From: Deltaproteobacteria bacterium
GTDB taxonomy: Bacteria; Desulfobacterota; BSN033; UBA1163
Assembly: GCA_037440525.1 (NCBI GenBank)
Contig: JBBITW010000009.1
Location: 1-38,059 of the forward strand
Length of the DNA: 38,059 bases
Direction: 5' to 3'
The notes beneath the pieces were generated by a model. It made no database searches. It saw nothing but the letters and a program-made list of their open reading frames with translations, and had not been told where the DNA came from. The translations under genes and the position numbers were made by a program. The stretch's first letter is position 1. Every line of letters starts with the position of its first letter. This document shows positions 1 through 38,059 of the stretch, in pieces.

Positions 1-75
1 TTATTTGGCTAAATAGTATGACTTATTATTTGAGAATGAATTATAATTTATTATGTAACCAATGTAGTTTCATTA

Positions 76-103
76 TTGACTTTTTTTGTAAATAATTTAT
101 TCT
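76..103 (+). promoter_or_regulatory. Putative sigma70 promoter of purN (TTGACT-16bp-TATTCT)
   Basis: TTGACT at 76-81 and TATTCT at 98-103, upstream of the ATG at 137; motif match only, in AT-rich DNA. Confidence 0.35.
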
Positions 104-136
104 CCATATAAAAGGATAGAATATGGTGAGATAAAT

Positions 137-802
137 ATGGGGCAGGCAAAAGAAAAGAAGAGGATTTTAGTTTTTGCGAGTGGAGATAAGGAAGGTGGCG
201 GCAGTGGGTTTCAGGAATTGGTTGAATTTTCAAGAACAGAGCCACCGGTCCTTGATGCAATGATCGTTGGAGTCGTCTCAAACCATCCAAGTGGAGGGGT
301 TCGTAAGAGGGCAGATGCCCTTCAAATCCCTTTCGAATACTGGCCAGGCCCATTTAAAGCAGAAGGATACCGTTTCTTTGTTGAAAAGTATAGAGCTGAC
401 TATGTGATGTGCTCAGGGTGGTTAAAGTTTGTTCGTGGGCTTGACCCTTCGAAGACAGTAAATATTCACCCCGGACCTCTGCCCCGTTTTGGAGGGCAAG
501 GGATGTATGGCCATCATGTCCATGAGGCTGTAATTTCGGCTTATCGTAAGGGAGAGATCAAACAGAGTGCAGTGACTATGCATTTCGTTGATGAAACAGC
601 TTATGATCATGGTCCAATCATATTCCAGATGCCCGTTTTGATAAGACCTGATGATGATGCCGATTCACTTGCAAAAAGGGTTAATGAAAAGGAACGTTCA
701 TGGCAGAGTTATATCTTGAATTTAGTGGTTCATGGATATATTTATTTAAAAGACGGAAAGGTATTTTACAGAGGTATTGAGCCTAAAAGGCTTTTCTATT
801 AA
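137..802 (+). CDS. purN: Phosphoribosylglycinamide formyltransferase
   Basis: N-terminal ILVFASG..GSGF, NIHPGPLPRFGGQGMYGHHVHEAV, TMHFVD..YDHGPII formyltransferase motifs; directly upstream of purL. Confidence 0.88.
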   Translation: MGQAKEKKRILVFASGDKEGGGSGFQELVEFSRTEPPVLDAMIVGVVSNHPSGGVRKRADALQIPFEYWPGPFKAEGYRFFVEKYRADYVMCSGWLKFVRGLDPSKTVNIHPGPLPRFGGQGMYGHHVHEAVISAYRKGEIKQSAVTMHFVDETAYDHGPIIFQMPVLIRPDDDADSLAKRVNEKERSWQSYILNLVVHGYIYLKDGKVFYRGIEPKRLFY

Positions 803-808
803 TTAATA

Positions 809-938
809 CCTAAATTGAGCAATTTTTTATAATGTAGCCGCACCCTTTAGGGTGCGAGGGTTCGGCTTGATCCTCACTCAATGGGTGTCTTTTTGACGCA
901 GGCTAAAGATTTCTTTTAAAAGAATCGCTCAATTTAGA
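809..938. mobile_element. Family A MITE-like element, copy A1 (130 bp), carrying a GTAG-REP hairpin
   Basis: TIRs CCTAAATTGAGCAATT (809-824) and AATCGCTCAATTTAGA (923-938); flanked by TAATA on both sides (804-808, 939-943). Confidence 0.8.
834..856 (+). repeat. GTAG-type REP hairpin GTAGC-CGCACCC-TTTA-GGGTGCG, with a probable truncated partner CGCAGGCTAAAG at 897-908
   Basis: GTAG tetranucleotide followed by a perfect 7-bp stem, the usual architecture of GTAG-class REPs. Confidence 0.7.
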
Positions 939-959
939 TAATAGATAGACCAGGTAATT

Positions 960-3900
960 ATGTATCACTTTTTCTTACCAAAGGATGAAAGTCTGGAATA
1001 CTGTTTCAATGTGGAGACATCTGATCCATTGAATTTAGATGAGCTTTCAATTCTAAAGCAGATACTAACAGAAGGTTTTTTAGTGGAAAAAATATCAACC
1101 GAGCCAATGTCACCTGAGGGACATGAGGTGGTAGAACTGGGACCACGTTTGAATTTTGCGACGGCCTATTCAACAAATCTTGTTTCAATCTGTCATACAT
1201 GCGGGCTTAACAAGGTTAACCGTATAGAGCGCTCTCGCCGATACTACCTATCCCCCAAGCTGGATAAGGAGAGTTTTATTCGAGAAAATCATGATCGAAT
1301 GACAGAGTGTGTGTATGACCGACCACTGGAAAGTTTTGAATCTGGGATCGTTCCTGAGCCTGTTTATGAAGTTCCACTTCGGGAGAAGGGGTTGAAGGCC
1401 TTTGAAGAGATTCCTGGTCTTGCAATGGATGAGTGGGATAGAAGGCTCTATTATGATTATTTCGTTAAGGAGGAGAAAAGAAATCCTACAATAGTTGAGA
1501 TAAGGGACCTCGATAATGCAAACAGCGAACACTCACGCCACGGGTATTTCAAAGGTAGACAGATCATAGATGGTGTGGTTATGCCTGAGACACTTCTCGA
1601 TATCGTCAAATCAACGCTTAAGGCTAATCCATCCAATAGCGTTATCGCCTTTAAGGACAATTCAAGCGGGATAAGAGGATATGAATGCTGGACAATTATT
1701 CCACAACAACCTGGCAGGCCTTCACCTTTTGAGAAAGAAAGGGTTCATTACCATATAATCTTTACTGCGGAAACCCACAATTTTCCAACAGGGGTTGCTC
1801 CATTCCCGGGTGCTGAAACAGGCACAGGTGGAAGGCTCATGGATGTACACGCCACGGGAAGAGGGGGCCTTGTGGTGGCTGGAACAACAGGGTACTGTGT
1901 TGCCAACCTTCTTATCCCTAATTATGATCTGCCCTGGGAGGATAAGAAATCTTTTTATCCATCGAACCTGGCTTCCCCCCTTACAATTGAAATAAGGGCA
2001 AGTGATGGGGCAAGCGATTACGGCAATAAGTTTGGAGAACCTGTAATATTAGGTTTTACACGTTCATTTGATCAAAGGCTTCCCGGTGGTGAACGATGGG
2101 CGTGGATTAAACCGATAATGTTCACAGGTGGGATAGGGCAGATCGATGCCCGCCATATAGAGAAAGAGGAACCCCAGAAAGGGATGTTGATTGTTCAGGT
2201 GGGAGGCCCTGCTTATGGAATTGGTGTAAGTGGAGGGTCAGCATCAAGTAAACTCCAGGGGGAGAATATAGAGGAGCTTGATTTTAATGCTGTCCAGCGT
2301 GGCGATGCAGAGATGGAGCAGAAGCTGAATCGTGTTATTCGGGCCTGTATCGAAATGGGTGATAGGAATCCTATTGCAAGTGTACATGACCAGGGTGCAG
2401 GTGGCCCTGCCAACGTGCTGAAGGAACTCGTTGAAAAGGCCGGGGGCAGAATAGAACTGAGGCGTATCAAACTCGGTGATACAACACTCTCTGTTCTTAA
2501 AATATGGATTGCAGAATACCAGGAGCGAAACGGGTTCTTAATTCCCTTTGATAGGATCGAAGAATTCAAATCCATATGCGAGAGGGAAAAGGTTAATTGT
2601 GAGGTCCTCGGAGAGGTTACAGGAGACGGGAGATTCATTGTGCACGATGAAAAGGATGATTCGATCCCTGTAAATCTAAATCTTTCAAAGGTTTTGGGCA
2701 ATATGCCCCAGAAGACATTCAGGGATGAAAGAAAAAGACCTTTACTTGAGCCCATTAAATTGCCGGATTTCCCCAATATCGAAGAGCCCCTTTCTCGTGT
2801 TCTACGAAACCTTGCTGTCTGTTCAAAGAGATTCCTTACAAATAAGGTTGATCGAAGCGTTACGGGATTGATTGCCCGCCAGCAATGCTGCGGCCCACTA
2901 CAATTAACGATTGCTGATGTGGCAGTAATTGCCCAGAGCCACTTCGGTTTAACTGGAGCCGCCACCTCAATTGGAGAACAACCAATAAAAATGCTCATAA
3001 GTCCAGAGGCAGGGGCACGAATGGCAGTTGGAGAGGCATTGACCAATATTGTCTGGGCGAAGGTAAGTGGATTGGAGGATATCAAGTGTTCAGCAAATTG
3101 GATGTGGGCACCAAAGCTTTCGGGTGAAGGCGCAGCCCTTTATGATGCAGTCACCTCGATGAGGGATATTATGATCCGGTTGGGTATTGCAGTGGATGGA
3201 GGAAAGGATAGTCTTTCCATGGCAACCAGGGTTGGAGAGGAGATTGTTAAATCCCCTCGTGAACTTGTAATTTCAGCTTACGTTACAATGCCAGATATTA
3301 CAAAAGTTGTTACTCCTGATTTAAAGAAACCAGGAGAGACAGAATTAATATTCATTGATATAGCCCAAGGCAAGACGCGGCTTGGAGGATCGATTTTAGC
3401 CCAGGTTTACGGTCAGATCGGAGACAATCCCCCTGACCTCGATGACCCTGATATGCTCAAAAGGGCATTTCTTGCAATCCAGGAGTTGATATCAAAAGAT
3501 TTAATTCTTTCAGGACATGACATAAGTGATGGTGGACTTATCACAACCATCCTCGAGATGGCATTTTCAGGAAATTGTGGTTTGAAGATTGAAATGGAAG
3601 GTCCGTGGAGTCCTCTTGAGAGGTTCTTTTCGGAGGAACTGGGGGCTGTAATTGATTGTCATAAAGAGGATACCAGGAAGGTATTGGAGATTCTTGATTC
3701 TTTCAATCTCAACTCGACCCTTATTGGAGAAACAATAAAGGAGAAGAAGATTAGTATCACCTATAATGGATACAGGGTTCTCGAATCGGATATGCGAATT
3801 TTACGCCAGTTATGGGAGGAGACATCATATCAGATCGAACGTCTCCAGATGAATCCCAGTTGCGCAGATGAAGAGAAGAGGAACATCTTTGACCGTAAAG

Positions 3901-4787
3901 GTCCGACCTATAACCTTACATTTGACCCCCAACCGACTCCATCTCACATTCTTGAAATCAGAAACAAACCAGAGGTAGCTATTCTCAGGGAAGAGGGAAG
4001 CAATGGTGATAGAGAAATGACATCTGCATTCTACCAGGCAGGCTTCAGACCATGGGACATCACTATGACAGATCTGATAAAAGGGCGAGTGACATTGGAT
4101 GGTTTCAGCGGGCTTGTTTCGGTTGGAGGATTCTCTTACGCAGATGTTCCTGAAAGTGCTAAGGGGTGGGCCTCAGTGATTCGATTCAATGAAAGACTGA
4201 GAAAGATGTTTGATGATTTTTATAACCGTCCTGACACATTCAGTCTCGGTGTTTGCAATGGGTGTCAGCTATTTGCACTCTTAGGATGGGTTCCATGGTC
4301 TGGAATTCCTGACTTTAGGCAGCCACGCTTCATCCAGAATCTATCACGACGTTTTGAATCTCGTTGGGTGACAGTAAAGATACTCGAGAGCCCGGCAATC
4401 ATGTTTAAAGGCATGGAAGGTTCAGTTCTTGGTATCTGGGTGGCTCATGGTGAGGGGAGGCTCTTCTTCCCCGATCAGACACTCCTTGATGAGGTGATGG
4501 AGAAAAAACTTGTGCCGCTTATATTTGTAGATGATGAGGGAAGGGGAGATGGTAGAATTCCACATAGTTATCCATATAATCCAAATGGTTCTCCTTTTGG
4601 CATAACAGGACTCTGCTCTCCAGATGGACGACATCTCGCTATGATGCCACATCCCGAGCGGTCATTTCTCAAATGGCAATGGCCATGGATGCCCGAGGAT
4701 TTTAAACACCGATTAAAGGCATCCCCCTGGATTCAGATGTTCCAGAACGCAAGGGATTGGTGTAATGGGAAGAGATTTGATGATTGA
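960..4787 (+). CDS. purL: Phosphoribosylformylglycinamidine synthase, large single-chain form with fused glutaminase domain
   Basis: 1275 aa; NSEHSRH, AETHNFPT, HDQGAGG, DGGKDSLSM, GHDISDGG motifs; glutaminase GVCNGCQ and MMPHPER. Confidence 0.96.
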   Translation: MYHFFLPKDESLEYCFNVETSDPLNLDELSILKQILTEGFLVEKISTEPMSPEGHEVVELGPRLNFATAYSTNLVSICHTCGLNKVNRIERSRRYYLSPKLDKESFIRENHDRMTECVYDRPLESFESGIVPEPVYEVPLREKGLKAFEEIPGLAMDEWDRRLYYDYFVKEEKRNPTIVEIRDLDNANSEHSRHGYFKGRQIIDGVVMPETLLDIVKSTLKANPSNSVIAFKDNSSGIRGYECWTIIPQQPGRPSPFEKERVHYHIIFTAETHNFPTGVAPFPGAETGTGGRLMDVHATGRGGLVVAGTTGYCVANLLIPNYDLPWEDKKSFYPSNLASPLTIEIRASDGASDYGNKFGEPVILGFTRSFDQRLPGGERWAWIKPIMFTGGIGQIDARHIEKEEPQKGMLIVQVGGPAYGIGVSGGSASSKLQGENIEELDFNAVQRGDAEMEQKLNRVIRACIEMGDRNPIASVHDQGAGGPANVLKELVEKAGGRIELRRIKLGDTTLSVLKIWIAEYQERNGFLIPFDRIEEFKSICEREKVNCEVLGEVTGDGRFIVHDEKDDSIPVNLNLSKVLGNMPQKTFRDERKRPLLEPIKLPDFPNIEEPLSRVLRNLAVCSKRFLTNKVDRSVTGLIARQQCCGPLQLTIADVAVIAQSHFGLTGAATSIGEQPIKMLISPEAGARMAVGEALTNIVWAKVSGLEDIKCSANWMWAPKLSGEGAALYDAVTSMRDIMIRLGIAVDGGKDSLSMATRVGEEIVKSPRELVISAYVTMPDITKVVTPDLKKPGETELIFIDIAQGKTRLGGSILAQVYGQIGDNPPDLDDPDMLKRAFLAIQELISKDLILSGHDISDGGLITTILEMAFSGNCGLKIEMEGPWSPLERFFSEELGAVIDCHKEDTRKVLEILDSFNLNSTLIGETIKEKKISITYNGYRVLESDMRILRQLWEETSYQIERLQMNPSCADEEKRNIFDRKGPTYNLTFDPQPTPSHILEIRNKPEVAILREEGSNGDREMTSAFYQAGFRPWDITMTDLIKGRVTLDGFSGLVSVGGFSYADVPESAKGWASVIRFNERLRKMFDDFYNRPDTFSLGVCNGCQLFALLGWVPWSGIPDFRQPRFIQNLSRRFESRWVTVKILESPAIMFKGMEGSVLGIWVAHGEGRLFFPDQTLLDEVMEKKLVPLIFVDDEGRGDGRIPHSYPYNPNGSPFGITGLCSPDGRHLAMMPHPERSFLKWQWPWMPEDFKHRLKASPWIQMFQNARDWCNGKRFDD

Positions 4788-5931
4788 GGGGTATAAGATG
4801 GATGATATTGAGATTGTTCAGAGGATAAAGAAGGATATAGAGGAAGATAGGCCCGAAGAAGAGATTCTTAAATGGGTTCTTCAAAAATTTGGAGATGGAC
4901 AAAAATTGAGTAAAAATACAGTGGAATCAATTACCACAATCCAGCATCCGAAGATTGCCAAGATTCTTAATGCCCTATTGGGGCTTCCGGTTGAGAAGGA
5001 AATTAAAAAGACAATAAAGAGATCACTCTATCGACTAAAGAGTAAAGGGGTAATCACAGAGGATATTTCTTCTAAGAATGAAACTCCTGTTTTTCGGCCT
5101 TTACCCCGGGAGTCACCAAAGGGATTTGCAGGGAATATCGATACTCTGGGTCGCCGCATTTTAATGCTTGTAGAGCCTATGGGTAACCGAGGAGTAAATT
5201 TGATGTATGGAGTTTCAAGCGATACTGAAGGGTTGATAAGTTTTGTTGGTTTGGAGTTTACTCGAAAGCAATTCAGAACCTTTTTTGAGGACATAAAGCT
5301 AAAGGATAAATTGATTCTAATTGAGATTGAGCCTTCCTATGTGGGGCATCTATTTTTTAAGGCATATGGGTTAAATCTTGAAAAGGGGAAAGAGATTCCA
5401 CAGGATTATCTTCTTTTTAAGAGTGTGATCGAGAAGGTGAGGAAAGATTATGAAAAAACATTAATCTATTCCTATCTGAGAGAGGAAGAGATAGAGGGAG
5501 ATGGTTACCTTTTAAGGCGAGGAGGAGAACTCCTCGAGTTGGATCTTTTTAATGGATGGCTGATAGATGAAAAAGAGATAAGGCCTTATGGGGATATGAT
5601 TTGGGAGGCTGAGTCATCAAGAATTGTTTTGACCAAGATTCAGAAGGAGGCCCGATTTCAGGATATATATCGAAAGGCATTGTATGAAATTTTTACCGAT
5701 GAGAGAAGATTACTCTATCAACAGAGGCTCGAAGAGATGGCATATATTCTATTGAGATTAGGAAGAGATGAGCAAGCAAGGATTTCATTTGCCCAAGCCC
5801 TGGATTTGAGGAGGCCTGTAAATATATTTCAACCCAATCCCTTCCTCCTTAAATTGGTCATAAAATCCATCCGTTATGCTATGGAAGATGCCTATAAGGA
5901 AAAGGAGTCTTCACTGATTTTGAGGCCCTGA
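4765..5931 (+). CDS. Hypothetical protein (true start may be 4780 or 4798)
   Basis: 388-codon ORF co-oriented and abutting purL; no motif recognised. Confidence 0.75.
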   Translation: MGRDLMIEGYKMDDIEIVQRIKKDIEEDRPEEEILKWVLQKFGDGQKLSKNTVESITTIQHPKIAKILNALLGLPVEKEIKKTIKRSLYRLKSKGVITEDISSKNETPVFRPLPRESPKGFAGNIDTLGRRILMLVEPMGNRGVNLMYGVSSDTEGLISFVGLEFTRKQFRTFFEDIKLKDKLILIEIEPSYVGHLFFKAYGLNLEKGKEIPQDYLLFKSVIEKVRKDYEKTLIYSYLREEEIEGDGYLLRRGGELLELDLFNGWLIDEKEIRPYGDMIWEAESSRIVLTKIQKEARFQDIYRKALYEIFTDERRLLYQQRLEEMAYILLRLGRDEQARISFAQALDLRRPVNIFQPNPFLLKLVIKSIRYAMEDAYKEKESSLILRP

Positions 5932-5955
5932 TCAAGTTGGTCGGAGGTTTATAAA

Positions 5956-7074
5956 ATGAAGAAGTGGCTAATTACTGGGATGGTCATTGTAGTTTTAATT
6001 ATTGGAGCATATTTAATACTTTCATTTTATGCAGTAAGATTTATACGCGAGAGACTTCAAATTGTAGCAGGATCGGGACTAAAAGTTTCTGAGATCAGTG
6101 TAAAACCAACCTCTCTCTCATTTAAAAGTCTTAGATATGTAGATCCCTCTTCAGGGAAGAAACTTTTGGAGATAAATGATATGAGAATCTATCCCGATTT
6201 ATTCTCGCTTTTAAAAAAGGAGGTGATCATACGGGATTGGATTGTAAGGGGGGCTTCTCTCCATTTCTACAGATCTGAAGAAGGAAATATTACTGGTCCC
6301 TGGGTATTAACAAAGAGAGAAGAACAGGAAGGTGAAAAATCAGAAAAGGAGAGAAAAGGTAAAATACCTGTAAGAATTAAGATTGAACGATTCAGGATGG
6401 AGGAGGGGGCATTAGATTTTGAGGATAGAGGGGTAGAAGGGAATCCTGCAGAGATCAGGTTGAGAAAACTTGATCTAAATGTAAGGCAAGTAAGATTCCC
6501 CACTGTCTCAGGCCCTTCACCTATTGAATTGCAAGGTAAAATAAAAGGGGAGAAAAGAGAAGGAGAGATCTATGCAAATGGCTGGATAGATCTTAAAACC
6601 ATGGATGTTTCGACATCTTTAAAAATTTTGGGGATGGATTTAAAGACTTTTAAACCCTATTATAGAAAAAAGGTTTCAGCAGAGATAGAATCAGGGTATA
6701 TGAATATGGATGTAAAGATTTCGGTGAAAGAGAAGAGGATTGATGCCCCAGGCCAGATGGAGCTCGTGGATTTTAAAATTAAAGAAGATGGGACAATCTT
6801 CTATATTCCTGCGAGGACCCTTGTTTCTCTTCTCAGAGATAGAGGAAATCGAATCAAATTCCAGTTCCATGTAGTGGGTGATATAGGAGATCCAAGGTTT
6901 AAACTTCGAGAAAATCTCTTGAGCCGGATAGGAATTTCTCTTGCTGAAAGCCTTGGAATTCCAATAAAGGTTTTCGGGGAAAGGCTCCTTGAAGGTTCTG
7001 GCAAAGGGGCAGAGGGCCTTATAGAGGGATTGAGATCGATTGAAGAACTGTTTAAAAAGAGAAAGAAAAAGTGA
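5956..7074 (+). CDS. Membrane-anchored DUF748/AsmA-like protein
   Basis: GGAGG RBS, N-terminal hydrophobic anchor, beta-rich body, C-terminal LLRDRGNRIKFQFHVVGDIGDPRF typical of DUF748 proteins. Confidence 0.7.
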   Translation: MKKWLITGMVIVVLIIGAYLILSFYAVRFIRERLQIVAGSGLKVSEISVKPTSLSFKSLRYVDPSSGKKLLEINDMRIYPDLFSLLKKEVIIRDWIVRGASLHFYRSEEGNITGPWVLTKREEQEGEKSEKERKGKIPVRIKIERFRMEEGALDFEDRGVEGNPAEIRLRKLDLNVRQVRFPTVSGPSPIELQGKIKGEKREGEIYANGWIDLKTMDVSTSLKILGMDLKTFKPYYRKKVSAEIESGYMNMDVKISVKEKRIDAPGQMELVDFKIKEDGTIFYIPARTLVSLLRDRGNRIKFQFHVVGDIGDPRFKLRENLLSRIGISLAESLGIPIKVFGERLLEGSGKGAEGLIEGLRSIEELFKKRKKK

Positions 7075-7088
7075 GGATGAAAGTTATC

Positions 7089-7260
7089 CCTAAATTGAGC
7101 GATTCCAAATTGTCATTCCGAGCGGAGCGAGGAATCTATAAGATTGCAACGCCTTCTGCTCGCAACGACTTCGTCGGATTGCCAAACACCCTTGGGGTGC
7201 TCGCAATGACTGATCCGCCTTTGGCGGAAAGGCTTTTAGTAAAAAATCGCTCAATTTAGG
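7089..7260. mobile_element. Family A MITE-like element, copy A2 (172 bp), carrying GTCATT palindromic modules
   Basis: Perfect 16-bp TIRs CCTAAATTGAGCGATT / AATCGCTCAATTTAGG; internal TGTCATTCCGAGCGGAGCGAGGAATCT, two GATTGC...CTCGCAAYGAC modules, TCCGCCTTTGGCGGA. Confidence 0.85.
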
Positions 7261-7337
7261 TAAAAATATCATCGAGCCGAGCTTTCCATTTTTAAATCAA
7301 TTCATAATTGGAGTTTTTATATAATGGGGGTGTTAAT

Positions 7338-8420
7338 ATGATGACAAGAAAGGAATTCCTTGAGCAAGTGATGAAGATGGCTAATCTGAAGGATTTAAAA
7401 CAGGCTGATGACGCAGCCCGTGCTGTAATTTCACTTACTAAGTTGATCATTGGACCTAAATTATCGCAAAAGATTGCAGATATCTCACCACCAGATCTTC
7501 GTGAAGGGTGGGAATCTATTAAACCTGCATTTCCAAAAAAAACAATTAAAATTATTACAGGACCTGGAGGTGAAGATGCTGATATACGTGAGATTGTTTT
7601 TCATCTCCAGAAATATCTTGGGGTGGATGTCATAGTCGAAAACATAGTAGGCTTCCGGGGAAAGACCCCTTTCGAAAAGTTCCAGCTGACTGAGCCTGAT
7701 GGATATACTTTGATTAGCTACACCTTTCCAAGGAGCATCATTATCGAGAATATGGGCGAGAGCAAATTTAAAACTAAAGATTTCACTCCGATCTATGCCT
7801 GGTCTTCCGGGAATCAATTCCTGGTTGTTTCTTCTGAAACCTATAATACCTTTGATGAGTTTTTGAAGGAGGCTCAGACAAGGACTCTTACAGGATCAAT
7901 CCCAATAAGAGGTGGGATTATTCATCTTGTTGGGCTTCTATTAGCTGATGGGCTAAAGATCAATGTAAACTGGATTCCTTATGAAGGTTCTGCTCCAAGT
8001 ATTTCGGCCCTGGTGCGCAGAGAGGTTGATTTTACGATCTGTGTTGCTTCGGCCCTTCCGTCATGGATTAAGGCAGGGAGAATAAGGGTGCTTGCTATGA
8101 TTCCTGATAGGTCTGGAAGTCGTAGCCCTTATTTTCCGGATATTCCCACCATGAAAGAATTGGGATATGATGTAGATTTTATTACGATTAGACATGTTAT
8201 TGAAGCTCCACCCGATACGCCACCTCATATTATAAAAATTTTGGAAGAAGCCTTTAAAAAAGCGATTAAAGAGCCTGCCTATGTCAAATGGGCTAAGAAA
8301 AATTATGTAATCATTGATCCATTAACCCCTCAAGAATTTTCTAAGGAGATAGCCGAGGCATATTCAAAAATAGAAAGATTTAAAGAAATGTTCAGGGAAG
8401 AGAGGACCCCAATGGAATAG
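7338..8420 (+). CDS. Tripartite tricarboxylate transporter substrate-binding-like (Bug/TctC) protein with N-terminal DUF2267-like domain
   Basis: FPKKTIKII..GPGG, EPDGYTL, WIPYEGSAPSISALV, FPDIPTMKELGY, APPDTPPHII are Bug/TctC hallmarks; start set to ATG 7338 after a GGGGGTG RBS; the first ~60 aa are charged and helical, not a signal peptide. Confidence 0.75.
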   Translation: MMTRKEFLEQVMKMANLKDLKQADDAARAVISLTKLIIGPKLSQKIADISPPDLREGWESIKPAFPKKTIKIITGPGGEDADIREIVFHLQKYLGVDVIVENIVGFRGKTPFEKFQLTEPDGYTLISYTFPRSIIIENMGESKFKTKDFTPIYAWSSGNQFLVVSSETYNTFDEFLKEAQTRTLTGSIPIRGGIIHLVGLLLADGLKINVNWIPYEGSAPSISALVRREVDFTICVASALPSWIKAGRIRVLAMIPDRSGSRSPYFPDIPTMKELGYDVDFITIRHVIEAPPDTPPHIIKILEEAFKKAIKEPAYVKWAKKNYVIIDPLTPQEFSKEIAEAYSKIERFKEMFREERTPME

Positions 8421-8472
8421 GTATTTATTTGGTACCTTGTCAATATCCCTAAGCGGCAATAAAAATGATTTA

Positions 8473-9582
8473 TTATCGTTCTCTCTTGCCTGCGATGAAT
8501 TCCTCCACCATCAATTTAGCTTCGTTATCAGGAAACTGGATAAATGGATGTTTCATCGCATAGGCCGAGATAGAGATAAGGGGGCCTCCTATTCCTCTTT
8601 CGCGGGCAATCTTACAACATCGGATTGAATCGATCGTAATTCCACCACTATTTGGAGAGTCTTCTACCGATAGCCTCAATTCGAGATTTAGCGGGACTTC
8701 TCCAAAACCACGACCTTCCATACGTAAGAAACAGACCTTATTGTCTTTTTGCCAGGGGACATAATCCGATGGACCGATATGTATGTTTTCAGGTTCCAGA
8801 GGGATTTCAAGCTGGGACTGAATGGCCTCAGTTTTGGAAATCCGTTTATTCTTCAGACGGTTTCGATTTAGCATATTCAGAAAATCTGTATTTCCACCTG
8901 TGTTGATTTGATAGGTGCGATCAAGTTTGACTCCACGATCTTCAAACAGTTTTACAAGGGTTCTATGAATAATGGTTGCACCCATCTGCGACTTTACATC
9001 ATCTCCAATAGCAGGAATTCCTTTTTCTTCAAATCTCTTTGCCCAATTTGGATCAGAGACAATGAAACTTGGCATACAATTTATTAAACTTACTCCAGTT
9101 GCAAGACATGCCTCTGCATAGAATTGAGTTGCAAGATCAGAGCCAACAGGAAGATAGTTCAGGAGGATTTCAACACCCGATTCCCTGAGGACTTTCTCTA
9201 CATTGCAAGGTTTTTCTTTTGCGACAATGAAGGTCCTATCCTCAGGAAAATCCCTCATATGTTCGGAGACCCCATCGAGTACTTCACCCATAGAAACTAT
9301 CACCCCTGAATTATTGAAATTCCTAAAAAATGTGGTGGTACAATTGGGTTTAGCAAAGATAGCCTCCCTCAGTGGTCTACCAACCTTTCTTTTATCGATA
9401 TCGAAGGCGGCTCCAACCTCTATATCCCAGGGTTTGTAACCTCCTATATCAAGGTGCATCAGACCGAGAGGTTCAAATTTTGGATTCTTCTGACTTAGGT
9501 CTCTGTAGAATTCAATCCCCTGGATAAGAGCACTTGCACAATTCCCAACACCAACAATACCGATTCGGATCGAATTCTTCAT
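8473..9582 (-). CDS. ino1: myo-inositol-1-phosphate (inositol-3-phosphate) synthase
   Basis: IVGVGNCASALIQG, NYLPVGS, GDDVKSQMGAT, YQINTGGNTDFLNM, VEDSPNSGG motifs. Confidence 0.95.
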   Translation of the reverse strand: MKNSIRIGIVGVGNCASALIQGIEFYRDLSQKNPKFEPLGLMHLDIGGYKPWDIEVGAAFDIDKRKVGRPLREAIFAKPNCTTTFFRNFNNSGVIVSMGEVLDGVSEHMRDFPEDRTFIVAKEKPCNVEKVLRESGVEILLNYLPVGSDLATQFYAEACLATGVSLINCMPSFIVSDPNWAKRFEEKGIPAIGDDVKSQMGATIIHRTLVKLFEDRGVKLDRTYQINTGGNTDFLNMLNRNRLKNKRISKTEAIQSQLEIPLEPENIHIGPSDYVPWQKDNKVCFLRMEGRGFGEVPLNLELRLSVEDSPNSGGITIDSIRCCKIARERGIGGPLISISAYAMKHPFIQFPDNEAKLMVEEFIAGKRER

Positions 9583-9632
9583 AAGATTTCAACCTTTCCA
9601 ATAAATTGAAAAATGGTTTTATAATCAGAAAA

Positions 9633-9661
9633 AAACTATCTTATTTCAATTCAATTGTCAA
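9633..9661 (-). promoter_or_regulatory. Putative sigma70 promoter of ino1 (TTGACA-17bp-TAGTTT)
   Basis: Perfect -35 at 9661-9656, 17-bp spacer, partial -10 at 9638-9633. Confidence 0.45.
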
Positions 9662-9672
9662 GAATTTTTGTA

Positions 9673-9895
9673 GAGACTCCTGAAAAAGTCCTAAAATGAC
9701 TGGGGAGGTAGGGTTCCAAACCCTTCGAATGCGGACACTAAGAAGTTAAATTGCTTACAATCGCTTAAAAGAAAATCAAGCATTTTCAGGGTATTAATCA
9801 TTATTGCTAAACTATTAGAGGTATCCGCTCGAAGGCTTTTCCACCCCACCTCCCCAGTCTATAAGAATAGTTTTTGATACTTTTTAAGAGATCTC
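9673..9895. mobile_element. Family B MITE, copy B1 (223 bp), with 5-bp TSD TTGTA
   Basis: Imperfect TIRs GAGACTCCTGAAAAAGT / ACTTTTTAAGAGATCTC; TTGTA at 9668-9672 and 9896-9900; inner IR GACTGGGGAGGTAGGG / CCCCACCTCCCCAGTC; homologous to 11740-11858. Confidence 0.85.
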
Positions 9896-9911
9896 TTGTA
9901 GACTTTCATTT

Positions 9912-10025
9912 AAAAATTAAAAGTGGACTCCTAATATATCCTCCTCTCCTTTGTCTTCTCCCCAGGGGGAGATGAGATAAGAAGTAGTGCAATTTTAAAA
10001 CTTAAACTGTCCACATTTAAATTTT
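9912..10025. repeat. Degenerate family C-like palindrome (CTCCTCTCC...TCTCCCC-A-GGGGGAGA) enclosed by an AT-rich inverted repeat
   Basis: AAAATTAAAAGTGGAC (to 9928) pairs imperfectly with GTCCACATTTAAATTTT (10009-10025); central hairpin at about 9940-9985. Confidence 0.45.
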
Positions 10026-10171
10026 AGCTAATGGATTTTTTATAGAGACTTCATAAGAGATAAATCTTGAAGAGAATAAAATTAAGATAAAAAATATTCC
10101 TTCAGATGATTTGACTCCAATTTTTATTTCTGATAAAAATATTTTATATAATTATAAAGGAAATAAAACAG

Positions 10172-10501
10172 ATGCTTAAAAAGAGGGAATTAAAAAAGGA
10201 AAAACTTGAGGAAATTATACGGAGGATTATTCAAGTTGCTCAACCTGAGAAAATTATTCTCTTTGGATCTGCGGCAAAAGGGACAATGGGTCCTCATAGT
10301 GATGTGGATTTATTAGTTATAAAAAAGGGAGAATTTCATCAGGGTCGTCTTACAGGCGATATTTATATGAACCTCCATGGAATAGGTATAGCTGTGGATG
10401 TTATTTTAGTAACTCCTGAGCAGGTTGAGAGATATCGGAATAACCACTACCTCGTTATTGCCCCTGCTCTTCGTGATGGAAAAGAGGTTTATCGTGCCTG
10501 A
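10172..10501 (+). CDS. Minimal nucleotidyltransferase (MNT) antitoxin of an MNT-HEPN module
   Basis: IILFGSAAKG...SDVDLLVI (GS-X10-DXD) motif, 109 aa, overlapping a downstream HEPN remnant. Confidence 0.88.
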   Translation: MLKKRELKKEKLEEIIRRIIQVAQPEKIILFGSAAKGTMGPHSDVDLLVIKKGEFHQGRLTGDIYMNLHGIGIAVDVILVTPEQVERYRNNHYLVIAPALRDGKEVYRA

Positions 10502-10668
10502 AAGGTATCCTCCAGAAGACCCAAGAGCAAGGAGAAAAATTAACACGATTTGCAGTTTTCACCAGATATCCAGGGATTGCTTCTCCTGTGAATTACGATG
10601 AATATGAAGAGGCATTAAATTTGGCAGAGGAAATTGTCCGATGGGCAAAAAAACAAATCGAAAGTTAA
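10494..10668 (+). pseudogene. HEPN-domain toxin with internal deletion and frameshift
   Basis: GTG start gives MPERYPPEDPR (HEPN-like N-terminus); from 10528, in another frame, QGEKLTRFAVFTRYPGIASPVNYDEYEEALNLAEEIVRWAKKQIES* (HEPN C-terminus with RYP); the central part is missing. Confidence 0.8.
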
Positions 10669-10726
10669 AATAGGAATTCAAATCTTAAAAGTTGAATTTA
10701 ATTTTGATTAAGTATAAGGAGGGGAA

Positions 10727-11620
10727 ATGAAAAGAAAGCTTATAATCATTATAGTAATATTAGTTCTCATAATAGGAGGCGCCTATCTCTTTTACTCCTT
10801 TTATATTGAAAGTCCAAGCAGGCAGGTTCTTGCACATGTGAATGACGAAAGGATTACAGTTGAAGAATTCAACCGTGAGCTCGCTAAATTGGAAAGCCCT
10901 TTACGAGAAATGTACAGAGAGGATCCCCTCCAATTTCTTGAAGGGATGATAATTAAAAAACTGCTTTTGCAGGAGGCAAAGAAAGAGGTTCCGGAGAAAC
11001 CGAAAACATATAAAGATATTACAAAGGCTTCTCCTGAAGAAGACCTCATCTCAAACTTGATGAAAAAGAGATTTTCAACCCCACCGACTGTGACAAAGGA
11101 AGAGATAAAAGAATTTTATTCCTTTTTTAAGGAGCAGATGGGTGGGAAATCTTTAGATCAGGTCTCATCCGAGATTGAGGAGATTTTAAGACAGGAGAAA
11201 CTGAAAGAGGAGACAAGAAAATTCATCCTTGGTCTAAGAACAGCTGCCAAAGTTCAGATAGATCAGATTCGTCTGCAAAAGATTTCATCCAAACCCCCGG
11301 AATCAAATACAGAGGAAGATTTTAAAAATGCCCTTAAAAGCGGGAAACCATTTTTAGTCGACTTTGGTGCAAATAATTGCTTGCCCTGCCGTCAGATGAG
11401 GCCTCTTTTAAAAGAGATCGATAAAGAATATGTGGGGAAGGTAAAGGTGTTAGTCATCGATGTTTATAGATATCAAAATCTTGCTCGAGAATTTAAAATA
11501 CAACTCATTCCTACCCTGATCTTCTTCGACAAACAGGGGAAAGAGATTTTTAGACACATAGGGTTCATGGATAAGGAGAAGATCGTAGCGAAGTTAAAAG
11601 AGATCGGGATGGAAACATAA
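10727..11620 (+). CDS. Membrane-anchored SurA/PrsA N-terminal-like domain fused to thioredoxin
   Basis: N-terminal TM anchor, VLAHVNDERITVEEFNREL (SurA_N-like), C-terminal LVDFGANNCLPC...IPTLIFFD thioredoxin fold; AAGGAGG RBS. Confidence 0.8.
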   Translation: MKRKLIIIIVILVLIIGGAYLFYSFYIESPSRQVLAHVNDERITVEEFNRELAKLESPLREMYREDPLQFLEGMIIKKLLLQEAKKEVPEKPKTYKDITKASPEEDLISNLMKKRFSTPPTVTKEEIKEFYSFFKEQMGGKSLDQVSSEIEEILRQEKLKEETRKFILGLRTAAKVQIDQIRLQKISSKPPESNTEEDFKNALKSGKPFLVDFGANNCLPCRQMRPLLKEIDKEYVGKVKVLVIDVYRYQNLAREFKIQLIPTLIFFDKQGKEIFRHIGFMDKEKIVAKLKEIGMET

Positions 11621-11739
11621 TTTCATAATAAAATAACTATTATCCTTGCCTACCATGATGGGGTTTATCAGACCACTATTGGTAGCCCGGTGGTATTCCC
11701 AATATCTTCTCCAAGAGTTCTATGTTAGGTTTAAATATC

Positions 11740-11858
11740 GAGGGCTCTGAAAAATTCTTGAAATGACTGGGGAGGTAGGGCTTCAAACCCTTCGAATGCC
11801 TTTCCATCCCACCTCCCCAGTCTTATAAGATCGTTTTAAATACTTTTTTAGGGACATC
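11740..11858. mobile_element. Family B MITE, copy B2 (119 bp), with 5-bp TSD ATATC
   Basis: Colinear with B1 apart from the 104-bp central segment; ATATC at 11735-11739 and 11859-11863. Confidence 0.85.
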
Positions 11859-11883
11859 ATATCTAATCTCGTATGATAAATTT

Positions 11884-13032
11884 ATGGATAATGGAGAGGA
11901 ACCAAAACTTTTTCAACGCGATTTCATTCTAACCTTTTTTTCACATTTTACTTTTGCATCAGTTTTTCATATCTTAATTCCAACACTTCCCATCTATCTC
12001 AAGAGATTGGGTTCTACAGAAATAGAAATTGGTCTTCTTATAGGAATCTTTGCAATTTCTTCATTGGGACTTAGACCTCTTGTTGGTAAAGCCCTTTTAA
12101 AAACAATGGAAAAAAGGTTTATGATTGGTGGTTCTGTTCTTTATGCCCTTACATCCATCGCCTATCTTTTTACACCTCCATTTTGGCCATTTTTTATAGT
12201 GAGAGTCTTTCAAGGTATTGCATTTGCCTTTTTTCACACTGCCTCACTGACATTAATTGCCAATATAAGTTCAGAGTCCCATAGAGGCCAGAGTTTGGGT
12301 TACTTTTCTATATCCATGACCATTTCTGGTGCATTGTCTCCTTCAATAGGGTTCATTATAAATAACTTCAGTTTCGCCACCCTTTTTCTGGTCTGCTTTG
12401 GGCTTTCAGTATGTTCTATGGTGATTTCTCTTCAATTAAAAGGGAAAAGGCCTTCTCCTTCAGAGGATCATTCAATTAGGAGGATTTTCTTTCTCAGCCG
12501 AGAAGCTCTTCCCCCATCCATCATCAATTCCTTTTCACTTTTTATCTGGGGGGCCTTAACAGCCTTTTTCCCTCTTTATGCAATCAATCATGGGGTATCC
12601 AATCCAGGCCTTTTCTTTACCACCATTGCACTGATGCTTATACTTGGCCGTGTGTTTGGTGGGAGGATAATGGATCTTTATGATAGGGAGAAGGTCATTC
12701 TGCCTTGCCTAATCTGTTATATAGTTTCAATGTCAATACTTTCTTTTTCAAAAACACTACCAATGTTTATCCTTGTGGCTGTGATTTTCGGGATGGGACA
12801 GGCCTTTTTAATGCCTGTTTTAGTGGCCTATGCCCTAACTCGCGATGGCACCTCTGCAGGGCCAGTTATGGGGACATTTACTGCCGTCTCGGATCTTGGG
12901 CTATTTTTGGGATCAGTAATCATGGGGATAGTTATTCAGACAACAGGTTACTCTACGATGTTTCTGTGTTTAGCTATATTGGGTTTCATTAATCTCAATT
13001 ATTTCTATTTTTTTGTAAGAAAAAGGAAATAA
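11884..13032 (+). CDS. Major facilitator superfamily transporter
   Basis: About 12 hydrophobic segments; RVFQG, HRGQSLG, GRIMDLYDR MFS loop motifs. Confidence 0.9.
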   Translation: MDNGEEPKLFQRDFILTFFSHFTFASVFHILIPTLPIYLKRLGSTEIEIGLLIGIFAISSLGLRPLVGKALLKTMEKRFMIGGSVLYALTSIAYLFTPPFWPFFIVRVFQGIAFAFFHTASLTLIANISSESHRGQSLGYFSISMTISGALSPSIGFIINNFSFATLFLVCFGLSVCSMVISLQLKGKRPSPSEDHSIRRIFFLSREALPPSIINSFSLFIWGALTAFFPLYAINHGVSNPGLFFTTIALMLILGRVFGGRIMDLYDREKVILPCLICYIVSMSILSFSKTLPMFILVAVIFGMGQAFLMPVLVAYALTRDGTSAGPVMGTFTAVSDLGLFLGSVIMGIVIQTTGYSTMFLCLAILGFINLNYFYFFVRKRK

Positions 13033-13144
13033 TATAGGTTTCGATTCATGTAATGTTTTCATAAGGCCCTTACTTTAAGCGAATCCTGGTAAAATAAAAG
13101 TTAATCCTTGATTTAATCAACAATTTTCTTTTAATATTTATCTG

Positions 13145-14878
13145 ATGGAAGGATTTTTTAATAGACTACTTCGTATAAATCTCTCAAAGAAAAAATCTAT
13201 GGTGGAAGAAATTCCCGAACACGTCCTCCAATCCTATTTAGGTGGAAAGGGTTTGGGTTCATACCTTCTTCTAAAAGAGAATCCACCTCATATTGATCCA
13301 CTTTCACCTGATAATCGTCTGATATTCACCCTGGGGCCGCTTGCAGACACCTTATTTCATGGTTCAAGTCGTTATGCCATATTTACCAAGTCACCCCAGA
13401 CAGGAATCTATTCTGAATCTTATTCAGGAGGGAAGATCACACTCCCTCTCAGCAGGACTGGTTATGACGCCATTATTATTGAAGGGAGATCCAGTAATCC
13501 CATATTTATTGAAATAAGTGATAGAGATGTTATTTTTCACTCTGCCCCTGATATCTGGGGAAAGGATACTTACGAGGCAGAAGATGAGATTCTTAAAAAG
13601 GTTGATATTCAGGGGGCAGGGGCTATGGTCATAGGGCCTGCTGGTGAAAACCTTGTTAAGTTTGCAGTAATAGAAAGCGAACACTGGCGTTCCCTCGGAA
13701 GGGCAGGAATTGGTTCTGTAATGGGCTCAAAGAAACTCAAAGGGATTGTCTTCCATGGCAGAACCCGAAGAAGACTTGCAGATCCTTCTTCTTTAAGGAG
13801 ACTTGCCAAAGAATTTAAAGAGCGTGTCAAGGATAATCAGATCGTTAAGGTTTATAGAAAATATGGAACTCCAATGCTTGTATCCATAATGAATACCATA
13901 GGTGCCTTTCCAACTCAATATTGGTCCAAAGGGACATTAGAAGGATGGGAAGAAATAAGCGCAGAGAGCCTTATGGAACACTGTGATGTTACTCCATCGG
14001 CATGCCCCCATTGCTTTATGGCCTGCGGGAAAATCTCACAGGTAAAACAGGGTCGACACAAGGGTCTTCGAATTATGGGGCCAGAGTACGAAACAATTTA
14101 TGCCTTCGGGGGGCTGTGTATGGTTAAATCGATTGAGGAGATAATATACCTTAACGATCTTTGTGACCGACTCGGCATGGATACCATTACAGCAGGAAAC
14201 CTGGTGGCCTTTGCTATTGAGGCATCGAAAAAAGGGAAGATTAGGGAGAAACTCGACTACGGGGATGTAGATGGTATTTCGGAGATTTTGAAAATGATTG
14301 CCTACCAGAAGGGGATAGGAGAAATATTGTCAAAAGGAATTAAGTACGCCTCCTCATTCTGGGGAATGGAGAAAGAGGCTGTTCATGTAAAAGGGCTTGA
14401 GCCAGCAGGTTTTGATCCGAGGGTCTTAAAGGGGATGGGACTTGCCTATGCCACTTCAGATCGAGGGGCATGCCATCTAAGGGCGACCTTTTATAAATCT
14501 GAGCTTTCAGGCCAGATCGACCCTGATCAGATAAGAGGAAAGGCTAAACTCTTTGTGGATTATGAAGATAAGATGACAATTTTTGATGCCCTGATCCTAT
14601 GTCGTTTTTACAGGGATCTAATCACCTGGAATGACCTTGAAGAGATTATAAAATTTGCCTGTGGGTTATCACTGAAAAAGAGGGATCTAAAGGCTATGGC
14701 TTCAAGGATTATAAATTTAGCCCGATCCTTTAATCGTCAGGAAGGGGTGACAAGAAGGGATGATAGGCTTCCGAGGAGATTCTATAATGAAATGCTAAAG
14801 GAAACTGGAAAGGCAATGGATCAGAAGGAACTGGAATTTATGATAAATGAATATTATAGGCTGAGGGGATGGAATTGA
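13145..14878 (+). CDS. aor: Aldehyde:ferredoxin oxidoreductase family (tungstopterin) protein
   Basis: YLGGKGLG, TKSPQTG, MGSKKLK, CPHCFMAC, GPEYET, CDRLGMDTI, RGACHLR motifs. Confidence 0.92.
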   Translation: MEGFFNRLLRINLSKKKSMVEEIPEHVLQSYLGGKGLGSYLLLKENPPHIDPLSPDNRLIFTLGPLADTLFHGSSRYAIFTKSPQTGIYSESYSGGKITLPLSRTGYDAIIIEGRSSNPIFIEISDRDVIFHSAPDIWGKDTYEAEDEILKKVDIQGAGAMVIGPAGENLVKFAVIESEHWRSLGRAGIGSVMGSKKLKGIVFHGRTRRRLADPSSLRRLAKEFKERVKDNQIVKVYRKYGTPMLVSIMNTIGAFPTQYWSKGTLEGWEEISAESLMEHCDVTPSACPHCFMACGKISQVKQGRHKGLRIMGPEYETIYAFGGLCMVKSIEEIIYLNDLCDRLGMDTITAGNLVAFAIEASKKGKIREKLDYGDVDGISEILKMIAYQKGIGEILSKGIKYASSFWGMEKEAVHVKGLEPAGFDPRVLKGMGLAYATSDRGACHLRATFYKSELSGQIDPDQIRGKAKLFVDYEDKMTIFDALILCRFYRDLITWNDLEEIIKFACGLSLKKRDLKAMASRIINLARSFNRQEGVTRRDDRLPRRFYNEMLKETGKAMDQKELEFMINEYYRLRGWN

Positions 14879-14904
14879 TTTTCTTCTAAAAAGAAAAAGA
14901 GATT

Positions 14905-16458
14905 ATGGTCTTTCAAAGTCTTAAAGCAAAGATTCTTCTTATAGTAATTGTTGCGGTGGTTTTGATTGAAGGTATATTCCTCTACCTAAATATTAGATCC
15001 CTATCCCAGCAGATTCTCAATAAGACTGAGGAGGAGGCATTTAATCTCAGCGAGACTATACGCCTTAGCATCAGAAACGCTATGATAAAGGACCGGAGGG
15101 ATGAGTACCAGCGAATCATAGATGATGTTGCCCAGAGAAAAGGGATTGTTGAGGTAAGAATCTTTAACAAACAGGGGATGATAACGGTTTCTTCCGACCG
15201 TTCAAAAGTAGGGACAGTGGTGGATAAGAAAGCAGAGGCATGTTTTGGATGCCATAAGGAGGACGAAGCAAAGGTTTTGCTTCCTTCTGATAGTAAGACC
15301 CGAATATATCATATGGGAAACCAGAGTCTTCTCGGTTTAATTAATCCTATTTATAATGAACCTTCCTGCTATTCCTGTCATCCGAAGACCTTGAATGTTC
15401 TTGGAGTCCTGGATACCACTATCAGTCTTGAGAGTTTTGAAAAGGAGAGAGCACAGATATATAACAGGATGATAATTTCGGGTTTGATAAGCGTTATAAT
15501 TTTAAGCTTAGTTTTAAGTTTGCTCCTAACCCGCTTTGTAAATAAACCAATTAATAAACTTCTGGCCGCTACAAAAAGGGCTGCCCGTGGGGATCTGGAT
15601 CAAATCGTAGGGATAAAATCCCACGATGAATTGGGAGAACTTTCAGGGTCATTTAACAATATGATCACAGAGCTTAAAAAATCTCGTGATGCTATTGAAG
15701 AATGGACTCATACCCTGGAGCAAAAGGTGCAGGAAAGGACTCAGGAGCTTCAGAAGGTTCAGGATCAATTGATTCGTGCAGGTAAGATGGCTGCCCTCGG
15801 AGAGTTAGCCGCAGGGGTTGCACACGAAATAAACAATCCACTTACAGGTGTGCTTACTTTTAGCTCCCTGATGTTGAAGAAGGTCGATGATAAACATCCA
15901 TGGAAAAGGGATCTGGAGAATATTGTTGAGCAGACGACAAGGTGTAGAAATATTGTAAGGGGTCTCTTAGATTTTGCACGTCAGAGAAAGCCTGACAAGA
16001 AGGAGTGGGATATTAATAAATTGATCGAACAGACCATTGGTCTTCTTGAGAATCAAGCCCGTTTTCAGAATATTAAAATTGTAAAAGAGTTTAAAAAAGA
16101 TATGCCAATGCTCTTCTTAGATGGGGATCAGATACAGCAGGTATTTATGAATATCCTTATCAATGCTGCAGATGCAATGGCTGGCAGTATGGGCACATTA
16201 ACTGTTAAAACGGATTTAAGAGATGGAAAGGCATTGATTTCTTTTACTGATACAGGATGTGGAATGTCCAGGGAGCAACTTTCTCGGGTCTTTACACCAT
16301 TTTTTACTACAAAGGAGACTGGGAAAGGAACAGGGCTTGGATTGGCCATAAGCTATGGAATCGTGCAGAGTCATAATGGAGATATTGAGGTTGAGAGCGA
16401 GGTTGGCAGAGGTTCAACCTTCAGGATTAAGCTTCCTATAGATAGGCAAGAGGGGTGA
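14905..16458 (+). CDS. Sensor histidine kinase (TM-periplasmic sensor with two CxxCH-TM-HAMP-HisKA-HATPase), NtrB-like
   Basis: AHEINNPL H-box, QVFMNILINA N-box, DTGCG, PFFTTK, GTGLGL; HAMP DELGEL; CFGCH and CYSCH between the TM helices. Confidence 0.93.
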   Translation: MVFQSLKAKILLIVIVAVVLIEGIFLYLNIRSLSQQILNKTEEEAFNLSETIRLSIRNAMIKDRRDEYQRIIDDVAQRKGIVEVRIFNKQGMITVSSDRSKVGTVVDKKAEACFGCHKEDEAKVLLPSDSKTRIYHMGNQSLLGLINPIYNEPSCYSCHPKTLNVLGVLDTTISLESFEKERAQIYNRMIISGLISVIILSLVLSLLLTRFVNKPINKLLAATKRAARGDLDQIVGIKSHDELGELSGSFNNMITELKKSRDAIEEWTHTLEQKVQERTQELQKVQDQLIRAGKMAALGELAAGVAHEINNPLTGVLTFSSLMLKKVDDKHPWKRDLENIVEQTTRCRNIVRGLLDFARQRKPDKKEWDINKLIEQTIGLLENQARFQNIKIVKEFKKDMPMLFLDGDQIQQVFMNILINAADAMAGSMGTLTVKTDLRDGKALISFTDTGCGMSREQLSRVFTPFFTTKETGKGTGLGLAISYGIVQSHNGDIEVESEVGRGSTFRIKLPIDRQEG

Positions 16459-16462
16459 GGCA

Positions 16463-16864
16463 ATGGACTATACTCAAGATCATGCTCGATCAGGGATAGA
16501 TGTTCCCCTTCCAAAGATTGAGTGTTTTGAAAATCAATTCAAAAATTATGAGATTACGATTTCCATCCCTGAATATACCTCAGTATGCCCCAGAACAGGG
16601 CTTCCTGATTTCGGGACAATAACAATTCGATATGTACCCGGGAAATGGTGTGTGGAATTGAAATCCCTTAAGATGTATATTCTGGCATATAGAAACCTGG
16701 GCATCTTTTATGAAAATGCTGTTAACCGCATACTTAGGGATTTTGTAGAGGCATCGAAACCGCTCAGGGCTACGGTTATAGGTGAATTCAATGTCAGAGG
16801 GGGGATGAAGAGTATAATCGAGGCCTCCTACCCACCGACAAAATATAAAAAGAGCTACAGGTAA
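16463..16864 (+). CDS. queF: NADPH-dependent 7-cyano-7-deazaguanine reductase (preQ1 synthase)
   Basis: PEYTSVCPRTGLPDFG and ELKSLKMY QueF motifs; FNVRGG. Confidence 0.93.
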   Translation: MDYTQDHARSGIDVPLPKIECFENQFKNYEITISIPEYTSVCPRTGLPDFGTITIRYVPGKWCVELKSLKMYILAYRNLGIFYENAVNRILRDFVEASKPLRATVIGEFNVRGGMKSIIEASYPPTKYKKSYR

Positions 16865-16890
16865 ATGTGGATGAGTCTTTCCTTTGAAGA

Positions 16891-17793
16891 TTAATTTAAG
16901 TTTTCCTTTCTGAGAAGTTTTTCCCAGAATCGTTCAACATTTTCCTGAATCATCCTTATCTCTTTTTCTTTGAGGTGACTGAAACGTCCCTGAAGCTTTA
17001 GATAATCTTCAACAGGACGAAACCGGGGCTTGAGATTTATAATATATTTCTCCCCATTTTCAATTTCGTAGAGGGGAAAGACGCGGGTCAGGACAGCAAG
17101 CCGTGCGACCTTTATTGATAACTGGGGAGGAATCCTCCAGCCTGTGGGACATGTGGAGAGAATGTGGATGAATTTGAATCCCTTAATTCTCTGGGCCTTC
17201 CTTATCTTATTAAATAAATCCTCTGGATAGGCAATTGAAGAAGTTGCCGCATAGGGAATCTCATGGGCAGCCAAAATCTCCATTATGTTTTTTTTGGCCT
17301 CTTGCTTTGTCCGATCGAGAGGTGTGGTTGTTGTCCAGGAATAGATCGGCGTGGCTGAACTCCTCTGAATCCCTGTATTCATATAAGCTTCGTTATCATA
17401 ACAAACATAAATGATATCCTCATTTCTTTCTGCAGCACCTGATAGGGCCTGAAGGCCTATATCAAAGGTTCCCCCATCACCTGCCCATGCAAGGACAGTT
17501 GTAGTCATATTCCCCTGAATCTCAAGGCCTGCCTTTATACCTGTAGCTGTGGACGCTGCTGTTTCGAAGGCAACGTGATAAACAGGGACCTTCAGAGAGT
17601 GATAGGGGAAGATGCCTGAAATCATTGACCAGCATGAGGCTGGGATAACAACAATCGTATTTTCTCCCAATGCCTTAAGTGTATATCTCATTGCAATTGT
17701 TGCACCACAACCCGAGCATGCCATATGGCCTGAGGTCATATATTCTTCCTCAGGAAATTTCCATTTCTCCACTTTGATCTCCCTATTAATCAT
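16891..17793 (-). CDS. porB: 2-oxoacid:ferredoxin oxidoreductase beta (TPP-binding) subunit
   Basis: GHMACSGCG, AGDGGTFDIG, YDNEAYMNTG, CPTGW; substrate specificity not determinable. Confidence 0.88.
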   Translation of the reverse strand: MINREIKVEKWKFPEEEYMTSGHMACSGCGATIAMRYTLKALGENTIVVIPASCWSMISGIFPYHSLKVPVYHVAFETAASTATGIKAGLEIQGNMTTTVLAWAGDGGTFDIGLQALSGAAERNEDIIYVCYDNEAYMNTGIQRSSATPIYSWTTTTPLDRTKQEAKKNIMEILAAHEIPYAATSSIAYPEDLFNKIRKAQRIKGFKFIHILSTCPTGWRIPPQLSIKVARLAVLTRVFPLYEIENGEKYIINLKPRFRPVEDYLKLQGRFSHLKEKEIRMIQENVERFWEKLLRKENLN

Positions 17794-18944
17794 CCCTTGA
17801 GATCAGGCCAGAGGATTTCCTCCTCAGGGGAATCTTTTTCAATGGTTTCTTCTATTATCTTTTTTATTGTCTCCTGGGTTATATCCCTTCCTCCCAATCC
17901 AGCAACATAGCCAAATACCAGAGGTCTATACCTCTCATTTGATAGGGCTGATTTTAATTCCTCTGCAAATATCCCTCCCATACCAAATGAGATATTACGG
18001 TCAATCACCGCAACCTTTAAAACCCCTCTTAGATTTTTTCGAATCTCCTCCGAAGGGAAGGGCCGAAAGGTTCTCACTTTTAAGAGACCAATGGCCTTGC
18101 CTTCATCCCTATACTGGTCCACAACCTCTCTGCATGTACTCGTTAGAGTCCCGGAGGTGACAATAACCAATTCTGCATCATCACACCTGTAGGGTTCTAC
18201 AAGGCCATATCTCCTGCCAAAAATCCTGTAATATTCTTCCTCCACCTGATGGATTAAAGTTTTTGCATCTTCCATGGATTTTTGAATCTGAAACCTCATC
18301 TCTGTAAAGACATCAGGGGACGTGAGGCCACTAAATGATCTGGGCTCTTTTGGATCGAGTTTATATCTTGGCTTATATGATGGGAGAAATTGATCCACCC
18401 TCTCCTGGTCAGGGATATCCACCGGTTCGAATGTATGTGAAAGATAAAAGGCATCGAGAACAACCATGGATGGGAGAAGAAGGGTTTCTGATATCCTGAA
18501 TGCCTGGATGATTGTGTCAATAGCCTCCTGAGATGATTCACAATAGAATTGAAGCCAGCCCGTGTCCCTCTGACTGAGGCTATCTATCTGATCACACCAG
18601 ATATTCCAGGGGGCTCCCAGTGCACGGTTCACATTGACCATTACAATTGGAAGCCTTGCTCCTGAGGCCCAGTGGAGGAGTTCGTGCATAAGGGCAATGC
18701 CCTGAGACGAAGTGGCAGTAAAGGCCCGAGCACCAACTGCAGAGGCACCTATACAGCTTGCCATAGCAGAGTGTTCTGATTCTACCTTAATGAACTTTGC
18801 CTTGAGTTCTCCTTCCGAGCAGAGTTCAGAAAGCCTCTCAACAATATGGGTCTGTGGAGTGATCGGATATGCTGAAATCACCTGAACCCTCGATAGCATT
18901 ACCCCATAGGATATGGCATGGCTTCCCTCTATGACCCTCTTCAT
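17790..18944 (-). CDS. porA: 2-oxoacid:ferredoxin oxidoreductase alpha subunit
   Basis: SAYPITPQT, VESEHSAM, TATSSQG, RTFRPFP, GLGGRD; start set to ATG 18944 (ATGA overlap with the upstream stop). Confidence 0.9.
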   Translation of the reverse strand: MKRVIEGSHAISYGVMLSRVQVISAYPITPQTHIVERLSELCSEGELKAKFIKVESEHSAMASCIGASAVGARAFTATSSQGIALMHELLHWASGARLPIVMVNVNRALGAPWNIWCDQIDSLSQRDTGWLQFYCESSQEAIDTIIQAFRISETLLLPSMVVLDAFYLSHTFEPVDIPDQERVDQFLPSYKPRYKLDPKEPRSFSGLTSPDVFTEMRFQIQKSMEDAKTLIHQVEEEYYRIFGRRYGLVEPYRCDDAELVIVTSGTLTSTCREVVDQYRDEGKAIGLLKVRTFRPFPSEEIRKNLRGVLKVAVIDRNISFGMGGIFAEELKSALSNERYRPLVFGYVAGLGGRDITQETIKKIIEETIEKDSPEEEILWPDLKG

Positions 18945-20680
18945 CTTCCCTCCTCTTCGAGCAGGATTGCACCGCGAGGGCATTCTTCAAAACATATCCC
19001 ACAGCCTTTGCAATAATCGTAATCAATCTCGTAGAGGCCTTCCCTCTTCTTTACAGCAAGATCAGTACAGTAGATCCAGCAATTATCACATCCATTACAT
19101 ACCCCGCAATGGAAGCATCTGCCTGTCTCCTTATGCACCATTTCACTGTCTATGGTTTGGTATATCTCCTTAAATGTTTTCTTTCTCTCATCTGTAGGGA
19201 GTTTGGGAATCAAAATTCGGGCCTCATGTTCAAAATAGTCTGTGTTTAATTCCTTAAAAGAAATCACAGAAGAATTTGGCTTCCCTTCTCTTGGATTGAG
19301 ATATCTTTTTATTGAGATCGCCCCTTTATCTCCAACCTGAATCATTTGAAACTTATCCCTTAGCCAGCCTCCTTGGAGGTATTCGTGAATGGCCAGGGCT
19401 CCCTTCTTTCCAGAACCTATGGCCCCTGCTACAGAGCGGGAAGGATCTGCAACATCTCCCCCTGCGAAATATCCCCTTGGATGTACAAGGCCTGTTTCGT
19501 CCACTTGAATCAACCCTTTATTAATGGAGATCTCTCCTGGTAGAAAAGAGAGATCTGGGAATTCACCAATTGCAGTAATCACAGTATCTGTCGTTATGGA
19601 AAATTCAGTCCCAGTTATTGGAATTGGATTGATTGAACCATCAGGTTTTTGCTCACCCAATTTTACTCCAATGAAATCGATTCGCTTACTATTTTCTTCT
19701 TCCTTAATGATCCGGATTGGCATGGCTGATGTGATAATCTTTATGCCTTCTGCCTCTGCTTCTTCGATCTCTTCATGGAAGGCAGGCATCTCCTCACGAG
19801 ATTCCAAACATACCATCTGAATCTCTCTTGCCCCCAGTCTCCACGAAGAACGTGAGACATCAATAGCAACGTTTCCTCCTCCAATTACGAGGACTCTTTC
19901 CCCTGAAGAGATTCTATCACCATCGTTAATCCTCTTTAAAAATTCGAGGCCTGATATAACCCCTTTGAGATTTTCACCTTCGATATTTAGTTTTTTACTC
20001 TTATGTGCCCCTGTTGCTATGAATATGGCATGAAATCTATTCAGATCCTCTAAGGAGATGTCCATTCCTAAACGGGTATTCAATTTTATATCCACACCCA
20101 GAGACTCAATCTCTGAAATTTCACGATCGAGTATATTTTTGGGAAGTCTATATTCTGGGATTCCAACCCTTAAGATTCCTCCTGGAGAGGAATGGGATTC
20201 AAATATTGTAACCTTATAGCCCATCATGGTCAGGTGATAGGCACAGCTAAGCCCTGCAGGACCCGAACCAATTACCGCAACCCTCTCTTTTCTTTTATCC
20301 CTGATAGGTAATCTTTTCTTCTTATCGATTTTAAGATCTCCGATATAACGCTCTACTGCCTGGATGGAGAGTGGTTCATCGAATTCCCTTCGATTGCATG
20401 AAACCTCGCATGGGTGAAAACAGACCCGACCGCATACACCTGGTAATGGATTCTCCTCTTTTATCAATTCCACTGCCTCCTCGAATCTTCCCTCCTTCGC
20501 CAGTTTCATAAAGCCCTCAATATCATTTCCAGCAGGGCACGCCTCATTACATGGAGGTATTCTTGAGGTATATCTGGGCCTGAGATACCTCCACGTTCCT
20601 GTCTTATTCCAGAGCATTGTTCCAGAGGAGATTGAGATTGGAGGTATTTCTTGAAGTCTAATAAAAGTTACCTTTTCCAT
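18941..20680 (-). CDS. Fusion of POR delta-type ferredoxin with a GltD/SudA-like NAD(P)H-FAD oxidoreductase
   Basis: KTGTWRYLRP (delta N-terminus), PPCNEACPAG...CGRVCFHPCEVSC, GSGPAG and GGGNVA Rossmann motifs, FAGGD, C-terminal CNGCDNC..C and IDYDYCKGCGICFEECP. Confidence 0.88.
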   Translation of the reverse strand: MEKVTFIRLQEIPPISISSGTMLWNKTGTWRYLRPRYTSRIPPCNEACPAGNDIEGFMKLAKEGRFEEAVELIKEENPLPGVCGRVCFHPCEVSCNRREFDEPLSIQAVERYIGDLKIDKKKRLPIRDKRKERVAVIGSGPAGLSCAYHLTMMGYKVTIFESHSSPGGILRVGIPEYRLPKNILDREISEIESLGVDIKLNTRLGMDISLEDLNRFHAIFIATGAHKSKKLNIEGENLKGVISGLEFLKRINDGDRISSGERVLVIGGGNVAIDVSRSSWRLGAREIQMVCLESREEMPAFHEEIEEAEAEGIKIITSAMPIRIIKEEENSKRIDFIGVKLGEQKPDGSINPIPITGTEFSITTDTVITAIGEFPDLSFLPGEISINKGLIQVDETGLVHPRGYFAGGDVADPSRSVAGAIGSGKKGALAIHEYLQGGWLRDKFQMIQVGDKGAISIKRYLNPREGKPNSSVISFKELNTDYFEHEARILIPKLPTDERKKTFKEIYQTIDSEMVHKETGRCFHCGVCNGCDNCWIYCTDLAVKKREGLYEIDYDYCKGCGICFEECPRGAILLEEEGR

Positions 20681-20738
20681 AAATTATTTTAAGTTCTTAT
20701 CCAATCTCGTTGTCAAAATGGACGAGGATTTTGCTATA

Positions 20739-21293
20739 TCATATTACTCGATAAACCCTTGAGTATGCCTCAAGTGCTGCGGCTACATTTTCATCCTTTT
20801 TTTCGGGGACATTTTCTCTGATGGCCCTGATTATAGAACCTATTGTTACCATTCCTGTAATCTTTGAAAAGGCCCCGAGGATTGCTGTGTTTACACCAGG
20901 AGATGTTGGTGTTCCGAGTCTATGGGAGATGGCGATTGCACCTGCATCAACAATAGCCACTTTATATTTCAAAAAATTATTAAGCTCTATCTCTTTTGAG
21001 CTATTTATAAGAATCCAGCCTCCTTCTTTTAATCCTGCGGTAACATCTATACCCTCGAGTATTAATGTCCAGTCAAGAACGATTAAATGATCAGGTCGAT
21101 ATACATTGGTTCGAATCCTTATAAATTTATAATCCCATCTCGTAAAGGCTGTAACAGGTGCACCCCTTCGCTCAACACCAAAGGCAGGAAATGCCTGAAC
21201 ATACCTTCCGTCATAAAAGAGGGCAGTTGCAAGGACAGCCGAAGCGATAACAGCCCCCTGTCCCCCTCTTCCATGGATTCTAATCTCAATCAT
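20739..21293 (-). CDS. porC: 2-oxoacid:ferredoxin oxidoreductase gamma subunit
   Basis: EIRIHGRGGQG, FGVERRGAPV, NTAILGA motifs. Confidence 0.9.
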   Translation of the reverse strand: MIEIRIHGRGGQGAVIASAVLATALFYDGRYVQAFPAFGVERRGAPVTAFTRWDYKFIRIRTNVYRPDHLIVLDWTLILEGIDVTAGLKEGGWILINSSKEIELNNFLKYKVAIVDAGAIAISHRLGTPTSPGVNTAILGAFSKITGMVTIGSIIRAIRENVPEKKDENVAAALEAYSRVYRVI

Positions 21294-21321
21294 TTTATTC
21301 CTTTAAAATTCATTCAATCAA

Positions 21322-21960
21322 TTAAAAATCTGTATCAAGCATTTCTTCTTTCATTCTCTTAAGATGGCATGTCTCATTCATTAGGGTAAGGATATATCTT
21401 CCGTTTCGATAAAGGATCAGATTGATTGAAGCAGTGTCCTGTCTGATCTGCCAGAAGTGTGAGTTATCTATACCCAGGACACCACAGATAAGAACTTTGT
21501 TTATAACCCGGTGAGAGACAAGAACAATGTTTCCCTCTGAGTGGAGATTGGTAATTTCATTCAATGTGGCCATCGACCTTGCTCTAACATCATCCAGACC
21601 CTCTCCACCAGGAAGTTTAACCATGTGTGGAGATTCAATCCATTTTCGATAGATTTCAGGATCAATCTTTTGAATCTCCCTATGAGAATGTCCTTCCCAA
21701 TTTCCAAAACTCATATCTATGAGGCCGTTAAGGGGTTTAATATCGAGATGATGATACTTAGAAATGAATTGAGCAGTCTGGATTGCACGGGATAGTGGGC
21801 TTGAATAGATTGCAGAAATATCAATATCCCTGAGATATTCGCCCAGAAGTTCCGCCTGTCTTATACCAATCCCATCAAGTGGAATATCACTTCTACCACG
21901 AAAGATCTCTTCCTTATTCCAGGCCGTCTGCCCATGGCGAACAAGATAGATTGATATCAT
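21322..21960 (-). CDS. Histidine phosphatase family protein (GpmB/CobC-like)
   Basis: LVRHGQTAWN, SSPLSRAIQTA, FGNWEG, PGGE, LVSH. Confidence 0.9.
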   Translation of the reverse strand: MISIYLVRHGQTAWNKEEIFRGRSDIPLDGIGIRQAELLGEYLRDIDISAIYSSPLSRAIQTAQFISKYHHLDIKPLNGLIDMSFGNWEGHSHREIQKIDPEIYRKWIESPHMVKLPGGEGLDDVRARSMATLNEITNLHSEGNIVLVSHRVINKVLICGVLGIDNSHFWQIRQDTASINLILYRNGRYILTLMNETCHLKRMKEEMLDTDF

Positions 21961-21982
21961 TAATTTCCTTTCATTATGGTAA

Positions 21983-22987
21983 TCAATCAGAGATTCTTAA
22001 TACACCTGCACCCTGGATCTTGCCCTGTTTCAAGAGGATTAGGGCCCTATTTGCATCCTTTAATTCAAATTCAGTTACTTCAGGGATGATGGGGATTCTT
22101 GAGGCTAACGAGAGGAATTCCTCAACATCCTTCCTTGTAACGTTAGCAACACTCTTTATCTCCTTTTCATCCCATAGGAGCCTTGTATAATCAAGGGGAG
22201 GGATTGGATTTCTTTTTCTTATGACTGCCAAAACCAGTCTCCCGCCTTTTTCTAATAAACTTAATGCCAGAGGAACTGTCTCCCCAACTGGAGTGAAATC
22301 TATTGCAGAGTGAAGTTTTTCAGGAGGATTATCATCTGGATGACCTGTCCATTGCGCCCCCAGTAGTTTTGCAAGTTCTCTATGAGCTTCACTTCTTGAA
22401 AAGACATATACCCTGTAACCTAAATATCTTGCCATCTGGATGACGATGTGGGCGGATGCTCCAAAACCAAAGAGTCCCAGAATCTGATCCCTTTTTATTC
22501 CTGATAACCTTAAGTTTCGGTATCCTATTGCACCTGCACAGAGAAGGGGTGCGGCTTGAGTATCAGAGAATTGATCAGGAATAGGGTAGGCAAAGTCTTC
22601 TCTAACGGTTGTATATTGGGCATAACCCCCATTGGCATTACATCCCGTGGCCTTAAATTCCAGACAGAGGTTTTCTCTCCCTTCATCACAGAATTGACAT
22701 CTTCCGCAGGATGAATTGATCCAGGCAATTCCAACCCTCTCTTGAAGGTTAAATTTTTTGGCCATCGGACCTAATCCTTCTACAGTTCCAACAATTTGGT
22801 GTCCAGGAATGATAGGTAGATTGGGCTGAATCCTTCCTTCTATTTCATCGAGTTCTGTATGGCAAATCCCACAGGTAGAAACCTTTACTAAGATTTCTTT
22901 AGAACTGGGTTCAGGTATAGGTAAATCTACAAATCTTAAAGGTTCTCTCTCAACAGGAGAGATATTATCAAGTATCATTGCTTTCAT
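21983..22987 (-). CDS. Zinc-dependent alcohol dehydrogenase (AdhP-like)
   Basis: CGICHTE, PGHQ, CGRCQFC...C, AAPLLCAG, GFGASAH; start set to ATG 22987 (alternative TTG 23008). Confidence 0.9.
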   Translation of the reverse strand: MKAMILDNISPVEREPLRFVDLPIPEPSSKEILVKVSTCGICHTELDEIEGRIQPNLPIIPGHQIVGTVEGLGPMAKKFNLQERVGIAWINSSCGRCQFCDEGRENLCLEFKATGCNANGGYAQYTTVREDFAYPIPDQFSDTQAAPLLCAGAIGYRNLRLSGIKRDQILGLFGFGASAHIVIQMARYLGYRVYVFSRSEAHRELAKLLGAQWTGHPDDNPPEKLHSAIDFTPVGETVPLALSLLEKGGRLVLAVIRKRNPIPPLDYTRLLWDEKEIKSVANVTRKDVEEFLSLASRIPIIPEVTEFELKDANRALILLKQGKIQGAGVLRISD

Positions 22988-23027
22988 TTTCAGAATCTCT
23001 TTTCCCAATATTTCTGGTTCAATAATA

Positions 23028-23263
23028 TCTAAATTGAGCGATTCTAATCCGCCTGGGGTGGATCAGCCTTGGGCTGAATTGTCATTGCCAGATAAAGTCC
23101 CTACCTTTGATAGGCAGGGAAGCAATCTCAACCAGATTGTCATTCCGAGCGGAGCGAGGAATCTATAAGATTTCCATGTCCCCCACATCAAGTGCGGGGT
23201 GCTCGCAATTACTGATCCGCCTTAGGCGGAAAGGCTTTTGGTAAAAAAATCGTTCAATTTAAG
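23028..23263. mobile_element. Family A MITE-like element, copy A3 (236 bp), with several nested mini-hairpins
   Basis: TIRs TCTAAATTGAGCGATT / AATCGTTCAATTTAAG; flanks TAATA/CAATA; shares the GTCATTCCGAGCGGAGCGAGGAATCT module and the right end with A2 and A4. Confidence 0.85.
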
Positions 23264-23283
23264 CAATAATTTTTCGCCGTAGG

Positions 23284-24024
23284 TTATTTCATCTTTCGAA
23301 TTCTTATCTCAATCTCCTTGGTATCCTTCAGGAGATTTATGATTTTTGAAGTATCTGTCTCACCATAGTGATATGGATAGAGTATCTTCGGTTTAAAGGC
23401 TCGTGCTGCGTCAGCTACCATTTCAGGTGTCATAGTATATGGGAGGTTCATGGGTAAGAATGCGATATCTATTGCCTTGAGTTCTTTCATCTCGGGAATG
23501 TTTTCAGTATCCCCTGCTACGTAGACTCTTTTATCACCAAAGGTAATGATGTAACCATTGCCATTTCCTTTTGGATGGAATGGTTGTCCATTCTCTCTTT
23601 TATGGACGATATTATATGCCGGTACAGCCTCTATCTTCAATCCTCCGATAGTCTTTACATCTCCGTTTTTCATCACCAGGCCACCTTTCACCTGTTTTTC
23701 ACAGAGCTGGGTTAAGACCACCTGTGTCTTCTCTGTTCTAATAATCTTTATAGCATTCAGGTCAAGATGATCGATATGTTCATGTGTGAGAAGGATGATA
23801 TCAGCCTTTGGGAGTTTTGTATAATCAGCCAGTTTGGTCCAGGGGTCTACGTGAATTACTTTCCCACCGAATGTGAACATCAATGTTCCATGGCCTATGA
23901 ATGTAATCTTTAAATCCCCGGAAGAGGTATTGATGATATCGGTTTCAAAACCTTCCTGAGCCATTGCGGATAGGCCAAAAAAAACTACAGTTATAATATT
24001 TATCAATACCAATAAAAGATTCAT
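23284..24024 (-). CDS. MBL-fold metallo-hydrolase with probable signal peptide
   Basis: GHGT, VDP, THEHIDH, VAGDT, PYHYG motifs; AGGAGG RBS; hydrophobic N-terminus ending in AMA. Confidence 0.88.
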   Translation of the reverse strand: MNLLLVLINIITVVFFGLSAMAQEGFETDIINTSSGDLKITFIGHGTLMFTFGGKVIHVDPWTKLADYTKLPKADIILLTHEHIDHLDLNAIKIIRTEKTQVVLTQLCEKQVKGGLVMKNGDVKTIGGLKIEAVPAYNIVHKRENGQPFHPKGNGNGYIITFGDKRVYVAGDTENIPEMKELKAIDIAFLPMNLPYTMTPEMVADAARAFKPKILYPYHYGETDTSKIINLLKDTKEIEIRIRKMK

Positions 24025-24063
24025 ATGGCACCTCCTTAAAAATTGAATTTTTATAACAAATTA

Positions 24064-24092
24064 TATATATCGATTAACACCTCTGATGTCAA
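24064..24092 (-). promoter_or_regulatory. Putative sigma70 promoter of the MBL hydrolase (TTGACA-17bp-TATATA)
   Basis: Perfect -35 at 24092-24087, 17-bp spacer, -10-like hexamer at 24069-24064. Confidence 0.45.
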
Positions 24093-24111
24093 GCCCAGAT
24101 TGATGAGGGTT

Positions 24112-24201
24112 CGGCAAGCCACAAGGGCTTGCCCTACGAGAAATTAAATGAATCACAAACGTAGGGCAAGGGCTTGTCCCTTGCCGTATTTGGTTTCATT
24201 T
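24112..24201. repeat. Inverted pair of GTAG-type REPs (family D); the right unit lies in a 52-bp block duplicated at 32856-32907
   Basis: Minus-strand CGTAG-GGCAAGCC-CTTGT-GGCTTGCC-G (24138-24112) and plus-strand CGTAG-GGCAAGGG-CTTGT-CCCTTGCC-G (24160-24186). Confidence 0.85.
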
Positions 24202-25866
24202 ACTTCCTCTAATAATTCTTTCCAACGAATTCAAAATGAAGTAGTCGAGTATTCTCTTTGATGTCTTTTCTCTAATAAATGAGAAACCCTTATTTGAATC
24301 TCTTCTGAGACTGAAGAAGGCTTTCTCATTTAGAACCATTAATAGAAGTTTCATCCACGGGCTATCTTTTGTATGGATGCCCGAATTAGTATCTATCCTT
24401 ACTTTCTCCTTAAGAAACTGAATCAGTCCTTTAAGAGTAATTCCTTCCTCTATATCTCCACTATCTATTCTCCCTTTAATAAAATTTATGAGCCTTGATA
24501 AACGAAGAATTGTAATAAGATCGAGGCGAGTAAAATCTGATGTCTCTATTGGAAATGCAGTTGAGCGCCACTGGCTTGGAAAAGGGGGAAGGATGGCCTC
24601 CCTTTTACATCTCTCAAATAGAGGTGTTCCAGGAGCAGGGTAATAGATACTCGGTCCGAGAAGAACCCTTTTCCCCATCAGGTAGATTAATGTATCTACC
24701 ATCTCTTCAATTGTTTGACCTGGTATGCCTAATATGGCATATGCAATCACATTAAGACCTTCCTCTTCTGCATCGTCGAGGATATTGCCAAAATCTTCAT
24801 AAGGTCCTGGTCTTTTAAGCCTTTGTTTTGTTGATTCATAAACACTTACCAGGGAGAGATTTAATGTGCGAAATCCTGCCCTTTTCATCAAACTCATAAG
24901 TTCTTTATCCAGTGAGGCAAAAGATACTCCATTCATCGCAAATAGTTCAATTCTGTTTTCACCAAATGTTTTGATGATGAGGTTTAATATCTCCCTTGCC
25001 CTCTTTCTGTCGAATGTAAAATTGTCATCCTCGATATCAAAAGCCTTTATATCATAAAGACTATGACATTCAATCATCTCTCTTATTATATTTTCAGGAG
25101 AACGTGCTCTGAAGTAGGAACCCATGGTGAGATGGGTTGAACAGTATTCACATCCATGTGGACAACCCCTGCTTGTAATGATCATTGTGGATCGCTTCCC
25201 ATTTATTTTATATCTATCGAGATCGAGGAGGTCTATTGATGGATAAGGAATTGAATTTAAATCCTTGATAAAGCTCTCGAGTGGATTTATTCTTATATCT
25301 CCACTATTCCGGTATCCAACTCCATCCATCCCTTCAATCTCTTTCACTTTACCATTTTCAATCCTTTCTATAAGAAGGGGCAGTCGAAACTCTCCCTCCC
25401 CCATGATTACATAATCGACAGATGGATTCTTTAAAACCCCTTCAGGATCAGAGCTTACATGTGATCCTCCCATAATAACTATCTTTCCCTTATTCCACTG
25501 TTTAATGATTTTAGCTACCTTAAGAGCCTCCTGATGATATGGTGTAAAGTTTGAGGATATACCAAAAATATCCGCCTGTGAGGCCTCAATCATTTTTCTT
25601 ATCTCTTCCCATCCCATTCCAAAGTGATAATATCCACTGTAGAGTTTGAAAGGGCTAAGGTCATTATATGGATAGAAATCTTTTAGATAAGATAATTCAT
25701 AAGGAATGGGGGTATTCCTTTTCCTTCCTGCCTGACAATCAAGAATCTCTACATCATGTCCGGCAGTCTTTAATGATGAGGCAATATAGGCAAGCCCGAT
25801 TGGTTGTCGCCGTATTGGGGTCTGATAAAAATCCTCAACAGGTGGCTGTATCAGAAGGATTTTCAT
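24196..25866 (-). CDS. B12-binding domain radical SAM protein
   Basis: PIGLAYIAS, IMGGSH, VIMGEGE, TSRGCPHGCEYC (CxxxCxxC), DDNF, PAPGTPLF. Confidence 0.92.
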   Translation of the reverse strand: MKILLIQPPVEDFYQTPIRRQPIGLAYIASSLKTAGHDVEILDCQAGRKRNTPIPYELSYLKDFYPYNDLSPFKLYSGYYHFGMGWEEIRKMIEASQADIFGISSNFTPYHQEALKVAKIIKQWNKGKIVIMGGSHVSSDPEGVLKNPSVDYVIMGEGEFRLPLLIERIENGKVKEIEGMDGVGYRNSGDIRINPLESFIKDLNSIPYPSIDLLDLDRYKINGKRSTMIITSRGCPHGCEYCSTHLTMGSYFRARSPENIIREMIECHSLYDIKAFDIEDDNFTFDRKRAREILNLIIKTFGENRIELFAMNGVSFASLDKELMSLMKRAGFRTLNLSLVSVYESTKQRLKRPGPYEDFGNILDDAEEEGLNVIAYAILGIPGQTIEEMVDTLIYLMGKRVLLGPSIYYPAPGTPLFERCKREAILPPFPSQWRSTAFPIETSDFTRLDLITILRLSRLINFIKGRIDSGDIEEGITLKGLIQFLKEKVRIDTNSGIHTKDSPWMKLLLMVLNEKAFFSLRRDSNKGFSFIREKTSKRILDYFILNSLERIIRGSK

Positions 25867-25890
25867 GATATTGTAAAATGAAAAATTTAT

Positions 25891-26116
25891 TCTAAATCAA
25901 GCGATCCAAGATTGTCATTCCGAGCTGAGCAATCTCTTCCAAATTGTCATTCCTAACTTACAAAATTGTCATTCCGATCGAAGCGAGGAATCTATGAGAT
26001 TGCCACGTCGCTTCGCTCCTCGCAACGACTTCGTCGGATTGCCACGCCCTTCGGGCTCGCAATGACTGATCCGCCTTTGGCGGAAAGGATTTTAGTAAAA
26101 AATTGCACAATTTAAA
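25891..26116. mobile_element. Family A MITE-like element, copy A4 (226 bp), with degenerate TIRs and three ATTGTCATTCC starts
   Basis: TCTAAATCAAGCGATC / AATTGCACAATTTAAA ends; the 3' ~130 bp closely match A2. Confidence 0.8.
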
Positions 26117-26216
26117 TATAAATGAATTGATAAGATTTTTAAAGGGATTTAAATGGAGAAAGGTCTTAAAGAATCAGATTATTTATTACTCGGAGCAATT
26201 AAATCTTTACAATTAT

Positions 26217-26290
26217 CCCCCTCACCTCGGTTGCGAGTCGTACCGACTTCCCCTCTCCCCAATAAGTGTGGAGAGGGTTAGGGTGAGGGG
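26217..26290. repeat. Family C palindrome CCCCTCACC...CCCTCTCCCC / GGAGAGGG...GGGTGAGGGG with a 20-bp hairpin insert
   Basis: The arms match at 20 of 23 positions once 26227-26246 is removed; the arm plus insert recurs, reverse-complemented, at 32762-32806. Confidence 0.8.
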
Positions 26291-26495
26291 TTCAGACCGG
26301 CAGAAGTCATTTATTTTATGTTCTCATTAATAATTCATTCACTTTTGCAGAAAAAAGTTTGTCATTGCGGGATTTTAATGATCCTTTAATAAAGAAGAAT
26401 CATTATCACAAAAAAGGGGATTTTGAAAAACTCAATTGGTTTAGGTTATATTAAACTGGCTTTAGACTCTCAATTTCAAATCGAGGAGGAAAGGG

Positions 26496-27551
26496 ATGAT
26501 TCGTTTTAAAAAGATTGAGGAAAATGCCACACTTCTAAATCCACTTAAGGATTTTGAGCCTGAAAGTCAACTAATTGAGTATCGTGAGGATCCCCTGAGT
26601 GGTCTTACCTCATTTGTAAGGACAGGAAGGGCATTCTGGGCAAGAATCCAGAAGACTGACAGGGCATGGTTAGAAAGGTTTGTTGAAGAGACGAGGGAGA
26701 GATGTTTCTTCTGCCCGGATAAACTCGAAGCATCGACTCCAAGATTTCCGAAAGATTTTATCCCCGAGGGAAGGCTTACCCGTGGAGAGGCCACCATATT
26801 TCCAAACCTTTTTGCCCATAAAAAGTATTCTGCTATTATTGCAATGACGAAGAATCACTACCTGAACCTCAATGAGTTTACCCCGGATGTCTTTTTTAAT
26901 GCATTTAAATTAGCAGATTTCTATATTCGGCGTGCTCATGAATTAAGCGGGGTAGAACACGCTGAGATAGGAGTCAATTACCTTTATCCTGGTGGTGCCA
27001 GTATTGCTCATCCCCATCTTCAGGCCATTGCCTCTCACGCACCACACTATTTGATAAAGGTTTATATGGAAAAAGGAAGGGCCTATTATAAAAAATATTC
27101 TAAGAATTATTGGGAGGAATTGATTGTTAAGGAGAAAGAACTCGGTGAGAGGTATATTGGAAGAACAGGTTCTATACACTGGTTTACTCCATTTGCACCA
27201 ATAAGAGAGGATGAGGTGGATGGGGTTGTTGAGGGGAAGTCAAATTTCCTTGAGTTTGATGACGGCGACTGGGAAGGTCTTTCTCAGGGAGTAACGAGGG
27301 TTTTGAAGGCATATCACGATAAAGGTTTCTCTTCTTTCAACTTTGCAATTTATTCGGGACCTCTGGGTAAAAGAATTAAGTACCTCTGGGCAGGGATAAG
27401 GATTGTTTCACGCTCAAGTGTTCAGACATATCCAGTGAATGATACCTGGTATTCAAACTGTATCCTTCTCGATGGTTTTGTCGCTGAACCACCAGAGGAG
27501 ATTGCAAACTGGATACGCCCGTATTTTCAGACCCAGAAAGATTTACGGTAA
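26496..27551 (+). CDS. Galactose-1-phosphate uridylyltransferase-like (GalT/HIT) protein
   Basis: EYREDPLSG, CFFCP, FPNLF, GASIAHPHLQ (HxHxQ active site). Confidence 0.8.
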   Translation: MIRFKKIEENATLLNPLKDFEPESQLIEYREDPLSGLTSFVRTGRAFWARIQKTDRAWLERFVEETRERCFFCPDKLEASTPRFPKDFIPEGRLTRGEATIFPNLFAHKKYSAIIAMTKNHYLNLNEFTPDVFFNAFKLADFYIRRAHELSGVEHAEIGVNYLYPGGASIAHPHLQAIASHAPHYLIKVYMEKGRAYYKKYSKNYWEELIVKEKELGERYIGRTGSIHWFTPFAPIREDEVDGVVEGKSNFLEFDDGDWEGLSQGVTRVLKAYHDKGFSSFNFAIYSGPLGKRIKYLWAGIRIVSRSSVQTYPVNDTWYSNCILLDGFVAEPPEEIANWIRPYFQTQKDLR

Positions 27552-27691
27552 TGAAGCTAAAGCAGAAATTCGGTGATCTGGCAAGGGATGACAGATCTTT
27601 TAACTTTTTCACTTTTGGATCAAGATGGGTTGACCAGTTAAACTTATTGTGATAAATCTGTAAATATAGAGATTGAGGAGGAGGAAATAGA

Positions 27692-29020
27692 ATGTCCATG
27701 ACAAAAAATGATGTACTCCAGATGGCAAAGGAGAAGGATGTAAAATTTGTAAGACTCTGGTTCACAGATATCCTTGGCTTTCTTAAAAGTTTTGCCATTA
27801 CCGTAAGAGAGCTTGAAGGGGCACTTGAAGAGGGGATGGGTTTTGATGGTTCTTCAATCCTTGGTTTCGTCAGGATTGACGAGAGTGATATGGTTGCTAT
27901 GCCTGATCCCTCAACCTTCAGGATTATTCCCTGGATGGCAAACGAACATGTTGTAGCTACCATGTTCTGTGATATCCTTGAGCCTGATGGAAGACCTCAC
28001 CAGGGAGATCCGCGCTGGGTATTAAAGAAGAATTTAAAAAGGGCTTCTGATATGGGATATACATTCTATGTGGGCCCTGAACTTGAATACTTCTATTTTC
28101 AGAAATCCAAAGGAAAACCTGAACCACTTGACTCAGGTGGATACTTTGATTTAACACCTCTCGATGTAGCAAGTGATCTGAGGAAACAGACTGCTGTGAT
28201 ATTAGAGGAGATGGGAATTCCAGTGGAATATTCACATCATGAGGTAGCCCCCAGTCAGCATGAGATTGATCTCAAATACAGGGATGCCTTGACAATGGCA
28301 GATAGTACAATGATTTATCGTCTTGTCGTTAAAGAGGTTGCACTGAAGAACGGAGTTTACGCAACCTTTATGCCAAAACCCATTTTTGGTGTAAACGGAA
28401 GTGGAATGCATACCCATCAATCACTTTTTAAAGGGGATAAGAATGCATTCTTTGATCCTCAGGATAAATATCATCTTTCAAAGATTGCTAAACACTATAT
28501 TGCAGGCCTGATGAAACACGCAAGGGAGATTACACTGATAACGAACCAATGGGTGAATTCATATAAAAGGCTTGTCCCAGGATATGAGGCACCGGTCTAT
28601 ATCTCCTGGGCCCAAAGAAACCGCTCTGACCTCATTAGGATCCCAGTTTATAAACCTGGAAAGGAGCTTGCTACAAGGGTCGAATACCGTTCTCCTGACC
28701 CTGCCTGTAATCCTTACTTAGCATTTTCGGTGATGCTTGCAGCAGGCCTTGAGGGGATCGAGAAGGAATATCCTCTGAAGGATCCTGTAGAGCGCAATGT
28801 CTATGAGATGAGTGAAGAGGAAAGGAGGAGATACAATATCGAATCTCTACCTGAGGATCTCTATGAGGCAATAAAAATAACTGAGAAGAGCGAACTTGTG
28901 AGGAATGCACTCGGGGATCATGTCTTTAACAGATTTATTGAAAATAAAAAGGTTGAATGGGAACGTTATCGTGCACAGGTAACAGATTATGAATTGGAGC
29001 AATACTTTTCAATTTTATAA
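27692..29020 (+). CDS. glnA: Glutamine synthetase type I
   Basis: FDGSSI, GPELEYF, HHEVAPSQHE, ATFMPKP..NGSGMH, NSYKRLVPGYEAP, EYRSPDP. Confidence 0.95.
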   Translation: MSMTKNDVLQMAKEKDVKFVRLWFTDILGFLKSFAITVRELEGALEEGMGFDGSSILGFVRIDESDMVAMPDPSTFRIIPWMANEHVVATMFCDILEPDGRPHQGDPRWVLKKNLKRASDMGYTFYVGPELEYFYFQKSKGKPEPLDSGGYFDLTPLDVASDLRKQTAVILEEMGIPVEYSHHEVAPSQHEIDLKYRDALTMADSTMIYRLVVKEVALKNGVYATFMPKPIFGVNGSGMHTHQSLFKGDKNAFFDPQDKYHLSKIAKHYIAGLMKHAREITLITNQWVNSYKRLVPGYEAPVYISWAQRNRSDLIRIPVYKPGKELATRVEYRSPDPACNPYLAFSVMLAAGLEGIEKEYPLKDPVERNVYEMSEEERRRYNIESLPEDLYEAIKITEKSELVRNALGDHVFNRFIENKKVEWERYRAQVTDYELEQYFSIL

Positions 29021-29031
29021 TGGAGGGGTAA

Positions 29032-29673
29032 ATGGATCAAATTAGGGAGTGGTGGGTAGAAGAAAGGGCAAAGAGTGTAATCCAAAGGCTTAAGGAACAT
29101 GATTTTGAGGCAATCTATTTAAAGACCAGGCAGGATGCTTCTGAAGAAATCCTGAAACATGTCTCATCAAACATGAAGATTGGGGTTGGAGGATCAGTTA
29201 CAATAAGGGAATTGGGGATATTAGAAAGATTGAAAGAGAAAGGTAATATCATTCTCGATCACTGGGTGCCAGGGCTAAAAAGAGATGAATCGATTGAACT
29301 TAGAAGATCACAAATGACATCAGATCTATTTTTAAGTAGTGCCAATGCTGTTACCCTCAAAGGTGAGATTGTAAACATCGATGGCATAGGGAATCGGATC
29401 AACTCAATAAGTTTCGGACCAAAAAAGGTCATACTCGTAGCAGGCTATAATAAAATCGTGGGGAATTTGGATGAAGCCATCCAGAGGATAAAGAATGTTG
29501 CTGCTCCACTCAATGCAAGACGTCTAAATATTGATGTGCCATGTGCAAAGACAGGGAGATGTGTGGATTGTAACTCCCCGAACCGAATCTGTAGGGTCAT
29601 GGTAATTCTTGAGAGGAGGCCATCATTAACAGATATGTTGATCATTTTGGTTGGTGAAGAATTGGGGTTTTGA
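29032..29673 (+). CDS. LUD-domain (lactate utilization protein C-like) protein
   Basis: VGGSVT, SSANAVTLKGEIVNIDGIGNR, GYNKIV, PCAKTGRCVDCNSPNRIC. Confidence 0.8.
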   Translation: MDQIREWWVEERAKSVIQRLKEHDFEAIYLKTRQDASEEILKHVSSNMKIGVGGSVTIRELGILERLKEKGNIILDHWVPGLKRDESIELRRSQMTSDLFLSSANAVTLKGEIVNIDGIGNRINSISFGPKKVILVAGYNKIVGNLDEAIQRIKNVAAPLNARRLNIDVPCAKTGRCVDCNSPNRICRVMVILERRPSLTDMLIILVGEELGF

Positions 29674-29715
29674 GAGAGGCAGGGTTATACATTACGAACT
29701 ATAGGGGGCAAAGAT

Positions 29716-31278
29716 ATGGGTAAGATCAGGAGGGCAATCATAAGCGTATCGGATAAATCAGGTATAGTAATGTTTGCAAAGGGTTTGGTCCAGTTGGGTG
29801 TAGAGATCCTCTCCACAGGCGGGACTGCAAAGACATTGAGAGATAATGATATCCCAGTGAAGGAGATCTCAGAATATACTGGATTTCCTGAGATGCTGGA
29901 TGGCAGGGTAAAGACACTTCATCCAAAGATCCATGGGGGTCTTTTGGGGCAGAGATCCAGAGCCGAGCATATGGCGAAGATGAAGGAGTATGGCATCACT
30001 CCTATTGATCTCGTGGTGGTAAATCTCTACCCATTTGAGGCAACCGTTGCAAAGGATGATTGTACCCTTGAGGAGGCTATTGAAAATATAGATATTGGTG
30101 GGCCTACAATGCTGAGGTCGGCTGCAAAGAACTATCCTGATGTTACAGTGATTGTGGATCCCGAAGACTATGAATCTGTGCTCTCTGAATTGAAAGAAAA
30201 GGGTGAAGTATCAATTGAAACAAATTTTCGATTGGCAAAAAAGGTTTTTCAGCATACAGCCCGCTACGATGGCGCCATATCCAACTATCTCGGTCTAATA
30301 AAAAATGGTAAAAAGGTCACTTCATTTCCAGAAACCTTTACATTTCAGGTGAAGAAGGTTCAGGAGCTACGTTATGGTGAAAACCCTCATCAGAAGGCTG
30401 CTTTTTATTGTGAGTATTTTTTTAAGGAGCCTTCTGTTTCAAATTCCATCCAGCTCCATGGTAAGGAGCTTTCATTCAATAATATTCTCGATCTCGATTC
30501 AGCATTTGAAACAGTAAAGGAATTTGAAGAGCCAGCAGCAGTGATTATTAAACATAATAACCCGTGTGGTGTGGCCATCTCTTCAAGTAGTCTGGCAGAG
30601 GCCTTCAGGAAGGCCAAAGACTGCGACCCTGTATCTGCCTTCGGTGGAGTTGTGGGTTTCAATAGAGAAATAGACGAAGATACTGCAAAGGAGATGTTTG
30701 AAATCTTTCTTGAGGTTATTATTGCTCCAGGTTTTAGGCCTGAAGCCTTAGAGGTTCTTAAGAAGAAGAAGGATCTGAGGATTCTTCAATCACCCCCTCT
30801 AAAGAGCCTTTTTCAAAGAGGGGGATTTGATTTAAGAAAGGTTGTGGGGGGACTGTTGGTTCAGGATAGAGATCTCGGCAATGTTTCGATAGATCAATGG
30901 AGGGTTGTAACAAAGAGAAGTCCTACAGAGGAGGAGAAGAGGGCAATGGCCTTTGGCTGGAAGGTTGCAAAACATGTCAAATCAAATGCTATTGTCCTCT
31001 GCAGGGAAGACAGGACAATAGGTATTGGGGCGGGTCAGATGAGCAGGGTGGATTCCACAAGGCTGGCTGTGATGAAGGCCCAATCTTCAACAAAAGGATG
31101 CGCACTGGCCTCGGACGCAATGTTTCCGTTTAGGGATGGAGTGGATACTGGAGCTGAAGCCGGTGCAACGGCAATTATTCAACCAGGAGGCTCTATTAGA
31201 GATGATGAGGTGATTGCAGCCGCGGATGAACATAATATTGCTATGGTCTTTACAGGTATAAGGCACTTCAGACATTGA
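29716..31278 (+). CDS. purH: Bifunctional AICAR formyltransferase/IMP cyclohydrolase
   Basis: [57 protein letters not shown]. Confidence 0.97.
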
Positions 31279-31284
31279 TTTTTT

Positions 31285-31352
31285 AATCGTGAATGGGGAA
31301 TCGTGATTCATAGATTAATAAATGATAGAAGAGCCCGAGTCACGAATCACGA
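31285..31352. repeat. Short heptamer-like repeats in inverted arrangement (AATCGTG-AATGGGG-AATCGTG ... GAGTCAC-GAATCAC)
   Basis: Perfect 9-bp IR TCGTGATTC (31301-31309) / GAATCACGA (31344-31352) with 7-bp periodicity on both sides. Confidence 0.45.
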
Positions 31353-31359
31353 GGTTTAT

Positions 31360-32631
31360 ATGAAGATTCTGGTAGTTGGTGGTGGAGGAAGGGAGCATGC
31401 CCTGGTCTGGAAGATAAGCCAGAGCAGGAGGGTTTCGAAAATCTATTGTGCCCCTGGAAATGCAGGTATTTCCAAACAGGCAGAGATTGTTTCAATTAAG
31501 GCGAATGATTTAGATGGTCTTCTAAAATTTGCCTTAAGAGAAGAGATTGATTTAACGGTTATTGGCCCAGAAGAACCATTGACAAAGGGTATAGTTGATA
31601 TTTTTGAATCGAATGGACTTCCTATTTTCGGACCGAGTAAGAAGGCAGCACAGATTGAGGGAAGCAAAGTCTTTGCAAAGGAGATGATGATGAAATATCA
31701 TATTCCAACGGCTTCCTTCGAAATATTCAACAATAGCAGAGAGGCGATTGATTACATTCGAAAAAAAGGAGCGCCGATTGTTGTAAAGGCAGATGGTCTC
31801 GCAGGTGGGAAAGGGGCTATCGTCTGTAAAACCATTGAAGAGGCTATTAAAGCAGTTGAGAGAATAATGGTGGAGAAGATTTTTGGAGAGGCAGGAAATA
31901 GAATTGTCGTGGAGGAATATCTTGTTGGAGAGGAAGCCTCCTATATCGCATTTACAGATGGAAAATCAATACTTCCTTTGGCCTCATCACAGGACCATAA
32001 AGCGGTCTTCGATGGAGATGAAGGCCCAAACACAGGTGGGATGGGAGCTTACTCTCCGGCACCTGTTGTCACGGATGAAATGCATGAGAAGATTATTGGG
32101 AAAATATTGAGACCCATAATCTATGGTATGAATGAGGAAGGCAGTTCTTATAAAGGCGTCATTTATGCTGGTTTGATGATCTATGAAGGTGAACCTAAGG
32201 TATTGGAGTTTAATGCCCGATTTGGAGACCCCGAAACACAACCTGTACTTATGAGGATGAAGGGGGATATAGTTCCAATCCTTGAGGCCTGTATCAAAGG
32301 AGAACTATCAAGGTGCAAGATAGAATGGGATAAAAAGGCATCTGTTTGTGTGGTTATGACCTCTAAGGGATACCCCGGGGATTATGAAAAGGGAAAGGTT
32401 ATAAAGGGACTTGATGAGGTTTCATCCATGGAGGATATCTTTGTATTTCATGCTGGCACAGCATTAAAGAATGGTATGATGGTTACAAATGGAGGGAGGG
32501 TCTTAGGGGTTACAGGGCTGGGAGAAGATATCCAAAGGGCAATTGAGCGAACCTACAATGCTGTCAGGAAGATCTCATGGGAAGGGGTCCACTATAGAAC
32601 CGATATTGGTTATAAGGCATTGTGTAGATAA
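31360..32631 (+). CDS. purD: Phosphoribosylamine--glycine ligase
   Basis: MKILVVGGGGREHAL (start reset to 31360), APGNAG, KADGLAGGKG, GPNTGGMGAY, RFGDPETQ, FHAGT. Confidence 0.97.
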   Translation: MKILVVGGGGREHALVWKISQSRRVSKIYCAPGNAGISKQAEIVSIKANDLDGLLKFALREEIDLTVIGPEEPLTKGIVDIFESNGLPIFGPSKKAAQIEGSKVFAKEMMMKYHIPTASFEIFNNSREAIDYIRKKGAPIVVKADGLAGGKGAIVCKTIEEAIKAVERIMVEKIFGEAGNRIVVEEYLVGEEASYIAFTDGKSILPLASSQDHKAVFDGDEGPNTGGMGAYSPAPVVTDEMHEKIIGKILRPIIYGMNEEGSSYKGVIYAGLMIYEGEPKVLEFNARFGDPETQPVLMRMKGDIVPILEACIKGELSRCKIEWDKKASVCVVMTSKGYPGDYEKGKVIKGLDEVSSMEDIFVFHAGTALKNGMMVTNGGRVLGVTGLGEDIQRAIERTYNAVRKISWEGVHYRTDIGYKALCR

Positions 32632-32647
32632 ATTGAGTTAATCTATA

Positions 32648-32814
32648 TCTAAATTGAGCGATTTTAGATTGTCATTGCGAAGCAATCTCTTCCAAATTGT
32701 CATTCCTCGCTCCGCTCGGAATGACAAACATGGCATACACCTCATCCGACACAGCCTCTTCGGGGAGAGGGTTGGGTCGGTACGACTCGCAACTGAAGTG
32801 AGGGGGAATTTAGG
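32648..32814. mobile_element. Family A MITE-like element, copy A5 (167 bp), composite cargo; right TIR reduced to AATTTAGG
   Basis: Full left TIR TCTAAATTGAGCGATT, GTCATT modules, solo CGACACAGCCTC end, family C arm; TA on both flanks. Confidence 0.7.
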
Positions 32815-32850
32815 TAAATGGGAGGTGAAAATTAAACATAGAAATATTGA

Positions 32851-32933
32851 GAGACGAATCACAAACGTAGGGCAAGGGCTTGTCCCTTGCCGTATTTGGT
32901 TTCATTTCTAATGTCGAATTACGACACAGTCTC
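32851..32933. mobile_element. GAGAC...GTCTC-bounded element (83 bp) carrying the 52-bp GTAG-REP block
   Basis: Right end AATTACGACACAGTCTC; flanks ATTGA/ATTGG (4 of 5 match, TSD-like); 32856-32907 identical to 24150-24201. Confidence 0.6.
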
Positions 32934-33157
32934 ATTGGGAGAGAGGAAAAGTAAGGAGAGTAATAAAATTGCCCTCCACCCCCGTAGAAAGATGTGAGAA
33001 AAGAGAATTTTGATGGATTTGAGAGGGTGTAATTAATTGAAAACAAATTAAAATTCTTATAGGAGGCAATTCAAAGGATATTGTTCAAAATATATTATTA
33101 TTATCAATAGGTTACTAATTTCGTGAAACCCGCAAATTTATAGAAGAAAGGAGAATT

Positions 33158-34216
33158 ATGTATAATATTGCTGTAATTCCTGGAGATGGCACTGGACCTG
33201 AGGTGATTGCCGAGGGTTTAAAAGTTCTAAAGGCAGTATCAGAAAGGTTTGGCTTCAAGTATCAATTGGAAAAGTATGATTTTGGAGGAGAGAGATATTT
33301 AAGGACTGGAGAGACCCTTCCAGATTCGGTTATACAAGAATTAAAGAAGATGGATGCAATCTATCTTGGTGCAATTGGTCATCCAGAGGTAAAACCTGGA
33401 ATACTTGAACAGGGAATCTTATTAAAGATAAGATTCCAGTTGGATCAATACATAAATTTAAGGCCTGTCAAACTCTACCCGGGGGTTGACACCCCTCTTA
33501 AGGACAAAGGTCCTGAAGACATAGATTTTGTAGTTATCAGAGAGAATACAGAAGGGGCTTATCTCGGTGCAGGTGGCTTTCTTAGAAAAGGGACACCTGA
33601 TGAAATTGCGATCCAGGAAGCCATACATACGAGAAAAGGTGTTGAGCGATGTATACGATTTGCATTTGAATTTTGTCAAAGACGAAATAAGAAACATAAA
33701 CTCACACTTTGTGGAAAGACTAATGTCCTGACCTATGCATTCGACCTATGGGAAAGGACCTTTAATGAGATAGCAAAAGAATTTGAGGGAATCCAAACAG
33801 ATTATGCCCATGTTGATGCGATCTGTATGTGGATGGTAAAAAACCCTGAGTGGTTTGATGTGATAGTAACAGACAACATGTTTGGCGATATCATAACTGA
33901 CCTCGGGGCAATGATTCAGGGAGGATTGGGGATTGCCGCTGGAGGGAATATAAATCCCCGTGGAGTCTCAATGTTTGAACCAATGGGAGGCTCTGCCCCC
34001 AAGTATACAGGATTGGGAGTGGTGAGCCCTCTGGCTGCCATATCTGCATGTCAGATGATGCTGGAATTTCTGGGTGAGAGAGAGGCATCTCGGGCAATTG
34101 AAAATGCCATAATGGAAGTTGTTAAGAATGATGTAAAAAATCTTAGTGCAGGAAAGATGGGATATTCGACCTCTGAGGTTGGAGACTTAGTGGTTAAGTA
34201 TATTCAAGAAATTTAA
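33158..34216 (+). CDS. leuB: 3-isopropylmalate dehydrogenase
   Basis: [46 protein letters not shown]; isocitrate/isopropylmalate dehydrogenase family. Confidence 0.85.
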
Positions 34217-34254
34217 ACTAATTTAGGTTTAATATTATTTCGAGGAGGTGAATT

Positions 34255-35076
34255 ATGGAATGGGGGATGAAAAACCGTCTGGCACAGTTGATTAAATCAG
34301 ATGGGCACTGTTTATTTTTGCCAATTGACCACGGCTATTTCCAGGGACCAACAACAAGGCTGGAGAGACCCGGTGAAACAATAAAACCATTGCTACCTTA
34401 CTGTGATGCCATCTTTGTTACGAGAGGGGTTCTCCGTTCTTCCATCAATCCAGAAAATACAAAACCAATTATTCTAAGGGTTTCCGGGGGAACAAGTATG
34501 GTGGGGAAGGATCTTTCAGATGAAGGGATTACCACTTCTATGGAAGAGGCAATAAGACTTAATGTGGCTGCAGTGGGGATATCTATTTTTGTAGGGACTG
34601 AACATGAGAAGGATTCCCTTCTCAATCTATCAAAACTTGTAGACGAAGGTGAGAAGTATGGAATTCCTGTCATGGCAGTTACAGCCGTGGGGAAGGAGCT
34701 GGAGAAAAGGGATGCACGCTATCTGGCATTGAGCTCAAGAATTGCTGCTGAACTTGGTGCAAGAATTGTGAAGACTTACTGGTGTGAGAATTTTGAAAAG
34801 GTGGTCAACGGCTGCCCTGTCCCAGTTGTAATGGCAGGAGGTCCTAAGGTTGATACTGAAATGGAGGTCTTTGAGTTCGTTTACGATGGGATGGAGAAAG
34901 GAGCAATTGGTGTAAACCTCGGGAGAAATATATGGCAGAACGATTATCCTGTGGCGATGATAAAGGCCCTAAGGGCAATCATCCATAAAAAGGCTACTGC
35001 AAAAGAGGCAAATCAAATCTTTGAGGAGGAGAAAAGAAAGGTGTCCACCAAACCAACTCAGCGGTTTTATAAATAG
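34255..35076 (+). CDS. lsrF: LsrF-like thiolase / DhnA-type class I aldolase
   Basis: MEWGMKNRL, IDHGYFQGPT, LRVSGGTS, RDARYL, ELGA..VKTY, PVVMAGG, MEKGAIGVNLGRNIWQ. Confidence 0.85.
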   Translation: MEWGMKNRLAQLIKSDGHCLFLPIDHGYFQGPTTRLERPGETIKPLLPYCDAIFVTRGVLRSSINPENTKPIILRVSGGTSMVGKDLSDEGITTSMEEAIRLNVAAVGISIFVGTEHEKDSLLNLSKLVDEGEKYGIPVMAVTAVGKELEKRDARYLALSSRIAAELGARIVKTYWCENFEKVVNGCPVPVVMAGGPKVDTEMEVFEFVYDGMEKGAIGVNLGRNIWQNDYPVAMIKALRAIIHKKATAKEANQIFEEEKRKVSTKPTQRFYK

Positions 35077-35105
35077 TGCTTACTTATTCCTCGGCACATT
35101 ATCCT

Positions 35106-35142
35106 TGCCCCCCACCATTATCCCCCAACGGAGAGGAGGGCA
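35106..35142. repeat. Degenerate family C-like hairpin between convergent lsrF and vapC (possible terminator)
   Basis: TGCCC...GGGCA closing stem with CCCCCACC and GGAGAGG remnants. Confidence 0.3.
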
Positions 35143-35147
35143 TATTT

Positions 35148-35564
35148 TTAAGGAATATTGAAAAAACCTGCTATTAAAAAATGTTTATCAAAAGAAAAAG
35201 CCTTTTTAATCTTTTGTCTCTTCATAATCACGAAACTGATTGCATCTGTATAACTAAAATTTTGATCGCTGTATTTTGCCAGTATTGATTCCCCTTCTTC
35301 CTCAATATCTTTATTTGAATAGACTTTCAAAATTCTGGGGGTTGTCTTTATGTTTTTAAGGAATGCCATCGCTGGTTGATGACCCAACTCATTTAAAATA
35401 ATAATATAGGTTTCCGCAATGACAAAGTTGCTTGTTATTAGATTCCTATGATTTTTTAATAACGAAGGGTAATTTGAAGCAGCAATTTTGTGGTTGAAAT
35501 CATCTCTATCCGCCAAAGCGATCCATGCACTGGTATCGACAAAAATATCCTCAAGGGCCATCAC
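35148..35564 (-). CDS. vapC: PIN-domain toxin (VapC family)
   Basis: IFVDTSAW, VIAET, FSYTDAISF, AFSFDKHF acidic PIN tetrad; ATGA overlap with the upstream antitoxin. Confidence 0.9.
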   Translation of the reverse strand: MMALEDIFVDTSAWIALADRDDFNHKIAASNYPSLLKNHRNLITSNFVIAETYIIILNELGHQPAMAFLKNIKTTPRILKVYSNKDIEEEGESILAKYSDQNFSYTDAISFVIMKRQKIKKAFSFDKHFLIAGFFNIP

Positions 35565-35818
35565 TTTCTCTTGTATCTAACATATTTCTTTATATATTGA
35601 TCATGCTGAGCGGATAAATCTTTTTTACCTGAATGCCCAAGCCCAATGAGGTTCATCGCAGGATCTTCCTCCAGAGGGATGTCTCTTAAGAATCTCTCGA
35701 GGCTTTCCCGGATAATCTTAGCCTTTGAGATTCCTTTTTTCTTAGAAAGCGCTTCTAATATGGAAGCCTGCTGGTGTTCAAGATATATTTGAATAGGCCT
35801 CTTCTTTAAATTTTTCAT
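35561..35818 (-). CDS. vapB: Ribbon-helix-helix (CopG-like) antitoxin
   Basis: KRPIQIYL...GISKAKIIRESL RHH pattern; C-terminal LIGLG.SG..DLS..HD.Y typical of VapB partners. Confidence 0.85.
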   Translation of the reverse strand: MKNLKKRPIQIYLEHQQASILEALSKKKGISKAKIIRESLERFLRDIPLEEDPAMNLIGLGHSGKKDLSAQHDQYIKKYVRYKRK

Positions 35819-35825
35819 GTATTTT

Positions 35826-35854
35826 TTTATACATCATAAAAGATGATATGTCAA
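35826..35854 (-). promoter_or_regulatory. vapBC promoter TTGACA-17bp-TATAAA with operator-like IR ATCAT-n5-ATGAT in the spacer
   Basis: -35 at 35854-35849, -10 at 35831-35826, 7 nt from the ATG at 35818; IR at 35833-35847. Confidence 0.65.
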
Positions 35855-35924
35855 ATAATAAATCTTTTGGCTAAATCAATGTTTTAATTTTTACACTTCG
35901 TAATTGTAATTTTATAATTATATA

Positions 35925-35953
35925 TTGACGTAGCAGATGAAGTAATATATTCT
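35925..35953 (+). promoter_or_regulatory. Putative sigma70 promoter of the Zn-dehydrogenase (TTGACG-17bp-TATTCT)
   Basis: Motif match with ideal spacing upstream of the GAGG RBS and ATG 35980. Confidence 0.45.
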
Positions 35954-35979
35954 TATGCATGTGAGGTAAACATATTCAA

Positions 35980-37017
35980 ATGATGCGGGTGGCTATGTAT
36001 TATAATAACCAAGATGTTAGGTTGGAGGAGATGCCCGTTCCCCCCATTGGACCTGGAGAATTGTTGGTAAAGGTTATGGCAAGCGGTATATGTGGAAGCG
36101 ATGTAATGGAATGGTACAGAAAGAAGAAGGCGCCCTGTGTGCTTGGTCATGAAGTGACTGGAGAGATTGTAGAGATAGGAGAGGGTGTAAGGAATCTCAG
36201 AATTGGTGATCGGGTATTTGTTTCACATCATGTCCCCTGTAATACCTGCCATTACTGTCTTAATGGCCACCATACGGTTTGTGACACATTGAGGGCTACA
36301 AACTTTGATCCTGGTGGGTTTGCGGAATATATTCGTGTTCCAAAAATAAATGTTGATCGCGGTCTATTTTTATTGCCAGAGGAGATATCTTTTGAAGATG
36401 GTGTTTTTATTGAACCACTGGCATGTGTAATTCGTGGCCAGAGATTGGCAGGTATTAAGCCAGGCGATTCCATACTGGTAATTGGAAGTGGGATATCAGG
36501 ACTTCTTCACATTGCACTGGCCAGGGCATCAGGGGCAGGGTGTATTGTATCAACTGATATAAATGAATATCGAATTATGGCTGCAAAGAGATTTGGTGCA
36601 GATGAAGTAATTTATTCCAGAGACGTTAACCCATCTCGACTCAGGGATTTAAATGGGGGAAGACTTTTTGATTTGGTTATAGTTTGTGCAGGAACAGTCT
36701 CTGCTTACAAGCAGGCAATTGAATCAGCAGATCGCGCAGGAGTGGTGCTATGCTTTGCTCCAGTGGAGCCAGGGATTGAGCTCTCTATCTCTTTTTTTGA
36801 TTACTGGAGGGATGGTATAAAACTTTTGCCTACATATGGAGGTAGCCCTTTAGATATTGAAATGGCTATAGAATTGATACGTCGTAATCGTCTCCCGCTT
36901 CATGAAATGATTACACATCGCCTCCCCCTGGAGGATACAGGAACTGGATTTAGACTGGTCTCAGAGGGTAAAGAATCAATAAAGGTGATTATTGAACCTC
37001 ACCGTTTAGGAAATTGA
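35980..37017 (+). CDS. Zinc-dependent dehydrogenase (sorbitol/L-iditol or threonine dehydrogenase-like MDR)
   Basis: GICGSD, LGHE, CNTCHYC...C, EPLAC, GSGISG, ITHR. Confidence 0.9.
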   Translation: MMRVAMYYNNQDVRLEEMPVPPIGPGELLVKVMASGICGSDVMEWYRKKKAPCVLGHEVTGEIVEIGEGVRNLRIGDRVFVSHHVPCNTCHYCLNGHHTVCDTLRATNFDPGGFAEYIRVPKINVDRGLFLLPEEISFEDGVFIEPLACVIRGQRLAGIKPGDSILVIGSGISGLLHIALARASGAGCIVSTDINEYRIMAAKRFGADEVIYSRDVNPSRLRDLNGGRLFDLVIVCAGTVSAYKQAIESADRAGVVLCFAPVEPGIELSISFFDYWRDGIKLLPTYGGSPLDIEMAIELIRRNRLPLHEMITHRLPLEDTGTGFRLVSEGKESIKVIIEPHRLGN

Positions 37018-37039
37018 TTTTTACTTTAGAAAGAGATAA

Positions 37040-37813
37040 ATGCCTTTTGCAAATATCAATGGAATAAAAATATATTATGAGATTTATGGAGAAGGGGATA
37101 TTATTGTTCTTCTCCATCATGGGTTTGGATCCACAAAGATATGGGAAAATATATATCCAGGTTTGGTTGAAAGAGGTTATAAGGTATTAATGTATGATAG
37201 AAGGGGATACGGAAGATCAGATGGAGGCGAGGATTTTGAAGAATTTTATGTCAGTGAAAGATATTGCCCTGAGAGTGTTGAGGAGTTGGCCAAATTGAAG
37301 GAAATTCTCAATCTTGATTCCTTCCATATAATTGGTCAATGTGAAGGTGGTGTGGTTGGAGTAGAATATGCAATAAGATATCCTGATCAGGTCAAGACAA
37401 TGGTTATCTCAAGCACACAGTGCTATAGCAAGGTGACGATGGTTGAATTTAATAAAATGTTATTTCCAAAAACATTTGATGAACTTGAACCCGAGGTCAA
37501 AGAGAAGCTCACATATATCCAGGGACCGAAGAGGGTAGGCTCACTTTATAATCTATTTCGAAGATATGGCGGGGCATATGGTAAGGATGTATTCGATCTG
37601 AGAGGAGAGTTGCCTCATGTAAAGTGTCCTACCCTTGTGCTATACCCTGATAGAAGCATACTTTTTGAGGTAGAACAGGGTGTTGAATTTTACCGACACC
37701 TTCAAATGGGGGAGCTTGCAGTTTTGCCAAAGTGTGGACACAATACCTATGAGGAAAGACCTTCGGAGTATGTCCGGAATGTTTTAGATTTCTTAAAAAG
37801 ACATGGTTTTTAG
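37040..37813 (+). CDS. Alpha/beta hydrolase with Cys at the nucleophile elbow
   Basis: LLHHGFG, YDRRGYGRS, GQCEGG, CPTLVL, CGH. Confidence 0.85.
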   Translation: MPFANINGIKIYYEIYGEGDIIVLLHHGFGSTKIWENIYPGLVERGYKVLMYDRRGYGRSDGGEDFEEFYVSERYCPESVEELAKLKEILNLDSFHIIGQCEGGVVGVEYAIRYPDQVKTMVISSTQCYSKVTMVEFNKMLFPKTFDELEPEVKEKLTYIQGPKRVGSLYNLFRRYGGAYGKDVFDLRGELPHVKCPTLVLYPDRSILFEVEQGVEFYRHLQMGELAVLPKCGHNTYEERPSEYVRNVLDFLKRHGF

Positions 37814-37823
37814 GCAACTGGAT

Positions 37824-38059
37824 ATGGATGTTATCCCCATTCTTAAATTGAGAATTAAAGCACTGGTTCTTCAGGAAATTAGATTATTACGGGTGAAACA
37901 ATCGTTTACTCCCAGCATTATCCTCGATGAGATATCACGATCTATTCAGGAAACCAAAAGAGATATAGTAAAACTTACAAAGTCACTCAGTTATAAAGAA
38001 AGAAATAGAATTCTTAAGAGATTGGTTCGTGAGGCAGTGGATGAAGAGATTGATAGGGC
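37824..38059 (+). CDS. Hypothetical protein, truncated by the window end
   Basis: Open frame MDVIPILKLRIKALVLQEIR...REAVDEEIDR from ATG 37824 to the edge, 10 bp after the previous stop. Confidence 0.6.
   Translation, partial: MDVIPILKLRIKALVLQEIRLLRVKQSFTPSIILDEISRSIQETKRDIVKLTKSLSYKERNRILKRLVREAVDEEIDR

Follow-up and report, generated by a model that had tools for sequence, protein, structure and literature searches.

The window, that is, the whole stretch of 38,059 nucleotides that was analysed, carries five repeats which the first-pass annotation had described as copies of one element with a common terminal inverted repeat, here called family A. The 15-nt end motif of the family, CTAAATTGAGCGATT, has 10 matches at up to three mismatches in the window, whereas shuffled versions of the window gave a mean of 1.92 matches and none of 100 shuffles reached 10. 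Nine of the ten coincide with the ends given in the annotation, and the tenth (29031-29045, three mismatches), which lies on a gene start, looks like a chance match. The five copies and the features beside them are as follows.

A1: 809..938, no strand assigned; lineage II (GTAG-hairpin) MITE of 130 bp, shortened
Left target-site duplication of A1, TAATA: 804..808, no strand assigned; right copy at 939-943, read from the sequence
A2: 7089..7260, plus strand; lineage I MITE of 172 bp, both ends exact
A3: 23028..23263, plus strand; lineage I MITE of 236 bp, extra Q module before the GTCATT array
A4: 25891..26116, plus strand; lineage I MITE of 226 bp, three GTCATT starts
Arms-only family-B element: 26217..26290, no strand assigned; adjoins A4, outside family A; compared with other family-B arms
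A5, family-A part: 32648..32717, plus strand; left end, short hairpin GTCATTGCGAAGCAATCT, spacer and first half of the H2 hairpin
A5, family-B part: 32718..32812, minus strand; inverted left arm of family B, compared with other family-B arms

Good inverted ends bound A1, A2 and A3, those of A4 are degenerate with three mismatches apiece, and A5 lacks a right end; the description of five copies with a common terminal repeat is confirmed in part. The ends of A1 lie at 810-824 (one mismatch) and 923-937 (exact), and in comparison with 10 other lineage-II copies its middle CCGCC hairpin is missing and only half of its second GTAG hairpin is left; its DNA fold has z = -3.55. A2 (z = -6.39) starts with an H end and its GTCATTCC hairpin, continues with two GATTGCC...CGCAAYGAC hairpins and finishes in a P end composed of CCGCCTTTGGCGG and then AAAGGCTTTTAGTAAAAAA. 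The Q module of A3 consists of the CCGCCTGGGGTGG and CAGCCTTGGGCTG hairpins, and A4 is an older lineage I MITE. The flanks of A1 (TAATA on both sides) and of A3 (TAATA at 23023-23027 and CAATA at 23264-23268, matching at four of five positions) had been read correctly. The flanks of A2 are TTATC and TAAAA, and no 5-bp duplication is preserved in A2, A4 or A5.

A5 is a chimera of family A and family B and is incomplete as a family-A element. Its family-A part comprises the left end, which was counted among the unpaired ends of the genome, and two GTCATT hairpins; the junction with the family-B part falls inside the H2 hairpin. On the minus strand the family-B arm reads CCCCCTCAC...CCCTCTCCCC...GAGGCTGTGTCG...GGTGTATGCCATGTTTGTCATTCC, and a family-A right end is absent from the locus. 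The right end proposed for A5, AATTTAGG (32807-32814), was rejected, being 8 nt only and belonging to the family-B terminus AAATTCCCCCTCACC on the other strand. As a separate observation, the arms-only family-B element beside A4 (CCCCCTCACC...CCTCTCCCC / GGAGAGGG...GGGTGAGGGG) shows that this spacer is a mosaic.

Abundance, placement and target sites

A search of the 3.55-Mb genome with the end motif, followed by pairing of the ends as the annotation had advised, returned 298 matches at up to two mismatches (115 exact, 111 with one and 72 with two), while the reversed motif, used as the control, gave no exact, no one-mismatch and seven two-mismatch matches. These ends form 88 pairs, 90-400 bp long and most often 146 bp, in which ORFs are not involved; three long 'pairs' contain ordinary genes and represent separate elements. 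An average of one copy in about 8 kb is right for the window, but genome-wide the 298 ends correspond to about one element per 16-24 kb. At the same cut-off 129 ends have no partner: 74 of them adjoin a family interior, and in 10 the sequence is truncated or masked within 75 nt, in most cases where a contig ends. The split of the 90%-complete assembly into 318 contigs is attributable to family-A repeats, where breaks often fall, since 21 unpaired ends lie at most 100 nt from a contig end.

Family-A elements are nearly all intergenic. Removal of the element restored a reading frame of at least 150 aa in 1 of 87 cases, compared with 360 of 485 at random positions, and between genes of the same direction no orientation bias was found (18 vs 19). 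Of 29 orthologous loci in relatives, 26 keep the two genes around A1 next to each other, with 1-35 bp between them in 11 cases; in the studied genome this spacer measures 157 bp, 130 bp of it A1. All 26 relatives that keep the pair, which belong to other genera, lack the end motif there. The gene order around A2 and A3 was kept in none of 29 and none of 14 relatives' loci, respectively. Contigs compared for strict empty sites within the species end at the elements.

The flanks of the pairs are a 5-bp duplication with the consensus TNNNA, located directly outside Y...R. Of 87 pairs, 43 have a perfect copy of it (3.2 on average and at most 9 under permutation), about half of the pairs thus lacking one, and 60 have it with up to one mismatch, compared with 16.7 expected. 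Because outer bases that depart from the consensus are duplicated as well (ATATT, ATCTA, TTAAT), the duplication is 5 bp long, not 3 bp next to longer ends. The TA noted at seven of ten flanks in the window is correct, though it is a by-product of the TNNNA duplication, and the IS630-like affinity that it had been said to suggest did not hold up. A 2-bp boundary repeat does not exceed permutation (7 vs 15.4 and 15 vs 20.3), and a MITE of the IS630/Tc1-mariner type was ruled out, there being no excess of TA repeats and the signal lying at 5 bp.

An IS1380-type partner

As had been noted, the elements of family A are non-autonomous and bounded by terminal inverted repeats, and a transposase is absent from the window; none was found inside the short family-A elements either. 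The long, transposase-encoding copy that the annotation had called for was found outside the studied genome. A contig from a related genus (G002:C128) contains a 1.73-kb insertion sequence (IS) with family-A ends, CCTAAATAGAGCGATT and CCTAAATTGAGCGATT, with TAAGA on either side. Its 479-aa ORF reaches 194.9 bits with the NCBIfam model of the IS1380 family, NF033539, whose cut-off is 180, and has an E value of 4.9e-22 on Pfam DDE_Tnp_1_4 (PF13701). Moreover, 80 metagenome loci encode relatives at 50-100% identity. Where the flank is long enough, 52 of 57 loci have the end motif upstream and 58 of 59 have it downstream; both ends carry it in 51 of the 80. The metagenome copies have a median length of 1732 bp and ends of 16 bp, and 74 of 88 flanking 5-mers are of the form T...A. 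Identical 5-mers on both sides occur in only 9 of 44 complete copies, which may be due to chimeric assembly of a multi-copy element. A plasmid of Solidesulfovibrio carbinolicus carries a 48%-identical copy whose ends, CCTAACCTGAGCGATT and CCTAAATTGATCGTTT, lie 1727 bp apart. As the same ends bound IS1380-type elements in G002 and in these 51 metagenome loci, family A is assigned to IS1380-type MITEs and not to IS630-like ones.

Conserved IS end sequences recur in Nitrospirae-labelled genomes, in Desulfobacterales, in Scalindua and in others, and the IS1380 clade with these ends is widespread and seems to be undescribed. Within the taxonomic family, a full transposase is encoded in only one of 55 genomes, to which one fragment is added. 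In the studied genome (90%-complete assembly, 318 contigs) the cognate transposase was not found, the best matches, both under the family cut-off, being a remnant on contig C69 and a fragment of 33% identity where another contig breaks off. Copies in the studied genome have a median identity of 90% in lineage I (n=9) and 76% in lineage II (n=11). Given these identities and the missing cognate transposase, we infer that the copies are old and may have ceased to move. In G002, three of the four copies compared are 99.6-100% identical to one another, and the fourth is about 90% identical to them; this genome with near-identical copies also contains the IS.

None of the 51 complete IS copies holds the hairpin modules, which indicates that the interiors of the MITEs do not come from the IS. 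The annotation had taken it as established that the interior of a MITE usually comes from its parent IS, a rule that is too strict.

Interior lineages and competing explanations

The interiors fall mainly into two lineages. Lineage I, in which an H or Q end is combined with a P or P2 end (63 of 88 pairs), is an array of GTCATT...AATCT hairpins that a CCGCC hairpin and a T/A-rich tail bring to a close. Lineage II, the GTAG type (11 of 88), is a doublet of GTAGCCGC hairpins. The subterminal sequences are fixed in each of the two lineages of the studied genome, hairpins are gained or lost inside each lineage, and only 1 of 88 pairs is an H/GTAG chimera. Lineage I is also present in two other genera (genomes G003 and G018), and G002 and G009 have a third interior in common. 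That lineage I is alike in three genera argues that the whole element was inherited or transferred and not captured repeatedly. The interiors in the window differ as the annotation described. Those of 54 short elements bounded by the same ends form 21 clusters; 51 of these elements come from other genomes and three are references, two from the studied genome and one from G002.

One hairpin, H2 (GTCATTCCGAGCGRAGCGAGGAATCT), is common to family A and family B, and only 150 of its 395 matches lie within 300 bp of the end motif. Chimeras of the two families account for 6 of the 298 ends plus A5, among them a complete end-bounded element (C239:529-724) of which one side is a family-B arm. All of them join at H2, which indicates recombination as their source.

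The first-pass annotation saw the end pair as an active vehicle by which unrelated REP-like palindromes are taken up, reshuffled and dispersed, in which case exchange of cargo would be one of its regular properties. The at least 21 unrelated interiors inside the same ends (51 of the 54 elements coming from many phyla), the absence of the modules from complete IS copies, the sharing with family B of H2, most of whose matches lie away from the end motif, and the existence of chimeras would all suit such a vehicle, as would the uptake of adjacent DNA via end-like sequences by ISPme1 and ISEcp1, both of the IS1380 family, which is described in the accessible part of PMC9330008. Regular exchange is nevertheless hard to reconcile with two lineages of fixed subterminal sequence that make up most pairs and have yielded a single cross-lineage chimera, or with the likeness of lineage I across three genera. 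The family-B chimeras are few and join where homology-driven recombination predicts, and the GTAG hairpins are rare outside the shell, since 16 of their 22 copies are no more than 300 bp from the end motif and three others are at contig ends. We therefore regard active capture as quite improbable. With these 19 of 22 copies so placed, the GTAG hairpins are not an independent REP family in the studied genome, and it is very unlikely that the hairpins are REPs or REPINs spread by a RAYT-like tyrosine transposase and inserted secondarily into MITEs. The GTAG start and inverted doublet of lineage II, reminiscent of REPINs, five above-cut-off matches to Pfam Y1_Tnp in the genome, the GTAG dimers in long palindromic shells of Anabaena variabilis (PMC3733652, as far as its available text goes) and single GTCATT-type hairpins outside any shell (e.g. 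C143:1445 and near C8:37270) would fit that origin, but none of four Y1_Tnp loci is surrounded by inverted GTCATT or GTAG hairpin pairs or has the end motif within 1.2 kb, and in Scalindua genomes the GTAG hairpins occupy the same place beside the same ends.

A regulatory palindrome or transcription-factor site kept in spacers by selection could explain a motif that is conserved across phyla and sits in intergenic elements, but it hardly deserves credence in view of the 5-bp duplications around the elements, the transposase-bearing element ended by the same motif in 51 loci, the unbiased orientation relative to genes and the absence of the motif from the A1 spacer in 26 relatives. A broader alternative is that the IS1380-clade end pair serves as an unusually promiscuous shell, which in various phyla has come to enclose at least 21 unrelated interiors, and that a small hairpin vocabulary is exchanged between otherwise unrelated miniature elements. 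The GTCATT...AATCT and GTAGCCGC hairpins may then circulate by hairpin-templated strand switching, and the folded interior may be kept as it helps the transposase to draw the two ends together. We consider this unlikely; if true, it would come near the annotation's proposal, albeit over evolutionary time and between families, and 'shell' and 'filler' would be separable, exchangeable parts in evolution.

Set beside the observed ends, duplication, partner elsewhere, intergenic placement, lineages and chimera junctions, the explanation that we hold to be very probable is that family A represents MITEs moved in trans by an IS1380-family DDE transposase, with two hairpin lineages and rare recombination. 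The autonomous IS, about 1.73 kb long with 16-bp ends (CCTAAATTGAGCGATT), targets AT-rich 5-bp TNNNA sites and duplicates them, and its transposase would presumably mobilise the MITEs, which retain only about 25-28 nt of each IS end, the remainder being a chain of hairpins absent from the IS. Differences in length and content inside a lineage would arise when whole hairpins or inner loops are lost, duplicated or replaced; slippage or recombination is the putative source of these changes. Rare recombination at the H2 hairpin would generate the chimeras with family B, of which A5 is one.

Relation to known elements and significance

Insertion sequences of the IS1380 family typically produce 4-5-bp duplications (ISfinder; ISEcp1 literature). 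The partner resembles members such as ISEcp1, ISPme1 and IS1380 in its length of about 1.7 kb, short ends starting with CC, 5-bp duplication and AT-rich sites, whereas its transposase is only about 23% identical to ISEcp1-type plasmid transposases, its ends are different, and its hosts are uncultured sediment and subsurface bacteria. ISPme1 and ISEcp1 form modules of an IS plus an adjacent gene (TMos), according to the part of PMC9330008 at hand. Unlike these TMos, family A consists of miniatures without transposase, both ends of which are authentic copies of the motif. Some bacterial MITEs are built from insertion-sequence ends, e.g. Correia, RUP, Nezha and Chunjie, and like them family A is small, non-coding, multi-copy and intergenic, has terminal inverted repeats and a duplication, shares its ends with an autonomous IS and has a strongly folding interior. 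BIMEs of enterobacteria and BOX elements of pneumococci are mosaic small repeats. Family A shares with them an interior composed of a few kinds of hairpin module whose number and order vary, and several repeat families interleaved in one spacer; BIMEs and BOX elements, however, lack transposon-type terminal inverted repeats and a duplication, while the family-A modules sit in a bona fide MITE frame. Both are named in the portion of PMC3184786 that is available.

In Anabaena variabilis, GTAG-tagged REP dimers are located in long palindromic shells (Di Nocera et al. 2013, PMC3733652), and, to the extent covered by the available sections of that article, lineage II likewise has a GTAG-hairpin doublet inside a longer inverted repeat and a shell not found without the hairpins. 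The Anabaena shell, by the same sections, has another sequence and is tied to no transposase, whereas that of lineage II is an IS1380-type end pair with a 5-bp duplication. Tn3-type end-only miniature elements have 38-bp ends and 5-6-bp duplications at AT-rich sites and can yield mosaic non-autonomous elements with foreign cores (2014, PMC4133298, in its accessible portion). Family A is similarly end-only, with a short duplication at AT-rich sites; judging from the same portion, the Tn3-type elements depend on another transposase family, and the capture of plasmid segments was shown experimentally for them, unlike for family A. A printed link between IS1380 and MITEs was not found in the accessible text of the listed papers naming both, and the 2024 MITE review (PMC10969869) does not contain 'IS1380'.

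Family A is thus an ordinary kind of element, and the family itself seems to be undescribed; the variety of its interiors is real but mostly orderly, and the general picture of MITEs is unchanged by it. An abundant repeat now has an enzyme and a mechanism, both put forward at the strength given above, with the TA/IS630 guess replaced by IS1380 and a 5-bp TNNNA target. Transposon biology gains an IS1380 clade that gave rise to many MITE families, and the common hairpin vocabulary together with the H2 junctions offers a clean natural data set on small-repeat recombination.

End motif, target-site duplication and insertion sites

Searching the window with the 15-nt end motif of family A (CTAAATTGAGCGATT) at up to 3 mismatches returned 10 matches, compared with a mean of 1.9 in shuffled windows, where 10 matches were reached in none of 100 shuffles. 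Nine of these coincide with ends named in the first-pass annotation, while the tenth (29031-29045), placed over the start of a gene, seems to be a chance match. That annotation had described five elements bounded by terminal inverted repeats, which holds with good inverted ends for A1, A2 and A3 and with degenerate ends for A4; A5 possesses a left end only, as the 8 nt taken for its right end are sequence of family B, a second repeat family sharing the hairpin H2. No Rfam model matched the window at gathering thresholds.

Repeats in the window
809-938: A1, family A, flanks TAATA/TAATA
7089-7260: A2, family A
23028-23263: A3, family A, flanks TAATA/CAATA
25891-26116: A4, family A
32648-32814: A5, family A joined to family B
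26217-26290, 32718-32812 and 32900-32960: family B, nested palindromic arms CCCCCTCACC...CCTCTCCCC...GAGRCTGTGTCGCAATGAGG

Across the source assembly (3.55 Mb, 318 contigs, G+C 40.4%), in which the window is contig C9, the motif occurs 115 times exactly, 111 times with one mismatch and 72 times with two, whereas the motif read backwards as a control gave 0, 0 and 7 matches, respectively. Plus and minus matches combine into 98 pairs, 88 of which span 90-400 bp with a mode at 146 bp. Among the 129 unpaired ends (up to two mismatches), 74 carry the usual interiors, 45 adjoin other sequence and 10 are masked or cut short within 75 nt, mostly at contig ends; for 21 of the 129, the nearest contig end is no more than 100 nt away. 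These counts indicate that family A is real and large, with roughly 150-220 copies, and that most motif copies mark paired element ends rather than free sites, contrary to the mostly unpaired occurrence that had been named as an alternative. Three motif pairs of 1.3-1.5 kb were considered as full-length copies and rejected, since they enclose ordinary open reading frames (acyl-CoA dehydrogenase-like, lipoprotein-like and transporter-like in a by-eye reading of the translations) and are thus neighbouring elements.

With the element boundaries set as Y + motif ... motif + R, 43 of 87 pairs have the same five bases outside either end (mean 3.2 and maximum 9 when partners were permuted), and 60 of 87 pairs differ by at most one mismatch, compared with 16.7 expected. 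The duplication consensus is T-N-N-N-A, and outer bases departing from it are repeated as well (ATATT, ATCTA, AGTTA, TTAAT), showing that the duplication takes in all five bases; the family-A pairs are fitted by no other offset or duplication length. The earlier tally, with TA at seven of the ten flanks, was correct and is explained by the T...A form of the targets, while a 2-bp TA duplication found no support in the genome-wide pair test, where the signal stands at 5 bp.

Family-A copies are intergenic: when the element is cut out, a long open reading frame is regained in only 1 of 87 cases, compared with 360 of 485 for random positions. A terminator or promoter role of the lineage I elements (GTCATT-hairpin arrays) was also considered; these asymmetric elements favour neither orientation between genes that point the same way (18 versus 19), giving no hint of either role. 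The proposed comparison with orthologous empty sites could be made for A1, whose two flanking genes are also neighbours at 26 of 29 loci from relatives. The spacer there measures 1-35 bp in 11 of the 26 and contains the motif in none, while that of the source genome measures 157 bp, of which A1 takes 130 bp; subtracting A1 and one TAATA leaves 22 bp. The A1 locus is therefore an empty-like site in relatives, not a strict empty site, because these relatives belong to other genera. The A2 and A3 loci are not comparable, since gene order is not kept (neighbouring gene adjacent in 0 of 29 and 0 of 14 loci, respectively). In four coded sequencing runs inspected over 13100-33000 as assembled contigs only, contigs stop at the elements and none is joined across.

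Two side observations concern these sites. The spacer orthologous to that of A1 (window 803-959) carries different small palindromic repeats in other genera (loci L217-L246), for example a hairpin with C and G runs around TTAATTTAA, and looks like a recurrent landing site. Moreover, in run X1 the bins with A3, A4 and A5 reach a summed contig depth of 320-790, versus about 5-10 elsewhere in 13100-33000, and depth over these bins is elevated in X3 too, which comes from a different study; the repeats of these bins are thus very abundant in both communities, contig depth not being copy number.

An autonomous IS1380 partner

Within the taxonomic family of the source genome, 12 of 18 genomes contain the motif (up to one mismatch); of 12 genomes representing the two other sampled families of the class, only 2 do, with 1-2 matches each. 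In G002, a genome of another genus, two paired motifs with a spacing of 1.73 kb surround a 479-aa ORF, with TAAGA on both sides; its product scores 194.9 bits against the NCBIfam model NF033539 (IS1380 family transposase; cut-off 180) and matches Pfam DDE_Tnp_1_4 (E 4.9e-22). A metagenome scan with this transposase gave 80 loci of 50-100% identity. Where enough flank was available, the motif is where expected on the upstream side in 52 of 57 loci and on the downstream side in 58 of 59, and 51 of the 80 carry it at both ends. These copies have a median length of 1732 bp, and their flanking 5-mers read T...A in 74 of 88 cases, though the two sides are the same in only 9 of 44. An unannotated copy, 48% identical, lies on a Solidesulfovibrio carbinolicus plasmid, with ends 1727 bp apart and two mismatches each. 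ISEcp1-type transposases are about 23% identical to the G002 type. As the same ends bound an IS1380-family element in G002, in metagenomes and on the plasmid, the earlier suggestion of an IS630-like parent is replaced by IS1380.

A long transposase-encoding copy, for which the first-pass annotation had proposed a search, thus exists in G002 and metagenomes. In the incomplete assembly of the source genome, searches with the G002 protein and the NF033539 model found only a fragment at the end of contig C8 (33% identical) and a remnant on contig C69 with diverged ends, one being AATTTATTGATTTAGG. Among 55 genomes of the taxonomic family, in assemblies that are incomplete and break at repeats, the transposase was found only in G002, plus a fragment in G065. 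Hairpin modules are absent from all 51 complete IS copies, and IS and family A are alike only in their ends plus about 10 T-rich bases.

Interior lineages, family B and chimeras

The 88 pairs were classed by the sequence adjoining each end.

Element pairs by end type (H, Q, P and P2 denote end types)
H...P: 47 pairs
H...P2: 10 pairs
Q with P or P2: 4 pairs
H with Q: 2 pairs
GTAG type: 11 pairs
GTAG/H chimera: 1 pair
At least one other end: 13 pairs

Lineage I runs from the end through CCAGATT, GTCATTGCGA(loop)GCAATCT, CTNCCAAATT, GTCATTCCGAGCGRAGCGAGGAATCT (the hairpin H2) and ATRA to one or two GATTGCCACG(loop)CGCAAYGAC units, TGAT, an optional extra hairpin, CCGCCTTTGGCGG, AAAGGCTTTTAGTAAAAAA and the opposite end, its length of 119-344 bp varying as whole hairpins and inner loops are present or absent. 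Lineage II, a GTAG-hairpin doublet of which A1 is a shortened copy, consists of an end, a T-rich stretch, GTAGCCGCACCCTTCAGGGTGCG..., the CCGCCAAAGGCGG hairpin, ...ACGCAGGCTAAAGCCTGCGGCTAC, an A/T-rich stretch and the other end. Both lineages fold much more strongly than shuffled sequence, the z values as DNA being -3.55 for A1 and -6.39 for A2. For compensatory change in the H2 stem, 264 modules yielded 6 double TC/GA variants against 12 one-sided ones, which is too few to show that the stem structure is maintained, and the variants are perhaps related copies. Lineage I also occurs in two other genera (G003 and G018), and a third interior, homologous-looking by eye, is common to G002 and G009. 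In G002, where the IS is present, three of four compared copies share 99.6-100% identity, while source-genome copies are about 90% (lineage I) and about 76% (lineage II) alike; this lower identity fits an old, possibly inactive population.

The first-pass annotation had proposed a shell that captures and shuffles unrelated REP-like cargo. The interiors are indeed varied, and exchange between them does occur. Nevertheless, the GTAG hairpins are not independent cargo: 16 of 22 have an end motif no further than 300 bp away and another 3 are at contig ends, and nearly the same hairpins occupy the same place beside the same ends in Scalindua genomes. H2 is more widespread, with 395 matches genome-wide and 150 near an end motif, the others lying mostly in family B and some in arrays or as single hairpins. 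Family B itself is abundant (127 arm cores; arms CCCCCTCACC...CCTCTCCCC...GAGRCTGTGTCGCAATGAGGTGTATGCCATGTTT) and has GTCATTCCGAGCCTCCTTTTTCT units in tandem as well as an insert, CTCGGTTGCGAGTCGTACCGACC, that is optional. Only 6 of 298 family-A ends, plus A5, run into a family-B arm, always at H2; in A5 two H2 copies meet head to head (GTCATTCC-TCGCTCCGCTC-GGAATGAC). Five matches to a Y1 tyrosine transposase fall at four loci, none flanked by the hairpins. Exchange of interiors is therefore rare, and looks more like recombination at a common hairpin than capture by the shell.

Further hairpins were noted along the way. A GTAG-led hairpin, GTAGGGCAAGGGCTTGTCCCTTGCC, in the spacer after A5 (window 32866-32893) has a near copy beside a family-B arm on contig C220 and may be a true free REP-type repeat. 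GTCATTCC-type arrays with other loops and partners, e.g. AGATTTCTCACATTCGTTCGAAATGAC, occur at G000:C131:9600-9950 and C200:3000-3200 of the source genome, outside families A and B, so hairpins of this vocabulary are carried elsewhere as well. At G000:C274:1700-3300, a 319-aa ORF combines a Y1 tyrosine-transposase-like N-terminal part with a further C-terminal part, and none of the repeats studied flanks it.

Spread across phyla and published parallels

An exact-match motif scan with one genome per species gave at least 122 loci and at least 128 ends; by record titles, the matches listed span many phyla, with Nitrospirae, Desulfobacterales, Scalindua, Bacteroidales and Acidobacteriota among the labels. 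By estimate, chance alone would produce 15-mer matches in a data set of this size. Among the matches listed, however, A-Y stands just outside the motif at 92 of 128 ends, T at -6 at 108 and a partner within 415 nt at 61, so most of these matches are real ends. Clustering of interiors bore out their diversity: 54 short elements fall into 21 clusters, so that between lineages and taxa one shell is fitted with many fillers.

PMC9330008 describes the IS1380 members ISPme1 and ISEcp1 as mobilising adjacent DNA by misreading end-like sequences, and such misreading is a possible route to new fillers. GTAG dimers inside long palindromes are described from Anabaena variabilis (PMC3733652), and TIMEs are presented in PMC4133298 as end-only Tn3 derivatives that build mosaic elements. 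An article search covering titles, abstract openings and some text passages found, among the papers listed, no published tie between MITEs and IS1380; the word IS1380 is absent from the 2024 review PMC10969869, and a search for MITE plus Nitrospirae found no papers.

On the boldest reading, which we doubt but would not dismiss, the shell and its hairpin filler would be separate units swapped on an evolutionary timescale, perhaps as folding helps transposition. The family-A elements are true MITEs of an IS1380-type insertion sequence; they are abundant and carry a 5-bp duplication of the form TNNNA. Their varied interiors are two lineages of hairpin chains, shaped, as judged from sequence, by loss and gain of modules and by rare recombination with family B.

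Follow-up and report, generated by a model that had tools for sequence, protein, structure and literature searches.

The window analysed here, a 38,059-nt stretch of contig JBBITW010000009.1 from a deltaproteobacterium (assembly GCA_037440525.1), contains copies of a MITE family (family A), an element of family B, a palindrome of family C and a chimaera of families A and C, together with a set of short GC-rich hairpins (Table 1). Each hairpin sequence and position listed in an initial annotation of the window was found as written. Family A is a true MITE, with 15-nt inverted ends, a 5-bp TWWWA duplication and a length of 120-250 bp; an exact 5-nt target duplication flanks 32 of its 65 copies, whereas permutation gave 2.3 on average and 10 at most. 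Pairs of inverted ends lying 1.1-3.2 kb apart enclose ordinary genes and no transposase, and no autonomous relative with the same ends was thus found in this assembly, which is 90% complete and comprises 318 contigs.

Table 1. Repeats, hairpins and a control sequence in the window
Feature	Position	Strand	Description
Family-B element	811..936	+	Inverted ends as in family A, different body
Family-A MITE copy A2	7089..7260	+	Inverted ends YCTAAATTGAGCGATT, REP-like units within; this copy without 5-bp target duplication
Part of extra REP-like unit (...CGCAACGACTTCGTCGGATTGCC...)	7166..7178	+	No separate hairpin element; an extra unit of 24-51 nt occupies the slot in ~20 of 65 copies
Single TCCGCC-TTT-GGCGGA hairpin	7214..7228	.	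Right end of copy A2, GACTGA just before
Family-A MITE copy A3	23028..23263	+	30-nt pair at left end, unit 1 with 30-nt loop insert, unit 3 with 27-nt loop hairpin, terminal single hairpin
30-nt double hairpin (TCCGCCTGGGGTGGA + TCAGCCTTGGGCTGA)	23048..23077	.	Between left inverted end and first unit of copy A3
Hairpin TCCCTACC...GGCAGGGA	23098..23120	.	Within unit 1 loop; CCTGCC...GGCAGG-type loop insert, outside the TCCGCC family
Single hairpin, loop TTA	23216..23230	.	Right end of copy A3
Family-A MITE copy A4	25893..26114	+	Family-A copy
Single hairpin	26070..26084	.	Right end of copy A4
Family-C palindrome	26218..26290	+	Left arm holds 20-nt module 26227-26246; fold -21.6 kcal/mol, z -4.9
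Control TCTGCCTTCGGTGGA	30634..30648	+	Native conserved Ser-Ala-Phe-Gly-Gly of PurH; ungapped alignment to PurH 3zzm (SAYGG)
Chimaera	32649..32830	+	Family-A left half joined to family-C arm; 20-nt module reversed at 32777-32796

The inserted hairpin has the form TCCGCC-NNN-GGCGGA and usually occurs as an inverted pair totalling 30 nt, such as that at 23048-23077. The consensus of the pair is TCCGCC-RRA-GGCGGA followed by TCCGCC-TYY-GGCGGA, i.e. two inverted 15-nt hairpins that directly abut, and the pair in copy A3 folds into two 6-bp hairpins (-8.0 kcal/mol, z -3.1). The sequence TCCGCCTTTGGCGGA has 41 exact copies in the genome, counting both strands, 39 of which lie at the right end of family A in fixed surroundings. 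Under a relaxed definition, 100 of 174 hairpin matches in this genome occupy a single fixed position of one MITE, and copies within MITE families should not be counted as separate events. The pair is found at two sites in the family-A MITE and in other repeat families, with about 10 further distinct contexts in this genome beyond the two MITE sites.

At its left end, family A reads GATTCCAA joined directly to ATTGTCATT in copy A2 (7100-7117) and GATTCTAA, 30 nt and then ATTGTCATT in copy A3 (23040-23086). This empty-versus-filled comparison, drawn in the initial annotation, holds, and the slot is also vacant in the copies read from G003, a genome of another genus. Right ends in this genome are empty in ~11 copies, carry the pair in at least 15 and a single hairpin in at least 43; GACTGA precedes the hairpin in 29 of 43 single-hairpin MITE ends. 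The hairpin is absent from all 20 family-A copies fetched from G003, 8 of which show a vacant right end (ACTGATAAATA abutting AAGG, or a near variant). For the TCCGCC pair, the polarity is insertion. Hairpin loss through short deletions also occurs. Most optional modules have 2-3 nt of microhomology at their boundaries (CGA..CGA, CG..CG, GA..GA). Inner loop hairpins persist in the fetched G003 copies that retain units 1 and 3, which makes the 144-bp short form, frequent in the present genome, a derived one. Deletion of 21 nt from a pair appears to have produced the single hairpins at 7214, 23216 and 26070. The refuting scenario named in the initial annotation, in which hairpin-free variants derive from deletion, thus holds for several variants of the large repeat but not for the TCCGCC pair. 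This genome as a whole shows elements nested in elements, two distinct insertion signatures next to each other, and empty, pair and single states that form a clear series.

The initial annotation had treated all of the listed hairpins as one family defined by TC...GA ends. Three of them belong to other repeats, namely the hairpin at 23098..23120, the 20-nt module TCGGTTGCGAGTCGTACCGA and CGACTTCGTCGGA. Loop inserts of 29-30 nt occupy the slot of the first in C25, C26 and C31 as well. The module TCGGTTGCGAGTCGTACCGA (19 exact genome copies, 45 with at most two mismatches, 4 of its near reverse complement) is a fixed or optional part of another repeat whose neighbours are always the same; across the genome, 45 copies have it at its family-C site and 54 do not. 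Cutting out 26227-26246 leaves an arm that does match its partner in length, as had been claimed, at 21 nt with 2 mismatches and not 23 nt. CGACTTCGTCGGA is a piece of an extra repeat unit with 36 exact genome copies on both strands, and the four remaining listed sequences have one exact copy each. By T-A and C-G pairing, TC at one end and GA at the other amount to no more than the outermost two pairs of the stem. A scan for GC-rich perfect hairpins (stem of at least 6, loop of 3-5) returned 901 (731 distinct) against ~480 in three first-order Markov simulations. Hairpins starting with TC numbered 114 (64 distinct) against 41 simulated, and other starts were similarly enriched (observed/simulated: CC 159/70, CT 70/35, GC 66/31, CG 33/11, AA 38/11). 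The TC excess is due solely to the TCCGCC...GGCGGA family, without which TC starts are no more enriched than the rest.

The pair also lies in frame within genes. The dnaN gene (C4, 15295-16485) contains TCCACCAGAGGCGGATCTGTCTCTGGCGGA, read as STRGGSVSGG; its product matches all three beta-clamp Pfam domains and shows an alignment gap relative to PDB 7rzm, and the 10 codons are missing in 18 of 18 orthologues from other genomes. A metallophosphoesterase gene (C242, 164-1063, minus strand) holds a pair read as SATVGSAFGG, and its alignment leaves a clean gap of 10 codons in 12 of 12 orthologues as well as in its own paralogue. The CysRS of another genome has an exact 10-residue gap relative to PDB 3sp1. 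It had been anticipated that the 15-nt module would preserve the reading frame and that SAFGG-type peptide insertions would be found, and both expectations were borne out, the latter by the two genes above and at least 40 cases in other genomes. The PurH Ser-Ala-Phe-Gly-Gly served as a control and is no inserted copy; it aligns to 3zzm without a gap. Of the 123 sites among the matches listed, 44 are genic, in frames that stay open for 60 codons or more to either side, and the Ser-Ala-x-Gly-Gly phase accounts for 40 of the 44, all in other genomes. Owing to its palindromic arms and a length divisible by 3, the 30-nt pair gives Ser-Ala-x-Gly-Gly twice on either strand in one codon phase; in the other phases, its fixed bases are unable to form a stop codon. 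Predominance of this phase suggests selection for a harmless flexible insert.

Beyond this genome, the 30-mer pattern matched at least 123 sites on at least 118 contigs whose labels span many phyla; by our estimate, ~1 match was expected by chance. Across phyla, 24 nucleotides of the pair are invariant despite codon degeneracy; the loops vary while the stems are fixed, and the sequence beside the hairpins differs from genome to genome. Copy number is patchy among 41 relatives (reversed-pattern control, 0-5). TCCGCCNNNGGCGGA occurs 55 times in this genome versus once in G003; all comparisons with relatives are between genera. At paired stem positions, 23 copies fall into 18 kinds of compensatory double change versus 7 copies in 36 non-compensatory kinds; two subfamilies, of 11 and 6 copies, make up most of the compensatory count. 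One copy lies within a variable, inserted region of the RNase P RNA gene of G010.

A flanking direct repeat is absent at 107 of 120 sites among the matches listed, and a convincing target duplication was seen at none of the 120. Flank complementarity equals that of shuffled partners. The 5' flank is T-rich (T at -3, -2 and -1 in 55%, 81% and 57%) and the 3' flank is A-rich in mirror image; the junctions in this genome (ATA/AAG, TAA/ATT, TAT/GAG) fit this cross-phylum preference only loosely. The pair enters A/T-rich sites and makes no target duplication. Thus, a tiny hairpin unit is indeed inserted precisely into other repeats without duplication, as initially proposed, but that unit is the 30-nt inverted pair rather than the single 15-nt hairpin. 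We consider it probable that the double hairpin goes in as one piece.

Presence and absence might instead reflect loss throughout, with hairpins ancestral in the large repeats and removed by replication slippage across the palindromes. The microhomologies, the derived 144-bp form and the terminal single hairpin, best read as a 21-nt deletion from a pair, all agree with this, and deletion does stand for loop hairpins within MITE units. As a full account it is refuted by the empty dnaN and phosphoesterase orthologues and the paralogue; the hairpin-free G003 MITEs are further empty outgroups, and deletion is unable to explain an identical 30-mer in unrelated genes of unrelated phyla. We regard it as quite improbable in that general form. 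Somewhat less improbable, though still unlikely, is that the 30-mers are solo remnants of larger mobile cassettes, for instance a small nuclease gene between inverted double hairpins, whose ends collapsed after loss of the cargo. Fused ends would give an inverted dimer, which is what the element is. However, 15 pairs of neighbouring hairpins in this genome enclose ordinary genes of differing sizes and no recurrent gene, and a repeat-bracketed DUF559 gene was not found: DUF559 was not detected in this 90%-complete genome and is present in 1 of 9 genomes with at least 5 hairpins versus 18 of 32 with fewer.

The hairpin could also be a motif with a function in the host, for example as a binding site for a protein, as an RNA structure or as part of a terminator; it would then be selected in place and spread only by hitch-hiking on MITEs. 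The many relaxed matches at one fixed MITE position, the compensatory stem changes and the copy in the RNase P RNA gene are compatible with such a role. Yet no T run follows the hairpin, the insertions in dnaN, the phosphoesterase gene and CysRS are clean 10-codon additions, and the 24 nucleotides stay invariant where codon degeneracy would let them vary, so that we give this explanation very little weight. An assembly or sequencing artefact has less still to recommend it. Every 30-mer record among the matches listed (at least 118) is metagenome-assembled, and the one sequencing run of this organism gives a depth of only ~5x, with contigs breaking at repeats; against this, stems are fixed while loops vary, the reading-phase bias is strong, decayed and compensated variants exist, and the records, judging by their titles, come from many independent studies and assemblers.

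No published description of a 30-nt TCCGCC element was found in the literature. The closest known kinds are the small dispersed repeats (SDRs) of cyanobacteria and the Rickettsia palindromic elements (RPEs). SDRs, attributed to Elhai et al. in 2008, are reportedly 21-27 nt long and nested in other repeats. The SDRs of heterocyst-forming cyanobacteria are, like the TCCGCC pair, very small nested palindromic repeats of proposed mobility for which no enzyme is known, and precise nesting of ~20-30-nt repeats without duplication is common to both; the pair differs in being a 30-nt inverted doublet of other sequence that occurs in many phyla and in frame in genes. According to PMC5861425, SDRs are found only in Nostocaceae. 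RPEs are described in the review PMC10969869 as palindromic, ~150 bp long, restricted to Rickettsia and translated in frame within unrelated housekeeping genes. The pair likewise inserts in frame into unrelated genes, where it would be read through as peptide, but it is 30 nt long, against 100-150 bp, has a different sequence, crosses phyla and gives the same peptide from either strand.

REP/REPIN-RAYT and IS200/IS605 systems combine short GC-rich hairpins, inverted doublets, insertion without target duplication and mobilisation in trans by a hairpin-recognising enzyme (PMC6006769; PMC3116915). The TCCGCC pair resembles REPs and REPINs in the first three respects. It has T-rich and A-rich flanks instead of a GTAG/GTGG guide tetranucleotide beside the hairpin foot, a 6-bp stem versus the 7-20 bp of REP search rules (both after PMC6006769), and a location that is not confined to extragenic DNA (two genes here, in addition to the long open frames noted above). 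Compared with MITEs, it is far below the usual size and lacks the target-site duplication that its host family A has.

No partner enzyme was found among the DUF559 and Y1 transposase genes examined across 41 genomes, and the suggestion that hairpin abundance tracks such genes was not supported; as initially stated, we know of no characterised enzyme for this unit. Y1 genes are uninformative because they occur in 38 of the 41 genomes. This genome has five Y1_Tnp matches; at the one locus read (C274), the intact gene is flanked by a different inverted repeat, without TCCGCC hairpins. Its NHYH and YIHLNP motifs match subclass 2.1, listed without REPs in PMC6006769. The TCCGCC element encodes nothing, and therefore a trans-acting protein would have to move it, presumably by recognising the invariant stems. 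By analogy with REP/RAYT and IS200/IS605, a single-strand mechanism acting in trans on hairpin DNA is possible, and we propose it tentatively. The pair goes into A/T-rich sites as a unit. In this genome it entered the family-A MITE at two sites, after which it was passively carried along as the MITE multiplied, and it also entered other repeat families, dnaN and the metallophosphoesterase gene. Short deletions between 2-3-nt repeats then strip hairpins, the common right-end single being the pair minus 21 nt.

On balance, although no transposition event has been seen directly, we lean towards regarding the 30-nt TCCGCC pair as genuinely mobile and as one of the smallest such elements known, present in many phyla and moved by hairpin-specific machinery without target duplication. 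Its palindromic design, a multiple of three in length, would read as a harmless Ser-Ala-x-Gly-Gly linker in either orientation and so let it persist in essential genes, dnaN for instance; riding MITEs would have amplified it further in this genome. If the pair is truly mobile, it would bring the size limit of mobile DNA down to ~30 nt, point to a novel DNA-processing activity common to many uncultured lineages, and represent a recurrent origin of small in-frame insertions in essential proteins. This would matter for annotation, for aligning proteins and building phylogenies of uncultured lineages, Patescibacteria among them, and for understanding how linker loops evolve.

All of the hairpins listed in the initial annotation are present in the window at the positions given there, and both of its comparisons between empty and filled repeat copies are correct. 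Its grouping of these hairpins into one class defined by TC and GA ends was not borne out, by the annotation's own criterion, in a genome-wide census. In the source genome (3.55 Mb in 318 contigs, 40% GC, with the window as contig C9), 901 GC-rich perfect hairpins were counted versus ~480 in three Markov simulations, an over-representation of ~1.9-fold. Hairpins starting with TC numbered 114 (64 distinct) against 41 simulated, those starting with CC, CT, GC, CG or AA were similarly enriched, and the surplus of TC-started copies was traced to a single family, TCCGCC-NNN-GGCGGA. Given T-A and C-G base pairing, the TC/GA "ends" are simply the two outer pairs of a stem. Exact genome copies of the listed hairpins numbered 41 for TCCGCCTTTGGCGGA, 36 for CGACTTCGTCGGA, 19 for TCGGTTGCGAGTCGTACCGA (45 when up to two mismatches were allowed) and one for each of the others. 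Lengths of TC..GA hairpins modulo 3 fell into even classes within long reading frames (136/134/105), and the in-frame members of this loosely defined class resemble chance occurrences; outside long frames the distribution (129/40/32) was dominated by the 15-nt family. A hairpin of a separate family with GG/CC ends, GGCAAGGGCTTGTCCCTTGCC, lies at 32866-32890 of the window and, with its variants, is among the commonest perfect hairpins of the genome (15, 11, 11 and 10 copies). An Rfam search of the window matched no family.

The TCCGCC family occurs both as a single hairpin and as a 30-nt pair of inverted 15-nt hairpins without a spacer. The window pair at 23048-23077 is predicted to fold into two 6-bp hairpins (-8.0 kcal/mol, z -3.1). 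When a single genome per species was scanned, the pair pattern appeared at 123 or more sites on at least 118 contigs, against about one match estimated by chance. Among the matches listed, purines prevail in the first loop (AGA, AAA, GGA, GAA, CAA) and pyrimidines in the second (TCT, TTT, TCC, TTC, TTG), which mirrors it; the two loops are exactly complementary at 22 of 123 sites, which identifies the element as two inverted copies of a single 15-nt unit. The 5' flank of these matches is T-rich (T at -3, -2 and -1 in 55%, 81% and 57%), mirrored by an A-rich 3' flank, and a flanking direct repeat is absent at 107 of 120 sites. We rejected a palindromic target, as the complementarity of the flanks of the matches listed equals that of shuffled partners.

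One host of the hairpins in the window is a repeat designated family A, of which 65 complete copies were found, three of them in the window (7089-7260, 23028-23263 and 25893-26114). Its 13-nt end motif TAAATTGAGCGAT gave 442 genome matches with up to two mismatches, ~80 of them estimated to be due to chance, and 90 facing pairs less than 1 kb apart. Between inverted ends, family A carries three REP-like units (ATTGTCATTGCG..GCAATC, ATTGTCATTCC..GGAATC and one inverted copy) and then a terminal hairpin. Exact 5-nt direct repeats of the form TWWWA flank 32 of the 65 copies (permuted mean 2.3, maximum 10), and at least four of five nucleotides match in 47; family A is thus a real MITE with a 5-bp target duplication. 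A transposase bearing family-A ends was not found in the assembly. In family B (811-936 of the window), the same ends enclose a second type of body. Another repeat of ~200 bp, with inverted ends gactggggaggtagggtt ... ccaccccacctccccagtc, lies at 9665-9870; its copies elsewhere in the genome also adjoin family-A ends, and summed contig depth in the run peaks, by a wide margin, in the depth bin holding it (9616-10269), at ~1237 versus ~5 for unique DNA.

Copies of family A vary by optional modules in fixed slots. Units 1 and 3 may carry loop modules of 11, 13, 15, 17, 27 or 30 nt, an extra unit may add 24-51 nt, and modules of 25-30 nt and 21 nt occur at the left and right ends, respectively; microhomology of 2-3 nt marks most module boundaries. 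Several hairpins that had been taken as members of one family are parts of other repeats, namely the loop insert and extra-unit fragment of the table and the 20-mer at 26227. The neighbors of this 20-mer are constant (CCCCTCACC and CCYTTCCCTCTCC); it is found in 45 copies of its repeat, the palindromic family C, and missing from 54, and one copy occurs in another genus (L030). Comparison of its neighbors among the genome copies gave no sign of independent movement, and the 20-mer is a long-standing feature of family C that some copies have and others lack. In two other genomes (loci L137 and L138), a TCCGCC pair lies within or at the center of a CCCCTCACC.../...GGTGAGGGG palindrome of the same kind as the carrier of the 20-nt module at 26218-26290 of the window, and the arms or centers of such palindromes may be favored landing sites of the pair.

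Positions of hairpin contexts and related features (C, contig of the source genome, G000; L, fetched locus; plain numbers, window)
Feature	Position	Strand	Detail
Loop insert	23098-23120		One of several 29-30-nt inserts in a repeat-unit loop
Extra-unit fragment	7166-7178		Part of an additional repeat unit
Center of another repeat family	C115:8894, C156:7945 (examples)		TCCGCC hairpin context
"ggattc" repeat	C5:13053, C55:14022, C112:9333		TCCGCC hairpin context
Single sites	C4:852, C12:25046, C282:1130 (examples)		TCCGCC hairpin context
dnaN with 30-nt insertion	C4:15295-16485		TCC ACC AGA GGC GGA TCT GTC TCT GGC GGA = STRGGSVSGG
Metallophosphoesterase with insertion	C242:164-1063	minus	SATVGSAFGG
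Intact Y1 (HUH) transposase-like gene	L012 (G000 C274) 903-1930		315 aa, C-terminal extension; perfect inverted repeat GGGTCAGGTCTACACATTTGACAA on both sides

The refuting scenario of the initial annotation, in which hairpin-free variants are deletion products, was weighed against insertion by comparison with G003, a genome of another genus in the same family. For the body of the MITE this scenario holds: fetched G003 copies with units 1 and 3 still have hairpins in the loops and have unit 3 doubled, so the frequent 144-bp form of the source genome is derived by deletions. For the TCCGCC hairpin the same comparison speaks for insertion, as none of the 20 fetched G003 family-A loci contains it, 8 of the 20 show the empty right end (ACTGATAAATA directly followed by AAGG, or a close variant), and TCCGCCNNNGGCGGA occurs once in G003 versus 55 times in the source genome. 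We classified 116 candidate right ends in the source genome: 43 carry a single hairpin (29 immediately after GACTGA), 15 a pair (12 after ATAAATA) and 15 no hairpin (~11 being true family-A ends, GACTGATAAATA followed by AAGGC), and the remaining 43 either hold a degenerate pair or single or are ends of other families. Because the single form lacks TAAATA, one insertion into the empty form cannot yield it; the shortest path would be insertion of the 30-nt pair into the empty form, followed by a 21-nt deletion between the two GA that leaves the single hairpin. The same kind of pair occupies a second family-A site, the left end, as at 23048-23077, in at least 6 of the 65 complete copies, and 11 hairpin matches adjoin an inverted end. 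A cruder census of left ends gave 97 empty versus at most 22 filled, some of which may be copies whose first unit is degenerate.

Two genes of the source genome provide further contexts for the TCCGCC hairpin, and both bear out the expectation of peptide inserts built on 5-aa units (table). The dnaN product matches all three beta-clamp Pfam domains, its alignment to PDB 7rzm has a gap exactly at STRGGSVSGG, and the 10 codons are absent from 18 of 18 orthologues in other genomes. In one of these orthologues, the dnaN of G009 (L192), six extra residues (TCC GCA GGA TCC TTT GGA) occupy the same loop; by its sequence this stretch resembles a copy of the element that has decayed or lost a part, hinting at a second hit in that loop. 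The metallophosphoesterase insert corresponds to a clean 10-column gap versus 12 of 12 orthologues and the genome's own paralogue; no PDB relative of this protein was found. Relaxed hairpin matches also fall within window genes at 30634, 1928 and 21927. The first was rejected as an insertion, being a native SAFGG of PurH, and loose matches alone are therefore no proof of insertion.

Beyond the source genome, the single hairpin is patchily distributed among 41 relatives, with 55 (source genome), 31, 20, 18, 14, 8, 6, 6 and 5 copies and 0-3 elsewhere, versus 0-5 for a reversed-pattern control. Some hairpin-rich genomes come from a family that yielded no copy of the MITE, and the sequence neighboring the hairpin differs from genome to genome. 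Contigs listed for the 30-nt pair bear titles that name Patescibacteria groups, Omnitrophota, Kiritimatiellae, Planctomycetales, Gammaproteobacteria, Ignavibacteria, Chloroflexota and other taxa, and every record among the matches listed is a metagenome-assembled genome. Just two matches were obtained in the viral contigs of the collection, giving no sign of phages as main carriers. Among the matches listed, 44 fall within reading frames that extend uninterrupted for 60 codons or more on either side, 40 of them in the phase TCC GCC nnn GGC GGA, which encodes SAxGGSAxGG; the other four encode PPxADPPxA(D/E) or R(R/Q)RRIRLxRK. No stop codon can arise from the fixed bases of the element in either of the remaining phases. 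A CysRS of another genome shows an exact 10-residue gap at the element versus PDB 3sp1, and two AspRS-like genes (L065, L095) carry it at differing positions. An RNase P RNA gene (RF00010, 275 bits) at 1232-1684 of L049, from genome G010, contains TCCGCCAAAGGCGGA inside a stretch handled as an insertion by the RNase P model; this may be a copy of the element within the gene of a structured RNA, or else a variable helix native to that gene. In L057, a contig of a metagenome-assembled genome labelled as another phylum (Kiritimatiellae), a REP-like unit TTGTCATTCCGAGCGTAGCGAGGAATC, almost identical to family-A unit 2, directly adjoins the 30-nt pair at 4617-4680 and 6438-6500, so the building blocks of the MITE may be cross-phylum too. 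Only one sequencing run, labelled a subsurface metagenome, contains the window; its contigs have ~5x depth and are broken at the repeats, and thus carry no information on variation at the hairpin sites. A metagenome scan with a 40-nt flank of family-A copy A3 gave no matches.

We infer that a trans-acting, stem-specific protein moves the 30-nt pair, possibly working on single-stranded hairpins in the manner of RAYT and IS200/IS605 transposases (PMC6006769). Evidence speaks against DUF559, one of the genes proposed for a correlation with hairpin abundance, as the partner: it was not found in the source genome and occurs in 1 of 9 hairpin-rich genomes versus 18 of 32 others. Y1 transposase genes are present in 38 of 41 genomes, and this near-universality makes them uninformative as a correlate. 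The intact Y1 gene of the source genome is disfavored as the mover, as it has its own, different inverted repeat, unrelated to the hairpin and MITE repeats studied, and the motifs of a subclass reported to be without REPs (PMC6006769). No recurrent cargo gene was found between neighboring hairpins.

Literature searches returned no description of the 30-nt element, and a search with the literal 12-mer returned cloning primers only. The small dispersed repeats of the Nostocaceae, attributed to Elhai 2008, are among the nearest described kinds; they reportedly behave alike but differ in sequence, size and host range. The Rickettsia palindromic elements, also among the nearest kinds, likewise share its behavior but not its sequence, size or host range. 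REP/REPIN elements are a third such kind. The 30-nt element is without the defining REP/RAYT features, and it also lacks those of MITEs. The idea of a minimal hairpin unit that is inserted without duplication and can enter genes in frame holds for this one family. The pair inserts as a 30-nt unit at A/T-rich junctions, makes no target duplication, survives in genes in one reading phase, is later eroded by short deletions and is passively amplified within the MITE. As the MITE itself makes 5-bp duplications, two different insertion signatures are present, one nested in the other.
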